The translations under genes and the position numbers were made by a program. Shown piece by piece: positions 1 to 63,574 of a stretch of DNA of 63,574 nucleotides. The DNA lies in sequence record SRR22947727_139; one strand, given 5' to 3'. The notes beneath the pieces are model-generated. The model was not told where the DNA came from and ran no database searches. It saw only the letters and a list, made by a program, of their open reading frames with translations. How positions within the stretch are numbered: the first letter of the stretch is position 1; each line of letters opens with the position of its first letter.

Positions 1-1
1 T

Positions 2-355
2 GATTTTGATGAAGCTCTAAGACTTGCTGATAGAATTGCCATTATGAAAGATGGTATCATTGAGCAATTAGATACACCTGATAACATAGTGCTTAATCCC
101 GCTACAGAATACGTAAAAAAATTCACAGAAGATGTTCCAAGAGAAAAGGTATTAAAGATTGAGTCTATAATGGATAAATATGATCAATCTTTAGCAGGTC
201 ATAATACTGTTTCCAAAGATGCGATAATTGAAACAGTGGCAGAGTCAATTTTAGATAGCAAAGAAAATTTAACTGTAATTGATGTTAATAATGACAACAA
301 ACCTATTGGGATATTACAACCAAAAAAAGTAATTACGGTCTTATTTGGAAAATAA
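2..355 (+). CDS. Glycine betaine/proline/TMAO-type ABC transporter ATP-binding subunit (ProV/OpuAA family), 5'-truncated by window edge
   Basis: Frame is open from base 2: DFDEALRLADRIAIMKDG...NPATEYVKKF is the ProV-type segment after the H-loop, followed by a degenerate CBS-like tail; adjacent to a ProW-type permease. Confidence 0.88.
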   Translation, partial: DFDEALRLADRIAIMKDGIIEQLDTPDNIVLNPATEYVKKFTEDVPREKVLKIESIMDKYDQSLAGHNTVSKDAIIETVAESILDSKENLTVIDVNNDNKPIGILQPKKVITVLFGK

Positions 356-363
356 ATATTTGA

Positions 364-2424
364 ATGTTTAATTATTTAAAAAACTCAAGACAAAAACAAT
401 TTATTTTTCTTTTAACAATTTTTTTAATTTTATATTTTTTTATACCTAAAAATGAAAACAGCTATTTCTGGAGATTGCCTCCATTATTAAAAGACTTACC
501 CTTAATGTTTAATATCCTATTGGATAATTTAATGTTTAACTGGTTTACTATCCCTGTATGGGATCCTGACTGGCAAATGTATGAGGACAAAACTTTATTT
601 AGAATAATTACTAGATCAATATCAAATTCAGTATTGTTTTTTATAATTTTTATCAGAGAGATTTTTTTAGGAGGTTTTCAAACTGTAAACGCAATACTTG
701 GTGACAGTATTACTGATGCAAATACTTGGATTTCAATTCCTGCCTTACCATGGACAGCTGTAGTTATTGGTGCAATCATAATTGGGTATAAACTTGAAGG
801 AATTAGATTGGCTTTATTAGCTGGAATTGGTTTTTTTTATGTTTCTGTTTTTGGTCAATGGGAACCTTCGATGCAAACTTTATCTTTAGTTTTATTTACA
901 GCACCTGTATGTTTTATCATCGGTTTATCATTAGGTGTTTGGGGATACTTAAGTAAGAGAGTTGAAGCTATACTTCAGCCAATATTAAATGTTGCTCAAA
1001 CAATGCCGCACTTTTCTTACTTGGTTCCTATAGTTGTTTTATTTGGAGTTGGTGATCATGCAGGATCTATAGCAACTATAATTTTTGCAACTCCTCCAAT
1101 GGTGAGATTAACCATATTAGGATTAAAAAAAATTTCACCTGAAGTTATTGAGTCTGGATTAATGAGTGGTTGCAATAAATTCCAGCTCTTATTTAAAGTT
1201 TTAATCCCTACCGCTAGAAGAGATATATTAATTGGCGTCAATCAAGTTATTATGCAATGCTTAGCAATGACAACAATCGCAGCTTTTATTGGTGCAAAAG
1301 GTCTTGGTTTTAATTTAAAAGTTGCACTTAATTCTCTTAAAATAGGTAAGGCGGCAGAAATTGGTATATGTGTAGTAATTATCGCAGTAGTGCTTGATAA
1401 ATTATCTTTAGCTTGGGCTAATAAACAAAAGGATTACTTCGCAAATCTTAATTTTTATCAGAGAAATAGACTATCTATTTTCTTTATTTTATTAACTTTT
1501 TGCTGTTCAATTGTAGCTTTTATTGCTTCTTATTTTTTTCCTGAAGGTTTTAATTATTTATATTTAATTCCTTTTAATAAAGGTCTAACTGTATCACCAA
1601 TTCTAGACGCCTTCGTTGATTGGATTTGGAATACTTTTTTTTATTATTTAAATTCATTTAATATTTTTTTATTAACAAATGTATTAGGTCCAATGAAGCA
1701 AGCATATCTTAATATGCCTGTAATCTCTACTTTTGTTCTATTCATGGGTGCAGGTTATATAATAGGAGGTTTAAGATCTTGCTTAATAGTTGGAAGTCTT
1801 ATTCTTTTCATAGCATTATCAGAGTATTGGGACAGAACTCTTATTACTTTATATATGGCCACATTTGCAGTTGGTGTATCTGCTATTTCTGGAATTATAG
1901 TGGGTTCGTTATGCTCTCAAAATGATTTTGCTAGTAAATCTATTTTGTCAATTTGTGATTTCTTTCAAACTTTTCCATCTTTCATTTATTTAATACCAGT
2001 TATTTTGTTGTTTGGCATAACTGATACCTCTGTAATGATAGCTGCGATTGTTTATGCTAGTGTCCCTGCTACAAGATATACTGTTGAAGGACTTAGAAGT
2101 GTTCCATCATCATTACATGATGCAGGATCAATGTCAGGAGTTTCAAGACTTCAAAGATGGAGATTAATTGATCTCCCATTAGCCCTACCTCACATTATGT
2201 TAGGAATTAATCAAACTGTTATATTTGCTCTAATGATGATTGTTCTTGGAGCATTAATTGGAACAGAAGATTTAGGTCAACTTATTATGGGTAGTTTGTC
2301 TAGACCAAATGGAGCCGGAATAGGTTTTACTCTTGGAATTTTTATTTCTTTTATATGTCTTGCAGTAGATAACTTAATAAGAACTTGGGCAGATGAAAGA
2401 AAAAAATTACTGGGTATTCAGTAA
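364..2424 (+). CDS. Betaine-type ABC permease, two fused ProW-like domains
   Basis: Two copies of the ProW signature (QTMPHFSYLVP...GVNQVIM and QTFPSFIYLIP...GINQTVI), two EAA-like loops, many TM helices. Confidence 0.9.
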   Translation: MFNYLKNSRQKQFIFLLTIFLILYFFIPKNENSYFWRLPPLLKDLPLMFNILLDNLMFNWFTIPVWDPDWQMYEDKTLFRIITRSISNSVLFFIIFIREIFLGGFQTVNAILGDSITDANTWISIPALPWTAVVIGAIIIGYKLEGIRLALLAGIGFFYVSVFGQWEPSMQTLSLVLFTAPVCFIIGLSLGVWGYLSKRVEAILQPILNVAQTMPHFSYLVPIVVLFGVGDHAGSIATIIFATPPMVRLTILGLKKISPEVIESGLMSGCNKFQLLFKVLIPTARRDILIGVNQVIMQCLAMTTIAAFIGAKGLGFNLKVALNSLKIGKAAEIGICVVIIAVVLDKLSLAWANKQKDYFANLNFYQRNRLSIFFILLTFCCSIVAFIASYFFPEGFNYLYLIPFNKGLTVSPILDAFVDWIWNTFFYYLNSFNIFLLTNVLGPMKQAYLNMPVISTFVLFMGAGYIIGGLRSCLIVGSLILFIALSEYWDRTLITLYMATFAVGVSAISGIIVGSLCSQNDFASKSILSICDFFQTFPSFIYLIPVILLFGITDTSVMIAAIVYASVPATRYTVEGLRSVPSSLHDAGSMSGVSRLQRWRLIDLPLALPHIMLGINQTVIFALMMIVLGALIGTEDLGQLIMGSLSRPNGAGIGFTLGIFISFICLAVDNLIRTWADERKKLLGIQ

Positions 2425-3282
2425 TTACTCTCCTAGTAAACTATCATCTAAAATGTTAGTGTCATATGCGGAGTAAGAGTGCCACCCATTAACAGTTTGA
2501 TCAAAATCAATTACACTACCTGTCATTAATCCTGACTCATCAGAACACATAAAAGCCAGGCCCTTTGCTACATCAATTGGTTTCGTTAGTCTTTTATAAG
2601 GCACTTTATTCTCTTCTTTTGAAAGCCAATCCTCTCCTTTTTTATGAACTCTTTTTTGTATATCGTGTTCGGCAGGAGTATCTGTCCATCCTATATTTAA
2701 AGCATTAACTCTAATCTGATGTCCTGCTAAAGAATTGGCAATATTTTTTGTCATAATTGCCAAAGCGGCTTTTGATCCACTATAAGCAAGTATAAATGGC
2801 ATTCCACTGTACATTGCCATTGATAAAACATTAGCAATTGTTCCATCATGCTTGTCTCGAATCATTATCTTTACTGCTTCTTGCATGAGGATGAATGGCG
2901 CTCTAGCATTGATATTAAAATTATTTTCATAATTTTCAAGAGTGGCACTTAAAATAGTACCTCGCTCTGTATATCCTGCAACATTAACCAATGAATGTAC
3001 TGTTCCAAATTCCGTATCTGTAAGGGCCACGATTTTCTTGCAATCTTCTACTTTTGATAAATCAGCCTTAACATAAAGACACTCTGCACCTAATTCTTCA
3101 ATTTCTTTTTTAATTTGTAGTCCTTTATTTTCTTGCCTTCCACAAATTGTGATTGCTTTAGCGCCTCTAGCAGCAAAAAGTTTAGCAGTCTCTGCTCCAC
3201 TTCCTTGAGTGCTTCCAGTTATGATAATAACTTTTCCATCAAATTGTTTATTTATTTCTGAAGTATAATTATTACTATCCAT
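2425..3282 (-). CDS. Short-chain dehydrogenase/reductase
   Basis: TGSTQGSG Rossmann motif, NVAG, YSGSK catalytic YxxxK. Confidence 0.9.
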   Translation of the reverse strand: MDSNNYTSEINKQFDGKVIIITGSTQGSGAETAKLFAARGAKAITICGRQENKGLQIKKEIEELGAECLYVKADLSKVEDCKKIVALTDTEFGTVHSLVNVAGYTERGTILSATLENYENNFNINARAPFILMQEAVKIMIRDKHDGTIANVLSMAMYSGMPFILAYSGSKAALAIMTKNIANSLAGHQIRVNALNIGWTDTPAEHDIQKRVHKKGEDWLSKEENKVPYKRLTKPIDVAKGLAFMCSDESGLMTGSVIDFDQTVNGWHSYSAYDTNILDDSLLGE

Positions 3283-4280
3283 TATTTTATTTTAATTAAT
3301 TTATTTAACTTAACCGATTTAGTTGCACAATCAGCTAATATTAATGCTTCCTTACCATCATTAAAACTTACTTTTGGTTTTTTCTTTAATTTTATAGAAT
3401 TTAAAAAATCATCAAATTGAATACGGTACGCTTCTGTATACCTTTCGATAAAAAAGTTTTTAATTGGACTTTTTGCAAAAGATATATTTTGATTATAAGA
3501 ATTAATATTATATTCAGAAACATTATCAGAAATTAACATACCCTTACTTCCAAATACTTCCAATCTTTGATCATAACCATACACAGCTCTTCTAGAATTA
3601 TTAATATGCACTAAGACACCACTTTTGGATTTCATGACACACATTGTGGTGTCAAAATCATCAGTTTTTTTGAAATCATTAGACACGTTTCTACTTCCAG
3701 AAGCATATATATCTACAATTGGATCGTTTTGAAGAACATATCTAGCAAGATCAAAATCATGTATTGAGCAGTCTCTAAAAATACCGCCAGACACTTTTAA
3801 ATAATCTAAACCAGGGGGTGCGGGATCTCTACTTGTGATCACTATCATCTCTAATTTTCCAATTTTTCCCGATAAAACATCTTTTTGTACTTTGTTATGA
3901 CTAGGGTCGTATCTTCTATTGAAGCCAATTTGTATATTAGGATTGTATTTTTTAACTTTTGCCCAACAGCTATTTACTTTTTTAATATCCAAATCAATAG
4001 GTTTTTCACAAAATATAGCCTTACCAGCTTCTGCCCCGATTGTAATATATTTTGTATGTGTTGGGGTAGCAGAGGCAATTAATATAGCATCAACATCATA
4101 AGAGGAAATAGCCTCTTTTGCAGTTTTAGCTATTTTACAATTATATTTTTTTGCAATTGCTTTTGATGATTTAGTATCAATATCATACACGTATTTAATT
4201 TCTGAATTAGGATGTGAATTTATAATTTCTGCGTGTAATTTTCCAATTCTTCCAGTTCCAAGTAAAGCAAATTTAATCAT
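3282..4280 (-). CDS. iolG: myo-inositol 2-dehydrogenase (Gfo/Idh/MocA)
   Basis: GTGRIG, CEKPID, GFNRRYDP, SRDP, SGGIFRD..IHDFD, YGYDQRLEVFG motifs. Confidence 0.85.
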   Translation of the reverse strand: MIKFALLGTGRIGKLHAEIINSHPNSEIKYVYDIDTKSSKAIAKKYNCKIAKTAKEAISSYDVDAILIASATPTHTKYITIGAEAGKAIFCEKPIDLDIKKVNSCWAKVKKYNPNIQIGFNRRYDPSHNKVQKDVLSGKIGKLEMIVITSRDPAPPGLDYLKVSGGIFRDCSIHDFDLARYVLQNDPIVDIYASGSRNVSNDFKKTDDFDTTMCVMKSKSGVLVHINNSRRAVYGYDQRLEVFGSKGMLISDNVSEYNINSYNQNISFAKSPIKNFFIERYTEAYRIQFDDFLNSIKLKKKPKVSFNDGKEALILADCATKSVKLNKLIKIK

Positions 4281-4289
4281 TTTATATTT

Positions 4290-5483
4290 TTATACCTTAA
4301 ACCATTTTGCATTATTATTGGATGATTTTTTAGCTGTAAAAACAAATTTAATTCCTTTTAATCCATCTTCTATGTTTGGAAATGTAAATTTTGATTTTTT
4401 TAAAATTTTTTTATGAATAGCTTCTGCAAATTCAGTATAGATATTAGCAAATGCTTCGAAAAACCCTTCAGGATGTCCAGCCGCCAACCTTGATGAAGTT
4501 AATGAAAATTTAGAAACAGAACTACTAGCTCTCGTAATAATTTTTAAAGGTTTATTAATCTCAGTAAATTTTAAATTGTTTGGATCATCTTGAAACCATT
4601 CTATTGCTCCTTTATTTCCAAAAACTCGAATTTTTAAACCATTTTCCCCACCCGTTGCCGCTGATGATACCCAGATCATACCTCTTGCTCTATTTTTCAT
4701 TCTCACAATAACAAATGCATTATCATCAACTGTAATTTCAGATGATAAAGAGTTAACTTCTGCTGAAAGCTCGCTAACTTCTAAACCAGTTACATACCTT
4801 AACAGATGATAAGCATGTGTTCCTATTTCAGACAAAATCATTGAGGGTCCTGATAAGTTTTTATCCAATCTCCATTTCAAAGTTTTTTTTTCATTTTTCT
4901 TCTTAACATTGACGGTATAACCTTGAGGATATTCTACATTAATTAAATTAATATTTCCAATTTTACCTTTTTTTACTATCTCTTTTGCTTCACGCAGCAT
5001 TGGATAAGAAGAATAATTATGCGTAAGCGCAAATATTATTTTATGTTTTTTTACCAATTTTTTAAGTTCTTCTGCATCTTTAATTGTTGCGGTAAGAGGT
5101 TTATCACAAACAATATGCACTTTATTTTCAATAAATGGTTTAGCTATTTTATAATGGTCACCTGAAGGAGTCATTATACCAAGAGCCTGAATCCCATCAT
5201 CTCTTTGTGATTCTTTTAAAGCCATCTCTTTATAATTATTATAACATCTGTCTTTATCCAAACCTAAAGATGTACCAAATAAAATAGATTTTTTTCTGTC
5301 TTTAGAAAAAACTCCAGCCACAAAATCAAATCTATTATCAAACCTTGCCGCCAATCTATGTGTATAACCAATAAACGAGTTAGGTCCCCCACCTATAAAA
5401 CCAATTCTAATTTTTTTATTTTTTAAGGAGTCATTTCTTAATAAATCTAATCGACCAAAAGCAATTTTATTTTTCTCTTTCAT
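4290..5483 (-). CDS. Gfo/Idh/MocA family oxidoreductase (inositol/sugar type)
   Basis: GGGPNSFIG, CDKPL, EYPQG, IGTHAYH, AGHPEGFFEAFANIY. Confidence 0.88.
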   Translation of the reverse strand: MKEKNKIAFGRLDLLRNDSLKNKKIRIGFIGGGPNSFIGYTHRLAARFDNRFDFVAGVFSKDRKKSILFGTSLGLDKDRCYNNYKEMALKESQRDDGIQALGIMTPSGDHYKIAKPFIENKVHIVCDKPLTATIKDAEELKKLVKKHKIIFALTHNYSSYPMLREAKEIVKKGKIGNINLINVEYPQGYTVNVKKKNEKKTLKWRLDKNLSGPSMILSEIGTHAYHLLRYVTGLEVSELSAEVNSLSSEITVDDNAFVIVRMKNRARGMIWVSSAATGGENGLKIRVFGNKGAIEWFQDDPNNLKFTEINKPLKIITRASSSVSKFSLTSSRLAAGHPEGFFEAFANIYTEFAEAIHKKILKKSKFTFPNIEDGLKGIKFVFTAKKSSNNNAKWFKV

Positions 5484-6253
5484 TAATTAACTATACCACC
5501 GTCAATAACATAATTTTGAGCAGTACAACCTGAGCTTTGCTCAGAGGCAAAAAATAACACTGCTTTTGAAATATCTTCAGGTACTAACATTCTTTTAATA
5601 CACTGACGCTCTAGTTGGTTTTTTTTAATCTCATCTGTAAGCCAAAGCTTTTTTTGCCTCTCGGTTATAATCCAGCCAGGAACAATGCAATTAACTCTCA
5701 CGTTATACACTCCAAGATCTCTTGCTAAAGTTCTTGTTAATCCCATTACTGCTGATTTTGCAGTTGTGTATCCAGGCATACCTCCTTGAGCAATCATCCA
5801 CGAAAAACTTCCAATATTTACTATTGTCCCCCAACCCATATCTTTCATATCTTTATAAACTGATTGAGCTGCAAAAAAATAATGTCTTAAATTTATATTC
5901 ATTCTATCATCCCAGAATTCAGGGGTTACAGAGTCAATATCATGCCTTTCATCATTAGCAGCATTATTAACTAAAACAGATATACTTCCTAATTTCTCTC
6001 TTACTAATGAGATAGAATTTTTAAGTTGATCAATATCCTTAAGATCACATTTAATAAATAAAGGGATTTGTTTATATTCTAGTTTTATTTTGTTAACTAA
6101 ATTCTCTGCAGCTTTTTCATCTATATCCAAAAAAGCAACTTTAGATTGTTGTTTTATAAATTGTTCAACAATACTCTCCCCTATACCTTGTGCCCCACCT
6201 GTGACCAAGACTACTTTATTTTTAAGTGAGGGATAAGTTGCAATTTCATTCAT
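5483..6253 (-). CDS. SDR aldose dehydrogenase, Caulobacter XylB (D-xylose 1-dehydrogenase)-like
   Basis: YPSLKNKVVLVTGGAQGIG, NNAANDERH, NLRHYFF, YTTAK, PGWIITERQKKLW resemble the XylB subfamily; substrate inferred. Confidence 0.75.
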   Translation of the reverse strand: MNEIATYPSLKNKVVLVTGGAQGIGESIVEQFIKQQSKVAFLDIDEKAAENLVNKIKLEYKQIPLFIKCDLKDIDQLKNSISLVREKLGSISVLVNNAANDERHDIDSVTPEFWDDRMNINLRHYFFAAQSVYKDMKDMGWGTIVNIGSFSWMIAQGGMPGYTTAKSAVMGLTRTLARDLGVYNVRVNCIVPGWIITERQKKLWLTDEIKKNQLERQCIKRMLVPEDISKAVLFFASEQSSGCTAQNYVIDGGIVN

Positions 6254-6275
6254 GATTTTTTTTAATTTTAATTTA

Positions 6276-6289
6276 TATAATAATTAATG
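6276..6289 (+). promoter_or_regulatory. Putative -10 box (TATAAT) 5 nt before the ATG; possible leaderless transcript
   Basis: TATAAT at 6276-6281, ATG at 6287, no Shine-Dalgarno, 33-bp divergent spacer. Confidence 0.45.
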
Positions 6290-7789
6290 TTTAACATAAT
6301 CAAATTAAATGAAAAAGATAATATTGGAATTGCTACGATGGATATTCCTGAGAGTATAGAAACTAACCTTAAATTTATATCTAAAGATAAAATCCCTTAT
6401 GGTCATAAAATATCACTAAAAAAAATAAATAAAGGAGAATATATTTATAGATATGGTCAAATTATTGGAATTACTCGATGCGATATTGACATAGGTAAGC
6501 ATGTTCACTCACATAACTTAGAATTTTCAGAATTTGATAGAAAATATAATAATGAGTTTTTCATAAAAAAAGAAATGAATAATAATCAAGAGAAATTCTT
6601 TCAAGGTTATAAAAGAGTTGATGGCTCTTCAGGTACTAGGAATTATATTGGCCTTATAAGTACTGTTAATTGCTCAGCTACAGTTGTTAAAAAAATTGCT
6701 GATAGAATAAATGAATATCTTTCAAAGAAAGATTTTATGAATATTGATGGTGCTGTATGCTTAAAACATTCATCTGGATGTGGAATGAACACTACTGGAT
6801 ATGGAATGAATACCTTTAATAGAACAATAGAAGGTTTTAAAGTTCATCCAAATTTTGGAAAAGTATATGTAATAGGGTTAGGATGTGAGTGTGCTCAAAT
6901 TTCTTTATACAATCAAAGTCAATTAGAAAAAAATATTGATTATTTAAATATTCAAGATGAAGGTGGCACAAAAGAAATTATAAGTAAGGTAAGTGAAAAA
7001 ATAATCAATGAACTTGAAATAATAAATAATATTAAAAGAACGCCAATACCAATATCAGAACTAAATGTTGCTTTACAATGCGGAGGGTCAGACTCCTATT
7101 CTGGCATTACTGCTAACCCAGCTCTAGGAATTGCTTCAGATATGCTAATAGATCATGGAGGATCATCAATCCTATCAGAGACAACTGAAATTTATGGTGC
7201 GGAACATTTATTATATGAAAGATCAATTAATAAAAAAAATATTGAAAAAATTGAAAAACAAATTGAATGGTGGAAAGAACATCTTACTAAAAATCATAGC
7301 ACCTTAGACAACAACCCTTCTCCAGGAAATAAAAAGGGGGGCTTAACTACAATATTAGAAAAATCACTAGGGGCAGTTGCTAAAAGTGGTAACTCGCCTA
7401 TGGTCGATGTGCTGGATTATGGAGAACCAGTAAAGACAAAAGGTTTTAATTTTATGAATAGCCCTGGTTATGATCCTGTATCAGTAACTGGTCAAGTTGC
7501 ATCGGGAGCAAATATAATCTGTTTTACTACAGGAAGAGGATCTTGTTTTGGATTTAAACCTACTCCAAGTATTAAAATAGCAACAAATACGAATATGTAT
7601 AATAAACTTGAAGAAGATATGGATATTAACGCCGGAACTATAATGGATAATGAAAAAACAATAGAAGAAATTGGGGAAGAAATATTTAATAAAATAATTG
7701 CAGTTGCCTCTGGAGAAAAATCAAAAAGTGAAATTAATGGCTACGGCGATGATGAGTTTAATCCTTGGATAATAGATCCAACACTATAA
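6287..7789 (+). CDS. UxaA/GarD family sugar-acid dehydratase (SAF + dehydratase domains)
   Basis: IPYGHK..YGQIIG..HVHSHN SAF domain; GTRNYI, STVNCS, GLGCE, CGGSD, ILEKSLG, FTTGRG. Confidence 0.9.
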   Translation: MFNIIKLNEKDNIGIATMDIPESIETNLKFISKDKIPYGHKISLKKINKGEYIYRYGQIIGITRCDIDIGKHVHSHNLEFSEFDRKYNNEFFIKKEMNNNQEKFFQGYKRVDGSSGTRNYIGLISTVNCSATVVKKIADRINEYLSKKDFMNIDGAVCLKHSSGCGMNTTGYGMNTFNRTIEGFKVHPNFGKVYVIGLGCECAQISLYNQSQLEKNIDYLNIQDEGGTKEIISKVSEKIINELEIINNIKRTPIPISELNVALQCGGSDSYSGITANPALGIASDMLIDHGGSSILSETTEIYGAEHLLYERSINKKNIEKIEKQIEWWKEHLTKNHSTLDNNPSPGNKKGGLTTILEKSLGAVAKSGNSPMVDVLDYGEPVKTKGFNFMNSPGYDPVSVTGQVASGANIICFTTGRGSCFGFKPTPSIKIATNTNMYNKLEEDMDINAGTIMDNEKTIEEIGEEIFNKIIAVASGEKSKSEINGYGDDEFNPWIIDPTL

Positions 7790-7802
7790 TTTTAAAATTT
7801 AT

Positions 7803-8951
7803 TTATAATATCCCAGAAAAAGACTCTTTATATAAATTATAGAAATCTTTTATTTCAAGTGGAATCGGATTACCTCCAGTTGACGGGTCATTTTTTGCCA
7901 TCTTACTCATTTCTTCAAACTTTGAGTCATCCTGAATAAGCTCCTTTAATGTATGAGGAATTGATAATTCCTTTCTTAAATACAATATCCAATTCATAAA
8001 TCCTTCAAAAGTTTGATCTTCTAAGTTTAAATACCTTGATAAAGAAATTATTTTTTCTTCAATAACTTTTTTATTTCTTCTTAAAACATAGGGCATAAAA
8101 ACAGCATTAGTTAGACCATGATGAGTATTATATATTGCTCCAACGGGATGGCTTAAAGAGTGAATTGCTCCTAAGCCTTTTTGAAAAGCAATTGACCCCA
8201 TTGATGATGCAGCTAACATACTTCCTCTTGCATCTAAATTTGATCCATCATGATAAGCATTAATTAAATTATTTTTGACAATAAACATTCCCTCCAGTGC
8301 AATTCCTTGAGAAAAAGGATGGAAAAAATTTGAACAATATGATTCTAAACAATGAGCTAGTGCATCCATACCTGTAAATGCCGTCAAAGATTTAGGCAAA
8401 GGCACGGTTAATTCTGGATCTAAAATCACTATAGCAGGAAGCATTTTAGGGTGGAAAATTATTTTTTTTTCTTTTGTTAATTTATTTGTATAAACTCCGG
8501 CTCTACCCGTTTCTGAACCAGTACCAGCTGTAGTTGGAACAGCAATGATAGGTTTTATCGCTTCACTATTAGCTCGAGTCCAATAATCACCTATATCTTC
8601 AAAATCCCATAAAGGCCTATCTTGTCCAGCCATGAAAGCTATACCTTTACCAACATCCATTCCTGACCCCCCTCCTACAGCAATTACTCCATCATGAGCA
8701 TTTGAATTAAAATAAGAAACTCCAAGCTCAACATTATTTCCAGTTGGATTTGATTGAACATCACTAAAGATATTTGCTTTAGTATTTAAAGATGAATTTA
8801 TTTTTTCAATTATATCAGTCTTTAATATTCCTGGGTCAGTAACAATTAGCGGCTTTTGAATATTTAAACTCTCACAAGCTTTTTGAATTTCATTAATTCT
8901 TTGATCTCCAAACCATATAGTTGTTGGATAATTCCAATTCATTGACATCAT
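7803..8951 (-). CDS. Iron-containing alcohol dehydrogenase
   Basis: GGGSGMD, PTTAGTGSE, DALAH, HSLSH, HHGLTNA. Confidence 0.93.
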   Translation of the reverse strand: MMSMNWNYPTTIWFGDQRINEIQKACESLNIQKPLIVTDPGILKTDIIEKINSSLNTKANIFSDVQSNPTGNNVELGVSYFNSNAHDGVIAVGGGSGMDVGKGIAFMAGQDRPLWDFEDIGDYWTRANSEAIKPIIAVPTTAGTGSETGRAGVYTNKLTKEKKIIFHPKMLPAIVILDPELTVPLPKSLTAFTGMDALAHCLESYCSNFFHPFSQGIALEGMFIVKNNLINAYHDGSNLDARGSMLAASSMGSIAFQKGLGAIHSLSHPVGAIYNTHHGLTNAVFMPYVLRRNKKVIEEKIISLSRYLNLEDQTFEGFMNWILYLRKELSIPHTLKELIQDDSKFEEMSKMAKNDPSTGGNPIPLEIKDFYNLYKESFSGIL

Positions 8952-8955
8952 AACT

Positions 8956-10335
8956 TTATACTTTCCTTAAATGGTAACTTTTAGCTCTTGTTAAATGATC
9001 AAAACCCAAGACAGATAAAGTGATACCCATTCCTGTGTCTTTAACACCAGTCCATGCAAGTCCAGGATCAAGATAATCACATCTATTCATAAAAAATGTA
9101 CCCGTTTGAATTTTATTTCCAAAGTTGGCGGCAAATTCTTTATCAGAAGTCCATACACTTGCCGTTAAACCATATGCGCTATCATTCATCAAAACTTCTG
9201 CATCTTTTTCGTTTTTAACTTTCATAATTCCAACAGTTGGCCCAAAAGTTTCTTCCATCATGAATTCCATATCGTGACTTACATTTATTAATGCTGATGG
9301 TGTTACATAACAATTCTCCAAATTATCTTTTTTAAAATTAGATCCATCTATTATGTTTTTGGCACCTTCATTAATTGCTGTTAATACTTTGTTGCGAATA
9401 CTATTTGCTGCACTCAATTTTACAACAGGGCCAAGATTAGTCGATTGGTCTAATGGATTATCAAGAGTGTATTTTTCTGTTTGTATTTTAAAAGCTTCAA
9501 CAAAATTATCAAATATACTTTCATCAACATATATTCTTTCAATTCCACAACAAGATTGGCCTGAATTAAAGTAAGAACCGTCAACTAAATTTTCTACAGC
9601 ATGTTCAAAGTTGCAATCAGACCTTACATATGCAGGATCTTTCCCACCTAACTCTAATCCTGCCCCTATAAATCTTGTTCCAATAGCTTTTTTTATCTCT
9701 CTGCCTCCTGAGACAGAACCTGTAAATAAGACATGATTGATACGATGATCAGAAATTATCTTTGAAGTTGATACATGATCTAAGTGTAAAATTTGAAAAA
9801 CACTTTCTGGAATACCAGATTTTTTAGCAGCTTTTAATAATTGCTCAGCGCATAAGGGTGTTTGTGATGAGTGTTTTAAAATTACACAGTTTCCAGCAAG
9901 TAGGCTTGGAACAATAGAATTAACAGAAGTATTATATGGATAGTTCCAAGGAGCTATTACAAATATTGTGCCTAAAGGATCTTTACTTACATAATTATCA
10001 AATTCATTATCATTTTTTGAAATAACTTTATCTAATGCTCTTTCTGCATTATTAATCATGTATTTTGCTCTTTCTTCAAATCCTCTCAATTCTCCAGCAC
10101 ACTGAGATATAGGTCTCCCCATTTGTTTAGACAGTTCTTCTTCAATCTCCTTACTGTTAGATAAAAAACAATCCACAAACTTTACAATTAATTTTTTTCT
10201 TTCTTGTAAATTTGTATTTTTCCAAGTTGTTTTAGCTTTATGAGATGAAGTCAGTGTATTTTCAATTGTGCTATCACTCGCATAAGGAATTTCAGAATAT
10301 AGAGAGTTATCGATTGGGGATATAGTTTTTAGCAT
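8956..10335 (-). CDS. NAD(P)-dependent aldehyde dehydrogenase
   Basis: PWNYP, FTGS, ELGGKD, GQSCC, EETFGP. Confidence 0.93.
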   Translation of the reverse strand: MLKTISPIDNSLYSEIPYASDSTIENTLTSSHKAKTTWKNTNLQERKKLIVKFVDCFLSNSKEIEEELSKQMGRPISQCAGELRGFEERAKYMINNAERALDKVISKNDNEFDNYVSKDPLGTIFVIAPWNYPYNTSVNSIVPSLLAGNCVILKHSSQTPLCAEQLLKAAKKSGIPESVFQILHLDHVSTSKIISDHRINHVLFTGSVSGGREIKKAIGTRFIGAGLELGGKDPAYVRSDCNFEHAVENLVDGSYFNSGQSCCGIERIYVDESIFDNFVEAFKIQTEKYTLDNPLDQSTNLGPVVKLSAANSIRNKVLTAINEGAKNIIDGSNFKKDNLENCYVTPSALINVSHDMEFMMEETFGPTVGIMKVKNEKDAEVLMNDSAYGLTASVWTSDKEFAANFGNKIQTGTFFMNRCDYLDPGLAWTGVKDTGMGITLSVLGFDHLTRAKSYHLRKV

Positions 10336-10417
10336 TAGAATGATTTAGTTTTTTTAGTATGTTAAATCAATTCTTTTATGATAAGATGTATTAACAAACA
10401 AACAAAAATTACAATAT

Positions 10418-11851
10418 ATGAAACTTTATAAAAATTACATAGACGGCAAATGGTTAGATAGCGAATCAAAAGATGTTATTCAAGTTGATGATCCTGCAAC
10501 AGGTAACATTATAGGTGAAATTTCATGTGCAAAAAAGAATGAGGTAGATCTTGCTGTGTCTGCAGCAAAAGCAGCCTTTAATTCAAGAATATTAGTTGAT
10601 ATGCCTTTACTTGAAAGAGGTAAGCTAATGCACCGAATTGCAGATGAAACAAGAAAAATTGCTGATGAAGGCGGAAAAATGCTTTGCTATGAAAATGGCA
10701 AAATGCTCGGTTCAGCTATAAAAGAATTTAATGATGTGGCTGATATGTTTGATTATTATGCTGGTCTTACCGATAAACTCGAAGGCAAAACAATTCCCGT
10801 CTCACCTACAATATTTGATTATACTGTTTTGGAACCTTTTGGTGTTTCAGCCCATATTGTTCCATGGAACTTTCCTATATCAATGGTTGGCAGATCTCTT
10901 GCTTGTTCCTTTGCAACAGGAAATTCTACAATTGTAAAGACAGCTGAATTAACACCTCTTTCAGCTACTTTTCTTGCTAAAGCAATTGAAAATGCAGGAG
11001 TTCCAAATGGCCTTATTAATATAATTTGTGGTTATGGAAATGAAGCTGGTTCCTATTTAGTGTCACACCCTGATGTTAATCATGTAGTATTTACAGGATC
11101 AGTTTCGACTGGAAAAAAAATATTACATTCATGTGCAGATAAAACAATTCCTGCCGTTATTGAGCTTGGCGGAAAGTCAGCAGGTATTGTTTATGAAGAT
11201 GCCGATCTTGATCAAGTAATAGAGAGCGCTCGTCACGGTATATTTGGAGTTGCAGGACAAATATGTACTGCAATGTCAAGATTAGTTGTTCACAAATCAG
11301 TAAAAGATGAATTAATTGGAAAGCTTGTAGATTTAAGTAAATCTCTTAAAGTTGGACCTGGGTATGAAGAAGGCACGGGGTTAACACCTATTATTTCAGA
11401 AAAACAATTGGAAAAAGTAGAAGGTTATGCAAGATCAGGAGTTCAACAAGGTGCAGAAGCTGTTCATGGTGGAAAAAGAGCAGACCGTGAAGGCTATTTT
11501 ATGGAAGCGACAGTATTAAATAATGTTAAGCAAGACTCATCTGTAGCGCGTGAAGAAATTTTTGGTCCTGTTTTATCTGTTCTTGAATATGAAGATCAAG
11601 ATGAAGCAATTCACATTGCTAATGATACTGATTTTGGATTAGGAGCAGGAGTGTTTACAAAAGATTTGAAAAAAGCATCATGGACTGCAAGTAAGTTAGA
11701 GTCAGGACAAGTTTATGTTAATAAATGGTTTGCTGGCAATCATGCAACTCCTTTTGGAGGCTATAAACAATCAGGGTATAGTAGAGAGAAAGGTGTTGAT
11801 GCTTTAAAATCATATCTTCAAGTTAAAAACGTTGGGATAAGCTTAGATTAA
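10418..11851 (+). CDS. NAD(P)-dependent aldehyde dehydrogenase
   Basis: PWNFP, FTGS, ELGGKS, GQICTA, EEIFGP, PFGGYKQSG. Confidence 0.93.
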   Translation: MKLYKNYIDGKWLDSESKDVIQVDDPATGNIIGEISCAKKNEVDLAVSAAKAAFNSRILVDMPLLERGKLMHRIADETRKIADEGGKMLCYENGKMLGSAIKEFNDVADMFDYYAGLTDKLEGKTIPVSPTIFDYTVLEPFGVSAHIVPWNFPISMVGRSLACSFATGNSTIVKTAELTPLSATFLAKAIENAGVPNGLINIICGYGNEAGSYLVSHPDVNHVVFTGSVSTGKKILHSCADKTIPAVIELGGKSAGIVYEDADLDQVIESARHGIFGVAGQICTAMSRLVVHKSVKDELIGKLVDLSKSLKVGPGYEEGTGLTPIISEKQLEKVEGYARSGVQQGAEAVHGGKRADREGYFMEATVLNNVKQDSSVAREEIFGPVLSVLEYEDQDEAIHIANDTDFGLGAGVFTKDLKKASWTASKLESGQVYVNKWFAGNHATPFGGYKQSGYSREKGVDALKSYLQVKNVGISLD

Positions 11852-13086
11852 TTAAAGCGACTTGGGTTAAAAGGCTCTATGTCAATATTAGGAACTCTTT
11901 CATTACATATTGAATTAATTATTTTTCCTGTAACTGCGCCTAATGTCCAACCAATATGCTGATGTCCAAATGCATAAATAATGTTTTTATTTTTTTTGGA
12001 CGGACCAATAACTGGTAAGGAGTCAGGTAATGTTGGCCTGAAACCCAACCAGGTACTTTTTACACTATTAAGATCTGGTAGTAATTTTCTAGCTTGATTT
12101 TCAATCATTTTTGTTCTTTTTTTATTCGCAGGTTTGCTTAAACCTGCAATTTCTACTGTCCCTGCAGCTCTTAAACCTTCTTCTAACTGAACCAGATAGA
12201 AACCAGTTTGGGACCAGCCTATTGGTCTATTAATTAGTCCATGATTATCAAACATAACATGATAACCTCGTTCAGTATCCAAAGGAAAATTATCACCAAA
12301 TTTTTTTGACAAATTATTTGACCATGCACCAGCGCATATAATTACTTTTTCATAATTATATTTATTGTCATTATAATTTAAAGTAATTAAATTATTTTCT
12401 GAAATTACATCATTGACTTCATTTTGAATAAAATTTCCTCCATTATTAATAAAGCTTTCGAATATTTTTTTACTAATCATTAAGGGATTAGTTGTGTGAC
12501 GAGAACCAATAAAAATTTGACCATTGTAAAATATAGGAGCCAGACTTGGTTCTAATTCTAATATTTCATTTTTAGATAAAGTTTTTATTTTTACTCCATT
12601 TCTCTGCCTTAAATCATTAGTTGTTTTCGCTTTTAAAAACTCACTTTCATTTTGATATAAGTATAGAGCCTCTTCATTTTTTATATATTCTGAAACATTT
12701 ATATCTGTAAAGATCTCATCATAACTAATACTCGCATTATTTAGAAGATTGCCTAAAGAGTTAGAGATGTATTCAACTTTTTTGGTTGTACAATTTTGTA
12801 AGAATGTTCTCACCCAATTAAGATTTTTAAGTACATGAAAAAAATCAATAGCTAGAGGACCGTTACTTTTAAATAACATGGAGGGAATATTTTTGAATAA
12901 ATCAGGTGAATTTACTGGCACACATGCATAGTCAGCAAACGTGCACGCATGTCCGTAGCTTGTCATAGAGCCAGGTTCGTTCTTGTCTAATAGGGTAACT
13001 TGAAAACCATTTTTTTGTAAAAAATACGCAGAACAAATTCCACTAATTCCGGCACCAACCACTGCTATTTGTGGTTTTGATTTCAT
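11848..13086 (-). CDS. FAD-dependent D-amino acid dehydrogenase (DadA family)
   Basis: GAGISG, TERGYH, WLGFRPTLPDSLPVIG, AFGHQHIGWTLG. Confidence 0.88.
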   Translation of the reverse strand: MKSKPQIAVVGAGISGICSAYFLQKNGFQVTLLDKNEPGSMTSYGHACTFADYACVPVNSPDLFKNIPSMLFKSNGPLAIDFFHVLKNLNWVRTFLQNCTTKKVEYISNSLGNLLNNASISYDEIFTDINVSEYIKNEEALYLYQNESEFLKAKTTNDLRQRNGVKIKTLSKNEILELEPSLAPIFYNGQIFIGSRHTTNPLMISKKIFESFINNGGNFIQNEVNDVISENNLITLNYNDNKYNYEKVIICAGAWSNNLSKKFGDNFPLDTERGYHVMFDNHGLINRPIGWSQTGFYLVQLEEGLRAAGTVEIAGLSKPANKKRTKMIENQARKLLPDLNSVKSTWLGFRPTLPDSLPVIGPSKKNKNIIYAFGHQHIGWTLGAVTGKIINSICNERVPNIDIEPFNPSRFN

Positions 13087-13090
13087 AAAA

Positions 13091-13987
13091 CTATCTTGAT
13101 TTAATTCCTCGTAATTTTTCTGAGCGTCTTCTTAATAACTCTACGGTTGTTAATAAAAGTATTGATAATATAACTAAACAAGTAGCCATACATAAGATTA
13201 CTGGACTTATTTCTTGACGAATACCTGCCCACATTTGTTTTGGAATTGTTAACTGGTCTAAACTTGCCATAAACATAACTATGACAACCTCATCAAAAGA
13301 AGTAATAAATGCGAATAAAGCACCTGATATTACTCCAGGTAAAATTAAAGGCATAATTACTTTGAAGAAAGTTCTTACTGGTCTTGCCCCTAAGCTTTGT
13401 GAAGCCTTTACCATATTCATATCAAAGCCTACTAAAGTTGCAGTAACTGTAATTACTACAAATGGAGTTGCTAATGCTACATGAGCTAAAATAATACCTG
13501 TAAAGGAGTATACAAGGTTAATTCTTGCATAGAAAAAGAACATTCCAGCCGCTGTAATAATTAAAGGAACTATCATTGGTGAAATAAGAATTGCCATTAT
13601 TAAACCTTTGTAAGGCATATGCGGTCTGCTAAGACCTAAAGCGGCAAGCGTACCAAGAGTTGTTGCTATAAATGTTGCAACAAAACCAATAAAGAAACTA
13701 TTTACCGTACCTATCATCCATTTATTTGAGCAAGGAACTGTTGAAGAAACTACATCAGCACTACAATTTCCTATCATATTTTTATACCATCTGAGTGACC
13801 AAGCATCAGGATCAGGAGGCCAGGTTAGCATCTCATCAGTAAACACCATGAAAGGAGATACACTAAACGAAATTGGAATAATTGCTATTAGTGGAGCGAT
13901 CAAAAAAAAGAAAACTACACCACAAAAAAATAAATATGCATAATAATAAGTTCTTTGAACTGGTGTTGCATAACTAGGTAATGCCAT
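13091..13987 (-). CDS. potC: Polyamine-type ABC permease (PotC/PotI family)
   Basis: SPMIVP, ASQSLGA, GALFAFITSFDE; family-level call. Confidence 0.85.
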   Translation of the reverse strand: MALPSYATPVQRTYYYAYLFFCGVVFFFLIAPLIAIIPISFSVSPFMVFTDEMLTWPPDPDAWSLRWYKNMIGNCSADVVSSTVPCSNKWMIGTVNSFFIGFVATFIATTLGTLAALGLSRPHMPYKGLIMAILISPMIVPLIITAAGMFFFYARINLVYSFTGIILAHVALATPFVVITVTATLVGFDMNMVKASQSLGARPVRTFFKVIMPLILPGVISGALFAFITSFDEVVIVMFMASLDQLTIPKQMWAGIRQEISPVILCMATCLVILSILLLTTVELLRRRSEKLRGIKSR

Positions 13988-13989
13988 AT

Positions 13990-15255
13990 TTATCCTAACT
14001 TAATGTTATCAATGCCAACAATTTTATTATAAAGCCAATAAAAAACCAACATAATTCCTAAAAGAATTGCGCCAAGTGCAGCGCACAATCCCCAATTCAA
14101 AGTTGTTTTAAGATGATATGCAATCCAACTTCCAATCAACTTGCCATCTTTTCCACCTACTAATTCAGGAGTAATAAAGTACCCTATGGCTAAAACAAAG
14201 ACGAGTAATCCCCCAGCACTCATACCTGGTATTGTTTGTGGTAAATATACTTTCCAGAATGCTAGAGCTGGCTTTGCACCTAAATTTTGTGCTGCTCGCA
14301 TATGACTTTTTGGAATTACCCTCATAACACTATATAAAGGGAGTATCATAAATGGGAGTAATATCTGTGTCATTGCAATTAAAGTTCCAGTTTCATTATA
14401 AACCATCTGAATTCTTCCATCATCACTTATAATACCAAGCCAAACAAGAACACCGTTTATAACACCGTTTTGTTGAAGCATAATAATCCAAGCAGTAGTC
14501 CTTACAAGTAAAGATGTCCAAAATGGAAGAAGTACAAAAATCATTAATAGATTGCTGTACCTTAAGGGGAGATTTGCAAGAAGATGAGCAACTGGAAATC
14601 CTAATATTAAACAAAAGAATGTGACATAAATACTAACCTTAAATGTTTTAATCCATGTTTTAACATAAACTCTTCTGTCTTCATTTTGCTGAACTACTTT
14701 TTGATTTTCATCATAGGTTCTATCTACAGCATTATAATAATAAATAGGCGTTTGATTATTAACCATTTGTCCAACCGCATACCAATAAGTAGGATCAGCC
14801 CACCTTTCATTTGTTTCAATTAAAAAACTTTTATATGAAACTGGTAACTCATTTTTTTTAATAACTTTTTTTATTTCTCTTGATGTTTTTTTAATCAAAC
14901 TTTTCCAACCAGACTTAGAATAGTTCATTCTTGTAAGAGCTCTTCCAACCTTTATTTTTTCTCCATAAGCTAGCTCTTCAAATAAAGCTTTGAATACTGA
15001 CTCAGGAGGAAGCTCATCTTTTTCTTTGTTCCATTTTTTATATTCTTCAAAAGTTTTTGGGAAGACAGTATTGATTTGAGAGTCATCAACACTTCTTAAT
15101 AGCATGTCACCAATTGGCATTACAAAGGTTACAATAATAAATAGCAATAAAGGAAACACCAATAAAAATGCTCTTATTTTATTTTTACGTTCAGCTTTTT
15201 TTAAGCTTTGCTTTAATGGAACGCCATCAGTAGTTAGTAATTCTGCGGTAGAAAT
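13990..15255 (-). CDS. potB: Polyamine-type ABC permease (PotB/PotH family); probable ATT start at 15255 (ORF track start 15162)
   Basis: LLPFWTSLLVRT, LLPFMILPLY, AAQNLGA; frame extends upstream as ISTAELLTTDGVPLKQSLKKAERKNKIRAF with GGGAGG 5 nt before the ATT. Confidence 0.85.
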   Translation of the reverse strand: MSTAELLTTDGVPLKQSLKKAERKNKIRAFLLVFPLLLFIIVTFVMPIGDMLLRSVDDSQINTVFPKTFEEYKKWNKEKDELPPESVFKALFEELAYGEKIKVGRALTRMNYSKSGWKSLIKKTSREIKKVIKKNELPVSYKSFLIETNERWADPTYWYAVGQMVNNQTPIYYYNAVDRTYDENQKVVQQNEDRRVYVKTWIKTFKVSIYVTFFCLILGFPVAHLLANLPLRYSNLLMIFVLLPFWTSLLVRTTAWIIMLQQNGVINGVLVWLGIISDDGRIQMVYNETGTLIAMTQILLPFMILPLYSVMRVIPKSHMRAAQNLGAKPALAFWKVYLPQTIPGMSAGGLLVFVLAIGYFITPELVGGKDGKLIGSWIAYHLKTTLNWGLCAALGAILLGIMLVFYWLYNKIVGIDNIKLG

Positions 15256-15266
15256 AGAAACCTCCC

Positions 15267-15296
15267 AATTAAAAAGGCGAGATAAATCTCGCCTTT
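15267..15296 (-). terminator. Intercistronic hairpin with U-tract after the substrate-binding protein gene
   Basis: Inverted repeat AAAGGCGAGA-N4-TCTCGCCTTT at 15273-15296; the minus strand runs out into TTTTTAATT. Confidence 0.8.
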
Positions 15297-15327
15297 AAAT
15301 TAAATTATTTTAGTTACTTAAGCAACC

Positions 15328-16431
15328 TTAGTTGCCCATCCAAGCTGCATAACGTTCGTTAATTTCAGCACCGTTATCAGACCACCATTGTGGGTCACTT
15401 ACGATTGAAACTGCTAAACGCTCAGGCGTGTTAGGCATATGAGGCATAATATCTACTCCACCTGGTCCCCAAGGCTCATTATTTTGAATGATTGGAATAC
15501 CAGAAGCTCTCATTGGTCCATAAGTAATATATTTAGCTTGTTCTGCTTGTGCTTCAGGAGTTGAAGCATGCATCATGAAATCAACAGCAACATCTCTGTT
15601 AGGAGCGCCAGTCATTAAACATAGATATTCTTGATCAAGAACTTGACCTTCCCAAATATATTCAAAGTTTTCACCTTCAGCAAGATTAGCTGCACCTACA
15701 CGACCATTGTATGCAATAGCCATAACCACTTCACCACTTTTTACTAATTCAAGCGGCTGAGAACCTGCAGACCAAAATACTATATCATCTTTAATTGTAT
15801 CTAGTTTTGCAAATGCTCTATCAAGTGCACCAGTTTGTTTTTCTAAAACTGTTGGAACTGCATTTGGCTTAACACCATCTGCAACCATAGCTTTTTCGAT
15901 TATACCTGTTGCCCATGTATGAATACCTCTTTTACCTGGAAATTTTTCAGTATCAAAGAAGTCAGCCATTGAAGCTGGTTTTTCACCAGGAAATGCATCT
16001 GGATCAAAGAACACAACATAAGTCCAGAAAATTTGTGGAACACAACAATCCCAACCTGAGTTGTATTCAAGACCATTATTTTCCATATCTTCTAACATTG
16101 ATTCACCGTCAGGTCCTGGAGTTGATAGATCAGCTATTTCTGAAGAAATGTCTTCAAATAAACCTTCATCACAACCAGTGATTGCATCACTTGGAAGTAC
16201 ATCTACTAAATCCCATGTTACACTTCCACTTTCAACCTGAGCTCTAACTTCACCTAAACCACCGTTGTAGTTTTCGAATTGAATTGCACTTGGATCTGAA
16301 TAAGTATCAGCGTACGCTTTTTGTTGACTTTCTGTATAAGCACCACCCCATGAAGCAACTGTAACTGCTTTCGCAGAAAAAGATGCAACAGCAAAAGATG
16401 CTATTAAGAAAACTTTAAGTAATTTTGACAT
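15328..16431 (-). CDS. potD: ABC substrate-binding protein, PotD/PotF family
   Basis: Signal peptide ending AKA, SWGGAY, WDLVD, FPGKRG, YNGR; ligand not established. Confidence 0.85.
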   Translation of the reverse strand: MSKLLKVFLIASFAVASFSAKAVTVASWGGAYTESQQKAYADTYSDPSAIQFENYNGGLGEVRAQVESGSVTWDLVDVLPSDAITGCDEGLFEDISSEIADLSTPGPDGESMLEDMENNGLEYNSGWDCCVPQIFWTYVVFFDPDAFPGEKPASMADFFDTEKFPGKRGIHTWATGIIEKAMVADGVKPNAVPTVLEKQTGALDRAFAKLDTIKDDIVFWSAGSQPLELVKSGEVVMAIAYNGRVGAANLAEGENFEYIWEGQVLDQEYLCLMTGAPNRDVAVDFMMHASTPEAQAEQAKYITYGPMRASGIPIIQNNEPWGPGGVDIMPHMPNTPERLAVSIVSDPQWWSDNGAEINERYAAWMGN

Positions 16432-16461
16432 ATTTTTCCTCCTGTTTATAAATTAATCTTA

Positions 16462-16487
16462 GAATTATATATGTCGATATATAATTC
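16462..16487. repeat. Perfect 11-bp inverted repeat upstream of the binding-protein gene
   Basis: GAATTATATAT-GTCG-ATATATAATTC. Confidence 0.8.
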
Positions 16488-16549
16488 CTTAATAACATGT
16501 AGAAATATTAAAAAAAAGGGGAAAAAAGCCGCAGAATTATGTAATTTTA

Positions 16550-17647
16550 TTAAGATGGCAGGTCTAAAGCTCTTATATCCTCAGGATTCCAATTTAATTT
16601 TATTGAATCACCTTCATTATAATTAAAAGATCCTTCATTTGGAACTTTAACGATGAATTCATTATTACCACATACATCAAGTCTTACCCTAATATGATCA
16701 CCTAAATAAATAAGCTCTTCTACTTTACCAGTAAATACATTTTCACCATTTCCTTCAGTCCCTAATGACACTCTTTCAGGTCTAACAGAGAGCTGGGTTT
16801 TTTCTCCAACTTCCCCAACATTCACTTTTAAAGCTTTAACTGTCCCTGCTCCATTTTCTAAATCAACAGAGCAATAATTATTTTCCATATTTTTTATTGT
16901 TCCAGTCATTCTATTATTCTCACCAATAAATTGAGCCACAAATGAGTTTTCTGGTTTTTCGTATAATATATCTGGCGTCGATAATTGCTGAACTAACCCA
17001 TCATTAAAAACTGCAATTCTATTTGACATTGTTAGAGCTTCACTTTGATCATGAGTTACATAAACTACTGTGATACCAATTCTATCATGAATATGCTTGA
17101 TCTCATATTGCATTTGTTCTCTTAAATTTTTATCTAAAGCCCCAAGTGGCTCATCCATTAAAACTAAACGAGGTTCAAATACTAAGGCCCTTGCTAGAGC
17201 TACTCTTTGTTGTTGACCTCCAGATAATTGTGCAGGAAAGCGAGTACCAAAATCACCAAGCTCAACCATATCTAGTGCTTTTTTAACTTTTTCTTTTGTA
17301 TCTTCTTTGGATATTTTTCTTACCTCAAGAGGGAAGGCTAAATTTTCTTGAACTGTCATGTGTGGAAAAAGAGCATAATTTTGAAATACCATTCCAATTT
17401 CTCTTTCATATGGAGGTATTTTACTAATTGGCATTCCATCAAGAAATATTTCTCCATTCGTTGGAGTCTCAAATCCAGCCAACATCATAAGAGTTGTAGT
17501 TTTCCCAGAACCTGATGGGCCTAACATTGTTACAAATTCACCTTTAGCAATATCTAAATTTAAATTTTTAACTACAAGCACATCTCCATCATAACTTTTG
17601 TCTATTTTATCAAATTTTACAAAGGCTTTTTCTGTTTCTGAACTCAT
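16550..17647 (-). CDS. potA: Polyamine-type ABC ATPase (PotA family); likely start ATG 17647
   Basis: GPSGSGKT, LSGGQQQR, DEPLGALD, VTHDQ, C-terminal TOBE-like region. Confidence 0.9.
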   Translation of the reverse strand: MSSETEKAFVKFDKIDKSYDGDVLVVKNLNLDIAKGEFVTMLGPSGSGKTTTLMMLAGFETPTNGEIFLDGMPISKIPPYEREIGMVFQNYALFPHMTVQENLAFPLEVRKISKEDTKEKVKKALDMVELGDFGTRFPAQLSGGQQQRVALARALVFEPRLVLMDEPLGALDKNLREQMQYEIKHIHDRIGITVVYVTHDQSEALTMSNRIAVFNDGLVQQLSTPDILYEKPENSFVAQFIGENNRMTGTIKNMENNYCSVDLENGAGTVKALKVNVGEVGEKTQLSVRPERVSLGTEGNGENVFTGKVEELIYLGDHIRVRLDVCGNNEFIVKVPNEGSFNYNEGDSIKLNWNPEDIRALDLPS

Positions 17648-17724
17648 ATGTATTAACTGTTTTTTAGTTGTTGTAGTGTGAATACCTGTCATAAGAGCAT
17701 TAGTCAAAAAAAAATTGAAATAAT

Positions 17725-18588
17725 ATGAATATTTTAGGAATAGGATTTGCTTTAGCAGCAGGAGTATTTTTTGGTATTATTGGGCCTATTACAAAAACAG
17801 CCTATAATCTCGGTGCAGGGATAGGTTTGGCAATTTTCCTTCGATATATTGTTGCACTTTTAATTGTAGCTCCCTTAATACCCTATCAAAAAGATTTAAT
17901 AAAAACTTATAAAGAAAATTTAAGTAATTTTCTTCTAATCACAATCGCCTCAATAATGCTTACAACTGGATTACTTATATCGGTAACTTATATAAATGTA
18001 AGCTTAACAATTATTATTTTTTGCACCTATCCTATAATTGTTTTAACAATATCAATATTCATCACAAAAGAAAAAATTCAAAACATAATTAAAATTTTAT
18101 TTGTAACTACTTTTTTTGGACTTTTTCTTGCCTTAAGCCCCTCATCAGAAAGCCTTAAAGTTCAAGGTATAATATTTGCTTTAATTGCTTCTTTAGGGGC
18201 ATCAATAATGATTGTGACTAATCAAACAATGTCACAAAAAAATATTTTACCTATTCAAATTAATATTTTTATTAATTTTTTTAATACAATTTTCTTTTTT
18301 ATAATTTTAAGTATATTTTTTAAAATTGATATTGATGTAAGTGTTAATACTTTTTTAATTTTATTAATACCTTCTTTCTCTTATGCGATTGCGTTGTTTC
18401 TTCAGTTACTAGCGATACCGAGAATAGGGCAAACAAATACAGCCTTATTTTTATATTTAGAACCAATTACAGGAATATTTGGGGCTGTTTTGATTCTCAA
18501 TGAACAACTTTCACCAATGCAGTTATTAGGTACGGCAATTGTTTTGGTAAGCCTTGCAGCTTCAACTTTTGTAACAAGAAAAATTTAA
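17725..18588 (+). CDS. DMT/EamA family transporter
   Basis: About 10 TM helices in two repeats, YP and LEP motifs, ILNEQLS. Confidence 0.85.
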   Translation: MNILGIGFALAAGVFFGIIGPITKTAYNLGAGIGLAIFLRYIVALLIVAPLIPYQKDLIKTYKENLSNFLLITIASIMLTTGLLISVTYINVSLTIIIFCTYPIIVLTISIFITKEKIQNIIKILFVTTFFGLFLALSPSSESLKVQGIIFALIASLGASIMIVTNQTMSQKNILPIQINIFINFFNTIFFFIILSIFFKIDIDVSVNTFLILLIPSFSYAIALFLQLLAIPRIGQTNTALFLYLEPITGIFGAVLILNEQLSPMQLLGTAIVLVSLAASTFVTRKI

Positions 18589-19562
18589 AAGTGATTTCGC
18601 ATAAAACTTAACCAGTTACTGCCTACTATTTTATGTGCAGTTTTTTCACTGATACCATTTAAAATCATTCCTTTTAAAAAGGCTGATATGTCTTCGGGTT
18701 TAGAATACCAAGTTACTGGCTTAGGCCAACTTGCATTTTTATTATTAGATTCTCCATAATCAATTTTTTTTGTCCATTTTCCATTACGCATCCACATAAC
18801 TACACTGTCTGGCCAATTCATACATAAGTCAGACCCAATACCAATATTATCTTCCCCTATCATATTAACTAATTGATTAATCATCTCACAGAATTCCTCT
18901 AGCTTGCAATCACCATGATTTTTTAAATGGTAAGGGTAAAGACTTAAACCTATAAAGCCGTTATTTTTTGCTAACTGTTTCAAAACTTCATCATCAATGT
19001 TTCTAATTGATTGATGAAAAAAATTTGGGTTAGCATGTGAGATTGTAACAGGTTTTTTTGAAAAATTTATTGCATCCAAACAAGTTTGCCTTCCAGCATG
19101 ACTTAAATCTACAATCATTCCTAAACGATTCATTTCCTCGATTACTTGTTCACCAAACCTTGATACTCCAGAGTCATTTTTTTCATAACAACCACCTGCT
19201 AGAGGAGTTTGATTATTATATGTTAGTTGCATAAAACGCAGGCCCTTATTAAAAAACTGTTCTACCAAAAAAATATCATTCGCAATTGGAGCAGAGTTTT
19301 GAAAACCATAAATTATACCTATTCTATTTGATTTTTTAGCCTCCATAATGTCTGAGGATTTTTTAACGTGAAACAATAAGTCACTATTTGATTGTATAAG
19401 ATTATCCCAGTAATCCATTTTCTCAAATGACTCTTTTGTATCTTCCCAATAGACTAGAGTAGCATGAATAGCTGTTAAGCCGCCGGCATGAGCCTTTTCA
19501 AATAGGTCTCTATTCCAGTTCACATATTCGAGACCATCAATAAGTATAGTGTCATTATCCAT
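18585..19562 (-). CDS. Membrane dipeptidase (M19)-like amidohydrolase with atypical metal site
   Basis: QLTYNNQ, DSGVSRFG, EMNRLGMIVDLSH, SHAN, RNIDD, GIGSD. Confidence 0.85.
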   Translation of the reverse strand: MDNDTILIDGLEYVNWNRDLFEKAHAGGLTAIHATLVYWEDTKESFEKMDYWDNLIQSNSDLLFHVKKSSDIMEAKKSNRIGIIYGFQNSAPIANDIFLVEQFFNKGLRFMQLTYNNQTPLAGGCYEKNDSGVSRFGEQVIEEMNRLGMIVDLSHAGRQTCLDAINFSKKPVTISHANPNFFHQSIRNIDDEVLKQLAKNNGFIGLSLYPYHLKNHGDCKLEEFCEMINQLVNMIGEDNIGIGSDLCMNWPDSVVMWMRNGKWTKKIDYGESNNKNASWPKPVTWYSKPEDISAFLKGMILNGISEKTAHKIVGSNWLSFMRNHF

Positions 19563-19616
19563 ATTATTTAACTTCTAATAGTGAAAAAATTGATAATCCA
19601 CTATATACATTTGTAT

Positions 19617-21290
19617 ATGTTGCAACAAAGCTTAAATTTCTCAGATAATATGACCCTAGATAAAATGGGATCAAGATATCCATCTAGATTAAGTTTTTCT
19701 AGAAGTATGTTGAGAAGATTGTTTTTTGATAATTGGAAAATTTCAAAAGCAAGATTTGATCTTGATGATAATGGTTACGGAACAGTAGTTTATGAGATCA
19801 CAATAAATAATAATATTTACTCACTTGTTTGTTTCTCGCAACATCTAGATAGTGCAGATAGAAGTGATAGAGTAATTGCAGAAAAATGGGATACAGCTTA
19901 TTCTTTAATCAATGGAAAATTAGATGATCAAGAACTTGATAGATTAAGAAAAAATGTACCTCTTCAAGAATCTGGACGCAACTCTTCCAAAGAATTAATT
20001 TTAAGTAGAGCAAATAAAAGTGTTCGTTTATTCGAATATGTTACCGATTGTTTAGCTAATGGGCTGCAACCAGACATTAATGAAATAAATAAAGTCGGCT
20101 ATCTTTTACGAACAACTGCAGTCTATGGAAGTGGGAAATTTGGATTATCTGATTTTGTAAATACAAAAGAAGTTACAGATTTTAATCAACCATTTAGAGC
20201 AGAGATGCTTTCCGTTTATATAATAAGAGAATTTAGTGTTGAGTTAGTTGAGCATGTAGCAAAAAAACTAAATCCTAGTAAAGCAGTCAAGCTTGAGAAT
20301 AAAATTAAACAACATCTTGGCATTGGTAATTCAACAGGCTTAGGTATGGCTCCCTTCATTATTAAACATCCCAAATTAATAAATAAGTGGATGAACCAAT
20401 ACACAGAGTCTCTAAATAAAATATTAAATAAAAATATAGAATCAGAAAAACTTTCTTCTTATTTGCAGTTACTTGAAAAAGCGTTTCTGTATTTAAAAGA
20501 AGTTACAACATTTGATGAATATCAAATAAAAAAAAATACAAAGACTCTTGAAGATTTAAAAATTTATATCAATCATATTATAAATAAAAAAAATCATACA
20601 TTTAATGATTTAACATGGGTGGATTTAATAAAATTCACAACAAACAACTGTAATTACGACACTCAAGAAATTGCCAGCGTTCAGTTATTAGAACTCTATC
20701 CTGAAATTTCTGAAAAATTAGCAGAAGACATGTCCGATGTTGAGGAAATGAAAATAAATGAGTCACAAACATTAAAAGAATTAAACTCTTTAATTGAAAA
20801 AGATTATCAATGGGCTTTAGAAGTTGATTTTTCAAAAAAAGATAATGATTATTTATTTTGGTATATTTCAGCTGCTAAACTTGAGCCAAGATTGGGTGAA
20901 AGATACAATGAAGAAGGTAGTGAGTTAGAACAGCATCTTGGTGTTGCAAAAATGGCCCAAAAGCTGCATTCAAAGATACAAAAAGCAAACTTTGATTTAT
21001 CTGTTGCTGAGTATCTAGTTCTGAATCCAGAATTTAGAGGGATTATAAGAAGAATTCAATCTCTTGAACAATATCCATTTGCAGAAGTTCAAGACAATAT
21101 TTTATCAAAAGAGACAATACCAATCAATATGCTCAGATTTAAATTATCTTTTTTTGGCGCCAATAGGTATGATCCAAAATCAGATAGGTGGCTTCGTGTG
21201 AGTTTTTTTTCGGGAGCACCTTTTCTATCAAATTTAAATGAGCAAAACGTTGATAGCTGGGGATTTGCTACAATGAGTTCTTATCATTAA
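19617..21290 (+). CDS. Hypothetical protein (~560 aa); start 19617 (ATG) or 19581 (GTG)
   Basis: Long ORF with enzyme-like blocks RSDRVIAEKWD, GYLLRTTAVYGSGKFG, GNSTGLGMAPF, EPRLGER; no family with known function recognised. Confidence 0.85.
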   Translation: MLQQSLNFSDNMTLDKMGSRYPSRLSFSRSMLRRLFFDNWKISKARFDLDDNGYGTVVYEITINNNIYSLVCFSQHLDSADRSDRVIAEKWDTAYSLINGKLDDQELDRLRKNVPLQESGRNSSKELILSRANKSVRLFEYVTDCLANGLQPDINEINKVGYLLRTTAVYGSGKFGLSDFVNTKEVTDFNQPFRAEMLSVYIIREFSVELVEHVAKKLNPSKAVKLENKIKQHLGIGNSTGLGMAPFIIKHPKLINKWMNQYTESLNKILNKNIESEKLSSYLQLLEKAFLYLKEVTTFDEYQIKKNTKTLEDLKIYINHIINKKNHTFNDLTWVDLIKFTTNNCNYDTQEIASVQLLELYPEISEKLAEDMSDVEEMKINESQTLKELNSLIEKDYQWALEVDFSKKDNDYLFWYISAAKLEPRLGERYNEEGSELEQHLGVAKMAQKLHSKIQKANFDLSVAEYLVLNPEFRGIIRRIQSLEQYPFAEVQDNILSKETIPINMLRFKLSFFGANRYDPKSDRWLRVSFFSGAPFLSNLNEQNVDSWGFATMSSYH

Positions 21291-21293
21291 TTT

Positions 21294-21971
21294 GTGAGTT
21301 ACTCTTATTATGAAGTCTACACTAATGCTCAACGAGCATTTTCAGGTCTTGGTTTTCCATACGGTGCAGATGAAGATGCTGCATATATAATCAGCTGGTT
21401 AGAAGCATTTGAATTAGAAGGCTTTAACTTATTTTCTAGTGTTCAAAAAAAAATTGATAGTAACTTTAATGGGGCCTTAGATAATAATAAATTATTTAAT
21501 AAAATTAATTTAGAAAAAAGATCCTGTCTCATGGTTGGGCCGGGCTTGATTGATTTTTTAAATTTTCATACTTTAAAGAATAATGAAATTAACATAGAAT
21601 TTCAAAATTGCTCTGATCCTCTTTTTTTGATCCCCCTTTTATACAGAGCTATTAAGAAAAATATTTTTTCAAAAATCATTAATCAAAATAAAATTTACGC
21701 AGTTTTAGGTAAAAATACAATTTTTATTCATGATGATATAAAAAATAATGATTGTGCAAATTTTTTTTTAAACCTGTCTACAAATGAGTACCAGATATCT
21801 AAAGAAATAAATTCTATGGATTATAATATTCTCGACACAAACATATCAATTGGATTAAATCCAGACCAGTCTAGTTGGGATGAGATTTCTGATTTAGCAT
21901 TTAGAACATTTGTTCCAGAGTCAGAAGAGTCTAGAGAAAAAGGCGCTGGTGGAGGCGATGCTAATGATTAA
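21294..21971 (+). CDS. DUF3726-like protein
   Basis: N-terminal RAFSGLGFPYGADEDAA..WLE and C-terminal TFVPESEESREKGAGGGDAND match my recollection of DUF3726; 3 nt after the upstream gene. Confidence 0.7.
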   Translation: MSYSYYEVYTNAQRAFSGLGFPYGADEDAAYIISWLEAFELEGFNLFSSVQKKIDSNFNGALDNNKLFNKINLEKRSCLMVGPGLIDFLNFHTLKNNEINIEFQNCSDPLFLIPLLYRAIKKNIFSKIINQNKIYAVLGKNTIFIHDDIKNNDCANFFLNLSTNEYQISKEINSMDYNILDTNISIGLNPDQSSWDEISDLAFRTFVPESEESREKGAGGGDAND

Positions 21972-21973
21972 AT

Positions 21974-23146
21974 TTAAACAAGATGAAGTTCTCTTGATAA
22001 ATTACATAAAAGCTCACATCCGTTTTCTGTCACATTAATTGATTCACTTACTTCCAAACCCCAAGTATCCATCCACATTCCTGCAATCATATGAAATGTT
22101 ACATTAGGCTGTAATACTGTCATATCATTTTTTCTGATAGACATAGTATGTTCTCCCCAATCAGGAGGATAACCAACTCCTATAGCATACCCAAGACGGG
22201 AGTCTTTTTCGAGACCATACTTTTCTAAGACTGACCAAAAAGCAACTGCAACATCGTTAGCATTATTACCCGGTTTAGTCACCGAGATTGCTTTTTCTAC
22301 TCCCTCATTGGTAATTTTCATTGTATCTGAAGTTTTTGAGTCAGGCTTTCCGCAATAAACCGTTCTAGATAAGGGGCAGTGATATCGATTCTTAACTCCA
22401 GCTAGTTCAATAATAGTTCCCTCATTATTATTAAATAAATTATCTTTGGGTGTTAAATGTGAAGCTGATGCTGAGATACCACTTGCTAAAATAGTTGTTA
22501 AACCTGCATATTCTCCACCTATATTTATTTCTTCATTTCCACCAATTAGACTGTTTTGAATTTTTCCAGCAGCATAACTTTGTTTAACTCCCGGCTTAAT
22601 ATTTTCGTATGCTGTTTTCATTCCTGCTTCAACAAGTTTTGCACCCTCTTTCATATAAGTTATTTCATTTTCAGACTTAATTAATCTTATCCAATTTACC
22701 AAAAGTGTTGCGTCACTAAAATTAACATTAGGACAGGTTGATGTTAATCTAAAATGATTTTCTGCTGTGTAATAATATGCATCCATTTCAACGCCAATAT
22801 TTTTATTTGACCAATTATTCTCATGAATAAAAGATGAAATAAAATCATAAGGATGTGTTGGCGGTGATTGGATAAGATCTTCTGGATAATAAATGATATT
22901 TTTATCTTGAAGGTAAGTTGTGACCTTTGCTCCTTTAGAATCTTGCCTCCTTCCAAACCATATCGGTTCATCCAACTCTAACGCGACAATTATGCCCTGA
23001 GGAACATAAAAAGACCAACCGTCATAACCTGTTAAATAATGCATGTTTGATGGATCAGTAAGGATGATTACATCCATATTTTTTTGATCCATTGATTTTT
23101 TAACTTTTGCTAATCTCGATAAATATTCTTCTCTAGAAAAAATCAT
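21974..23146 (-). CDS. doeA: Ectoine hydrolase (DoeA/EutD, M24 fold)
   Basis: FSREEY..R, DPSNMHYLTGYDGWSFYVPQ, LVNW, RYHCPLSRT, GYPPDWGE. Confidence 0.88.
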   Translation of the reverse strand: MIFSREEYLSRLAKVKKSMDQKNMDVIILTDPSNMHYLTGYDGWSFYVPQGIIVALELDEPIWFGRRQDSKGAKVTTYLQDKNIIYYPEDLIQSPPTHPYDFISSFIHENNWSNKNIGVEMDAYYYTAENHFRLTSTCPNVNFSDATLLVNWIRLIKSENEITYMKEGAKLVEAGMKTAYENIKPGVKQSYAAGKIQNSLIGGNEEINIGGEYAGLTTILASGISASASHLTPKDNLFNNNEGTIIELAGVKNRYHCPLSRTVYCGKPDSKTSDTMKITNEGVEKAISVTKPGNNANDVAVAFWSVLEKYGLEKDSRLGYAIGVGYPPDWGEHTMSIRKNDMTVLQPNVTFHMIAGMWMDTWGLEVSESINVTENGCELLCNLSRELHLV

Positions 23147-23223
23147 AGATAATTGTTTAATACGAAAAAAAAATATTGTCTAAACTAATTAAATTAAATT
23201 TTGGAAAAGATAAATAATTTTAA

Positions 23224-23790
23224 CTAGCTACCTTTTATTTCGTATCCAAATTGAGAGGCTGACTCAAGTAAAATTTCCCAAATAGACAAAGCAAAACCTC
23301 TAGGGATAAAAAGTTTAAATTCATTTTTATTGATTCTAAAGAGTTTAACACTCACATGATGAATTGCAGAGCTTGCTGAAGTGTTTAGTGGAAAATTATC
23401 TAAGCCAAGATCAAGTGGTAAGTGTCTATTCAATAAAACATCACTTTTTTCACCATCAATCGTTAAAGACGTAAAGGCATGTGATAGTTCAAGAGATGTG
23501 CCTAAATTTTCTGGAACTTCAATTGTGCTCCCTAATAACCACCATTTTGAAGGCTCCATTCTCCATAATGAATTATCTTTAAGAATTTCCCCTTTGTTAA
23601 AATCAATATTTTTTTGAACTCCTAATTGATCAGAAAAAAAAGTTTCTATATTTGACATTTCTTCAGGCCATGCAGCAATTTGCTGAATAATAAGATTGCA
23701 GTTTTCAGAAAATATAATTTCAATGTTGTCTTCAAAAGGATATTTCCCAATATTATACTTTTCTGTAATGGCTGAGTTTCTATTAAGCAT
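23224..23790 (-). CDS. soxG: Sarcosine oxidase gamma subunit; likely start 23790
   Basis: Last gene of the BDAG block; ELSHA, LPLDL, PRGFALSIWEIL..A..FG. Confidence 0.8.
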   Translation of the reverse strand: MLNRNSAITEKYNIGKYPFEDNIEIIFSENCNLIIQQIAAWPEEMSNIETFFSDQLGVQKNIDFNKGEILKDNSLWRMEPSKWWLLGSTIEVPENLGTSLELSHAFTSLTIDGEKSDVLLNRHLPLDLGLDNFPLNTSASSAIHHVSVKLFRINKNEFKLFIPRGFALSIWEILLESASQFGYEIKGS

Positions 23791-26740
23791 ACATTCTCTT
23801 ACCTTCTGGATCAATCATATGAGGTGACACAACTTTTATTTCCATTTGTTTATCTCTTACTGGGTCAGCACCTACTAATGTAATATCTTTCCATTTATCA
23901 AGGCCTCCTTTTACAAACCCAATTCCAATCCAATGACCTAACTCAGGAGAATGCGTCACAGATGTTATACGTCCCACTCCTTGGCCTTCAATTTGATTTT
24001 TTTCACAAACAATTGTTCCGGCATTAAAAGTTTCTTTTTCATTTATTGGGAAAAACCCTACTAACATCTCTCTATCATTTGCGCTCAGAACTCCTCTTTT
24101 TCGCATAGCACTTCCAATATAAGATTTTTTTGTGGATGCCATTTTTCCTAACCCTGCATCATCAATTGTTACTCTACCATCAAGCTCTGCTGCAGTTACA
24201 TGACCTTTCTCAACTCTTAATGCGCCAAGAGCTTCTAAGCCATACAAACAACCTTCATACTTTTGTGCGTTTTCCCATAATATATTCATCATGCCATGAG
24301 CATAATCTGACTCAATATACATTTCATAAGCAAGCTCACCTGAAAAGCTTATCCTAACAACTCTGCAAGGTGTACCATCTTTAAGTTTAGTTTGTAAGAC
24401 ACCCATGAAAGGTAAATTTTCATTTGTGATTTCATTTGGATCAAAAACACACTCATTTAATACATCTCGTGATTTAGGTCCTGCTATTGCTGCACCCGCC
24501 CATTGTTCTGATACACTTGTTACATTAACTTTTAAGTCTATCCATCGTGTTTGTAATAACTCTTCAAGAAAGGACATAACTTTTGCAGCTGCAGCAGTTG
24601 AAGTTGTCATGAAGTACTCATTTTCACCAAGTCGCCATGAAGTACCGTCATCCATTACAATGCCATCATCCCTTAACATAATACCATAACGCGCTTTACC
24701 TATAGGAAGTTTTGCAAATGGGTTTGTGTAGATACGATTTACTAGTTCTGTTGCATCAGGCCCTTGAATAGAAATTTTACCCAATGATGTAACATCACAA
24801 ATACCAACTGTTTTTCTAACTATTGTAGCTTCTCTTATGTAGGAGTCACTCAATGTTTCATTATTTTGCGGATAGTACCAAGGTCTTTGGTACAAACCAA
24901 CATCAATCATCTTAGCTCCGTGATTAATATTCCATTGATGCATTGGTGTAACTCTTAAAGGTCTAAAATGTTTATCAACATTTCTACCAGTTAAAGCACC
25001 TATTGGCACTGGAGTATACGGTGGTCGAAAAACTGTAGTACCAACTTCTGGTATAGTTTTATCTAATTGTTCAGCCATCAATGATAGGCCAATTATATTA
25101 CCCATCTTGCCTTGATCATTAGCCATACCTAGAGTTGTATATCGTTTTAAATGCTCAACAGAAACAAAGCCTTCTCTGTGGGCTAATCTTACATCATCAG
25201 CAGTTACATCATGTTGAAAATCAATAAAACTCTTAGATGGAAATTTATTTGATTTAACTTCATAAAGAGCATTTATAGGATTTGACCAACCGCCAACTGA
25301 TGGAAAAGAAATTTCTTTTTTATCAATACTAAGAGTATTTATTGCTTCATTAGCTCCAACAATACCAGATTCTTCACAATCATCAGTATTCCAAATACCT
25401 CTCGCCGAACCCACAACTGTAATATTTTCCTTGATATCTCCTGGAACAAAGCAAAGATTATCTTCATTCCATACTGGCTTTATTCCTCGATGGGAAACTA
25501 GGTGAACTATTGGGGACCAACCACCAGAAACAAGAACTTGATCACAAATAATTGTATTTTTATGAGTTTTATCATTAACTTTACAAACATCGAGACTCTC
25601 AATTTTTTTACTACCATTAATACTAAAAGGTAAAGTTTCTAAATGAAGTTCTATCTCTTTAGGTAAGTCTATGTTTATGTCTTTTCTTGAATCTAAAATA
25701 GTGACTTTTGAGCCAGCTTCATGAAGCTCAATTGCTGTTTGATAAACTGAGTCATTATTTGTTGTAATAACAATATTATTTCCAGTTAAAACTCCATATC
25801 TATTTAAATAATGTCTTGCAGCATTTGCTGTCATCACGCCTGGAATATCATTATTGTTGAAAGCAATATGACGTTCTAGAGCTCCACTTGCTAATATAAT
25901 ATGCTTTGCTCTGATTGTTCTAAAACGTTGACGCGGTAAAGAAGTGTTTGGGTTAGATATATGATCTGTCACTCTCTCTAATGCCCCAACCACAGTGTTA
26001 TCATAAACGCCAAATGCTGTTGTTCTAGACATCACTCTTATACCGTTACTTTCTAATTGTTTTTGCAAAAGACTTGGGTCAAATTCTTTGTCAGCTAAGT
26101 TGTTTCCTCCTAACAATGAATCTTGTTCAATTAAAATAACATTTAAATTTTGATTAGCTGCTTCTCTTGCAGCAGCAACACCTGCAGGACCAGACCCAAC
26201 AACAAGTACATCACAAAAATCATTAGCATGTTCATAACTATCTGGATCAGGTTCTCTTGAGGCTTTGCCCATCCCTGCTGCTTTTCGAATAATTTTTTCA
26301 AAAACCATCCAGATACCAGTACCCCTACCCCATTCAAAGGGAGGTAAACCCATGAACGTTTTATAATAAAAACCAGCAGCAAAAAAACGGCCGAGATAAT
26401 TATTAATACCGCCGAAATCAAAATTTACACTTGGAAAAGCATTTTGCCCATTAGCATCTAATCCATCATATAGCTCTTGCGTAGTTGCGCGAATATTCGG
26501 ATCTCTTTTACTTCCAGATCCAACAGTGACAAGAGCACCTGACTCTTCAACACCGCAAGACATAATACCACGTGGACGATGATATTTAAAACTTCTACCA
26601 ACTATTCTGATATCATTAGCTAAGAGTGCAGAAGCTAGAGAGTCGCCCTCATAGCCAGAATACTCTTTATTATCCCAAGTAAATAGAATACGTTTATCTC
26701 TATTAATTTTACCATAATTTTTTTTTCTTAAAGATGTCAT
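23783..26740 (-). CDS. soxA: Sarcosine oxidase alpha subunit family
   Basis: GRSFKYHRPRG, AGFYYKTFM, GSGPAG, SVEHLKRYTT.GM..DQGK, GcvT-like C-terminus (RISFSGELAYE). Confidence 0.93.
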   Translation of the reverse strand: MTSLRKKNYGKINRDKRILFTWDNKEYSGYEGDSLASALLANDIRIVGRSFKYHRPRGIMSCGVEESGALVTVGSGSKRDPNIRATTQELYDGLDANGQNAFPSVNFDFGGINNYLGRFFAAGFYYKTFMGLPPFEWGRGTGIWMVFEKIIRKAAGMGKASREPDPDSYEHANDFCDVLVVGSGPAGVAAAREAANQNLNVILIEQDSLLGGNNLADKEFDPSLLQKQLESNGIRVMSRTTAFGVYDNTVVGALERVTDHISNPNTSLPRQRFRTIRAKHIILASGALERHIAFNNNDIPGVMTANAARHYLNRYGVLTGNNIVITTNNDSVYQTAIELHEAGSKVTILDSRKDINIDLPKEIELHLETLPFSINGSKKIESLDVCKVNDKTHKNTIICDQVLVSGGWSPIVHLVSHRGIKPVWNEDNLCFVPGDIKENITVVGSARGIWNTDDCEESGIVGANEAINTLSIDKKEISFPSVGGWSNPINALYEVKSNKFPSKSFIDFQHDVTADDVRLAHREGFVSVEHLKRYTTLGMANDQGKMGNIIGLSLMAEQLDKTIPEVGTTVFRPPYTPVPIGALTGRNVDKHFRPLRVTPMHQWNINHGAKMIDVGLYQRPWYYPQNNETLSDSYIREATIVRKTVGICDVTSLGKISIQGPDATELVNRIYTNPFAKLPIGKARYGIMLRDDGIVMDDGTSWRLGENEYFMTTSTAAAAKVMSFLEELLQTRWIDLKVNVTSVSEQWAGAAIAGPKSRDVLNECVFDPNEITNENLPFMGVLQTKLKDGTPCRVVRISFSGELAYEMYIESDYAHGMMNILWENAQKYEGCLYGLEALGALRVEKGHVTAAELDGRVTIDDAGLGKMASTKKSYIGSAMRKRGVLSANDREMLVGFFPINEKETFNAGTIVCEKNQIEGQGVGRITSVTHSPELGHWIGIGFVKGGLDKWKDITLVGADPVRDKQMEIKVVSPHMIDPEGKRMYA

Positions 26741-27021
26741 GATTTATTTTTTGTAATTTTATCAATTTGTGGATGGCAAGCTTTAACGCTTTTAATCTCA
26801 TGGGTAATTGTAGATCTCTCTACTTCTAACCAAAGTCTACATCCATTAGTATGATGCCAAGTTTCTTTTTGAATACCTCTTATATTTTCGCGAAAGAAAA
26901 TAGCCTTTGTCCACTCTGATACAGATGCATCAAGCGAAGGATATTCTATGGAGGCGTCACCACCATAAGTGAACTCACTATGATCTCTCTCACCACAATA
27001 TGGACATTTAATTCTAATCAT
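26737..27021 (-). CDS. soxD: Sarcosine oxidase delta subunit; start 27021
   Basis: CPYCGER..EF.YGG, WHH..GC zinc motif. Confidence 0.92.
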   Translation of the reverse strand: MIRIKCPYCGERDHSEFTYGGDASIEYPSLDASVSEWTKAIFFRENIRGIQKETWHHTNGCRLWLEVERSTITHEIKSVKACHPQIDKITKNKS

Positions 27022-27022
27022 A

Positions 27023-28288
27023 TCAGCCGTGCAACTTTGGATCTGGACCAGCACCCCGCTCGTCAATGTTAATTCCTTTTTCAAATCTCTCTAGATTATG
27101 ATTTTGAACATTTTTATGAGGCTGCTCATTTGCAATAAGATCTGCAAAATACCAACCAGACGCAGGACTTGCTTTGAAGCCCCCATAATTCCAGCCAGCA
27201 TTGAGATATAAATTGGATAGAGGAGTTTTACATATAAAAAATGAACCATCCATTGACATATCCATAACTCCAGCCCAATGTCGGAGCAGTCTTATTCTTC
27301 CTAAACAAGGCATAATAGCCATAGCAGCTTCCGCAGAATCCTGAACCATAGGTAGATTCCCTCTTTGAGCATAAGATTTATACCAATCTAAATCACCACC
27401 AAAAACCATACTTCCTTTATCTGATTGAGAAATATAAAAATGTGCACCTCCTACACCGTAAACAACTACTTGATCCAACAGAGGTTTAATAGATTCAGTA
27501 ACAAAAGCTTGGAGTTTATGAGACTCAATTGGTAAATTACCAAGTCCAGCCATTTGCCATAAAAGAGAAGTATGTCCGGCCACAGCAAAACCTACTTTCT
27601 TAGCTTTCATTGCTCCTCTTGAAGTCTCTATACTTTCAATATTATTTTGTGATCGTTTCACACCTGTCACTTCACAATTTTGTAGAATATCTACACCTAA
27701 ACTATCTGCCGCCCTCGCAAATCCCCATACTGTAGAGTCATGTCTTGCATTGCCAGCTCTTTTTTGAACTGCTGCTCCTAAAATTGGAAAACGTGAATTA
27801 TTATAATTTAAATGAGGAATATTGTTTTTCAAAGTGTCCAAATCCCATAACTCACCATCAGTTCCATGGAGGCGCATTATATTATATCTCCGCGCAGCTC
27901 CGTCTCTTGCGCTCGGACTATGAAATAATGATACATGCGCTCTTTGACTAAACATCACATTATAATTTAAATCATGACTTAAATTTTCCCATAATTTTAA
28001 TGAATGTTCATAAAATTCATGGTTACCGGGCATCATGTAATTTGAACGAACTATTGTTGTATTTCGTCCAGCATTTCCTCCACCAATCCAACCTTTTTCC
28101 AAAACTGCTATATTTTTTTTATTATGATTTTTTGCAAGATAATAAGCAGTGGCTAAACCATGAAGGCCACCGCCAACAATTATTATGTCATATTCTTTTT
28201 TTGGTTCAGGATCACGCCATTGTCTATCCCAATTTTTTTGACCAGTAAAACCATTTTTGAATACATTCCATGCATTAAAACGAGTCAT
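27023..28288 (-). CDS. soxB: Sarcosine oxidase beta subunit family
   Basis: GGGLHGLATAYYLA, GGNAGRNTTIVRSNY, ARHD, YISQSDKG, GGFKA. Confidence 0.93.
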   Translation of the reverse strand: MTRFNAWNVFKNGFTGQKNWDRQWRDPEPKKEYDIIIVGGGLHGLATAYYLAKNHNKKNIAVLEKGWIGGGNAGRNTTIVRSNYMMPGNHEFYEHSLKLWENLSHDLNYNVMFSQRAHVSLFHSPSARDGAARRYNIMRLHGTDGELWDLDTLKNNIPHLNYNNSRFPILGAAVQKRAGNARHDSTVWGFARAADSLGVDILQNCEVTGVKRSQNNIESIETSRGAMKAKKVGFAVAGHTSLLWQMAGLGNLPIESHKLQAFVTESIKPLLDQVVVYGVGGAHFYISQSDKGSMVFGGDLDWYKSYAQRGNLPMVQDSAEAAMAIMPCLGRIRLLRHWAGVMDMSMDGSFFICKTPLSNLYLNAGWNYGGFKASPASGWYFADLIANEQPHKNVQNHNLERFEKGINIDERGAGPDPKLHG

Positions 28289-28328
28289 AAAAATCCTATA
28301 TCCTCATATATTTAGACCAAAATAATAA

Positions 28329-28345
28329 GTTTCAAATTTTGAAAC
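28329..28345. promoter_or_regulatory. Palindromic putative operator between divergent soxB and the Ldh_2 gene
   Basis: GTTTCAAA-T-TTTGAAAC, perfect 8-bp arms. Confidence 0.6.
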
Positions 28346-28436
28346 AAATTTAATAATAGATATATCTTTAGCCATTTAATACTGGTTGTAAATGCGCTAT
28401 AAATAGACACATTAGCTTAAATTTAGAAAGAATATT

Positions 28437-29438
28437 ATGACAACTACTGACCTATCCCTTACGGAAATATACGATCTAGCCATAAAAACATTGAAATTTA
28501 ATGGATGCGATCAACTTAATGCAGAGGCTGTTGCACACACAGTAACAAATGCTGAAAGAGATGGTAGTGTATCGCACGGTCTTTTTAGAATTCCAGGATA
28601 TATTGCTGCATTAAAAAGTAAAAAAGTAAAAGGTAATGCAAGACCTAAAAATAACTTTTTAACTCAAAATGCAATAAGGGTGGAAGGTGATTATGGTTTT
28701 GCACCGACGGCTATAGGTGTTGGTATTCCTGCATTAGTAGATGTTACAAAAAAACATGGTGTTGGAGTTCTTACTCTTACAAACATACATCACTTTGCCG
28801 CCTTATGGCATGAGACTGAAGCATTAGCAGAAAATGAACTAATTGGGATTGCTTGTACAGCTTATAAGCCAAGTGTTGCACCTGCAGGTGCAAAAAAACC
28901 ATTGTTTGGAACTAATCCAATTTCATTTGCATGGCCAAGAAAAAATAATACTCCTGTAGTTTATGATATGGCAACTTCCACCATGGCAATGGGTGAAGTA
29001 CAAGTAGCAGCTAGAGATGGTCATAAAGTTCCTTATGGTACAGGTTTAAATAAAGATGGTGAAAAAACAGACAATCCATCAGAAATTGCTAACGGTGGTG
29101 TCTTATTGACTTTTGGTGATTACAAGGGCTCTGCTATTGCTATGATGATTGAATTATTGGCTGCTGGATTAGTGGGTGATTTATTTAGCTTTGAGGCTAA
29201 AGAAGCAGATAATAGTGACGGAGGTCCTGCAAGAGGTGGTGAATTTATTTTGGCTTTATCTCCAGAATTAATTGCAGGTCAAAATTGGAATGAGCATGCA
29301 GATAAATTTTTTGAACAAATGAAATCACTTGAAGGTGTTAGACTTCCTGGAGAAAGAAGACATAAAAACCGTTTAGACACTGGCTCTCGAAGTATTAATA
29401 CTGAATTAGTAAATAAAATTATTTCTTTATCAGAATAA
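28437..29438 (+). CDS. Ldh_2 family oxidoreductase (DpkA/ComC-like; pyrroline-2-carboxylate or sulfolactate type)
   Basis: AERDGSVSHGLFR, HHFAALW, FGTNPISF, DMATS, YKGSAIAMM, RLPG. Confidence 0.88.
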   Translation: MTTTDLSLTEIYDLAIKTLKFNGCDQLNAEAVAHTVTNAERDGSVSHGLFRIPGYIAALKSKKVKGNARPKNNFLTQNAIRVEGDYGFAPTAIGVGIPALVDVTKKHGVGVLTLTNIHHFAALWHETEALAENELIGIACTAYKPSVAPAGAKKPLFGTNPISFAWPRKNNTPVVYDMATSTMAMGEVQVAARDGHKVPYGTGLNKDGEKTDNPSEIANGGVLLTFGDYKGSAIAMMIELLAAGLVGDLFSFEAKEADNSDGGPARGGEFILALSPELIAGQNWNEHADKFFEQMKSLEGVRLPGERRHKNRLDTGSRSINTELVNKIISLSE

Positions 29439-29444
29439 TTTTAA

Positions 29445-30467
29445 TTAAAAATCAGGCCATGTATCATTAAGCCTATAACCTTCTGGGAACGGATCATTTT
29501 TAGAAACATAAAGTTCTTGTTTTCCTGTGATAAATGCAGAACCTTTAATTAAAGGCTTAATCATTTTTTTACCGTTGCTAATAACTTCTTCTTTTATCTT
29601 TGTCTCAAATGTTGATCCTATTATTGATCTAGATATAAATACTTCATTAACATCGATTTCATTTTTTTCTTTCATTAATGCAAGCCTTGCAGATGTTCCA
29701 GTTCCACATGGAGATCTATCTAATTTACCAGGTCTAATACATACTGTGTTCCACCCCTCTTTTTGTTGAGAGCTATTTACTTTCACAGGTTCAATGAATT
29801 GGCAAAATGAAATATAATCTAAAGAAGAAATGGTCGGATGAGAAAAACTAAATTCTAGATTTGCAATTTTTATAATTTCTTTTGCTATTTCAACAAATTT
29901 TTTTGCATTCTTAGGTTCAATTGTTAAATTAAAATCTCTAGCATTACATATTATAAAGGTATCACCTCCAAACACTGTACTAACTATTATTTCTCCATAA
30001 GTTTTAGTTTTAAGTTTAACATCCATTAAATCAACAAAAGATGGGAGATTTTCAATTTCAACAGATTTAGTAATTTTATTTTTTACTTCAGCTTTTATTG
30101 CAATTAAGCCTCCAGGAGCTTCAAGAGTAAAATTAGTATAGGGTTCAGTAGACTTTATAAGATTTTTTTCTAATAATACTGTCGCTACACATATACTATT
30201 TGAACCACTCATTGGTGGATTGTCTTCAGGTTCCATGATTATAAACCCCGCTAAGGCTTCTTTATTTTTTGGTTTTACAATTAAGTTACAGTGCTTAAAA
30301 ACTCCTCCCCTTGGTTCATTTAATACAAAGTTTCTTAGTTTTTTATTTTCAAATAAATATTTTGATTGTTCAAATATTGTCTCTCCCTCTAATTTAATAT
30401 CACCCGCAACAATAACATCGCCAATTTCACCACAACAATGAGTATTATAAATTTCAATAATTGACAT
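29445..30467 (-). CDS. Proline racemase family protein (Ser/Cys active-site pair)
   Basis: HCCGE, EPRG, PMSGSN, DRSPCGTGTSAR, DPFPEG. Confidence 0.9.
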   Translation of the reverse strand: MSIIEIYNTHCCGEIGDVIVAGDIKLEGETIFEQSKYLFENKKLRNFVLNEPRGGVFKHCNLIVKPKNKEALAGFIIMEPEDNPPMSGSNSICVATVLLEKNLIKSTEPYTNFTLEAPGGLIAIKAEVKNKITKSVEIENLPSFVDLMDVKLKTKTYGEIIVSTVFGGDTFIICNARDFNLTIEPKNAKKFVEIAKEIIKIANLEFSFSHPTISSLDYISFCQFIEPVKVNSSQQKEGWNTVCIRPGKLDRSPCGTGTSARLALMKEKNEIDVNEVFISRSIIGSTFETKIKEEVISNGKKMIKPLIKGSAFITGKQELYVSKNDPFPEGYRLNDTWPDF

Positions 30468-31615
30468 TAAATTATCAAGTCTTCAATTTTTTTAGAGAAA
30501 TTTGTAATTTGCTCATAACCGTTTTCAGTAATTATAAAGCTGTCACCAACTTGGGCACGAAAATTTTCTTCATTAGCAGAACCATCAACAGCAAAAACCA
30601 TTCCAGGTTGTAAAATTGTTTTATTTCCTGAAACTAGCTGGGGTTCCTCAAGCATGCTAAAGCCAGTTGCTCTTCCACATCTAAATGTTGGGTAAGGATA
30701 GCCAGCACTTTGAATAGTTTCTGCGTAAGCTGCATGAACATCTTCAGCCTTAACACCAGGGCCCAAAACACTTAAGGCTGCTTTTTGTGATTGCACAGCA
30801 GTTTCATAAGTTTTAATTTGTGATTCATCGCGAATTTCTTTCAACCAAAATGTTCTATCAAAACCAAGTTTAAATTTATGAAAGTTTGTCATGCCACAAA
30901 AACACAAAAATACAGGCTCTCCATCTTTGATTAATTTTGTTGAGGATCGATGGTGAGTTTTGGGTAAATCTTTTCCAGAAGCCATAATTTGTAAAAAGTG
31001 AATTAAAGGAGAAATATTACTTTCCTTGAATTCATTTTCTAGAATTTCAGCAGCTTTCCTTGTACCTGCCTGAGAGGTTGCTAAAGCTACTTCATATTCA
31101 GGTACATTGTGTCCAATTGCATCTTTTCCAGCATGCATCATTGCTTCCGCAACTTTACCCGCTGACTTAGCAATTTTGAGCTCCTCTTCAGTTTTTATCA
31201 TTCTTATTAAATCTAAAATTGGTGAAATATTTTTAAATAATTTTTGCTCGTATAATGATGATATGTAATTTAGAACTAAAGTGCTGATTTTAAGTTTTTC
31301 AATTGCTACATTAGTATTTTTTTTTATATACTTTGGGAGCTCTTCTCTCCATTCATTATCAACACCATCATTCCATGTAATTATTTTATCGACAGGACAA
31401 TTTTCCTTAACTAAATGTGCATCAATGAGCGGGGTAATCAATAGAGTATCTGCATCTTTTGGAACTAATAAAAGGGTTGGTCTACCAAAAGACATATGTA
31501 AGAAATCATAATAGCCTGTAAAATAGTAGATAGAATCATCATCAGTAATGACAGCTAAATCAATATTATTTTTGGTAAGATCTTGTTTTAATTTTTCAAG
31601 ATTTTTTTTAAACAT
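30467..31615 (-). CDS. M24 (pita-bread fold) creatinase/ectoine-hydrolase-like protein
   Basis: Creatinase-type N-domain (IYYFTG), RMIKTEEE, DRTF, LQPGMVFAV, IITENGYEQIT. Confidence 0.85.
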   Translation of the reverse strand: MFKKNLEKLKQDLTKNNIDLAVITDDDSIYYFTGYYDFLHMSFGRPTLLLVPKDADTLLITPLIDAHLVKENCPVDKIITWNDGVDNEWREELPKYIKKNTNVAIEKLKISTLVLNYISSLYEQKLFKNISPILDLIRMIKTEEELKIAKSAGKVAEAMMHAGKDAIGHNVPEYEVALATSQAGTRKAAEILENEFKESNISPLIHFLQIMASGKDLPKTHHRSSTKLIKDGEPVFLCFCGMTNFHKFKLGFDRTFWLKEIRDESQIKTYETAVQSQKAALSVLGPGVKAEDVHAAYAETIQSAGYPYPTFRCGRATGFSMLEEPQLVSGNKTILQPGMVFAVDGSANEENFRAQVGDSFIITENGYEQITNFSKKIEDLII

Positions 31616-31638
31616 CTTAAGTTATCATTAAATAAAAA

Positions 31639-32796
31639 TTAAATTTTTAATTGTTGTTCTGCAAGCTCTACCCAATAAGAAGAACCTTTCACTAATAACT
31701 CATCATTAAAATCATAATCTGCTGAATGTAATGGCCTTCCATATGAGCCTGAAGTTCCATTGCCCATTAATAAAAAGCATCCAGGAGTATTTTCTGACAT
31801 AATTGAAAAATCTTCTGAAAAAGGTCTTGGATCAATATCACCATTACATTTATCTTCACCTAATAAAGTTACAGCAGCTTTTGTTGCTGCTTCTGCTTGT
31901 TTAGGTTGATTAAAAGTAACTGGACAAGTTGTTTCATACTTTACTTCAGCAGAAACTCCAAAAGATTCGCAAATACCTTCTACAAGTTGACGCATATTTT
32001 TTTCAATCATCAAGTTCGTATCTTGAGAAAATGCTCTAGCATCTCCTTTTATTAAACCATTACCGGGTAATACATTTTTTTTACCATCGGTAATAAATTC
32101 AGTCACAGAGACAACTCCAGCTTGTACAGGATCTAATTTTCGTGAAACAATTGTTTGTAATGCTAATATTATTTGACTGCCAATTGTAATTGTATCTTTT
32201 GACATATGTGGTAAAGCAGCGTGACCACCCTTACCTTTAATTAAAATTTCAAATAAATTTTCACTAGTGGTAATGCCACCTTTTCTTGTTCCAAATTCTC
32301 CTAACTCCATTCCAGGTATGTTATGCATTCCATAAACTTCATCTATGGAAAAATTAGTAAACAAACCTTCCTCAATCATTGTTTTGGCTCCAAGGGTATT
32401 CTCTTCATCTGGCTGAAAAATAAAATAAATAGTGCCATCAAAATTTCCTTGTTCTGCTAAATATTTTGCAGCACCTAATAACATCGTTGTATGCCCATCA
32501 TGACCACAAGCATGCATTCTATTTTCAATTGTAGATTTATAAGAAAAAGAATTTATTTCATTTATTGGTAAAGCATCCATGTCAGCTCTAATGCCAATAC
32601 TTTTATCACTAGTACCTTTTTTTAAAACGCCCACTACTCCTGTTTTAGCAATTCCTTGATGAACTTCTATGCCAAAATCTTTAAGCAAATTAACTACTTT
32701 ATTTGAAGCGTATTCTTCTTCAAAACTAATTTGGGGATGCATGTGCAAGTCATGTCTCCACTCAACCAACTGATTGTGCAGTCCTTGTGTTTTCAT
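31639..32796 (-). CDS. M20D amidohydrolase (hippurate hydrolase/aminoacylase type)
   Basis: RADMDALP, MHACGHDGH, FQPDEE, GMHN, GGHAA.PH, SEDF, LH...YDFND. Confidence 0.92.
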   Translation of the reverse strand: MKTQGLHNQLVEWRHDLHMHPQISFEEEYASNKVVNLLKDFGIEVHQGIAKTGVVGVLKKGTSDKSIGIRADMDALPINEINSFSYKSTIENRMHACGHDGHTTMLLGAAKYLAEQGNFDGTIYFIFQPDEENTLGAKTMIEEGLFTNFSIDEVYGMHNIPGMELGEFGTRKGGITTSENLFEILIKGKGGHAALPHMSKDTITIGSQIILALQTIVSRKLDPVQAGVVSVTEFITDGKKNVLPGNGLIKGDARAFSQDTNLMIEKNMRQLVEGICESFGVSAEVKYETTCPVTFNQPKQAEAATKAAVTLLGEDKCNGDIDPRPFSEDFSIMSENTPGCFLLMGNGTSGSYGRPLHSADYDFNDELLVKGSSYWVELAEQQLKI

Positions 32797-32800
32797 TTAA

Positions 32801-34243
32801 CTAAAGAGAATTAAACTCTTTAATTTTTTCATCAAGTGAAATCATATCTTTGTAATGCTTGTCCCAGAAAGATTGAGATCTTCTACTTTCAAACTCTTCT
32901 AAACTAGTTCCTTGTTGCTCAACCCATGTATAATAACCTAAGTTAAATATCCTCTCTTTATCAATTTGACTTAATTCCAAAGTATGATCTATTGTTATTG
33001 CTTCAAAATTTTTAGCAAAAATTTCTGCACAAGTGACCTGATCATAAATTTTACTAAATTGTTTTTTTGTTTTAGCTAGTTCTGTTTCATATAAATCAGC
33101 TCCATCAGTTGCCACTGTTATAATAGCATCATTTTTTGATAGCTTCATTTTTTTAGCAAGTTTTATTGAAGCAATAATATTGGCAATTGAAGAAAACCCA
33201 AACTCAGGCAATCTATCTACAAAATCTGAATCAAATCCTTTTCTTTTTGTTAAATAATTTTTACCTTCATCCGTATTGAATAATAAATTGAGATTATTTG
33301 TAGCTTCGTCCGATACACCAACTACATAATCTGAATTCATGACATTATGTATTAAAGGCACATGTTTGTCGCCAATACCTTGAATATTATGTTCACCATA
33401 ACCATTATAAAGAAGAGTTGGACATTCAGTAGCTTCAACAACTGCAATTTGCGCATTAAGATTTTCCTTTAAATAATCTCCCGCAGCTAATGTTCCGCTT
33501 GAACCAGATGCAGAAACATAAAACCGAGCTTGAAGATCGGATTCGCCTTTAACTTTTAAAAAAGATTTTTCAAAAGATGCGCCAGTAATTGCTCTATGAG
33601 TTGCATAATTATAATATTCATCAAATTGATTAATAATATCATTATTTTTATCTTTCTCTAATTCATTACAAGCATCATAAATTTCTTTAACATTACTTTC
33701 TGTGCCAGTAGTTTTAATAATATCATTTTTATCTTCAACCCATTTTTCAAGCCAATTAAATCTTTCCTTGCTCATCCCTTCAGGAAGAATTGCTACACTT
33801 TTGAAACCTAATATTTTAGAAATAGCAACGCCTCCTCTGCAGTAGTTTCCTGTAGAGGGCCAAACAGCTTTTTGTTTAGTATAATCGAATGAACCATTCA
33901 AAATTCTTGGCAATAAACAACCATATGCCGCCAAAACTTTATGAGCTGTTATAAGTGGAAAATATCTACCAAGATTGACAATTATTTTTGCGTCAACTCC
34001 AGTGAACTCACTTGGTAAAACAATATGTTCGGGAACATCTAAAAATTTACTATGATCTCTTTTATTAAACCAGTGTACTCTAAATAAATTTGCTGGGTCC
34101 ATTGCATCTTTATCTAGTTTTAAAACTTTATTTTTTATTTCCTCACTTATTGAATGTGGGTTTTTCAATTCAGATATTTTAGGAAGAACAACACCTTTTT
34201 CCTTAAAATATTTTGCAGTTTTTTCAACAATGTTACTTTGCAT
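32801..34243 (-). CDS. Fold-type II PLP-dependent enzyme, function unknown
   Basis: AHKV (PLP lysine), WPSTGNYCRGG, PEGMSKER, SGSSGT, IQGIG. Confidence 0.82.
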   Translation of the reverse strand: MQSNIVEKTAKYFKEKGVVLPKISELKNPHSISEEIKNKVLKLDKDAMDPANLFRVHWFNKRDHSKFLDVPEHIVLPSEFTGVDAKIIVNLGRYFPLITAHKVLAAYGCLLPRILNGSFDYTKQKAVWPSTGNYCRGGVAISKILGFKSVAILPEGMSKERFNWLEKWVEDKNDIIKTTGTESNVKEIYDACNELEKDKNNDIINQFDEYYNYATHRAITGASFEKSFLKVKGESDLQARFYVSASGSSGTLAAGDYLKENLNAQIAVVEATECPTLLYNGYGEHNIQGIGDKHVPLIHNVMNSDYVVGVSDEATNNLNLLFNTDEGKNYLTKRKGFDSDFVDRLPEFGFSSIANIIASIKLAKKMKLSKNDAIITVATDGADLYETELAKTKKQFSKIYDQVTCAEIFAKNFEAITIDHTLELSQIDKERIFNLGYYTWVEQQGTSLEEFESRRSQSFWDKHYKDMISLDEKIKEFNSL

Positions 34244-34245
34244 AA

Positions 34246-34905
34246 TTATATCTTTCTTTGTTTAAAACGTTTTTCTAACTTCATGGCAATAATGGCAGAG
34301 GGAATAGATACTATTAAGAAAAATACTCCAACTAAAGTCATTGGTTCTAGATATTTATAATGACTATTACTATACTGGTCTGCGGCTCTGAATAATTCAA
34401 CGACTGTGATAGCTGCAAGTAAAGGAGTCTCTTTAAACATAGTAATCAAGTAGTTAGCAAGAGGCGGAATCATAGGTGGAATAGCCTGTGGCAAAATTAC
34501 ATTTTTCCAAGTCTGATATTGATTGTAGTTCAATGATTTTGCAGCTTCCCATTGACCTTTGTGGACATTATCAATTCCTGCTCTAAAAACTTCTGCAGTG
34601 TATGTACTAAAATGAATACCAAGAACTAAAACTCCGCAGGTAAAAGCTTCAAAAAAAATACCAAAATCAGGCAAAACATAAAACACTACATACAGTTGAA
34701 CTAAAATTGGAGTTCTTCGAATAAATTCTGTAGTCCAATATAGAACAAACCTCAAAATTTTACTTTTGGACATTTTTAAAATAGCTATTCCAAGACCCAA
34801 AACGTAAGCAAGGATTGAAGCAACAAATGTTGCCTGAATAGTTACCACAACCCCTTTTGCTAGTTGTGGCAGTACATCAAAAGCAACTTCCCAACTCCAA
34901 TACAT
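34246..34905 (-). CDS. ehuD: Ectoine-type ABC permease EhuD; start 34905
   Basis: EFIRRTPILVQLY, AEVFRAGI, GQWEAA, NYLITMFKETPLL. Confidence 0.85.
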   Translation of the reverse strand: MYWSWEVAFDVLPQLAKGVVVTIQATFVASILAYVLGLGIAILKMSKSKILRFVLYWTTEFIRRTPILVQLYVVFYVLPDFGIFFEAFTCGVLVLGIHFSTYTAEVFRAGIDNVHKGQWEAAKSLNYNQYQTWKNVILPQAIPPMIPPLANYLITMFKETPLLAAITVVELFRAADQYSNSHYKYLEPMTLVGVFFLIVSIPSAIIAMKLEKRFKQRKI

Positions 34906-34906
34906 T

Positions 34907-35575
34907 TTAATTCTCTCCTGCAATCATAATATTTCTTCCCTTAGAAAATTTGTTAGCAATTATGTCGACAATCTTCACTAAAATTGAAGCGATGATAAAA
35001 TAAATAACTAATATCACGAGGAAAGGTTCTAAAGTTAAAGCGGTCTGTACTCTAATTATATGAGCCATAAATGTTAAGTCAGAAATTGTAATAAGAGATG
35101 CTACTGAAGTTAATTTTAAAAGTTCAATTAATAAATTTCCAAAAGTAGGAATCATGACAGGAATTGCTTGAGGAATAATTACGTACCTATATCTTTTGTA
35201 TGGAGGATAATTTAATGCCAATGAAGCCTCGTGTTGTTCTTTGCCTACAGCAAGAACTCCACCTCTCACTACTTCTGATCCATAAGCTCCAAGATTGCAA
35301 CCAATAGCAACAACACCAGCAGTTAAAGCATCAAAATAAATTCCCCACATTGGTAATACAAAATAAATAAAAAACATTTGAACGAGAGCGGAGCTACCCC
35401 GAAAAAATTCTAAATAAATTATAGCTATAATTCTAACTATTTTAAATTTTGATATTCTTGATAAGCCGACAACAAAAGAAATAACAAGAGCTAAGATCGC
35501 GCTTAAAACTGTTAAAATAATTGTCGTAATTGTACCATCGATCAGAATGGGATAAAATGCTAGAACTTCTTTCAT
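34907..35575 (-). CDS. ehuC: Ectoine-type ABC permease EhuC; start 35575
   Basis: EFFRGSSALVQMF, GAYGSEVVRG, FGNLLIELLK, DLTF. Confidence 0.85.
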   Translation of the reverse strand: MKEVLAFYPILIDGTITTIILTVLSAILALVISFVVGLSRISKFKIVRIIAIIYLEFFRGSSALVQMFFIYFVLPMWGIYFDALTAGVVAIGCNLGAYGSEVVRGGVLAVGKEQHEASLALNYPPYKRYRYVIIPQAIPVMIPTFGNLLIELLKLTSVASLITISDLTFMAHIIRVQTALTLEPFLVILVIYFIIASILVKIVDIIANKFSKGRNIMIAGEN

Positions 35576-35578
35576 AAT

Positions 35579-35611
35579 AAAAAAAAATTGCCCTGTAATA
35601 ATACAGGGCAA
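35579..35611 (-). terminator. Intercistronic hairpin with U-tract between ehuB and ehuC
   Basis: TTGCCCTGTA-ATAA-TACAGGGCAA at 35588-35611, followed on the minus strand by about 9 T. Confidence 0.8.
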
Positions 35612-35629
35612 AGTATTTTAAAGTTTAAT

Positions 35630-36472
35630 TTATTTTCCGTCTGGACATCTTGTCAGATATGATTCACCAGCAGTTGCTTCTGCTGAAAACCCATATGGCT
35701 CAATAATAGCTGCAAACTCGCCAGTAGCTTTAAGTTTTGCTAATGCCATATTGTATTCTGCTCTGAATTCAATATCATCCATATTGAAAGCAGCTCCAGC
35801 ACACCCAATTGGAACTCCAGAAATAGGCATAACTAATTCTAAATTAGAATCATTTGTTTTGTTTAACAAATCTTGAGTTCCTAAACCAGAAAGAGCAAAT
35901 ACATCAACTCTACCCTGTTGAAGCATTTTGATACCACTTGGAGGTGTATCGAAATAAACTATTTGATCTGCTTTAACGCCTCTTTCTAAAGCATATTTTT
36001 CTTCAGCACATCCAGCACAAGTAGTCATTTTTAAAGCAGGTTGTGCGGCGATATCTTCATAAGTAAGTAAGTTATTAGGATTTCCAGCAGGAACTGCAAA
36101 AGCTTCAGCCCCACATAAATCAGGCTCTGAATAAATAATAGACTCACATCTGTCAGGCTTGATATAAAGGCCTGAAGTTGCCATATCTACTCTTCGTGCC
36201 TGAAGTGCAGGTATCATAGCTCCATACATTATTACTTCAGCTTTTAAATCTGGAACACCAAGAATATTTAATACCGCTCTTGCAACATCTGGAGCAGCAC
36301 CAGTTACATATCCGTCAGTTTTAATATCACTGTATGGTGGTTCATTTGCAACAGCAACAGTTGCATAACCCTGCTTCTTTAATCTTTTTAATGTATCAGA
36401 CTCAGCAAAAGAAACGTTAGCTGAACCTAAAAGAATTAAAAAAGAAGCAAAAAATAAAATTATTTTTTTCAT
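35630..36472 (-). CDS. ehuB: Ectoine/hydroxyectoine ABC substrate-binding protein EhuB
   Basis: Signal peptide, ANEPPY, GAAPDVARA, YGAMIP.LQARR, GLYIKP.RC, GNP. Confidence 0.87.
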   Translation of the reverse strand: MKKIILFFASFLILLGSANVSFAESDTLKRLKKQGYATVAVANEPPYSDIKTDGYVTGAAPDVARAVLNILGVPDLKAEVIMYGAMIPALQARRVDMATSGLYIKPDRCESIIYSEPDLCGAEAFAVPAGNPNNLLTYEDIAAQPALKMTTCAGCAEEKYALERGVKADQIVYFDTPPSGIKMLQQGRVDVFALSGLGTQDLLNKTNDSNLELVMPISGVPIGCAGAAFNMDDIEFRAEYNMALAKLKATGEFAAIIEPYGFSAEATAGESYLTRCPDGK

Positions 36473-36520
36473 AATTTTTCTCCCTTAAGTTTTATAATTT
36501 GAAATTAACACTATCTTTGT

Positions 36521-36595
36521 TGCGAATGTGACTTATTATTGAGTATTTTTTGCATAAAAAATGCAAAATTTAATTAAATATGCATAATTTATGTG
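36521..36595. promoter_or_regulatory. Putative Lrp/AsnC operator array
   Basis: Palindrome TTTTGCAT-AAAAA-ATGCAAAA at 36548-36568; related TGCATAATTTATGTG at 36581; weaker TGCGAAT at 36521 (30-bp phasing). Confidence 0.55.
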
Positions 36596-36610
36596 ATATA
36601 GTACCAAATG
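36594..36610 (+). promoter_or_regulatory. Extended -10 (TGaTATAGT) 5 nt before the regulator ATG; probable leaderless mRNA
   Basis: TG at 36594-95, TATAGT at 36597-36602, ATG at 36608, no SD. Confidence 0.55.
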
Positions 36611-37072
36611 GACAAAATAGATTCATTTGATCTAAAAATTCTTAAGTTAATTCAAGAAAATAACAAAATAACATCAGAAATTTTAGCAAAAAAAGTTGGC
36701 TTATCTTCATCAGCTTGTCAAAGAAGAATAAATTCAATGCGCAAAGCCGGTATTATACAAAAAGACGTTTCTATTATTAACCGCAATGTTCTTGGTCGAA
36801 AAATTACTATTGTTGTTCAAGTTCTTAGCGACAAGGAAGGAGTTGAGTACAGTGAAGAATTTAAAAAAATAATGATTAAAGCACCTGAGGTTATGCAATG
36901 CTATTATGTTACTGGTGATTACGATTATGTATTAATTGCTACTTTTGTAGATATGGAAGAGTATGAATTATTTACCCAAAAGTATTTTTTAAATAATACA
37001 AATATAAAAAGATTTAGTTCTATGGTTGTAATGAATTGCGTTAAGGAAAACTTATCTATTCCTCTTAATTAA
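36608..37072 (+). CDS. Lrp/AsnC family transcriptional regulator (DoeX/AsnC-like position)
   Basis: D..D.KIL, LAKKVGLSSSACQRRI HTH, CYYVTGDYDY. Confidence 0.93.
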   Translation: MDKIDSFDLKILKLIQENNKITSEILAKKVGLSSSACQRRINSMRKAGIIQKDVSIINRNVLGRKITIVVQVLSDKEGVEYSEEFKKIMIKAPEVMQCYYVTGDYDYVLIATFVDMEEYELFTQKYFLNNTNIKRFSSMVVMNCVKENLSIPLN

Positions 37073-37841
37073 TATTACTAATAAACTTTTTTAGAAATGA
37101 TTTTGTACGCTCTTCCTTAGGATTAGAAAAAATATCACTAGGTTTTCCAGACTCAACAATTTGACCATTATCAAAAAACAAGACTCTATCTGCAAAATCT
37201 CTTGCAAAATTCATTTCGTGAGTGACTGTCAACATTGTTGTATCTGAGTTTGATGCCAATTTATGCAATACTTGCAAAACCTCATCTACTAGTTCAGGAT
37301 CTAATGCAGATGTTACTTCATCAAATAACATAATCTTTGGGTCCATTGCTAATGCCCTAGCTATAGCAACTCTTTGCTGTTGACCTCCTGATAATTGATG
37401 AGGATAATGATCTACTTTATCACTTAAACCAATCATGTTAAATAATTCCGAAGCTTTATCATGTGCTTCAGATTTATTTTTTTTCTTTATTAGAATTTGA
37501 GGTTCTTGAACATTCTCTATTGCAGTTAAATGTGGAAATAAATTAAACTGTTGAAATACCATTCCAATATGATCACGCATTTTTTGTAAATGTTTGTCTG
37601 AGGCATTAACAATTTTACCTGCATTTTTTTCATGCCATAAGTACTCATTGTTAACTAAAACAAAACCATCATCAATCGTTTCCAGGGTCATTAATATTCT
37701 CAAAATTGTTGTTTTTCCTGAACCACTAGGTCCTATTAATGCAAGTTTTTCACCATCTTTAACTTCTAAACTTAACTGATCTAAAACTTTTAAGTCTCCA
37801 AACGACTTAGAAACTTTTTCAAACTCAATAATATTATTCAT
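37065..37841 (-). CDS. ehuA: Ectoine-type ABC ATPase EhuA
   Basis: GPSGSGKTTILRILMTLE, LSGGQQQR, FDEVTSALDPEL. Confidence 0.88.
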   Translation of the reverse strand: MNNIIEFEKVSKSFGDLKVLDQLSLEVKDGEKLALIGPSGSGKTTILRILMTLETIDDGFVLVNNEYLWHEKNAGKIVNASDKHLQKMRDHIGMVFQQFNLFPHLTAIENVQEPQILIKKKNKSEAHDKASELFNMIGLSDKVDHYPHQLSGGQQQRVAIARALAMDPKIMLFDEVTSALDPELVDEVLQVLHKLASNSDTTMLTVTHEMNFARDFADRVLFFDNGQIVESGKPSDIFSNPKEERTKSFLKKFISNIN

Positions 37842-37861
37842 CGATTTTAATTTCTAGTTGA

Positions 37862-40168
37862 TTAATATTTTTGTTCAAGCTTTTTTTGCATTTTAGGTTT
37901 TAAAAATATCTTAACCTTTTTTATCTCATTTTGCTTAGCCTTTCTTATTTCAACAAGGCACGTATGAGAAGTTGGAGCTTGTGAAAGTTGAGATGTACCT
38001 ATGTCTTTCGTTAATACATTGGGATTTCCATGTAAATCAGTATTAATTTCATAATCAGGATCAAACCATGCACCTGTAGATAAAACCAAAACACCTTTCA
38101 TAATCTCATCAGATAATCTTGCCCCTGCAAGAACTCTTCCACGTTTATTAAATATTAAAACAATATCATTATTCTCAATATTTCTCTCTTTTGCATCCTC
38201 AATATTTATTAACACAGGTTCTCTGTCTTTAATTTTATTTTTGAGACTATATTCGGCATTATCTAGCTGACCATGCAGTCTATATTCTGGTTGATTTGAT
38301 AAAAGATGAAGTGGAAATTTTTCTTTTCTACCAAGCCATTCATATGGCTCTATCCAGGTAGGATGCCCTTTACAATCTTTCAAATTATATTTTTTGATTG
38401 TACTTGAAGTAATTTCAATTTTACCTGAGGGTGTATTCAAAGGGTTTATCTTTGGGTTATCTCTAAAATCTTTAAACATAATTTTTTTGTTTTTTTCAAT
38501 TGGTACTTCAAAAAAACCATCCTCCCAAAATTTATCAAACTCTGGTAGTTTTAAATTCATTTCTTCTGAAACTTTTTTACTTTCATTCCACAAATATTTT
38601 AACCAATCTAATTCTGATTTATTTTCTGTAAAAGAATTTTCAAAACCTAACTTATTAGCAAGAAAGGAAAATATTTCAAAATCAGATTTGGATTCACCAA
38701 TTGATGAAATAGTTTTTTTGTTAGCAATAATAGTTGGGTCTCTTGGATTGAGCATAATATCATTTCTCTCCAAAGCTGTATTTGCTGGAAGAATAATATC
38801 TGCATGTCTTGCTTGCGCATTCCACCAAATTTCATTTACAATTATAGTTTTTGGTATTTGCCAAGCTTTAACTAATCTATTTAAATCTTGATGGTGATGA
38901 AAGGGATTACCTCCTGCCCAATATATTAATTTTATATTTGGATATTTTAGTTTTTTTCCATCATATTGAAAAATTTCATTAGGTTTTTCTAACATATCAG
39001 TAATTCTTGCTACAGGTATAAAGTCTTTAATTTTATTTTTACCTTGAGGTAGACTTTTCCAAGGTATTTTTTTAAAAACATCACCAGTGCTATTAACACT
39101 TGAATAACCAAAACCTATCCCACCTCCTTCTGTCCCAATATGACCTAGCATTGAAGCTAAAGTGATTCCCATCCACAATGGTTGCTCTCCAGCAGAAGCT
39201 CTTTGTAGACTCCACGAAATTGAAATCATTGTTTTATTTTTGGAAATCTCTTCTCCTAACCATTTTATTGTTTCTACTGGTATGGATGTAATATTTGAAG
39301 CCCATTCAGGGGTGCATGGCTGATTATTATTTTTTCCTAAAACATATGATTTAAATTCATTAAAACCATTAGTATATCTATCAATAAATTTTTTATCATA
39401 TTTATCAGAAACAATTAAAATATAGGCTAAGCTTAACATTAAAGCTGTATCGGTATTTGGAATAATGGAGACTTGCTTAGCATTTAGAAATTTAGCTGAA
39501 TCATTAGCATTAGGACTAATGTTTATAAATTTAGTACCTGACTCAATGCATTTTCTTAATGCTATTTCTGTAGTATGCTTTCCAACACCACCAGCGGAAA
39601 CTTGCGAGTTTTTTAGAGGCATTCCACCAAACATTACTATCAAATCACATTCTTTTTCTAAAGTATTCCAGGTGTTATGCTCATCTAAAAAAGAGTAAAG
39701 GTCATGACCAACAATGTGAGGTAATAAAGTTTGTGCTGCAGCATAAGAATAACTTTGTAAAGATGATGAAAACCCACCAAATAAATTAAAAAAACGATTT
39801 AATTGACTTTTTGCATGATGAAATCTTCCAGCACTAGCCCAACCATAAGACCCGGCGTAAATGGAGTTATTGCCAAAATTGTTTTTTATATTTTCTAATT
39901 CAAATGCCGTTATATCAATTGCTTCTTTCCAAGAAACTGCAACGAATTCATCAAGACCTCTTAAGTTTTTTCTATTATCTCTATTTTTTAACCAGTCTTT
40001 TCTAATATAAGGCTGATTAATTCTAAGATCATCTGTTGCTGACTTAAGGAAACCTAATCCAAAATCTGATGGATTTGGATCTTTTGACCATTTGTTGATT
40101 TTTATATTTTTTCCATTTTTTTTTGAGGTTTCATAAGTCCCCCAGTGAGTACTAACAAAGTTCTTCAT
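37862..40168 (-). CDS. Molybdo-bis-MGD S/N-oxide reductase, BisC/DorA-type (DMSO reductase family III), no Tat leader
   Basis: THWG, GSYGWASAGRFHHAKSQ, YSYAAAQ (Ser ligand), WAGGNPFHHHQD, TPSGKIEI, RLHGQLD, HGNPNVLT.D. Confidence 0.9.
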   Translation of the reverse strand: MKNFVSTHWGTYETSKKNGKNIKINKWSKDPNPSDFGLGFLKSATDDLRINQPYIRKDWLKNRDNRKNLRGLDEFVAVSWKEAIDITAFELENIKNNFGNNSIYAGSYGWASAGRFHHAKSQLNRFFNLFGGFSSSLQSYSYAAAQTLLPHIVGHDLYSFLDEHNTWNTLEKECDLIVMFGGMPLKNSQVSAGGVGKHTTEIALRKCIESGTKFINISPNANDSAKFLNAKQVSIIPNTDTALMLSLAYILIVSDKYDKKFIDRYTNGFNEFKSYVLGKNNNQPCTPEWASNITSIPVETIKWLGEEISKNKTMISISWSLQRASAGEQPLWMGITLASMLGHIGTEGGGIGFGYSSVNSTGDVFKKIPWKSLPQGKNKIKDFIPVARITDMLEKPNEIFQYDGKKLKYPNIKLIYWAGGNPFHHHQDLNRLVKAWQIPKTIIVNEIWWNAQARHADIILPANTALERNDIMLNPRDPTIIANKKTISSIGESKSDFEIFSFLANKLGFENSFTENKSELDWLKYLWNESKKVSEEMNLKLPEFDKFWEDGFFEVPIEKNKKIMFKDFRDNPKINPLNTPSGKIEITSSTIKKYNLKDCKGHPTWIEPYEWLGRKEKFPLHLLSNQPEYRLHGQLDNAEYSLKNKIKDREPVLINIEDAKERNIENNDIVLIFNKRGRVLAGARLSDEIMKGVLVLSTGAWFDPDYEINTDLHGNPNVLTKDIGTSQLSQAPTSHTCLVEIRKAKQNEIKKVKIFLKPKMQKKLEQKY

Positions 40169-40177
40169 CTAATAAAT

Positions 40178-41161
40178 TTAGTTAACAATTATTCCCAATT
40201 TTTTTTTATCTGCAATTGCATAAGCATATCGAGCAATTGCTGTATCCTGGACTCCTGTACCCGTTAAATCAGCTACCGTGATATCATCATTATTTTTTCT
40301 ACCTAATTTTGGATTCATAATAATTTTTCCTAAATCATTAAAGATCATATCACTTTTGATTAAATTATTTTTAATAGCATGATTTAACTCACCTAAAATA
40401 CTTGTTTGAGCTTGGCTGTCTGGGACATAAGCATCACAATTTTTAATTATATTAGGTTCTAACTCATTTTTTTCTTCTGCATCTGAGCCCATGGCAGTTA
40501 TGTGTATACCTTTAGGTAAAGAAGAATAATCAACAAGAGGTTTTTTACTTGGGGTAGTTGTAATTAAAATATCAGCATTTTTAACAACTTCGCTTGTGTT
40601 ATCGAATGCTGTAAAATTAAGGTTAATTTTTTTAGTGACATTTTCAATGTAAGCATGAGTTTTTTTTATATCTCGAGACCATACATTTACATTTTTAATA
40701 TCTCTAACTAGAGTAAGCGCCTCAAGTTGCATTCGTGCCTGTATTCCAGTCCCAATTATTGCAACTGTAGAGGAATCTGGATTAGATAAATATTTAGAAG
40801 CTATGGCTCCTGCTATTGCAGTTCTTACATCAGTTAAATATCCCTTGTCTAATAAAACAGATTTTATTACACCTGTTTGTGAGTCTAAAAGAATCATCAA
40901 ACCATTACTAGAAGGTAGTCCTAGCTTTGGATTATTAAAAAAACCTGATGCTACTTTCACTGCAAAACTATCTAACCCCTCTATATACGCAGCTTTAACA
41001 TCTGACTCACCGTGATATTTCTCAATATCAAGTCGTAAAATGGGAGGCATTACTGTCTTGCCTAGTGATAAATTTTTAAAAGCATCTTCAATTATAGGAA
41101 TTAGTTCTGCATTAAATTGTACACACTCCTTAATCTCCGCTGAATTAAGAATTAAGGTCAT
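40178..41161 (-). CDS. eutC: EutC, ornithine cyclodeaminase/mu-crystallin family
   Basis: DVKAAYIEG, SGFFNNP..GLPS, GYLTDVRTA, MGSDAEEKNE, DLTGTGVQDTAIA. Confidence 0.88.
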   Translation of the reverse strand: MTLILNSAEIKECVQFNAELIPIIEDAFKNLSLGKTVMPPILRLDIEKYHGESDVKAAYIEGLDSFAVKVASGFFNNPKLGLPSSNGLMILLDSQTGVIKSVLLDKGYLTDVRTAIAGAIASKYLSNPDSSTVAIIGTGIQARMQLEALTLVRDIKNVNVWSRDIKKTHAYIENVTKKINLNFTAFDNTSEVVKNADILITTTPSKKPLVDYSSLPKGIHITAMGSDAEEKNELEPNIIKNCDAYVPDSQAQTSILGELNHAIKNNLIKSDMIFNDLGKIIMNPKLGRKNNDDITVADLTGTGVQDTAIARYAYAIADKKKLGIIVN

Positions 41162-42108
41162 GCTATTATTTTATTAAATAAATTTGCGTCTATATTTCCA
41201 CCGCAAATTAAACTTATTATATTTTTTCCTAATTTTTTTGACATATTGTCTTTCACTACCATAACCCCAGTAGCTGCAGCTCCCTCTGTTACCAATTTGT
41301 GCTCAACAAAATTTAATTTAATACCCTCAGCAATCTTAGCTTCATTAACAAGCACAAAATCATCAATTTTTTCTTGTGCTATTTTAAAAGTATATTGATT
41401 ATCCAAACCAATACTTCCACCCAAACAATCAGCTAAAGTTTCTAATTCCTCAACATCTGTTGGCTTACCATTTTTTAAACTCTCAAACATAGAAGGCCCT
41501 CTTTCCATAGAAACAGCAATTATGTTCACAGATGGTTTTTGTAATTTAATAGCCAAAGCAATACCTCCAATTAATCCACCCCCTGAAGTTGGGATGATAA
41601 CAGTATCTACCTCAGGAAAATCCTCTAACATTTCTAAACCCAGAGTCCCTTGACCTGCAATTACTTCCTCATCATCAAATGGATGGACTAAAGTAATATT
41701 TTGTTCTTTAGCAATTTTTTTTGCATACAAGTCAGCTTCATCACTATTATTGCCAATAATTTCAACTTTAGCACCCAAAGCTTCAATTGCTTCCTTGCGA
41801 TATTGAGGAACCATTGATGACATATAAATTGTTGATTGAATGCCAAGAACACTAGCAGCATAAGCAACTCCTTTACCATGATTACCAGTAGATACAGCTA
41901 TTACACCTTTTTGCTTTTGTTCATTATCCAATGATAATAATTTATTTGTCGCTCCTCTTAATTTAAAGGAGCTGGTAATTTGAAGTGACTCTAACTTCAA
42001 CTTAACAATTCTATCTTTAGATAAATAATTTGATAATATTAGTGGAGTCCTATTGATATAGGGAAAAATAGCTTCATGTGCTTTTTTAATTTTCTCTAAA
42101 TTAATCAA
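41158..42108 (-). CDS. eutB: EutB, threonine dehydratase-like PLP enzyme
   Basis: LKLESLQ..SFKLRGA, STGNHG, HPFDD, GGGL, LAD.LGG.IG; lies between eutA and eutC. Confidence 0.85.
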   Translation of the reverse strand: MINLEKIKKAHEAIFPYINRTPLILSNYLSKDRIVKLKLESLQITSSFKLRGATNKLLSLDNEQKQKGVIAVSTGNHGKGVAYAASVLGIQSTIYMSSMVPQYRKEAIEALGAKVEIIGNNSDEADLYAKKIAKEQNITLVHPFDDEEVIAGQGTLGLEMLEDFPEVDTVIIPTSGGGLIGGIALAIKLQKPSVNIIAVSMERGPSMFESLKNGKPTDVEELETLADCLGGSIGLDNQYTFKIAQEKIDDFVLVNEAKIAEGIKLNFVEHKLVTEGAAATGVMVVKDNMSKKLGKNIISLICGGNIDANLFNKIIA

Positions 42109-42146
42109 AATAATTTACTTTTATTTGTTTTAAAAAATTTCATATT

Positions 42147-42899
42147 TCAGCTGGCTAATAATTTACCATAGCCCTCTATTTTTGAGTCAATATCAACTGA
42201 CCTTAAACAATCCCATATAATAGCCTGATTACTAGATATTACTATTGTATTTAGTTTCTTTTCAATTTTATCTAATACATCTACAATCTTAAGTGCCGTA
42301 CAAGAAACAAACAATCCATCAACTTTACTAAGATCTATTTTTGTAATTTCTTTCTCTAAACTATCTAAGCTTACTTGGGCAATTTCAGAGTCATACTCTA
42401 AATTAAATGAACTAAAAGACTCAACATGAATATTATTGTCATTCAAATAATTATAAACCGTTACATTTACATTTTTTGGATAAGGAGTAAGAACAGCAAT
42501 ATTTTTTAAGCCTAGATGTTTAAACGCTTTCAAAGCTGCTGTTATGGGTGTTGTGACTTTAGCATTTGGCTTTGTTTTATTAACCTCTTCTTTTATTTTT
42601 TTTGAACCAATAGCAATTGTTCCAGAAGTACATCCATATGCAATGATATCTATATGTTGAGATGGTAAAATCTGCTCAGACACATCACTAATATGATTGG
42701 CCATTTTTAAATAATTTTCATGATTTAAAGGATTTTCAAATGGAATACGGTTAACAAAAATATCAACCGGAATTTGATGACAAATACTTCTATAATCTTG
42801 TTCTATAGTAAAATCTGTTGATAGCGCAATTACACCAATTTTAGGATTAACTGTTTTAACAATTTCTGCTTTTAAATCGTTTTGAACAAAAGTGCTCAT
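42147..42899 (-). CDS. eutA: EutA, Asp/Glu racemase-maleate isomerase family; start 42899
   Basis: GVIALSTD.TIE.D, YGCTSG, LTPY, SCTAL, SSNQA; ATGA overlap with the upstream gene. Confidence 0.85.
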   Translation of the reverse strand: MSTFVQNDLKAEIVKTVNPKIGVIALSTDFTIEQDYRSICHQIPVDIFVNRIPFENPLNHENYLKMANHISDVSEQILPSQHIDIIAYGCTSGTIAIGSKKIKEEVNKTKPNAKVTTPITAALKAFKHLGLKNIAVLTPYPKNVNVTVYNYLNDNNIHVESFSSFNLEYDSEIAQVSLDSLEKEITKIDLSKVDGLFVSCTALKIVDVLDKIEKKLNTIVISSNQAIIWDCLRSVDIDSKIEGYGKLLAS

Positions 42900-44002
42900 A
42901 CTTGATTTGGAAAATAATCTTCGCATTCTCCATCTCTGTAAACATCTGTTGTAGCACAATGAAGACTTCCTCCAAATGCATACACGTCTCTAAAAGGAAC
43001 TGGAACTACCGTCATACCAAACCCTTCCATTTGTTTAATCATCTTTTCTTCGGATGCCTCAACACAAATAGTTGTTGGGTTTAAAATTAAAACATTCATT
43101 GATAACCAAATGGATGAATAACACATTGGAGGTGGCGTATTATGAACAGATGGTGCTGCATCAATAATTTCCCACTTATTATTATCAAAGATCTTTCTTT
43201 GCTCATTAGAAATCTTTCTATTTGGATTTATAATAATCACCCCTGGTTTAATTGGTGTAAAACAAGCATCTATATGCGTAGGAATTAACTCGCCTGGTAA
43301 ATTCACTTGATGAACACGGTGATTTGGAAAATGTCTTTTTAACCAATTTAATCCTTTTAAATTAGAGGTAAAATTATTGTGATAAAATAAATCTTTTCCA
43401 AAACGCAATATTTCAGCCGCATCAAATAACGGCTCTTGTTCTGTTAAAATCATATCTTTATCTTCAATTTTTTTATACCTTTCTTCCTCAGTTATTCCTT
43501 CAGGTAAATAATTTGATTTATAAGTAGCCTTAGTTAATCGCGGTTTTGGCGCTGACTCCCAACGCATATTAGGATCTTCATCATAGTACTTTTCAAGTAA
43601 AGGTCTGTAGGCAAGATATTCAAACCATCTACAACGATAAGACATAGGAGCTTCTAACATCTCATTACCAACCGTTAAGATAACATCTCTTGGGGGCATA
43701 GATCCAAATTGCCCATCATTTATCCAGTCAGGTGTTTGAATTGCTTTTGTAAAATCTATCGGAGTTGGGCGGTCTACCTTTATATTATGTGACTCAAGAA
43801 TTTTAACAAAATTGTTGAGCTGTATATTTGCTTTTTCTATAGCTTCACTTGAGCGCGGGCCATGAGATCCAGCCATGCCACTATCTTTACTAATTTTAGG
43901 TTCCAAAGCAGGTTCCATTGGGGGAATATTTGAGTGCTCAACTGTGCCAACAATTACATGCTTTAAGGGATCCCATTCATTCCACGAGTTAACTATTGTC
44001 AT
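42896..44002 (-). CDS. Amidinotransferase (AGAT/StrB1/CyrA family)
   Basis: VNSWNEWDPL, PPRD, FDAA, HID, WLSMN, GGSLHC (Asp-His-Cys triad intact). Confidence 0.9.
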   Translation of the reverse strand: MTIVNSWNEWDPLKHVIVGTVEHSNIPPMEPALEPKISKDSGMAGSHGPRSSEAIEKANIQLNNFVKILESHNIKVDRPTPIDFTKAIQTPDWINDGQFGSMPPRDVILTVGNEMLEAPMSYRCRWFEYLAYRPLLEKYYDEDPNMRWESAPKPRLTKATYKSNYLPEGITEEERYKKIEDKDMILTEQEPLFDAAEILRFGKDLFYHNNFTSNLKGLNWLKRHFPNHRVHQVNLPGELIPTHIDACFTPIKPGVIIINPNRKISNEQRKIFDNNKWEIIDAAPSVHNTPPPMCYSSIWLSMNVLILNPTTICVEASEEKMIKQMEGFGMTVVPVPFRDVYAFGGSLHCATTDVYRDGECEDYFPNQV

Positions 44003-44069
44003 ATTTATCTCTATAAATTAAAAGTTACTAAAGTAATTTAATAAAATACATAAATAAGAGGAAGTAAAT

Positions 44070-45521
44070 ATGAAACTAAAAAATAATGCACTTTTTAAGG
44101 AAACTTGTTTTATAGGTGGAAAGTGGATTGAAAGTGACTCCGGTGAAAAAATCAAGGTAGATAATCCCGCTAATGGTGAAATTATTGGAGAAGTTCCTAA
44201 ATGTTCAACTTCTGAAACACAAAAAGCAATTCAAGAAGCTCAAGCCGCATTTCCTTCTTGGAGAGATAAAACTGCAAAAGAAAGATCGATCATTTTACAA
44301 AAATGGGCAAGGCTCATTGAAGCAAATGCTGATGACTTAGCAAAAATAATGACAATCGAACAAGGAAAACCTTTAGCTGAAGCAAAAGGTGAAATATTAA
44401 TGGGTGTTACGTATATTGATTTTTATGCTGAAGAAGGAAAAAGAGTATACGGGGATATTATCCCCGATCCTATGCCAGATAGAAGGATAGTTATTATAAA
44501 ACAACCTGTAGGAGTTGTTGGAGCTATAACACCCTGGAACTTTCCAAGTACAATGATCACAAGAAAATGTGCTCCCGCACTAGCTGTTGGATGCACAGTT
44601 GTAATTAAACCAGCAAGTCAAACGCCTTATTCTGCTCTAGCTCTTGGAGTATTGGCAAAAGAAGCAGGTTTTCCTGATGGTGTAATGAATATTATTACAG
44701 GAGCAGCAAGTGCTATAGGTAAAGAATTAACAGAAAATCCTTTAGTTAGAAAAATATCATTTACTGGCTCAACAGAGGTTGGAAAAGTTCTTCTACAACA
44801 AAGTGCCACTACTGTTAAAAAAGTTTCTATGGAACTTGGTGGGCATGCACCTTTTGTAGTTTTTGATGATGCAGATTTAGATGAAGCCATAACTGGAGCC
44901 ATGCAAAGTAAGTTTAGAAATTCAGGACAAACATGCATTTGTGCGAATAGAATTTTTGTGCATGAAAAAGTTTATGATGAATTTTTGAATAAATTTATAG
45001 ATGAAGTAAATAAAATCAAAGTTGGAAATGGTTTAGAAGAAGGAATTGTTTCTGGTCCTCTAATTGATCAACCTTCTTTAATGAAAGTTCATGACCAAGT
45101 AAAAGATGCTGTCAACCAAGGTGCAAAAATTGCTGTTGGTGGTGACGTTCATTCACTTGGAGGCAATTTCTATCAACCAACTGTGCTATCTAACGTTACA
45201 TCTAAAGCAAAAATTACTTACGAAGAAACATTTGGGCCAGTAGCTCCTTTGTATAAATTTAGCTCTGATGAGGAAGTTATTAAAATGGCAAATGATACTC
45301 CATACGGTCTTGCTTCTTATTTTTATTCTAGAGATATTGGTAGAATTTGGAGAGTAGCTGAGGCTCTAGAATATGGGATGGTAGGTGTAAATACAGGCCT
45401 AACTACAAAAGCTGAAATACCTTTTGGTGGAGTAAAAGAATCTGGACTTGGAAGAGAAGGTTCTAAGTATGGATTAGATGATTATCTAAATATTAAATAT
45501 ATTTCAATGGCAGGCATCTAA
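44070..45521 (+). CDS. gabD: Succinate-semialdehyde dehydrogenase (GabD/DoeC-like)
   Basis: PWNFP, ELGGHAP, KFRNSGQTCIC, EETFGP, GLGREGS. Confidence 0.9.
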   Translation: MKLKNNALFKETCFIGGKWIESDSGEKIKVDNPANGEIIGEVPKCSTSETQKAIQEAQAAFPSWRDKTAKERSIILQKWARLIEANADDLAKIMTIEQGKPLAEAKGEILMGVTYIDFYAEEGKRVYGDIIPDPMPDRRIVIIKQPVGVVGAITPWNFPSTMITRKCAPALAVGCTVVIKPASQTPYSALALGVLAKEAGFPDGVMNIITGAASAIGKELTENPLVRKISFTGSTEVGKVLLQQSATTVKKVSMELGGHAPFVVFDDADLDEAITGAMQSKFRNSGQTCICANRIFVHEKVYDEFLNKFIDEVNKIKVGNGLEEGIVSGPLIDQPSLMKVHDQVKDAVNQGAKIAVGGDVHSLGGNFYQPTVLSNVTSKAKITYEETFGPVAPLYKFSSDEEVIKMANDTPYGLASYFYSRDIGRIWRVAEALEYGMVGVNTGLTTKAEIPFGGVKESGLGREGSKYGLDDYLNIKYISMAGI

Positions 45522-46408
45522 GAGAGCCAAGCGGCTCCTCGCACACCACTAGAATCACCGTGAACATTTTTCACAACTCTGGTATTTAAAGTATTACTAA
45601 AAATATATTTTTTTAGAGAATTGTTTATGTGATCATAAATATAAGAAATATTAGACATGCCTCCACCTAAAACAATAATGTCTGGATCTAAAATATTACA
45701 AACTAAAGACAGCCCCCTAGCGAGGTGGTCAATATAATTGTCTAAGGCGTCAATTGCTCTTTTTTCATTATTATTGAATTCTTCTAAAATTGCATGGGAA
45801 TCATAATTAGTATTATGTTTTAAATTAAAACAACTTGCAAATCCTGGACCTGAAACATATGTCTCCATACAACCATTTTTTTCACAATAACATTGTTTCA
45901 CATATTTTTTTTCATCATCAGATCTATTTGGCAAACTAACATGCCCCCACTCACCTGCTATATTATTTTTTCCAGCAAAAACTGTTTGATTTACAGAGAT
46001 TCCACCACCAGTTCCAGTTCCAATTATTACTCCAAAAACAACCGTGTGCCCTTTTCCAGCTCCATCAACTGCTTCAGATAAGGCAAAACAATTTGCATCA
46101 TTTGCTAAATTTACTCTTCTATTAAGTTTTTTTTCTAAATCTTTTTTAAAAGGCTTTCCATTCAGCCAAATTGAATTTGCGTTCTTTACTAACGCTGTTT
46201 CCGAAGAGACAGCTCCTGGCATCCCTATTCCTACAGAATCAGAGTCTCCAAAATCTCTTTCAAACTCTTTAACTATTGAAATAATGCCACTTATAGTACC
46301 ATCATAATTTTTTTCTGTTTTAATTCTATTTCTTGCTAATTCTTTACCTAAATTATCAATCAAAATCCCTTCGGTTTTCGTTCCACCGACGTCGATCCCA
46401 ATTTTCAT
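45518..46408 (-). CDS. ROK family sugar kinase (Mak/fructokinase-like)
   Basis: DVGGTK, NDANCFALSE, GEWGH, CYC..GC.E, HGDSSGVRGAAWL. Confidence 0.9.
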   Translation of the reverse strand: MKIGIDVGGTKTEGILIDNLGKELARNRIKTEKNYDGTISGIISIVKEFERDFGDSDSVGIGMPGAVSSETALVKNANSIWLNGKPFKKDLEKKLNRRVNLANDANCFALSEAVDGAGKGHTVVFGVIIGTGTGGGISVNQTVFAGKNNIAGEWGHVSLPNRSDDEKKYVKQCYCEKNGCMETYVSGPGFASCFNLKHNTNYDSHAILEEFNNNEKRAIDALDNYIDHLARGLSLVCNILDPDIIVLGGGMSNISYIYDHINNSLKKYIFSNTLNTRVVKNVHGDSSGVRGAAWLS

Positions 46409-46414
46409 TTTAGA

Positions 46415-46978
46415 TTACTTTAATATCTTATTAAGAGTAGGTATTAAAATAACAGCAAGAGCAATTTTGAATAACTCACTTGGAATAAATGGAAGTAAGC
46501 CAGCTTGTATTGCTTTATTGTACCCAATGATTGAGCCTAAATAAAATACCCCAAGGGTAAAAATTAATATTGAGCCTAATATGATACTTATTAAAGTTTT
46601 AATGTAAGAAACACTGAAACCTTTATCAGCAAAATAACTGATAACTACAGCCGCTATCGTCATTCCATATAAATAACCTGCTGTTGGACCTGTTAAGTAA
46701 ACAATACCTCCACCAGCTGCGAAAACCGGCAATCCGATTGCACCTTCAAATAAGTATGCAGCTAAAGTTAAAAAAGATAATCTTACACCATAAGTGGCTC
46801 CTATTAGAAATACCATAAATGTTTGCATAGTCATAGGCACTGGCCAAAAAGGAACTTGAACTTTTGCTGATATAGTTAATAGCATAGTACCAAAAAGAAT
46901 AAGTGATAAATTTGTTACATTTTGATTTATACCTTGGAATATTTTTAAATTATTAATGAGAATTCTTGTGTTGTTCAT
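46415..46978 (-). CDS. bioY: Biotin transporter BioY
   Basis: PVPMTMQT, GAIGLPVFA, GPTAGYL. Confidence 0.93.
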   Translation of the reverse strand: MNNTRILINNLKIFQGINQNVTNLSLILFGTMLLTISAKVQVPFWPVPMTMQTFMVFLIGATYGVRLSFLTLAAYLFEGAIGLPVFAAGGGIVYLTGPTAGYLYGMTIAAVVISYFADKGFSVSYIKTLISIILGSILIFTLGVFYLGSIIGYNKAIQAGLLPFIPSELFKIALAVILIPTLNKILK

Positions 46979-47002
46979 AATTGTTCCTTCATTGAATACT
47001 CT

Positions 47003-47944
47003 TTAAACTATTTTATATTTTGCTTCAAGTTTATCCCAGAAAATTTGTTCTAATTTAACATTATTTAATTTATTAATTTGTTTAATACCTGTTGGGGAAG
47101 TAACGTTTATTTCAGTAAGGTAATCACCTATGATGTCAATTCCTACAAAGAAAAGATCTAATTTTTTTAAATCCTTACCGAGTTTATCAATTATTTGCTT
47201 ATCACGAAAAACTAATCCTGTTTTTTTAGCTGAGCCACCAGCATGAAAGTTTGCTTTTATACTTCCCTCAGAAGGAATTCTAGCAACAGAGCCCGCATAG
47301 TCTCCATCAAAAAAAATTATTCGTCTATCACCAACATTAATTTCAGGAATATATTTTTGTGCCATTATTGGCATATCTAAATATTCACCATCTATCTCAA
47401 AGCCTGTTAATTTTTCGTCCTTACTTCTATTGATACCTTCACCACCATTTCCATACAATGGCTTTGTAATAATATCTTTATGTATTTTAAAAAAACTTTT
47501 AATTTCTTCAACACTTTGCGAAATTAAAGTAGCTGGCATAAATTCCTTAAACTTAAATGGTAGAATTTTTTCAGCTGCATTTCTAACTGACGTTGGATTA
47601 TTAACGACTATAGTACTTTTAGGCAAACAGTCTAAAATATAAGTGGATGTTATGTAATGCATATTAAAGGGAGGGTCCTGCCTCAAAAAAATAAATTTAA
47701 AATCTTTTAACTTTACCTCAATTTTATCAGAGGTAAATTTGTAATAGTTTAATTTATGATCAAATAATTCTAAAAAAAAACCATTAGCTTTAACTCCGCC
47801 CTCATCAATAAACAAATCATCAGGATGATAATAAAATAAATCATAGTTTCTTCTTTGACCTTCTAAACCGATAATAAATGAAGAATCAAAATCAAAATCG
47901 ATTGATTTAATATCATCCATTTGAATTGCAATTTTATTTTTCAT
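47003..47944 (-). CDS. gshB: Glutathione synthetase; start 47944
   Basis: QMD, LRQDPPF, KPLYGNGG, GDRRI, EINVTSPTG. Confidence 0.95.
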   Translation of the reverse strand: MKNKIAIQMDDIKSIDFDFDSSFIIGLEGQRRNYDLFYYHPDDLFIDEGGVKANGFFLELFDHKLNYYKFTSDKIEVKLKDFKFIFLRQDPPFNMHYITSTYILDCLPKSTIVVNNPTSVRNAAEKILPFKFKEFMPATLISQSVEEIKSFFKIHKDIITKPLYGNGGEGINRSKDEKLTGFEIDGEYLDMPIMAQKYIPEINVGDRRIIFFDGDYAGSVARIPSEGSIKANFHAGGSAKKTGLVFRDKQIIDKLGKDLKKLDLFFVGIDIIGDYLTEINVTSPTGIKQINKLNNVKLEQIFWDKLEAKYKIV

Positions 47945-49281
47945 TAGAAAATTAAATCTTGATAAATAGGTTTTATAGACTGCCCCCAATGATTATTAAA
48001 TTTGTTAATTAAGCAATCTGCAGGTGAGCAACCTTTTTCCAAATTATTTTCAAGCTCTTTCATATGTATACTTTCATTAAATTCACTATTTTTAGATAAT
48101 CTATTTCTTTTTTCCAAACCCTTTTTTGATAATTCATAAAACTCTTGAGCAAAATCAATTATTTTTTTTTGTTTGAAATTAGTTTGTAATCCATCTGCTG
48201 GTACTCGTTGATTTAAGTAATATCGATCTTCATTTGTCCAGCCTTCAGTAATTTCTTTAACTTTATCAAGTATTTCATCAACATATAACATTCCTACCCA
48301 AAAAGCTGGTTGAGAACATATTAAATCCCAATTACATGCATCCATCGATCTTATTTCGAGATATTGCTTCAATCTTGCTTGAGGAAATAAAGTAGTTAGA
48401 TGATCTTCCCAATCTTTTAATGTTACTTCATGGTTAATATTTATACATTTGCCTTCAAAAAAGTCTTTAAATGTATAGTTTGTCATATCGATGTATTTAT
48501 TATCTCGTTTTATAAAATACATAGGCACATTTAGTGCATAATCAGCATACCTTTCAAAATTAAAATTTTTATCAAAAACAAATGGAAGCAAGCCTGTTCT
48601 ATCAGGATCGGTATGATGCCAGAAATGAGATCGTAAACTTTTATGCTGGGAAACTGAACCTTGATCAAAAGGAGAGTTGGAAAAAACCGCCGTTGCAATA
48701 GCCTCAAGGTTTAGCATGAGCCGTAATTTATTAACCATATCTTCTTCAGAAAAGAAATCTATATTAACTTGATTGGTACAAGTTCGCTTCATCATATGTT
48801 GACCTAGAGTGCCAGAACGCTTCATATACTTTTTCATAATTGTATAACGTTGTTTGGGCATCCAAGGAAAATCATCTAAATTTAAACTAGGCTCCACACC
48901 CATACCTAATAAAATAAAATTAAATTCTTCTCCTAATTTTTTAAGCTCGCGTAAATGATTAGTTGTTTCTTCACAGGTTTCATGAATATTATCCAATGGA
49001 GCGCCTGATAATTCAATTTGACCTCCTGGTTCAAGAGTTATTGACTCTTTATCTTTAGTAAGAGCAACTATAGTTTTTTGATTATCATCATAAGCAGGTG
49101 TCCATCCAACAGTAGAAAGTTTTTCTAAAATATCTCTGATACCATTGATTTCATCGTAATTTCTAGGAAGAAGAGTGTCTTTATCTAAGATAAATTTTTC
49201 GTGCTCAACACCTATTTTTAAATTATTCTTATGCTTAATTCCTGAGATAAAATAATCATTTAGGTCATTTTTATTTATCAT
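47944..49281 (-). CDS. gshA: Glutamate--cysteine ligase (alphaproteobacterial/plant type)
   Basis: IGVEHEKF, LEPGGQIELSG, MPKQRY, HLTTLFP, LEIR. Confidence 0.93.
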   Translation of the reverse strand: MINKNDLNDYFISGIKHKNNLKIGVEHEKFILDKDTLLPRNYDEINGIRDILEKLSTVGWTPAYDDNQKTIVALTKDKESITLEPGGQIELSGAPLDNIHETCEETTNHLRELKKLGEEFNFILLGMGVEPSLNLDDFPWMPKQRYTIMKKYMKRSGTLGQHMMKRTCTNQVNIDFFSEEDMVNKLRLMLNLEAIATAVFSNSPFDQGSVSQHKSLRSHFWHHTDPDRTGLLPFVFDKNFNFERYADYALNVPMYFIKRDNKYIDMTNYTFKDFFEGKCININHEVTLKDWEDHLTTLFPQARLKQYLEIRSMDACNWDLICSQPAFWVGMLYVDEILDKVKEITEGWTNEDRYYLNQRVPADGLQTNFKQKKIIDFAQEFYELSKKGLEKRNRLSKNSEFNESIHMKELENNLEKGCSPADCLINKFNNHWGQSIKPIYQDLIF

Positions 49282-49317
49282 TGTTTTATGATCATATCAT
49301 GGTTGTCAAATGCTATA

Positions 49318-49404
49318 TGGTGCGGCTGAGAAGACTTGAACTTCCACAGGATAAATCCCACAGCGACCTCAACGCTGCGCGTATACCAATTCCGCCACAG
49401 CCGC
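49318..49404 (-). tRNA. tRNA-Leu (anticodon GAG), 87 nt, CCA encoded
   Basis: Minus strand GCGGCTG...CAGCCGC-ACCA acceptor stem, anticodon arm CAGCG-TTGAGGT-CGCTG, long variable arm, GTTCAAGTC T-loop. Confidence 0.96.
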
Positions 49405-49456
49405 ATATATACTAGAATTAAATAGCAGATAAGTTAATATCAATAAAGTTAAAGTA

Positions 49457-50104
49457 ATGAGTATAGAAATAAAAAAACAGTATGATTTTGTAGACTATGA
49501 AAAATCAGTAGAATTTATGAAGTCAAGAGTTAGTGAAATTATAACTGAGTCGAAAGAAGAACTTATATGGTTTTTAAATCACAATCATATTTATACACAA
49601 GGAACAAGTGCCACTAAAAATGAAATATTAGAAAAAAATAAAATACAAATTATCAAAACAAATAGAGGGGGGAAAACAACCTACCATGGACCAGGTCAAA
49701 GAATAATATATTTTATTATTAATCTTAATAAAAGAAAAAAAGATATTAGAAAGTTTATATCAATTATTGAGTCATCACTTATGGAATTTTTAAGTACCTA
49801 TAATGTGGATTGTGCAACATATAAAAATAGAGTGGGAATTTGGGTAACTGGGAAAAATGGAGAAAAATTTAGTAAAGAAGAAAAAATTGGAGCTATTGGA
49901 CTAAGATTAAAAAACTGGATAACCTATCATGGACTAAGTTTTAATATTAATCCAGATATGAAAAATTATAAGTACATCAATGCATGTGGGCTTGAAAACT
50001 ATAGAAATACATCTCTTAGTGAATTAGGAATAAATATTAATGAAAAGAGATTTGATGAAGAATTTTCTCAAATTTTTTTAAAAAATTTAAATAATCTTAA
50101 ATAA
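49457..50104 (+). CDS. lipB: Lipoyl(octanoyl) transferase
   Basis: H..IYTQG, RGGKTTYHGPGQ, KIGAIG, HGLSFN, CG. Confidence 0.95.
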   Translation: MSIEIKKQYDFVDYEKSVEFMKSRVSEIITESKEELIWFLNHNHIYTQGTSATKNEILEKNKIQIIKTNRGGKTTYHGPGQRIIYFIINLNKRKKDIRKFISIIESSLMEFLSTYNVDCATYKNRVGIWVTGKNGEKFSKEEKIGAIGLRLKNWITYHGLSFNINPDMKNYKYINACGLENYRNTSLSELGININEKRFDEEFSQIFLKNLNNLK

Positions 50105-50999
50105 TTTTTAAATTAAATTTAATACTCTTTAATTTTAAATAATCAGTAAAATTTTTTGGTAAAGCCGATGTTACTTTAAATTTGTCATTTTCAATTTCAA
50201 ATTCTAACTTAAATGCATTTAACTTTAAGTCTTCCTTTTGCTTAGTTTGATTCAAATTATATTTTTGATCACCAACTATAGGGCATCCTAAATTTTTAGC
50301 TACTATACGCAACTGGTGTTTTTTTCCTGTCTTTGGCTCAAATTTAATTAGAGAAGTTTTATTATTATATAAAAGAACCTTATAAAAAGTGTTAGTTTGA
50401 ATTACTTTGTCATTAATATTTGAGTTAATATCCAAGTCTACATAAGATTCTTTTATTTTTGGTACACCATCACATATGGCTAAATAAGTTTTTTTTAGTT
50501 CTTGAGATTTAAAAAGTTTACCAAAAAATCTTGTGTATTTAAGATTTTTAGCAATTATCATTAATCCAGAAGTTTCTTTATCTAATCTATGAACTAAATT
50601 ATAATTTTCAGAAATATTTTTAATAATTGTATCTATTGATATTGTTATATTTGAACCACCCTGAGCAGCTATACCAGACCATTTATCAATAATTAAAAAA
50701 TTATCATTCTCATATAAAACAGATTGTTTAAAACTTGTTACATGAGATTTATTAATGTTTGAGGTTAGCTTCTTTTTTTCAAATTTTTGATAAATTTCTC
50801 TATAAAAATTTTTAATTGTTATTTTATCATCAGCTTTAATAATTTGTTTAGATTTAGTAAGTTGCTGATTTAATAAAATATTTTTTTTTCGTAAATTTTT
50901 TTCAATAAAGCTCTGACTAATATTACTAAAAATTCTTTTTAAAAACCTATCTATTCTTTGATCAGCAGAATCGCTATCTATAATAATTATTTTGATCAA
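50097..50999 (-). CDS. RluA/RluC family pseudouridine synthase with S4 domain
   Basis: QRIDRFL, VHRLDKETSG, TGKKHQLR, PIVGD.KY. Confidence 0.9.
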   Translation of the reverse strand: MIKIIIIDSDSADQRIDRFLKRIFSNISQSFIEKNLRKKNILLNQQLTKSKQIIKADDKITIKNFYREIYQKFEKKKLTSNINKSHVTSFKQSVLYENDNFLIIDKWSGIAAQGGSNITISIDTIIKNISENYNLVHRLDKETSGLMIIAKNLKYTRFFGKLFKSQELKKTYLAICDGVPKIKESYVDLDINSNINDKVIQTNTFYKVLLYNNKTSLIKFEPKTGKKHQLRIVAKNLGCPIVGDQKYNLNQTKQKEDLKLNAFKLEFEIENDKFKVTSALPKNFTDYLKLKSIKFNLKII

Positions 51000-51376
51000 T
51001 TTATTAATTTATAAAAATTTAGGCCTAAAAAGGTACATAATAAACACAAAGATAAAGATGAAAAGATATAAAAAAAAGCTATTAAAAATCTTTTATCAAC
51101 TAATAGATCTACAGTCTCTAATGAAAATGTAGAGAAAGTAGTAAAAGATCCTAGGATACCTATAATATAAAAATATTTAAGAAAGTCTTGTGAAAAACTC
51201 TTATTTTCAAGTAACATAATTAAATAACCAATTAAAAAAGAACCTATGATATTAATAATAAGAGTATTAATAAATAAATTATTTGGAGGAAAAAAATTTC
51301 TAGAGATTAGATAAAAAAAATACCTAGATGAAGCTCCAATCGAGCCACCAACAGCTACTAATAAAAAATTAGACAA
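50996..51376 (-). CDS. crcB: Fluoride channel CrcB/FluC
   Basis: GGSIGA..R, NIIGSFLIG, GSFTTFSTF. Confidence 0.93.
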   Translation of the reverse strand: MSNFLLVAVGGSIGASSRYFFYLISRNFFPPNNLFINTLIINIIGSFLIGYLIMLLENKSFSQDFLKYFYIIGILGSFTTFSTFSLETVDLLVDKRFLIAFFYIFSSLSLCLLCTFLGLNFYKLIN

Positions 51377-51378
51377 AA

Positions 51379-51813
51379 CTAGCTTTGTGGAAGTTGCTCT
51401 TCTTCAGTTTCTTTTTTTTCTATTACTGGACCACTGTCTAAACCTTTAGCATCTTCATCTCTATCTATAAATTCAATAACAGCTGTAGGAGCATTATCAC
51501 CGTATCTATTACCTAATTTAATTATTCTCGTATAACCGCCATTTCTATCAGTGTAACGATTAGCCAATATATCAAATATTTTTTTAGTCATTTTTTCATC
51601 CTGAAGAATAGACAGAGCTTTTCTTCTAGATGAGAGATCTCCTTTTTTACCAAGAGTAACAACTTTTTCAACAAAAGGTCTGAGCTCTTTTGCCTTAGGT
51701 AGAGTTGTTGTAATTTGCTCATGTTTTATTAAAGCATTTGACATATTCATTAATAGTGCTTTCCTGTGAGAGGAAGTTCTATTTAATTTTCTATGTTTAA
51801 TATTATGTTTCAT
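51379..51813 (-). CDS. rplQ: 50S ribosomal protein L17
   Basis: [29 protein letters not shown]. Confidence 0.97.
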
Positions 51814-51819
51814 AAAAAT

Positions 51820-52842
51820 TTACTTGTTAAATGGATCCTCATATTTTTTTGCTAAATCATCTATATTTTCCGGAGGCCAATCTGGCACAGAAATTCCTAA
51901 GTTTAATTCCATTTGAGTAAGAACCTCTTTAATTTCATTAAGAGATTTTCTACCAAAGTTTGGAGTTCTAAGCATTTCAGACTCTGTTTTTTGGACTAAA
52001 TCACCAATATAAATGATATTATCATTTTTTAAACAATTTGCTGATCTGACTGATAATTCAAGCTCCTCAACTTTTTTAAGTAGATTTGAATTGAATGATA
52101 GTTTTTCAGCAGACTCTTGATCTTTTTCAATTTCAGGTTCATCAAAATTTATAAATGCTTGCAACTGATCTTGTAATATTCTTGCAGATAGCGCAATAGC
52201 ATCATCTGGAGAAATTACACCGTTTGTTTCAACATCAAAAATTAATTTGTCATAATCAGTTACTTGACCTACCCTACTATTTTCAATTTTATAAGTTGCT
52301 TTTATAACAGGGCTAAACATTGCATCTAACTTTATTTCTCCTATTATTTTATTTTCATCTTGAGCAACTTCAGCAGAAACATATCCTTTTCCTGTTTCTA
52401 TATTAGCTTCAATTTCAACATCAGCATTGGCATCAAGTGTCATTATTAGTTGATCTTTGTTCATAATTTCAGTTTCTGAGTCAGTTTCAAAATTCCCAGC
52501 TCTTATTTCTCCTGAACCATTTGCCTTGATGTACATTTTTTTAAGCCCTGGTGAATGAACTTTCACAGCTATAGCTTTTAAATTTAATAAAATATCTGTC
52601 AAATCTTCTTTGACCCCTGGTATAGTTGAAAACTCATGCACAACTCCTTTAATTTTAACAGAAGTTATGGCTGCCCCCTGAAGAGATGATAAAAGCACCC
52701 TTCTTATTGCATTACCTAAAGTTAATCCAAAACCTCTTTCCAGTGGTTCAGCAATTAACCTACCTGTTCTTCCATCATTTTCTTGAACGTTTACGTCCAT
52801 TTTGCTAGGTTTTATAAGTTCCATCCAGTTTTTTTGTAACAC
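51820..52842 (-). CDS. rpoA: RNA polymerase alpha subunit
   Basis: [32 protein letters not shown]. Confidence 0.98.
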
Positions 52843-52859
52843 TAAGTACTCCTTTTTAT

Positions 52860-53246
52860 TTAAACTCGTCTTCTTTTTCTAGGCCTACACCCATTATGTG
52901 GGATTGGTGTAACATCCTTTATTGAAGTTATAATATATCCTATCGCCTGCAAAGATCTTAGAGCTGACTCTCTTCCAGATCCAGGACCTGAAACTTCAAC
53001 TTTTAAGGTTTTGAGCCCATATTCCTTTGCTTTATTGCCTACATCTTCAGCGGCAATTTGAGCTGCATAAGGAGTGGATTTTCTTGAGCCCTTAAAACCT
53101 TTATGGCCTGCAGAAGACCAAGCTAATGCATTCCCATTATCATCAGTTATAGTAATAATTGTGTTATTAAAAGAGGATACAACATGAGCAACTCCGGAAG
53201 ATATCTTCTTTTTAATTTTAGATTTAACTTTTTTCTTATCAGCCAT
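52860..53246 (-). CDS. rpsK: 30S ribosomal protein S11
   Basis: [25 protein letters not shown]. Confidence 0.98.
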
Positions 53247-53248
53247 AA

Positions 53249-53629
53249 TTATCCCTTAGTCACTTTTTTCTTACCAGCAATAGCTACTGCTTTACCTTTT
53301 CTTGTTCTGGCATTAGTGTGAGTTCTTTGACCTCTAACTGGAAGTTTTTTTCTATGCCTTAATCCTCTATAGCAACCTAAGTCATTCAATCTTTTAATAT
53401 CAAGGGATATTTTTCTTCGGAGGTCACCCTCAACTGTATGTTTTTGATCAATTACATCTCTTATTTTATTTAGCTCATCATCATTTAGTTCACTAACTCT
53501 TTTAGAGATTTCTATAGATGCTTCAGAGCAGATATCACCTGCGAATTTATTTCCAATTCCAAAAATATAAGTCAGGGCAATATTAATTTTTTTGTTAGTT
53601 GGTATATTTACTCCTGAAATTCTCGCCAT
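53249..53629 (-). CDS. rpsM: 30S ribosomal protein S13
   Basis: [24 protein letters not shown]. Confidence 0.98.
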
Positions 53630-53660
53630 TAGTTTAGCCTATATGTAAAATGAATGAGGG

Positions 53661-53690
53661 TGCATACATTATATAATGCCCTGAAGTCAA
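53661..53690 (-). promoter_or_regulatory. Putative sigma70 promoter of the alpha operon
   Basis: Minus strand TTGACT (53690-53685), 18-bp spacer, TATGCA, in the 83-bp adk-rpsM gap. Confidence 0.45.
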
Positions 53691-53712
53691 GCTCTGAAAA
53701 GGTAATTTTCAT

Positions 53713-54291
53713 TTATTTTTTGGCTTTTTTTATAATATTTATCAATTCTTTTTGTATTTTAGAAACCTCATGAGATGCATCAATAGTAAAGAAGTTTTGA
53801 CGAAAATTCTCAGAAAAAAACTGAGATACAGGATATGTCTCTTTAATATATTTGTCTAAGCGGGTTTTGATAACATCTATATTATCATCTGACCTTTGTT
53901 CTTGTTTTGATCTATGCATGATTCTTTCTTCGACTAACTTAAAATCAATTTTAAAATTGAATATTATATCTAATTTTAAGTCATTATTTTTAACAAAAGA
54001 TAAAAAAAATTCTGATTGTGAAATTGTTCTAGGATAACCATCAAGAATGTAACCATTACTACATTCTTTACTAGTTAATTTGTCTGCGATAATTTGATTT
54101 AATATTTCATCTGAAACTAAGTTACCAGATGACATAATTTCCTTTAATTTTATAGATAATGAGTCATCAGCAGTTAATTTATCTCGCAAGATATCTCCGG
54201 TTGATAAGTGTAATATGCTTAAATCTTTAGATAATAATTTTGCCTGAGTGCCTTTTCCTGACCCAGGTGGACCAAAAAAAACTATCTTCAT
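53713..54291 (-). CDS. adk: Adenylate kinase (short-LID type)
   Basis: GPPGSGKGTQ, STGDILR, LDGYPRT, RSDD. Confidence 0.96.
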   Translation of the reverse strand: MKIVFFGPPGSGKGTQAKLLSKDLSILHLSTGDILRDKLTADDSLSIKLKEIMSSGNLVSDEILNQIIADKLTSKECSNGYILDGYPRTISQSEFFLSFVKNNDLKLDIIFNFKIDFKLVEERIMHRSKQEQRSDDNIDVIKTRLDKYIKETYPVSQFFSENFRQNFFTIDASHEVSKIQKELINIIKKAKK

Positions 54292-54294
54292 TAA

Positions 54295-55635
54295 TTATCT
54301 TCGACCTTTAAGTTTTGTTTTCTTTAACAGACCTTCATATTGATGTTGGAAAAGATGCGATTGAACCTGAGTAATAAAGTCAATCATCACAACAACTATA
54401 ATTAATAAACTAGTACCACCCAAATAAAATGGAATTGAAGTTCTAGATATTAAAAACTCAGGGAGCAGTGCTACTAAGGTTAAATAAAGAGTTCCAACAG
54501 TTGTAAGGCGTGTTAAAACATAATCTATATGCTTAGAAGTATTTTCACCGGGTCTTATACCTGGAATAAAACCTCCGTATTTTCTTAGGTTTTCTGCTTG
54601 TTCATCGGGGTTAAAAACTATTCCAGTATAAAAGAAACCAAAAAAGATTATCATTGCCGCAAAAAGAGCCAGATAAAGAGGCTGTCCTCTTCCCAAGTAA
54701 CTTGAAATAAATAAAAAAATATCACTTGAAGAACCTGCTCCAAAACCAGACATTGTATTAGGTAAAAGCAAAATAGATGAAGCAAAAATTACAGGAATAA
54801 CTCCTGCAGTATTTATTTTAAGTGGCAGGTGAGAGCTTTGACCCCCATATACTTTATTTCCAACTTGTCTTTTAGGATATTGAACAATAAGTCTTCTTTG
54901 GCCTTTTTCAACAAAGACTATAAAAATAATTAATCCAATGATTAATATCAATATACTTAGTATAAAAGCGACACTTAATTCTCCAGTTCTGCCAAGTTGC
55001 AAAGTACTTACAACAGCACTTGGTAGGTTAGCGATAATACCTGCAGTAATGATTAAAGAAATACCATTTCCAACACCTCTTGAGGAAATTTGCTCCCCTA
55101 ACCACATAAGAAATACAGTTCCACCAACAAGTGTAATTACAGTAGTAATTCTAAAAAAAAGACCAGGTTCAAAAACAATATTACCATAAGCAGTTTGCAT
55201 AGATTCTAAGCCAATGGAAACCCCATAACCCTGCAATGCAGCTATTACAACTGTTACATATCTTGAATATTGAATAATTTGTCTTCTTCCTTTAGACCCT
55301 TGTTCTTTTAAATTTTTTAGATGAGGAATACTTGATTGCATTAATGTCATTATGATAGATGCAGAAATGTAAGGCATTACTCCTAAAGCAAAAATACCCA
55401 TACGACCTAAAGCTCCTCCAGAGAATGTATCAAAGATACCCAATATACCTGAAGATTGTTGTTCAAAAAACTGTTGCAATGCTATTGGGTTTATCCCAGG
55501 TATAGGCAGAAAAGTTCCTAACCTAAATACAATCAATGCACCTAATGTAAAAAGAAGACGGTTTCTTAACTCAGTAGCTTTTCCAATTGCACCAAAATTT
55601 AAGTTATTTGCAAGTCTTTCAGAAGCTGTAGCCAT
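54295..55635 (-). CDS. secY: Preprotein translocase SecY
   Basis: PYISASII, GNGISLII, AGVIPVIFA, IPGIRPG, GGTSLLI. Confidence 0.98.
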   Translation of the reverse strand: MATASERLANNLNFGAIGKATELRNRLLFTLGALIVFRLGTFLPIPGINPIALQQFFEQQSSGILGIFDTFSGGALGRMGIFALGVMPYISASIIMTLMQSSIPHLKNLKEQGSKGRRQIIQYSRYVTVVIAALQGYGVSIGLESMQTAYGNIVFEPGLFFRITTVITLVGGTVFLMWLGEQISSRGVGNGISLIITAGIIANLPSAVVSTLQLGRTGELSVAFILSILILIIGLIIFIVFVEKGQRRLIVQYPKRQVGNKVYGGQSSHLPLKINTAGVIPVIFASSILLLPNTMSGFGAGSSSDIFLFISSYLGRGQPLYLALFAAMIIFFGFFYTGIVFNPDEQAENLRKYGGFIPGIRPGENTSKHIDYVLTRLTTVGTLYLTLVALLPEFLISRTSIPFYLGGTSLLIIVVVMIDFITQVQSHLFQHQYEGLLKKTKLKGRR

Positions 55636-55636
55636 T

Positions 55637-56095
55637 TTACTTAACTGTTAATGTTATTGTGCCACCATTTTTTTCAACTTTTTCAATAGCAGTTTTTGAT
55701 GCGTAAGAAATTTCAATATTAATCTTATCTTTTATATCACCAACATTTAATAACTTTAAAACACCTTTTGATTTAGAAAACATCTTTTTCTTAAATAAAT
55801 CAGCTTCTGTAATTTTAGCAGGATCAAAATTATGTTTTTTTATAAGATTTTCGATCATATTAAAATTAATATTCTGGATTTTTTTTTGAAAGATGTTTTT
55901 AAAACCTCTTTTTGGCAACCTTCTATAGACAGGCATCTGACCGCCTTCAAAGCCATTTATTGATACACCAGATCTAGATTTTTGACCTTTAACTCCTCTT
56001 CCTGCAGTTTTTCCAAGTCCTGAACCAGCTCCTCTACCTCTTCTTTTGCGTTTTTTATTTGATGTTAAAGTAGAATTTAATTGATTTATTCTCAT
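55637..56095 (-). CDS. rplO: 50S ribosomal protein L15
   Basis: [30 protein letters not shown]. Confidence 0.97.
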
Positions 56096-56116
56096 TTTAG
56101 TTACCTACCTTTTATT

Positions 56117-56626
56117 TTAGTCATGCTTTGAGTTTACCACTTCAGAAATTTTTTTAGATCTTTTTGAAGCAATTGATTTTGGTGACTCAGATTTTTTAAA
56201 AGCATCAAAGGTTGCCTTTAACATATTATGTGGGTTTGATGTGCCTGTAGATTTAGCTACGACATCTTTTATTCCTAAAGACTCAAAGAGTGCTCGCATA
56301 GGTCCGCCAGCTATTATGCCCGTTCCAGGAGAAGCTGATCTTAAAATAACTTTTCCAGCACCAAATCTTCCAACAACATCATGATGTAATGTCCTATTAT
56401 CTTTCAAGTGGACTCTAACCATTTTCGTCTTAGCATCTTCTGTAGCTTTTCTAACTGCTTCCGGAACTTCTTTTGCTTTTCCAGTACCGTACCCTACTCT
56501 ACCTTTATTATCTCCAACTATCATAATGGCGGCAAATCCAAAACGTCTTCCTCCCTTAACTACTTTTGCCACTCTATTTATAGTAACAAGACGTTCACTA
56601 AATTCTTTATTTTCGTTATCAATCAT
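56117..56626 (-). CDS. rpsE: 30S ribosomal protein S5
   Basis: [20 protein letters not shown]. Confidence 0.97.
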
Positions 56627-56635
56627 AATTTTACC

Positions 56636-56971
56636 TTAAAAGTTTAACCCTTGTTCTCTTGCTGAATCTGCTAAAATTTTTATTAATCCGTGGTATTTGT
56701 AACCTCCTTTGTCAAAAGCTACATCTTTAATACCTTTTTCAATTAACCTTTTTGCAATTTCTTTACCAATAGTTGCAGCTAATTCTTTTCTTCCTTTTGT
56801 ATCCTTAACTAATTCTTTTTCTAAAGTAGATGCACTTGCAAGGGTTATTCCTTTGGAGTCATCTATAGCTTGAGCATAAATGTGGTTATTAGATCTAAAT
56901 ACAGAAAGTCTATTTCTTGATGAAACTTTTTTTAATTTAGTTCTTATTCTTTGAGTTCTTTTATCAATCAT
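56636..56971 (-). CDS. rplR: 50S ribosomal protein L18
   Basis: [23 protein letters not shown]. Confidence 0.97.
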
Positions 56972-56982
56972 ATTTTAAACCT

Positions 56983-57516
56983 TTACTTTTTCTTGCCTTC
57001 TTTTCTAAATATAAATTCATCATCATATTTAATACCCTTACCCTTAAAAGGCTCAGGCTTTCTATACGATCTAATTTTTGCAGCAGTTGCACCTAATATC
57101 TCTTTATTAAAGCTGGATAGTTTAATTATATTCTGTTTAGGACACTCTATCTTTACTTCTTTAGGTATTTCGTAGTTAATATCATGACTAAAACCAAGTT
57201 GAAGTTTAAGAGCAGTTCCAGATATACTCGCTCTGTATCCTGTACCATTTAGTTCAAGGGTTTTAGAATATCCTTCGCTCACGCCCTTAACAATATTAGA
57301 TATTAGAGATCTCATAGTGCCCCATTTTGGATTTGACTTATCTTTTTCATTTTTAGGATTAACAAATATTTCTGTCTGCTGAATATCAACTGTATAAAGC
57401 GGGTCAACGATAAGATTCATTTCACCAAGCTTACCTTTTGCATTGAAGTTACCATTTTGAAAACTACACGAAATCTCTTTATCAATTTTAATACTATTTT
57501 TAGCAATTCTTGACAT
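56983..57516 (-). CDS. rplF: 50S ribosomal protein L6
   Basis: MSRIAK, GTGYRA, PEPFKGKGI. Confidence 0.97.
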   Translation of the reverse strand: MSRIAKNSIKIDKEISCSFQNGNFNAKGKLGEMNLIVDPLYTVDIQQTEIFVNPKNEKDKSNPKWGTMRSLISNIVKGVSEGYSKTLELNGTGYRASISGTALKLQLGFSHDINYEIPKEVKIECPKQNIIKLSSFNKEILGATAAKIRSYRKPEPFKGKGIKYDDEFIFRKEGKKK

Positions 57517-57518
57517 AA

Positions 57519-57917
57519 TTAGAAAACCTCACAGAGTATTTCGCCACCAACATTATTTTTTCTTGCCTGATTATCTGACATTACACCCTTAGGAGTAGAT
57601 AGAATTGAAATACCAAGCCCTCCATATATTTTTGGAAGTTCAGATATTTTTGAATACACTCTTATTCCAGGCTTTGATACTCTTTTAATGTTCTTAATTA
57701 CGGGATCACCGTTATAATATTTCAAATCAATTTGAATGTTGGAAATACCTTTTCTTACCTCTATATTTTTGAAATCCCTAATATAACCCTCATCTTTAAG
57801 AACTGTTAAAACATTTAAGTTTAATTTTGATTTATAACATGAAGTAAAAGATTTTCTTGCTTTATGAGCATTTTTAATTCTTGCTAACATATCTGATAAT
57901 GCATCATTAAATGACAT
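57519..57917 (-). CDS. rpsH: 30S ribosomal protein S8; start 57917
   Basis: DMLARIKNA, VSKPGIRVY, STPKGVM. Confidence 0.97.
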   Translation of the reverse strand: MSFNDALSDMLARIKNAHKARKSFTSCYKSKLNLNVLTVLKDEGYIRDFKNIEVRKGISNIQIDLKYYNGDPVIKNIKRVSKPGIRVYSKISELPKIYGGLGISILSTPKGVMSDNQARKNNVGGEILCEVF

Positions 57918-57927
57918 ATTTAAACTC

Positions 57928-58233
57928 CTACCAACTCGACTTAACAACACCAGGTAAATCACCAGACATTGAAAGTTCCCTTATTTTAATTCTAGAAAGT
58001 CCAAACTTTCTATAAACACCTCTAGTTCTTCCAGTTAACTTACACCTGTTTCTAAAACGAATTGAAGAGCTGTTTCTTGGAAGATCATTAAGCTTGTTTT
58101 GTATTTGCAACCTCTCCTCAATAGATAAGTCTTTATTCATTATCTTTTCTTTGAGAGACTTTCTTTTAACACTAAATTTTTCAATAAGTTTTAGTCTATT
58201 TAAATTTTTCTGTATTGAACTAAGTTTTGCCAT
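57928..58233 (-). CDS. rpsN: 30S ribosomal protein S14 (long zinc-free type); start 58233
   Basis: LPRNSS, RCKLTGRTRG, LPGVVKSSW. Confidence 0.97.
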   Translation of the reverse strand: MAKLSSIQKNLNRLKLIEKFSVKRKSLKEKIMNKDLSIEERLQIQNKLNDLPRNSSSIRFRNRCKLTGRTRGVYRKFGLSRIKIRELSMSGDLPGVVKSSW

Positions 58234-58240
58234 TTCTCTC

Positions 58241-58792
58241 CTAAATTGTTTCATTACCTTTAAAAGGCATATTAAAGTTTTTTAATAATTCTAAACCATC
58301 TTCATCATTTTTTGCAGTTGTGCAAATTGTAATATTTAAACCTCTAACTTTATCTATGTTATCATAGTTTATTTCTGGAAAAATTATTTGCTCTTTAATT
58401 CCAAAAGAATAGTTGCCGCTTCCATCAAAACTATTGGACTTTAAACCTCTAAAATCTCTAATTCTAGGAATGGCAATATTTATTAATCTATCAAGAAATT
58501 CATACATTATTTTATTTCTTAAAGTAACAGAAACACCTAAAGGCATTCCTTCTCTAATTTTAAAACCAGCTATTGCTTTTTTGGCTTTTGTTTTAACTGC
58601 TTTTTGTCCTGCAATTAATGATAACTCCTCTTGAGCTTTATCAATAATTTTTGTATCATCTTTAGCTTCACCAAGACCTATATTAAGAACAATCTTAGAA
58701 ACCTTAGGCACTTCATGAATGTTACTGCAATTAAGTTTGCTTTGTAAATTTTTTAAGATTTCTGTTTTATACTGCTCTTGTAATCTACTCAT
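58241..58792 (-). CDS. rplE: 50S ribosomal protein L5
   Basis: [23 protein letters not shown]. Confidence 0.97.
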
Positions 58793-58793
58793 C

Positions 58794-59111
58794 TTAAATC
58801 TCTTTTCCTGATTTTTTATTTATTCTCATTTTTTTACCATCTTTATTAAATGTATAACCTACCCTTATTCCTTTTTTAGAGGATGGATCATAAAAAGCTA
58901 CATTTGAAACATGAAGAGGCATATCTTTTTCAATGATACCTCCAGGTTCATTATTATTAGGTTTTTGATGTTTTTTATATTTATTAACATCTGTGACTAT
59001 TATTTTTCTTATATCAGGCATTACACTCACAATTTTACCTATTTTTCCTCTATCTTTACCAGTCAAAACTATTACCTCATCACCTTTTTTAAGTTTTATT
59101 TTATTTTTCAT
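58794..59111 (-). CDS. rplX: 50S ribosomal protein L24
   Basis: KKGDEV..GKDRGK, PLHVSNV. Confidence 0.97.
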
Positions 59112-59479
59112 TAGAGTACCTCTGGTGCTAGACTAATTATTTTCATAAATTTTTTTGTTCTCAATTCCCTGGTAACAGGGCCAAAAATTCTTGTTGCTAC
59201 AGGCTCTTCTTGCTTGTCTAATAAAACTGCAGCATTCTTATCGAATCTAATTGTTGAGCCATCATTTCTAGTAAATTCCTTTGATGTTCTTACAATTACT
59301 GCCTTAAAGACTTCACCTTTTTTTACCTTAGCTCTAGGAATAGCGTCTTTTATTGAAACAACAATAATATCTCCAATTGAAGCAAACCTTCTTTTAGAAC
59401 CACCAAGAACTTTAATACACTGGATTCTTTTTGCCCCAGAATTATCTGCAACAAATAAATTAGATTGCATTTGTATCAT
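59111..59479 (-). CDS. rplN: 50S ribosomal protein L14
   Basis: ADNSGAK, TRIFGPV.RELR, SLAPEVL. Confidence 0.98.
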
Positions 59480-59482
59480 TTT

Positions 59483-59728
59483 TTAAATTTTCTCCTGTGT
59501 ATCATTAAAAACCGTCCATGACTTTAGTTTTGAGATAGGTTTAGATTCAATAATTTTAACAATATCGCCAACTTTAAAAGAGTTATTCTCATCATGAGCA
59601 TGATATTTCTTTGATTGGCTGATAATTTTTTTATACAATTTGTGTTGCACACGTCTTGTAACCTTTACAACTATTGTTTTATTTGTGTTTGAAGAAACTA
59701 CTGTTCCTGTTAATATTCTTTTAGGCAT
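59483..59728 (-). CDS. rpsQ: 30S ribosomal protein S17; start 59728
   Basis: [21 protein letters not shown]. Confidence 0.97.
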
Positions 59729-59912
59729 TATTTTCTCCATTTATTTTTACGATCTGAGTTTTTAATCTTGATATTTTATGTCTTACGTTTTTAATTTCAG
59801 AAGTTTTTTCAAGTTGACCAGTTGATTTTTGAAATTTAAGATTCATCAATGATTTTTTCAATATCACTATTTCAGATTTTATTTCTTTAAGTTTTTTAAG
59901 TTTATCAACCAT
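59721..59912 (-). CDS. rpmC: 50S ribosomal protein L29
   Basis: LMNLKFQ..GQL, ISRLKT; position between rplP and rpsQ. Confidence 0.93.
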
Positions 59913-60328
59913 TATATATTTCTCTCAACAAATTTACATTTGATTGGTAATTTTGCGGCAGCTAATGTCATTGCTCTTTTAGCATCATCAATGTTCACGC
60001 CATCAACTTCAAACATAATTCTACCTGGCTTAATTCTACAAGCCCAATATTCATTAGCGCCCTTACCTTTACCCATCCTAACTTCAGCTGGTTTTTTTGA
60101 GACTGGAACATCGGGAAATATTCTAATCCACATTTTGCCTGCTCTTTTTAAATGTCTAGTTATCGCTTTTCTTGCAGCTTCAATCTGTCTGGATGTTACT
60201 CTTTCTGGTTCCATAGCTTTCAAACCATAACTTCCATAGTTAAGAGTAAAATTGCCTTTTGCACTTCCATGAATTCTACCTTTAAACTGTTTTCTAAATT
60301 TTGTTTTTTTAGGAGATAGCATATTCAT
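59912..60328 (-). CDS. rplP: 50S ribosomal protein L16
   Basis: [22 protein letters not shown]. Confidence 0.98.
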
Positions 60329-61005
60329 TATCTAACACTCCCTTGCTCAACTTGTTTTTTTTCACTGGCATAGGGGTCTTTTTTTAAAATTATTCCCTTA
60401 TTAATCCAAACCTTAATTCCAACAATTCCGTATGTAGTTTCAGCTTCAGCTGTTGCATAGTCAATATCGCTTCTTAAAGTGTGAAGTGGTACACTGCCTT
60501 CATTATACTTTTCGTTTCTTGCTATTTCTGCACCACCTAACCTGCCGCTACACAAAATTTTTACACCTTTAGCTCCAAGCCTCATAGATGATTGAACACT
60601 TTTTTTCATTGCTCTTCTAAAAGAGACTCTTTTTTCCAACTGAGTTGCAATGTTTTCAGCTACCAATTTCGCTTCAACCTCAGGCCTTCTAATCTCTTTA
60701 ATATCTAAAAATACCTCTAAATTAGATAGCTTTGTTAGTTTGTTTTTAAGATCTTCAATATCCGCACCTTTTTTTCCAATTATAATTCCAGGTCTTGAGC
60801 TATAAATTGAAATTCTTAATTTTTTTGCAGCTCTTTCAATATTAATTTTTGCAATACTTGCATTTTTTAATTTTTTTTCAACATAGCTCTTAATTTCCAA
60901 ATCTTGATGCAAAAACTTAGCATAATTAGATTTAGAAAACCATCTAGAAGACCAAGTTCTATTTACGCCTAATCTGAAACCATTTGGATTAACTTTTTGA
61001 CCCAT
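60328..61005 (-). CDS. rpsC: 30S ribosomal protein S3
   Basis: [29 protein letters not shown]. Confidence 0.98.
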
Positions 61006-61376
61006 TATTTATCCTTGCCCTTTTGAATTTTTACTCTTTCTTCTAAAATTATCGTAAGCTTACTAAATGGCTTCACAATACTAGATGCTCTACCTTTGGC
61101 TCTAGGCCTAAACCTCTTCATTGAAAGGCTTTTCCCAACAAATGCCTCCTTTATATAGAGGTTATCAATATCTAATTGTTTATTATTTTCTGCATTTGCG
61201 ATAGCAGCATTAAGAACTTTCAAAACGTTATTTGCTACTCTCTTATTAGAAAATTTTAATTGATTAACTGCGTTATCTGCTTTCTTATTAACAATTGACC
61301 TTGCAATATTTGCGAGTTTAAGAGGGCTAGTTCTTATGGTATTGTCCTTGGCTTTTGCTAATAGATCTTGGGTCAT
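61005..61376 (-). CDS. rplV: 50S ribosomal protein L22
   Basis: [19 protein letters not shown]. Confidence 0.97.
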
Positions 61377-61651
61377 TTTCCTGCCTTTTTATCTGATGCA
61401 GTATGACCTTTGAAAGTTCTAGTTGGAGAAAATTCACCAAGTTTATGTCCAACCATATGTTCTGTTACGCTAACTGGTACAAACTTTTGACCATTATAAA
61501 CTCCAAAGGTTAAACCAACAAATTGCGGTAATATAGTTGATCTTCTAGACCAAGTCTTGATAACTTCTTTTCTACCAGAATCTGATACTTTCCTTGCTTT
61601 TTTTATCAATGATAATTCAACAAAAGGCCCTTTCCACACAGATCTTGTCAT
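61373..61651 (-). CDS. rpsS: 30S ribosomal protein S19
   Basis: [27 protein letters not shown]. Confidence 0.98.
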
Positions 61652-62472
61652 TATTTTTTCCTTCTTTTAATTATAAAAACGTTAGTTTTTTTATTTTTTC
61701 TTGTTTTTTTTCCTTTGGTAGATACGCCCCAAGGAGTAACTGGATGTCTTCCACCTGAGGTTCTGCCTTCACCACCACCATGTGGATGATCAACTGGATT
61801 CATAACAACACCTCTTACTTTAGGTCTTTTGCCTAAATACCTATTTCTTCCAGCTTTACCGAGTTTAATGTTTTTATTATCGGAATTAGATAAAACACCA
61901 ACTGTTGCTAATGAATTTTTATTAATTAATCTTATTTCACCAGATACTAATTTAATCTGAACACTTGTATCTTCTTTTGAAATTATTTGAGCTGACGTTC
62001 CAGCGGATCTAACAAGTTGTCCACCTGCACCAGGCTTCATTTCAATGTTATGAACACTTGAGCCAACAGGGATATTTTTTAAAGGCAGGGTATTCCCATC
62101 TTTAATCTCAACATTTTCTCCAGAAGTAACATTATCTCCAACTTTTAAATTTCTTGGCGATAAAATATATCTAAATTCGCCATCATCATATTTAATAAGT
62201 GAGATAAAAGCAGATCTATTAGGATCATATTCATTTCTTATTACTTCGGCATTAATATCAAACTTGTTTCTTTTAAAATCTATTTCTCTATATTTTCTTT
62301 TTACTCCGCCACCCTTTCTTCTTGAGGTAATCCTGCCTTGATTATTTCTACCTCCTGAGGATGTCATTGGCTTTGTAAGCGATTTAAAAGGAGCTTCTTT
62401 GGATAAGTGTTTTTTTGAAACTAATACGGTGCCTCTTTGTCCTGGAGTATTAGGTTTAAGTTTAATTAACAT
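61651..62472 (-). CDS. rplB: 50S ribosomal protein L2
   Basis: [27 protein letters not shown]. Confidence 0.98.
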
Positions 62473-62786
62473 TATTTTATCTCCAATGAAGAATCTATTG
62501 TGTTACCTTCAGAAAGCGTAACAATAGCCTTTTTTTGATCTTTTTTATATCCAAGTGTTCCTTTAAAAGACTTTAACTTTCCTCTATTAATTAAAGTGTT
62601 AACTTTAATCACCTTAACCTTAAAAATATTCTCAATTGCTTGTTTTATCTCTTGAGAATTAGAACTTTTAGTGACGAAAAAACTATATTTATTATATTGA
62701 TTTAAAGTAGTTGATTTTTCTGTCATAATTGGGCTTTTAATAATACTAAGAGCTCTTTCACTTGATGTAATTTTTACATTTTTCAT
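62472..62786 (-). CDS. rplW: 50S ribosomal protein L23
   Basis: PIMTEKS, EIKQAIE..F.VKV.KVNT, KKAIVTL. Confidence 0.97.
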
Positions 62787-63406
62787 GACAGCCTCTCAGA
62801 TATTTTATTGATTGATTTTTCTTCTATAAATATTTTATCATATGAAATTATATCTTTTACGTTAATTCCTTTATGTGAGAGAGATGACACTCTTGGTAAG
62901 TTTGATGAAGCCATTTTAAAGTTAGTATCCTCCAAATCATCCCCAAAAACAAAAAGAGCTGACTTAAAATCAAATTTAGATAATTTAATTTTAAGGTTTT
63001 TTGTTTTGTGATTTTCAATTACAAATGAATCAATAAAAATTATATTATTTTCAGACATTTTTGAAGAGAGTGCAGATTTCAATGCAAGAACTTTTTCTTT
63101 TTTATTAAGCGATATGGAGTGATCTCTATTTACTGGCCCCATTGAAGTAGCGCCACCTCTAAAATGAGGAGGTTTACTACTGCCCTGTCTTGCGTTACCA
63201 GTGCCTTTTTGAGCAAAAGGTTTCTTTGCTCTTCCATTTACTTCAGATCTTGTTTTAGTTTTATGAGATCCTTGTCGTGATTTTGCATTTTGATATCTTA
63301 TATATTGGTGAATAATATCAGGAAAAACTTTGATACCCCAAACACTATCGGTGATATCAATATCTTTGATTTTTTTATTTTCCAAATTTAAAATATCTTT
63401 TTTCAT
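62783..63406 (-). CDS. rplD: 50S ribosomal protein L4
   Basis: KTRSEV.G, QKGTGNARQG, RGG. Confidence 0.97.
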   Translation of the reverse strand: MKKDILNLENKKIKDIDITDSVWGIKVFPDIIHQYIRYQNAKSRQGSHKTKTRSEVNGRAKKPFAQKGTGNARQGSSKPPHFRGGATSMGPVNRDHSISLNKKEKVLALKSALSSKMSENNIIFIDSFVIENHKTKNLKIKLSKFDFKSALFVFGDDLEDTNFKMASSNLPRVSSLSHKGINVKDIISYDKIFIEEKSINKISERLS

Positions 63407-63408
63407 AA

Positions 63409-63573
63409 TTAATTTTTCTTAATAGAATCCTTTATAATAATAGTAGAATTTTTTTTGCCAGGAACTGAGCCTTTGATTATAAGTAAGTTATTTTCTGTAT
63501 CTACATCAACGACCTTAAGGTTTTGAATAGTTACTTTTGTTGCACCCATATGACCTGCCATTTTTTTTCCTTT
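63409..63573 (-). CDS. rplC: 50S ribosomal protein L3, C-terminal part (cut by window edge; not in ORF track)
   Basis: Manual translation [22 protein letters not shown]...[11 protein letters not shown]...KKN*. Confidence 0.95.
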
Positions 63574-63574
63574 A

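Follow-up and report, generated by a model that had tools for sequence, protein, structure and literature searches.

The locus described here is best explained, judging from its sequence, as a SAR11 island in which orthologues of ehuABCD, eutA, eutB, eutC, a eutD/doeA-like gene, an AsnC/Lrp regulator and an SSADH are interleaved with a conserved enzyme operon. We give about an even chance to the proposal that the island takes up and breaks down ectoine and hydroxyectoine by a variant system, to which accessory modules for related nitrogen-rich solutes have been fused. The host of the window (the whole 63,574-nucleotide stretch analysed) is a member of SAR11 (Pelagibacteraceae; GC ~31%), an abundant ocean bacterium, and the conserved operon together with its ectoine importer insert offers a testable lead to the SAR11 diet.

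Gene content and layout of the locus

ORF calls and Pfam/NCBIfam scans across the window (Table 1) reproduced the gene order of a preliminary description, which had overlooked the EutD/DoeA-like hydrolase, 6 kb away and outside the region it covered. Operon 1, on the minus strand, runs from the amidinotransferase through EutA-, EutB- and EutC-like genes and the BisC-family Mo enzyme to EhuA, and operon 2, on the same strand, from EhuB, EhuC and EhuD through PLP480, M20 and M24 to the proline-racemase-family protein, with junctions of -17 to +38 nt within both. Between them sits the plus-strand Lrp/AsnC gene, divergent from ehuB over 135 bp and convergent with ehuA. The SSADH gene is divergent from operon 1 across a 67 bp spacer, and the EutA-like protein probably starts at the ATG at 42899 (the ORF call starts at 42959). 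The soxBDAG genes, customarily assigned in SAR11 to glycine-betaine demethylation, lie between the operon and the EutD-like gene, as they do in relatives, and the position of the DpkA-like reductase is kept in three genomes (G071, G008 and G040).

Table 1 Genes of the locus, with window coordinates, strand and supporting matches
Feature	Position	Strand	Match
SSADH family (Ssd/DoeC-like)	44070..45521	+	TIGR01780 714 bits > 646 cut-off
AGAT-type amidinotransferase, operon 1 gene 1	42896..44002	-	246 bits to 1jdx
EutA-like, Asp/Glu/hydantoin-racemase family	42147..42899	-	TIGR02990 200 bits < 318 cut-off; Pfam Amdase
EutB-like, PLP threonine-dehydratase family	41158..42108	-	PRK07476 383 bits < 413 cut-off
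EutC-like, ornithine-cyclodeaminase/mu-crystallin family (imine reductase type)	40178..41161	-	PRK08291 456 bits > 408; TIGR02992 424 < 472
BisC/DorA-type molybdopterin S/N-oxide reductase, cytoplasmic, insert	37862..40168	-	TIGR00509 905 bits < 1017 cut-off
EhuA ABC ATPase, insert, operon 1 last gene	37065..37841	-	TIGR03005 401 bits > 345 cut-off
Lrp/AsnC-family regulator, insert	36608..37072	+	Pfam AsnC_trans_reg, HTH_24, HTH_AsnC-type
EhuB substrate-binding protein, insert, operon 2 gene 1	35630..36472	-	TIGR02995 288 bits > 191 cut-off
EhuC + EhuD permeases, insert	34246..35611	-	TIGR03004 233 bits > 197; TIGR03003 276 > 205
PLP480, long CysK-fold (fold-type-II) PLP enzyme, 480 aa	32801..34243	-	weak PALP match, 37.6 bits
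M20D amidohydrolase	31639..32796	-	TIGR01891 317 bits > 154; DoeB2 311 < 550; CpsA 308
Creatinase-like M24 hydrolase	30467..31615	-	best PDB match creatinase 1chm, 82 bits
Proline-racemase-superfamily enzyme, Ser/Cys dyad	29445..30467	-	PF05544 330 bits; NF047722 425 < 550 cut-off
Ldh_2-family DpkA-type reductase (delta1-pyrroline/piperideine-2-carboxylate reductase-like)	28437..29438	+	PF02615 287 bits; 1wtj 244
soxBDAG, heterotetrameric sarcosine-oxidase-type	23224..28288	-	TIGR01373 594 bits > 529; TIGR01372 1160 vs 1164 cut-off; PF04267
EutD/DoeA-like M24 hydrolase	21974..23146	-	TIGR02993 472 bits < 613 cut-off

The conserved enzyme operon and the strain-variable Ehu insert

Among the 187 genomes of the order, the amidinotransferase, first gene of the operon, occurs in 93, PLP480 in 89 and both together in 85 (by manual comparison of the two occurrence lists), and at least 85 genomes keep, with near-zero spacing, the eight-gene order amidinotransferase-EutA-EutB-EutC-PLP480-M20-M24-proline-racemase homologue. 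The extra enzymes are thus tightly kept with eutABC. EhuB, by comparison, occurs in only 5/187 genomes, and the BisC-like reductase, EhuA, Lrp, EhuB, EhuC and EhuD form a six-gene, strain-variable insert placed within the enzyme operon at gaps of 2-20 nt. Genome-wide occurrence and the loci of relatives thus reverse the earlier claim that six non-canonical enzymes had been inserted: on this comparative pattern, the enzyme operon is ancestral and the ehu/BisC/Lrp block is the inserted part, one that would place in mid-operon an ABC importer dedicated to ectoine/hydroxyectoine, along with a local regulator.

In G040, insert and operon form a single unbroken 14-gene array whose insert lacks Lrp and is otherwise identical; its identity to the window is 93-94% from EhuB to PLP480 and 65-77% in the flanks, and therefore segments recombine. 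The insert, the EutD-like gene and Ldh_2 are also gained and lost independently among close strains. Both observations favour the reading, which we consider unlikely, that genome streamlining has brought independent small modules together into a mosaic rather than a single pathway; against it, an eight-gene order kept so tightly in so many genomes would be unusual for unrelated functions.

EhuB is wholly absent from four relatives that hold the operon and, considering that the operon is far commoner than Ehu (89-93/187 vs 5/187), the operon may have a primary substrate other than ectoine. A second lineage (G038 and G026) has acquired in the same operon a different ABC system, with a binding protein lacking the ectoine-contacting Glu; an ArgE-like deacetylase, a DAO+GCV_T demethylase and a further two DoeA_2-like M24s came in with it. 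These observations count against the ectoine proposal and for a somewhat unlikely alternative, namely that the whole eight-gene operon, Eut-like enzymes included, degrades another nitrogen-rich solute, such as a cyclic amidine/guanidine, an N-methylated compound or a diamino-acid-derived compound, with Ehu supplying a second feedstock (ectoines) or being a hitch-hiker. The amidinotransferase would then salvage an amidino group, an M24 enzyme open or cleave the C-N bond, M20 deacylate and PLP480 remove a beta-substituent, although this alternative names no specific compound.

The predicted ectoine importer and a proposed partial catabolic route

All four Ehu subunits exceed their NCBIfam equivalog cut-offs and are 48-60% identical to canonical-cluster proteins (EhuA 58-60%). 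The reference clusters came from a 401-genome sample of the class, in which three non-SAR11 EhuB matches (50-55% identity) sit in ehuABCD-eutABCD clusters that also hold a divergent Lrp and an SSADH. Compared with ectoine-bound S. meliloti EhuB (2q88; 264 bits, ~51% identity), the window protein keeps at the aligned ligand positions a Glu, three aromatics (two of them Phe-to-Tyr) and an Arg, the contact residues being those reportedly identified by Hanekop 2007. The cut-offs and the kept contact positions argue for an ectoine role, as does the close embedding of the insert in an operon whose genes are covered and bridged by RNA contigs: in four libraries from four studies, contigs cover every gene (29-30 of 30 bins), the extra enzymes alongside ehu/eut, and span several gene junctions. 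Word depth, a measure that the tool warns against using for gene ranking, peaks at ehuB (217-726 vs <10 across BisC-to-amidinotransferase, three runs).

That Ehu only accumulates ectoines as osmoprotectants, its location among catabolic genes being incidental, is very unlikely. PMC6018831 and PMC10030771 do class the ectoine transporter of SAR11 as a trait for taking up osmolytes, but the ehu genes sit among catabolic genes of the same orientation, and the nearest relatives of the enzymes these encode belong to ectoine-catabolic clusters; the review PMC5924519 also describes S. meliloti Ehu as substrate-induced and serving nutrition, not osmoprotection.

Identity to canonical-cluster counterparts is 45-46% for EutB-like, 48-50% for EutC-like, 44-47% for EutD-like, 44-52% for the SSADH (against those adjoining canonical ehu-eut clusters) and only 30-33% for EutA-like. 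For EutB, EutC, EutD-like and SSADH, identity to the proteins of the three non-SAR11 clusters (44-50%) lies near the transporter-subunit range, supporting the ectoine proposal, and the first three match as well as true Ehu subunits do, contrary to what degradation of a different solute would suggest. On the other side, EutA-, EutB- and EutD-like all score under their own equivalog cut-offs. The top model for EutD-like is by far ectoine hydrolase (472 bits vs 173), again contrary to another solute, and its gene occurs in 56/187 genomes, mostly ~10 kb beyond PLP480, and in 5/5 Ehu carriers, indicating that it belongs to the island; we regard it as a candidate ectoine ring-opening enzyme. EutB-like and EutC-like also match BhcB (206 bits) and BhcD (170 bits), the PLP dehydratase and OCD-family imine reductase of the beta-hydroxyaspartate cycle, but far under the model cut-offs (550 and 500), which suggests a common beta-hydroxyl-removal logic, a mechanistic likeness and not membership.

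Five close genomes (EhuB 94-97% identical; incomplete assemblies) served as stand-ins for the host genome. EutE/doeB was found in 0/5 of them by the same search that recovered it above cut-off, adjoining EutD, in 4/4 canonical reference genomes. No EctB/DoeD-type transaminase scored above cut-off in these stand-ins (best 188 vs 552 bits), which counts against the ectoine proposal by leaving the DABA-to-semialdehyde step without an enzyme, and no MocR-sized GntR regulator (EnuR) was found in the five. The M20D enzyme (248 bits to B. subtilis YxeP, PDB 1ysj) is, by its DoeB2 likeness, a plausible candidate N-acetyl-diaminobutyrate deacetylase replacing EutE non-orthologously, although its DoeB2 score of 311/550 bits and the location of its homologues outside canonical ectoine clusters tell against this. 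With these searches negative and the extra enzymes conserved with eutABC and present in RNA libraries, the description of the locus as a remodelled ectoine-like system is upheld.

Like canonical ehuABCD-eutABCDE clusters, the window holds an EhuABCD importer over equivalog cut-offs, EutB, EutC, EutD-like and SSADH proteins at 44-52% identity and a divergent AsnC/Lrp-type regulator adjoining the transporter. Unlike them, it lacks EutE/DoeB, Atf/DoeD (the DABA transaminase) and MocR/EnuR, whose reported absence was borne out by a scan of every ORF of 100-120 aa or more in the whole window; its EutA is poorly conserved, its transporter is divided between two operons, and its genes are spread over 24 kb and interleaved with the amidinotransferase, BisC-type, PLP480, M20D, creatinase-like M24, proline-racemase homologue, Ldh_2 and soxBDAG genes.

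In the ectoine proposal, every step of which is assigned by homology, EhuABCD would import ectoine and hydroxyectoine, the EutD-like M24 hydrolase would open the ring to N-acetyl-diaminobutyrate, and the M20D amidohydrolase would deacetylate this, doing the work of the missing EutE. From the hydroxy form, EutA (epimerase), EutB (PLP dehydratase) and EutC (imine reductase) would take off the 5-hydroxyl; diaminobutyrate would be turned into aspartate semialdehyde by a further enzyme, and this oxidised to aspartate by the divergent SSADH-type dehydrogenase. The accessory modules (amidinotransferase, PLP480, creatinase-like M24, Ser/Cys proline-racemase homologue with DpkA-like reductase, soxBDAG and BisC) would either supply the missing lower step or widen the island to related nitrogen-rich solutes, possibly creatine/guanidinoacetate, imino acids of the hydroxyproline type and forms oxidised at S or N.

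Accessory enzymes and their possible substrates

The amidinotransferase had no Pfam match over threshold; it matches human L-arginine:glycine amidinotransferase (PDB 1jdx), and SxtG, HsvA and StrB1 too. Its stop overlaps the EutA start as ATGA and, by this overlap, it is translationally coupled to EutA, yet it is not known to take part in a published ectoine route, which weighs against the ectoine proposal and for degradation of another solute. Conversely, its orthologues outside SAR11 (59-64% identity, six genomes) showed no linkage to Eut/PLP480 genes.

PLP480 scores far under cut-off with all cysteine-synthase models, and two alignments (A1 and A2) show an invariant Lys102 with STGN and GSxGT loops. 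Its family comprises 295 representative clusters at E<=1e-30. Rhodobacterales/Hoeflea members are accompanied by genes for an EhuB-like binding protein (27-30% identity), Lrp, BisC, diaminopropionate ammonia-lyase and an M20 of the same type, as well as by EutA-like genes. In other phyla a second PALP enzyme adjoins in 38/80 loci, and some loci hold an XDH-type Mo hydroxylase, a carbamoyltransferase (OTCase-like), an amidohydrolase and a carbamate kinase, pointing to an N-heterocycle or ureido context; none of these other-phyla partners was found in the window. Both neighbourhoods favour another solute; that of the other phyla shows only that small nitrogen-rich amino acids are probably substrates of the family in several settings.

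The creatinase-like M24 has Arg at the prolidase metal-binding His (GH to GR) and has lost the first Asp ligand, as in creatinase. Without peptidase metal ligands it was rejected as a canonical dipeptidase, and as EutD because DoeA models give only 60 bits; the lost ligands and nearest match again favour another solute. The proline-racemase homologue (PDB 4k8l, 351 bits; motifs PMSGSN and DRSPCGTG) is a putative hydroxyproline-type epimerase/dehydratase of a cyclic imino acid, and its true substrate could be another such acid.

Should the locus instead be a mosaic, Ehu, EutD-like, M20, EutABC and SSADH would form an ectoine module; M24 and soxBDAG a creatine module (creatine to sarcosine to glycine); the proline-racemase homologue and DpkA-like reductase a module for hydroxyproline-type imino acids; BisC would salvage free methionine sulfoxide/biotin sulfoxide, and the amidinotransferase make or consume guanidinoacetate. 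Every sub-pair fits a known two-step route. A Ser/Cys-type proline-racemase-superfamily member is shown in PMC4113996 to be a 4-hydroxyproline 2-epimerase, and the pairing of such enzymes with an Ldh_2-family reductase (MLD2 in that paper) appears there too. As in hydroxyproline modules (4-hydroxyproline 2-epimerase or trans-3-hydroxyproline dehydratase with an OCD- or Ldh_2-family delta1-pyrroline-2-carboxylate reductase), the window's Ser/Cys-dyad member adjoins the DpkA-like reductase and an OCD-family enzyme lies in the same operon, but no D-amino-acid oxidase, DHDPS-type deaminase and ketoglutarate-semialdehyde dehydrogenase set was seen in the window, and the enzyme is under the NCBIfam dehydratase cut-off (425 vs 550 bits). 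A 'creatinase' and a creatine-to-glycine route through sarcosine oxidase are already attributed to SAR11 in PMC3686209; the window likewise has a Creatinase_N-domain M24, metal ligands lost, upstream of soxBDAG and an AGAT-type amidinotransferase in the same operon, although this M24, known from sequence, reaches only 82 bits to 1chm and prolidases score equally.

The BisC-type enzyme (611 bits to DMSO reductase 1dms; Y114, W116 and S147 positions kept) aligns from residue 11 of the mature reductase and has no Tat leader; copies at least 65% identical occur in 10/187 genomes. A BioY gene lies 6 kb from BisC. In distant Alphaproteobacteria, too, 3/4 module-A loci link BisC with PLP480 and an ABC importer, which argues against a mosaic and implies that BioY proximity alone does not explain BisC.

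Layout of the island and its ectoine-type importer

The gene order given in the preliminary description was reproduced by our ORF calls and Pfam/NCBIfam scans. The GC content is ~31%, and thousands of copies of the 480-aa fold-type-II (CysK-fold) PLP enzyme, hereafter PLP480, occur at 94-97% identity in marine metagenomes, one of them sourced as 'Pelagibacteraceae bacterium', indicating that the window derives from SAR11. Junctions inside the operons measure -17 to +38 nt, and the stop codon of the amidinotransferase gene overlaps the start codon of the EutA-like gene as ATGA. An EutD/DoeA-like M24 hydrolase gene, not seen in the preliminary description, scored 472 bits (cut-off 613), and soxBDAG together with a DpkA-like Ldh_2 reductase (244 bits to PDB 1wtj) lie between it and the operon. 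Across the whole window, Rfam at gathering threshold returned tRNA-Leu only, with no guanidine, glycine or other riboswitch, and a scan around the Lrp gene gave three promoter-like sites (5.7 expected) and no terminators. The relative G071 retains the pair of genes beside the EutD-like gene at 89-90% identity, and locus L073 encodes a homologue of the DUF3726 protein; the 569-aa member has no Pfam/NCBIfam family. In Protein Atlas, this member matched only 'hypothetical protein' clusters, and PLP480 only generic names. The upstream part of the window, rich in osmolyte/amine catabolic genes, also encodes a DadA-like oxidase and several aldehyde dehydrogenases.

Coordinates and order of features in the window and at related loci
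Sequence	Feature	Position	Strand	Remark
Window	686-aa fused choline/betaine-type permease	364-2424		upstream region
Window	pot-type ABC system with SBP_bac_8 binding protein	13091-17707		upstream region
Window	569-aa protein and 225-aa DUF3726 protein	19581-21971	+	head-to-tail
Window	EutD/DoeA-like M24 hydrolase	21974-23146		
Window	EhuB, EhuC, EhuD, PLP480, M20, M24, proline-racemase-family gene		-	in this order after Lrp
Window	PLP480	32801-34243	-	
Window	Lrp/AsnC gene		+	after EhuA
Window	stretch inside ehuA	37527-37567		RNA contigs diverge
Window	amidinotransferase, EutA-like, EutB-like, EutC-like, BisC-like, EhuA		-	in this order
Window	succinate-semialdehyde dehydrogenase (SSADH)	44070-45521	+	divergent, upstream of amidinotransferase
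L094 (G040)	array compared with the window	2836-16831		
L091 (G038)	G038/G026-type cassette	6742-18317		
L100 (G573)	amidinotransferase orthologue and neighbours	7046-14660		

All four Ehu subunits exceeded their NCBIfam equivalog cut-offs (EhuA 401 bits against 345, EhuB 288 against 191, EhuC 233 against 197, EhuD 276 against 205). EhuB aligned over 244 residues with the crystal structure of S. meliloti EhuB (PDB 2q88) at ~51% identity, counted from the alignment, and carries Glu, Tyr, Tyr, Tyr and Arg at the positions of Glu, Phe, Tyr, Phe and Arg in the S. meliloti protein, which we take to be its contacts with ectoine. By these features, the window would encode a dedicated importer with an ectoine-type binding protein, as ectoine clusters do. 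SSADH scored above the cut-off of the SSADH-subfamily model (714 bits, cut-off 646) and is predicted to be a semialdehyde dehydrogenase of the Ssd/DoeC kind. EutC passed PRK08291 (456 bits, cut-off 408) and fell below TIGR02992 (424 bits, cut-off 472), with EutB (383 bits, cut-off 413) and EutA (200 bits, cut-off 318) also below their cut-offs.

EhuB matches at E<=1e-45 were found in four genomes of a 401-genome sample of the class. In three of them the match, 50-55% identical to EhuB, belongs to a textbook ehuABCD-eutABCD cluster that also has SSADH and a divergently oriented Lrp gene. Against these three clusters, the window showed identities of 58-60% for EhuA, 45-46% for EutB, 48-50% for EutC, 44-49% for SSADH, 44-47% for the EutD-like protein and only 30-33% for EutA; against cluster-linked SSADH proteins the range was 44-52%. 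By these values, the Eut-like genes and the transporter stand at roughly equal distance from the canonical system, which is our main reason for favouring ectoines as a true substrate. Our preferred reading, to which we give about even odds, is that the window carries a variant island for the uptake and breakdown of ectoine/hydroxyectoine, joined by accessory modules. In earlier work, a SAR11 ectoine/hydroxyectoine ABC transporter is mentioned only as an annotation and counted among osmolyte-uptake traits (PMC6018831, PMC10030771), and an ectoine binding protein is recorded in one cultured strain among those then sequenced (PMC3686209). Our literature search returned no paper joining Pelagibacterales with ectoine catabolism and no description of this island; SAR11 is not discussed in the main text of a 2026 survey of ectoine catabolism (PMC13188858), and ectoine is absent from the main text of a 2024 Nature paper on SAR11 transporters, occurring only in its ligand library.

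Missing enzymes and accessory modules

Canonical ectoine clusters share the Ehu importer and an SSADH-type enzyme with the window but possess EutE, whereas EutE, Atf/DoeD and EnuR are all missing here. These absences, on which the preliminary description had partly based its proposal of a remodelled ectoine-like system, held up when all remaining large ORFs were scanned: EutE was not recovered, nor any class-III aminotransferase or MocR regulator. Five genomes whose EhuB is 94-97% identical served as stand-ins for the window's own genome, although their assemblies are incomplete and absences from them therefore provisional. EutE was found in none of the five, none had an EctB/DoeD-type transaminase above cut-off (best 188 bits against 552), and the sole GntR-family match, in one genome, was too short for EnuR at 222 aa. 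EutE scored above cut-off in all four canonical reference genomes used as a control, within or close beside the eut cluster, and a weak match (217 bits) was present in one of four more distant relatives. The EutD-like gene was present in every stand-in. Each stand-in also encodes three to six generic class-III aminotransferases, so a housekeeping enzyme could substitute for Atf/DoeD in converting diaminobutyrate to the semialdehyde, a step with no assigned gene. The obvious candidate replacement for EutE is M20, an M20D amidohydrolase by sequence (317 bits, cut-off 154) that reached 311 bits (cut-off 550) against the NCBIfam model of the M20-type deacetylase 'DoeB2', a name for which we found no use in the literature searched. 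Homologues of M20 are located outside the canonical clusters.

The amidinotransferase had no Pfam match above threshold, yet it aligned over residues 4-364 with human arginine:glycine amidinotransferase (1jdx) at 246 bits. It contains the motifs THID and SLHCATTD, presumably bearing the catalytic His and Cys, and would fall among the AGAT-type enzymes of the superfamily that modifies guanidino groups. Six other alphaproteobacterial genomes have orthologues (59-64% identity), all unlinked to Eut or PLP480 genes, and the surroundings of the gene in five larger alphaproteobacterial genomes were uninformative. In G573, an alphaproteobacterium with 30% GC and a 1.3-Mb genome, the orthologue (61% identity) is flanked by two creatinase-like M24 genes and by a beta-eliminating lyase gene and adjoins the molybdenum-cofactor genes MoeA and MobA.

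The second M24 protein scored 60 bits against the EutD model, which rules out EutD. Its best PDB relative was creatinase (1chm, 82 bits), followed by prolidases at 76-80 bits; it has lost the first Asp ligand, as has creatinase, and carries Arg where prolidases have a metal-binding His. We read it as a putative C-N hydrolase of the amidine/guanidine type rather than a dipeptidase. A 'creatinase' is described as core to SAR11 subgroup Ia, with a creatine-to-glycine route invoked, in PMC3686209. According to PMC9321204, demethylation by SAR11 sarcosine oxidases may extend to further compounds. The proline-racemase homologue (425 bits against NF047722, cut-off 550) has Ser in its first catalytic motif (PMSGSN) and Cys in its second (DRSPCGTG); the pair Ser87/Cys254 rules out Cys/Thr and Ser/Thr arrangements. 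Within this superfamily, PMC4113996 assigns the Ser/Cys type to 4-hydroxyproline 2-epimerase and the Ser/Thr type to 3-hydroxyproline dehydratase. The homologue, the DpkA-like reductase and EutC, an OCD-family protein, look like a cyclic-imino-acid module. BisC (TIGR00509, 905 bits, cut-off 1017) keeps the positions of DorA Tyr114, Trp116 and Ser147 without a Tat leader, and is a predicted cytoplasmic S/N-oxide reductase.

PLP480 fell far below all cysteine-synthase cut-offs (78 bits against 351 for the CysK equivalog) and is not classed as CysK or CysM. Its PLP lysine is retained, as are the carboxylate and phosphate loops; the protein is extended by ~100 aa at its N-terminus and ~80 aa at its C-terminus, and belongs to a family of 295 representative clusters at E<=1e-30. 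One alignment of the family (12 sequences) was highly diverse; another (five sequences) yielded 80 loci listed from named genomes, among which SAR11 proper is under-sampled. PLP480 adjoins another PALP enzyme at 38 of the 80 loci listed, most of them in other phyla; an XDH-type hydroxylase (23 of 80), an OTCase-like protein (11 of 80), an amidohydrolase (10 of 80) and carbamate kinase also recur. At the Rhodobacterales/Hoeflea loci, an EhuB-like ABC system with divergent Lrp precedes PLP480, and in three of the four BisC comes after it, with diaminopropionate ammonia-lyase, a DoeB2-like M20 of the window's type, M24 and EutA/EutB-like genes nearby. The recurrent module at these loci (L052, L057, L059 and L061, from Rhodobacteraceae, Hoeflea and Actibacterium pelagium) comprises divergent Lrp, an EhuB-like binding protein, two permeases, an ATPase, PLP480 and BisC. 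Their binding protein scored below the EhuB cut-off and has a Trp/Trp/Tyr box with no Glu.

A conserved enzyme operon with exchangeable transporter cassettes

A tblastn survey of loci with 28 window proteins revealed that, in four low-GC relatives, the amidinotransferase, EutA, EutB, EutC, PLP480, M20, M24 and proline-racemase homologue form one unbroken same-strand block in that order, flanked by SSADH-ROK-BioY on one side and soxBDAG on the other. No ehu, Lrp or BisC genes were found at these loci, nor EhuB anywhere in the four genomes. The regions fetched from relatives' genomes displayed four architectures: 1) a compact type in G008, whose amidinotransferase is 97-98% identical to the window's, 2) the window type in G071, 3) the window type without Lrp, forming a single 14-gene array, in G040, and 4) a different cassette, inverted between EutA and EutB, in G038 and G026. 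Because the operon is unbroken without ehu, Lrp and BisC in relatives and recurs in these four architectures, we conclude that the enzyme operon is ancestral and that transporter-plus-BisC cassettes were dropped into it more than once. The preliminary description, which regarded six enzymes as inserted, had this relationship reversed. An 'internal TGA' in the BisC gene of G071 proved to be merely a stop three codons earlier.

The cassette of G038 (locus L091) and G026 (locus L092) encodes a Trp-box ABC importer whose binding protein is only 26-27% identical to EhuB, along with an ArgE-like deacetylase (443 bits, cut-off 412), an 814-aa DAO+GCV_T demethylase and BisC; two additional DoeA_2-like M24 genes adjoin it. 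The binding proteins of this cassette type and those at the Rhodobacterales loci carry Ala/Val/Ile, Trp, Trp, Tyr and Arg at the positions of the EhuB ligand residues; the acidic residue that contacts the amidinium of ectoine is thus lost, pointing to another ligand, perhaps of betaine type. In G040, the genes from EhuB through PLP480 are 93-94% identical to the window's, and EutA, EutB, EutC, BisC, M24 and the proline-racemase homologue just 65-77%. This mosaic identity suggests that the ehuBCD-PLP480 segment moved between SAR11 lineages by recombination.

Of 187 genomes of the relatives' order (0.7-1.6 Mb) searched with the window proteins, 93 contained the amidinotransferase, 89 PLP480 and 85 both (lists compared by hand). 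The counts were 56 for the EutD-like gene, 10 for BisC at an identity of 65% or more to the window's protein, and just 5 for EhuB. A BisC paralogue of ~50% identity was present in 44 further genomes, all without the amidinotransferase operon. A pure mosaic of independent modules sits poorly with the joint occurrence of amidinotransferase and PLP480; we deem it unlikely. That the conserved operon acts principally on another compound is somewhat unlikely in our estimation: the scarcity of EhuB fits such a role, and the resemblance of the Eut-like genes to canonical ones points to ectoines. The operon might also constitute a pathway not yet described, acting on a marine solute that is a cyclic amidine/guanidine or derives from a diamino acid, which we rate as rather improbable. 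In such a pathway, the AGAT-type enzyme would conserve the amidino nitrogen, metal-free M24 enzymes would open or cleave a C-N bond, PLP480 would be a new beta-lyase, and interchangeable ABC-plus-BisC cassettes, EhuB-type or Trp-box depending on the strain, would bring different solutes, in reduced or S/N-oxidised form, to one enzyme core.

SAR11 is the most abundant heterotroph of the surface ocean, with a substrate range set by very few genes, and roughly half of the 187 genomes contain parts of the island. The island is of real interest for SAR11 physiology. Swappable transporter-plus-reductase cassettes show how streamlined genomes broaden their diet. If the Ehu variant does feed ectoines into central metabolism, a major bacterial and algal osmolyte pool would be linked to the nitrogen and carbon nutrition of SAR11; if the conserved core acts on another compound, an unrecognised flux of a nitrogen-rich metabolite would be implied.

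Transcription in seawater

Nine runs recorded as RNA contain part of the stretch, and we compared contigs of four RNA libraries, each from a different study. These contigs cover 29-30 of 30 bins, with all island genes represented in seawater RNA libraries, and some of them bridge the EhuD/PLP480, EhuA/BisC, BisC/EutC, EutC/EutB and EutA/amidinotransferase junctions. They are evidence that the island genes are transcribed in the sea, although contigs cannot establish single transcripts. Word depth in three runs was 217-726 over ehuB and <10 from BisC to the amidinotransferase, a hint of strong ehuB expression from a measure unsuited to ranking genes. Two apparent 'skip' joints (32265>38479 and 36398>42840), each found in one contig with sides of 20-23 nt, were disregarded. 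Within a short stretch of ehuA, many RNA contigs of all four runs diverge from the window; they probably stem from further ABC ATPase genes in which the conserved motif region is also present.

Follow-up and report, generated by a model that had tools for sequence, protein, structure and literature searches.

Gene content of the locus

The window, the whole stretch of DNA analysed here, comprises 63,574 nucleotides. An open reading frame on its minus strand (42896..44002, ATG start) encodes a 368-residue protein assigned as an AGAT-type amidinotransferase from its matches to solved structures, with Cys349, His243 and Asp194 as the catalytic residues and E238-L-I-P-T242 as the lid. As the original prediction had it, this is the first gene of the operon, heading a same-strand array in the order AGAT, eutABC-like, bisC, ehuABCD, PLP enzyme, M20, M24, hydroxyproline-dehydratase-like, soxBDAG and eutD-like. 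Array members lie on the minus strand unless stated otherwise.

The second gene (42147..42899) encodes a EutA-like protein of 250 residues with the Asp/Glu-racemase/arylmalonate-decarboxylase fold (PF17645, 2.4e-23). TIGR02990 is its best-matching family, yet its 200.7 bits do not reach the EutA equivalog cut-off of 318; EutA-like relatives score 169-222. Two cysteines, C90 and C200, are invariant in alignment A2. The neighbour first described as eutA is hence EutA-like, and the name has to be read as ectoine-utilisation EutA-like (TIGR02990) and not as the eutA of ethanolamine utilisation. It is followed by a EutB-like PLP dehydratase (41158..42108; PALP; NF005680 382.7 bits, cut-off 413) and a EutC-like cyclodeaminase of the OCD/mu-crystallin family (40178..41161; NF006141 456.2, cut-off 408; TIGR02992 423.8, cut-off 471.65), whose genes overlap by 4 nt. 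A BisC-family molybdopterin S/N-oxide reductase (37862..40168; TIGR00509 905 bits, cut-off 1017.55) is a variable insert, present in only four of 29 close loci (L002, L004, L007 and L008).

Next comes an ectoine/hydroxyectoine-type ABC transporter, all four components of which score above their equivalog cut-offs: the ATPase EhuA (37065..37841; TIGR03005 401 bits, cut-off 345.4) and an EhuBCD block (34246..36472) made up of EhuB (35630-36472; TIGR02995 288.3 bits, cut-off 190.9), EhuC (34907-35611; TIGR03004 232.7 bits, cut-off 196.95) and EhuD (34246-34923; TIGR03003 275.8 bits, cut-off 205.2). Within the ehu insert a plus-strand frame of 154 residues (36608..37072), conserved in L002, has a translation that by eye is likely an AsnC/Lrp-type regulator. 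Further along are a divergent 480-residue fold-type-II PLP enzyme of the cysteine-synthase fold (32801..34243; PALP 37.6 bits; cysteine synthases E 4e-15 and weaker), a DoeB2-like M20 amidohydrolase (31639..32796; TIGR01891 317 bits, above cut-off; NF038260 DoeB2 311.3, cut-off 550) and an M24 creatinase-fold hydrolase that we call type a (30467..31615; Creatinase_N and Peptidase_M24). The last is an orthologue neither of creatinase (1CHM, E 3e-22) nor of DoeA (E 2e-11). A proline-racemase-family protein resembling trans-3-hydroxy-L-proline dehydratase (29445..30467; NF047722 424.8 bits, cut-off 550) and, on the plus strand, an Ldh_2-family dehydrogenase (28437..29438; NF040650 174.9 and NF007504 146 bits, both below cut-off) precede the soxBDAG block (23224..28288; TIGR01373 593.5, above cut-off; PF04267; TIGR01372 1159.6, cut-off 1164). 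In this block soxB (27023-28288), soxD (26737-27084) and soxA (23783-26740) are followed by a 196-residue frame labelled soxG by position only, and a DoeA/EutD-like ectoine hydrolase (21974..23146; TIGR02993 472.4 bits, cut-off 613) closes the array.

On the other flank, a 67-nt intergenic region (44003..44069) separates the amidinotransferase gene from a divergent plus-strand gene for a succinate-semialdehyde-dehydrogenase-type aldehyde dehydrogenase (SSADH; 44070..45521; TIGR01780 714.2 bits, cut-off 646.35), which also adjoins the amidinotransferase in L041, L081, L082 and L083. A minus-strand ROK-family sugar kinase gene (45518..46408; PF00480) is a syntenic flank kept beside SSADH in relatives. 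Gene order and frame sizes were the sole basis for reading 50996-63406 as a ribosomal-protein operon; the window proteins that were scanned yielded no PKS, NRPS or methyltransferase family, in agreement with the original prediction.

The window shares with the Ehu/Eut system of ectoine and hydroxyectoine utilisation the EhuABCD transporter, the EutA/B/C/D-like genes, a small opposite-strand frame in the asnC position and an ssd-type aldehyde dehydrogenase. It differs in starting with an amidinotransferase, in EutA, EutB and EutD scores below the equivalog cut-offs, and in additional genes (the PLP enzyme, a second M24, the proline-racemase-family gene, bisC and soxBDAG). The DoeB2-like M20 takes the place of EutE, no EutE-type gene being seen among the scanned window proteins, and the cluster has no atf-type transaminase: no diaminobutyrate transaminase (atf/DoeD) was found in the window, and TIGR00709 matches were below cut-off in each of five genomes searched from the window's bacterial family.

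The amidinotransferase gene is present in seawater RNA libraries, and its junction with the eutA-like gene is bridged by RNA-library contigs in three of four runs (three studies); parts of the stretch without such contigs are uninformative. No terminator was found between the two genes in a scan of 36400-46500, where terminator-like sites (3) compared with 4.4 ± 2.0 in shuffled sequence and promoter-like sites (62) with 48.7 ± 7.7, leaving nothing usable. Promoter-like matches in the 67-nt intergenic region were at chance level. This region is too short for a riboswitch to be expected, and the only Rfam match in the window was a tRNA (49321-49404), with none in 44003..44069.

An AGAT-type amidinotransferase with an intact active site

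Residues 4-364 of the protein matched human AGAT (1JDX) with an E value of 8.4e-72; 1JDW was also matched, followed by SxtG (1e-66), HsvA (2e-58) and StrB1 (4e-54). The triad that the original prediction described as intact aligns with that of human AGAT (1JDW numbering: D194=D254, H243=H303, C349=C407), and the Cys/His/Asp assignment for amidinotransferases is documented in the part of PMC3684758 consulted. Four further positions are kept (D106=D170, D245=D305, R262=R322, S297=S355). In alignment A1, which holds 23 amidinotransferase sequences, C349, H243, D194, D106 and D245 are invariant, and R262 and S297 are conserved in at least 90%. We take D170, D305, R322 and S355 of human AGAT to be the residues that bind the guanidino and amino-acid groups.

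No Pfam family, PF02274 included, matched at E 0.001; with the threshold raised to 0.01, PAD_porph was the sole match (E 0.0019), and a precomputed PF02274 match is present in some homologues with 62-65% identity. The protein shares 59-66% identity with a widely conserved family, and its relatives of known structure are transferases. Homology thus predicts that 42896..44002 encodes a functional AGAT-type amidinotransferase of the guanidino-group-modifying superfamily. The gene is under strong purifying selection, with dN/dS values of 0.03-0.05 in all six comparisons with close relatives, and was found in 92 of the 116 genomes of the window's family. Among the relatives used for genome-level comparison (G001-G003, G107, G109 and G115), it is single-copy in G001-G003.

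With vertebrate AGAT (GATM, EC 2.1.4.1; 1JDW/1JDX) the enzyme shares full-length homology, the triad and the D170/D305/R322/S355 equivalents, but it has no mitochondrial presequence and its lid reads E-L-I-P-T instead of D-P-N-P-M; the vertebrate enzyme serves creatine synthesis, whereas the window gene heads a bacterial catabolic operon. SxtG (6U1R), HsvA (5WPI), StrB1 (1BWD) and the phaseolotoxin enzyme AmtA belong to the same fold family but are more distant than AGAT, act in secondary-metabolite or virulence pathways and use non-glycine acceptors.

The lid of the acceptor pocket

Alignment with human AGAT confirmed that IPTHID replaces NPMHID: I240-P241-T242-H-I-D corresponds to N300-P301-M302-H-I-D, so that I240 and T242 stand where the human 300-flap has Asn300 and Met302. 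Both positions vary among known members too (F and S in CyrA, H and M in AmtA, as given in excerpts of PMC4887976), and Asn300 and Met302 are therefore not family-defining. CyrA, whose lid at this place is D-I-F-P-S, has a narrow specificity that was broadened by changing F245 or S247, as described in parts of PMC4887976 and PMC3684758. With this cyanobacterial Arg:Gly enzyme of cylindrospermopsin synthesis (CyrA/AoaA) the window enzyme shares a hydrophobic and a small hydroxyl lid residue, F245/S247 against I240/T242, a comparison that uses the positions published in the same two sources. CyrA is, however, encoded in a PKS/NRPS toxin cluster, and such genes were not found among the scanned window proteins.

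The IPT lid is restricted to the window's subclade, where it is found in 28 of 28 sequences; EutA-linked relatives otherwise carry YPI (L081 and L041) or FPT (L082), and lid type and EutA linkage are thus independent. There are 27 fixed subclade-specific differences in the amidinotransferase, 11 of them within 10 residues of D106, D194, H243/D245, R262, S297 or C349, which is no enrichment given the approximately 34% expected by length. The original prediction took IPTHID as a sign of an altered acceptor. That proposal is not supported: a similar F-P-S lid occurs in the narrow CyrA, and the lid tracks the subclade and not the linkage. Odd pocket residues alone do not demonstrate a new substrate.

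These observations bear on a rival assignment, an ordinary biosynthetic L-arginine:glycine amidinotransferase whose guanidinoacetate would go into a creatine-type solute or be exported, and whose operon position would reflect mere packaging. Retention of every AGAT substrate-binding and catalytic residue and the likeness of the lid to that of a narrow-specificity Arg:Gly enzyme speak for it; if it is right, the lid residues are not readable as an acceptor code. We nevertheless regard this assignment as unlikely. No methyltransferase was detected among the scanned window proteins and the gene heads a catabolic array; in a streamlined genome, moreover, a biosynthetic gene would rarely be expected to head a degradative operon. 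The gene neighbourhoods of relatives, described below, add points on both sides.

Linkage to the EutA-like gene

Plus-strand positions 42896-42899 read TCAT, that is ATGA on the minus strand, and the TGA stop of the amidinotransferase (42898-42896) overlaps the ATG of the EutA-like gene (42899-42897), exactly as predicted. Such overlaps are common in the window, occurring in 13 of 50 same-strand neighbour pairs (five of 4 nt and eight of 1 nt), which argues for operon packing and not for a special partnership. The arrangement is persistent. A stop/start overlap between the two genes was kept in all 30 loci checked (23 TAATG, six ATGA and one TTGA), and the EutA-like gene lies directly downstream in 88 of the 92 AGAT-bearing genomes of the 116-genome family.

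One explanation would be that the two proteins are a functional pair in an ectoine/hydroxyectoine-type pathway, in which the cysteine enzyme might take an amidine or a diaminobutyrate-type intermediate as its substrate, with stereochemical adjustment of substrate or product possibly falling to the racemase-fold partner. Besides the conserved junction, this would fit L041, which retains AGAT-EutA without adjacent eutB/C, and the co-occurrence of the genes: in an even sample of the class, a EutA-like gene is present in eight of 11 AGAT-bearing genomes and 68 of 390 others (Fisher p 1.2e-4, or 0.0018 without the window's family, both uncorrected for kinship and habitat). We consider such a pair quite improbable, however. 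In G107 the two are split between contigs, one carrying M24-AGAT|SSADH-ROK and the other EutA-EutB-EutC-PLP; the pair was seen in only one of 51 more distant loci (from the best 80 of 591 amidinotransferase relatives kept); and the two genes stand apart in all six other alphaproteobacterial genomes that encode both. The arginine/ornithine-binding residues are unchanged, and ectoine ring opening by the amidinotransferase was rated low because the array already contains a DoeA-like ring hydrolase and a DoeB2-like deacetylase. The proposed link to eutA consequently stands within one family but not beyond it: it is an inherited operon arrangement of that bacterial family and not an obligate two-enzyme unit.

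Gene context of homologues

Among the 51 more distant loci (again from the best 80 of 591 relatives), a creatinase-fold hydrolase adjoins the amidinotransferase in nine. In L030, L033, L034, L035, L037 and L078 the gene immediately upstream encodes a true creatinase (E 7e-160 to 7YTO); creatinase-fold proteins of two other types are encoded next to the amidinotransferase in L039, L041, L046 and L083, with a GcvT-like gene following in L041 and L083. The block EamA-creatinase-AGAT-threonine-aldolase-like of Pelagibacter (L033, L034, L035, L037, L078 and L092) resembles the window in its amidinotransferase (61-63% identical), its small-genome marine host and its creatinase-fold neighbour; it differs in having the true creatinase, no eut genes and a YPI lid. 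No creatinase orthologue was found in the five genomes of the window's family searched, where the best match had 30% identity, so the link to creatine is one of fold and not of orthology. No neighbour pattern was seen around the homologue in L089, L090, L091 and L094, which come from alphaproteobacteria with larger genomes, and the genes there appeared unrelated; the profile scan covered L089 and L094 only, and frame calls are unreliable in these high-GC loci.

The EamA-type transporter gene adjoining the Pelagibacter block would suit a biosynthetic enzyme, as would the turnover of creatine by marine communities documented in the portion of PMC9321204 used here. Against synthesis, relatives of the enzyme sit beside creatinase, which splits creatine, and beside arcC/arcB.

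The latter case is L061 (Desulfobacterales), in which carbamate kinase and a catabolic OTC (arcC/arcB), both above cut-off, lie downstream of the amidinotransferase, which occupies the place of arcA. This is the type of context expected if the enzyme were mainly a hydrolase, with water attacking the amidino-enzyme or with deiminase-like chemistry, and an AmtA lid variant freed ornithine from arginine without transfer according to the available part of PMC4887976. The arc-type context is a single locus, though, and the full AGAT residue set and the 59-66% identity to a family with transferases as its solved relatives make a hydrolase highly improbable.

A possible role in guanidino salvage

Our preferred reading, to which we give somewhat less than an even chance, is that the amidinotransferase salvages nitrogen-rich guanidino compounds and is packed in an inherited catabolic operon. 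A catabolic or salvage role had been part of the original prediction and is favoured by context, namely the catabolic array, the lack of a biosynthetic partner among the scanned window proteins and the creatinase-fold and arcC/arcB neighbours; donor, acceptor and direction, beyond an AGAT-type transamidinase, are read from those neighbours.

By homology, the reaction would start with attack of Cys349 on the guanidino carbon of the donor, His243/Asp194 providing acid-base catalysis; once the donor's amine part has left, the amidino group bound to the enzyme would pass to an acceptor amine. The enzyme retains the residues with which human AGAT holds arginine or ornithine by the amino-acid end. 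PMC9103764 presents the AGAT reaction (Arg + Gly <-> GAA + Orn) as reversible. Gene context suggests that in this small-genome marine alphaproteobacterium it may serve salvage, with L-ornithine receiving the amidino group of an imported guanidino acid; guanidinoacetate would be the likeliest donor, with creatine and 4-guanidinobutyrate as alternatives. This would yield L-arginine, at no cost in ATP and with no nitrogen lost as urea, together with glycine (alternatively sarcosine or GABA), products that could feed SoxBDAG and SSADH, which are encoded in the same array. Co-transcription and translational packing with the eutA/B/C-like genes would place this step within an ectoine/hydroxyectoine-type catabolic array.

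Several observations weigh against salvage. Creatinase-fold neighbours are absent from 42 of the 51 distant loci drawn from the best 80 of 591 relatives, the CyrA-like lid suits ordinary guanidinoacetate synthesis equally well, and salvage offers no biochemical reason for the tight junction with the EutA-like gene. Arginase-family genes are present in all five family genomes searched, and salvaged arginine would still give urea if such an enzyme degrades it. On the supporting side, urease alpha was found in only one of the five, all of which are incomplete.

A more specific but improbable proposal is a transamidinase acting between sarcosine and creatine (Arg + sarcosine <-> Orn + creatine), whose salvage direction would yield sarcosine for SoxBDAG and keep the amidino nitrogen as arginine. 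It would agree with soxBDAG near the array end, with the creatinase or GcvT-like demethylase genes adjoining relatives and with marine lids (YPI, FPT and IPT) unlike the human N-P-M. On the other side, we know of no AGAT-family enzyme that accepts a secondary amine such as sarcosine, as far as a limited literature search extends, the lid is like that of the glycine-specific CyrA, and the support is purely circumstantial. The search likewise found no paper linking an amidinotransferase to osmolyte catabolism in these bacteria. North Pacific communities formed 13C3,15N1-creatine from labelled glycine betaine, a result from which the authors of PMC9321204 deduce either reversibility of creatinase or an enzyme, yet to be identified, that converts sarcosine to creatine. 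There is a small chance that marine AGAT-type enzymes, including that of the window, are this missing link. If so, they would explain the direct labelling of creatine from sarcosine in the glycine-betaine tracer experiments. In the reverse direction, mostly urease-less bacteria would retain, as arginine, the amidino nitrogen of creatine-type compounds, and SoxBDAG would supply needed glycine from the sarcosine; the window's subclade, with its long stem branch of 0.84 and its own IPT lid, would be a re-tuned version of the enzyme working with the EutA-like racemase.

In an abundant family of ocean bacteria with small genomes, the amidinotransferase gene is close to being a core gene. If amidino salvage is its function, it would let these oligotrophic bacteria draw nitrogen and glycine by a urea-free route from compounds of the guanidinoacetate or creatine type, and would provide a concrete candidate for the unexplained exchange between sarcosine and creatine in the sea.

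An AGAT-type amidinotransferase heads the array

The amidinotransferase ORF (42896..44002, minus strand) encodes 368 amino acids from an ATG start. An aldehyde dehydrogenase gene beginning at 44070 is transcribed divergently across a 67-nt intergenic region (44003-44069), which makes the amidinotransferase the promoter-proximal gene of its same-strand array. The protein matched human L-arginine:glycine amidinotransferase (AGAT; 1JDX) across residues 4-364 (E 8.4e-72), with SxtG, HsvA and StrB1 giving weaker matches than the human enzyme. D106, D245, R262 and S297 aligned to human D170, D305, R322 and S355, which are binding residues in that enzyme. D194, H243 and C349 aligned to D254, H303 and C407, the catalytic residues of human AGAT, whose triad is named in PMC3684758. 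The lid over the active site reads E238-L-I-P-T242 followed by H-I-D; its human counterpart is D-P-N-P-M-H-I-D. The ORF, its sequence and the 1JDX alignment bear out the original prediction of a first gene with an ATGA overlap, an intact Asp/His/Cys triad and an IPTHID motif.

The amidinotransferase family was absent from the Pfam matches of the 368-aa protein, and the assignment therefore rests on the sequences of solved structures. From these alignments we confidently predict a working AGAT-type transamidinase, a hydrolase being a rival reading of the same protein. NCBI records of close homologues (P0019, P0022, P0030, P0091 and P0092) carry the name 'serine/threonine protein kinase', which is a misannotation as judged by alignment to AGAT structures.

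An ectoine-type array follows

The EutA-like gene directly downstream (42147..42899, minus strand) encodes a 250-aa protein of the racemase/arylmalonate-decarboxylase fold (PF17645). It scored highest with the ectoine-utilisation EutA family (200.7 bits; cut-off 318), and C90 and C200 were invariant in 13 sequences. Judged by these matches, this 'eutA' is of the ectoine-utilisation type and different from ethanolamine eutA. It is followed by an EutB-like protein (382.7 bits, cut-off 413), an EutC-like protein (cyclodeaminase model, 456.2, cut-off 408), a BisC-family molybdoenzyme (molybdopterin S/N-oxide reductase; 37862-40168, minus strand), EhuA, a 154-aa ORF on the opposite strand that is likely of the AsnC/Lrp type, and EhuB, EhuC and EhuD. 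Each of these four Ehu proteins exceeded its equivalog cut-off. The segment from bisC through ehuA and the 154-aa ORF to ehuBCD is an insert between the eutC-like gene and that of a divergent PLP enzyme; bisC held this position in only L002, L004, L007 and L008 among 29 closely related loci.

The PLP enzyme (480 aa; 32801-34243, minus strand) showed only a remote likeness to cysteine synthases (best E 4e-15) and had no NCBIfam match at E 1e-30. It accompanies eutABC even at a locus without the amidinotransferase (L084). Next come a DoeB2-like M20 amidohydrolase, an M24 protein of the creatinase fold, not orthologous to creatinase or to DoeA, a trans-3-hydroxyproline-dehydratase-like protein, an Ldh_2-family gene on the opposite strand, and soxB, soxD, soxA and an ORF in the soxG position. 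Past the latter, a DoeA/EutD-like ectoine hydrolase (21974-23146, minus strand; TIGR02993, 472.4 bits, cut-off 613) ends the same-strand array, ~20 kb from eutABC.

A second EutA-like paralogue occurs in the 116-genome taxonomic family of the nearest genome (L086, 5365-6147, plus strand; L087, 4078-4836, minus strand; L088, 4757-5539, plus strand), being 30-33% identical and scoring 169-188 bits to TIGR02990. In genomes G107 and G109 it sits between an M24 'type a' hydrolase and soxB. The same position in the window holds a proline-racemase-family gene, and thus two unrelated racemase folds share one slot.

Upstream of the array, 11848-19562 encodes a DAO-family FAD oxidoreductase, a Pot-type ABC transporter (binding protein, two permeases and ATPase), an EamA transporter and an M19 dipeptidase, perhaps another set of genes for amine/peptide uptake. 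In line with the original prediction, no PKS, NRPS or methyltransferase was found among the window proteins scanned; the ORFs at 50996-63406, outside the scan, are read by order and sizes as a ribosomal-protein operon.

The eutA linkage is stable within one family

On the coding strand the amidinotransferase TGA overlaps the EutA-like ATG in an ATGA (TCAT at plus-strand 42896-42899). Such overlaps are frequent in the window (13 of 50 same-strand neighbour pairs, five of 4 nt and eight of 1 nt, eutB/eutC included), so the ATGA reflects operon packing typical of this streamlined genome. The amidinotransferase stop overlapped a start codon in 30/30 related loci (23 TAATG, 6 ATGA, 1 TTGA). Contigs from RNA libraries bridged the junction at 97-99% identity in three of four runs, from three studies. 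This fits co-transcription, with the reservation that RNA libraries can hold DNA and that contigs show no single transcript.

Among the best 80 of 591 relatives (one-genome-per-species contigs), an EutA-like gene directly followed the amidinotransferase in 26 of the 29 loci at 85-97% identity. The exceptions were L026 and L029, where the amidinotransferase match is incomplete, and L005 (MAG CM1_5m.P70, 3470-4237), where several frameshifts behind the junction break the EutA-like frame and could mark a pseudogene or long-read assembly errors. At 45-66% identity the pair occurred only in L041 (1/51). Within the 116-genome family, 92 genomes had the amidinotransferase and 95 an EutA-like gene, which followed on the same strand in 88 of the 92, within 9 nt in 86 and at 142-143 nt in two where the EutA match is partial. 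Of the four exceptions, G053 ended at a contig boundary and G026 and G029 had incomplete matches. G107 is a real split, carrying M24-AGAT|SSADH-ROK (L083) and EutA-EutB-EutC-PLP (L084) on separate contigs. The deep-branching G115 and G116 retain the array in full, with an amidinotransferase only 63-65% identical to that of the window.

When the class was sampled evenly (401 genomes), 11 genomes had the amidinotransferase, 76 an EutA-like gene and eight both, the genes being adjacent only in the two that belong to the window's family. Co-occurrence exceeded chance (8/11 versus 68/390; Fisher p 1.2e-4, or 0.0018 without the window's family, both uncorrected for kinship and marine habitat), as a true AGAT-EutA pair inside an ectoine-type pathway, a rival reading, might lead one to expect. 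Conservation of the linkage thus holds for 88/92 family genomes; the linkage is split in G107, kept once among the distant loci and, in the class sample, seen only inside the family. It is old and stable there but separable, and does not characterise amidinotransferases of this type in general. Inheritance of an operon layout is the best reading of the eutA coupling.

The lid is distinctive and resembles that of CyrA

Among 84 homologues the lid was I-P-T in 28, comprising every member of the 85-97% identity group, Y-P-I in 46, F-P-T in seven and otherwise in three Anaerolineaceae copies. These three lie in tandem between ABC ATPase genes (L038, 10001-13597), are very divergent (42-45% identity to the window's enzyme) and have HPW and NPW lids. 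EutA-linked relatives have Y-P-I (L081, L041) or F-P-T (L082), so the lid varies independently of the linkage. The flaps given in PMC4887976 are D-P-N-P-M for human AGAT, D-M-H-P-M for AmtA and D-I-F-P-S for CyrA, in which changing F245 or S247 broadened specificity; PMC3684758 ties CyrA's narrow specificity to both residues. Like CyrA, with its hydrophobic and small hydroxyl residues (F, S), the present lid combines I and T, and thus looks like the lid of a strict Arg:Gly enzyme. Although real, the I-P-T lid does not argue for a new acceptor, and the proposed altered acceptor pocket finds no support here. Such a lid would also suit ordinary guanidinoacetate synthesis, a rival account of the gene's function.

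An episode of change was followed by constraint

Maximum-likelihood analysis of 45 sequences (midpoint root only, three Anaerolineaceae rows long) gave the subclade formed by the window's enzyme and its 85-97% identical relatives a stem of 0.84 changes per site, the remaining inner branches of this family being mostly 0.01-0.2. Full-length matches in a wide protein search jumped from 78% to 66% identity, the gap being empty. Twenty-seven fixed differences separate the subclade from the other 53 sequences, including P239L in the flap, T247C, N258I, L264I and P265S; a count showed no excess of them around the catalytic residues. Among subclade members dN/dS was 0.03-0.05 in 6/6 comparisons, indicating strong purifying selection, and 0.09-0.17 for the EutA-like gene (dS >1 in more distant pairs). 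The pattern is one of an episode of change, then constraint, such as re-tuning of the function or gene replacement from a relative outside the sample would each produce.

Relatives point to guanidino-compound breakdown

In Pelagibacter genomes the homologue lies inside EamA-creatinase-AGAT-threonine-aldolase-like blocks, with a genuine creatinase (E 7e-160 to 7YTO, 2e-154 to 1CHM). Creatinase-fold neighbours are of three types (21-25% mutual identity) and lay <=700 nt from the amidinotransferase in 9/51 more distant loci and in L083; the other 42/51 had no creatinase-fold neighbour. A GcvT-like gene comes next in L041 and L083. In L061 (Desulfobacterales) carbamate kinase and catabolic ornithine carbamoyltransferase, both above cut-offs, follow the amidinotransferase. 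This locus (10001-14903) is an arc-like operon with the amidinotransferase at the arcA position and a 449-aa protein without family match between the other two. These contexts all point, indirectly, to guanidino-compound breakdown with arginine/ornithine as the carrier pair.

We infer that the enzyme most probably works in the salvage direction, AGAT reactions being given as reversible in PMC9103764. The donor would be a guanidino acid, in the first place guanidinoacetate and otherwise creatine or 4-guanidinobutyrate, whose amidino group would move through Cys349 onto ornithine. Arginine would result, together with glycine (alternatively sarcosine or GABA) for use by SoxBDAG or SSADH. The boldest reading the data allow is a sarcosine/creatine transamidinase, which would accord with the conversion of labelled glycine betaine to 13C3,15N1-creatine (PMC9321204); that source invokes either a reversible creatinase or an as yet unidentified enzyme converting sarcosine to creatine. 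In five family genomes searched, all incomplete, arginase-family genes occurred in 5/5 and urease alpha in 1/5; in the family genomes searched, likewise incomplete, no creatinase orthologue was found (best 30% identity).

One paper that names both amidinotransferase and SAR11 lists GATM under taurine metabolism. The searched text of a 2026 survey of ectoine catabolic clusters (PMC13188858) mentions no such gene, and we found no Pelagibacter literature naming an amidinotransferase. The protein is a new member of a known enzyme family, and its position as first gene of an ectoine-type catabolic operon varies a known arrangement.
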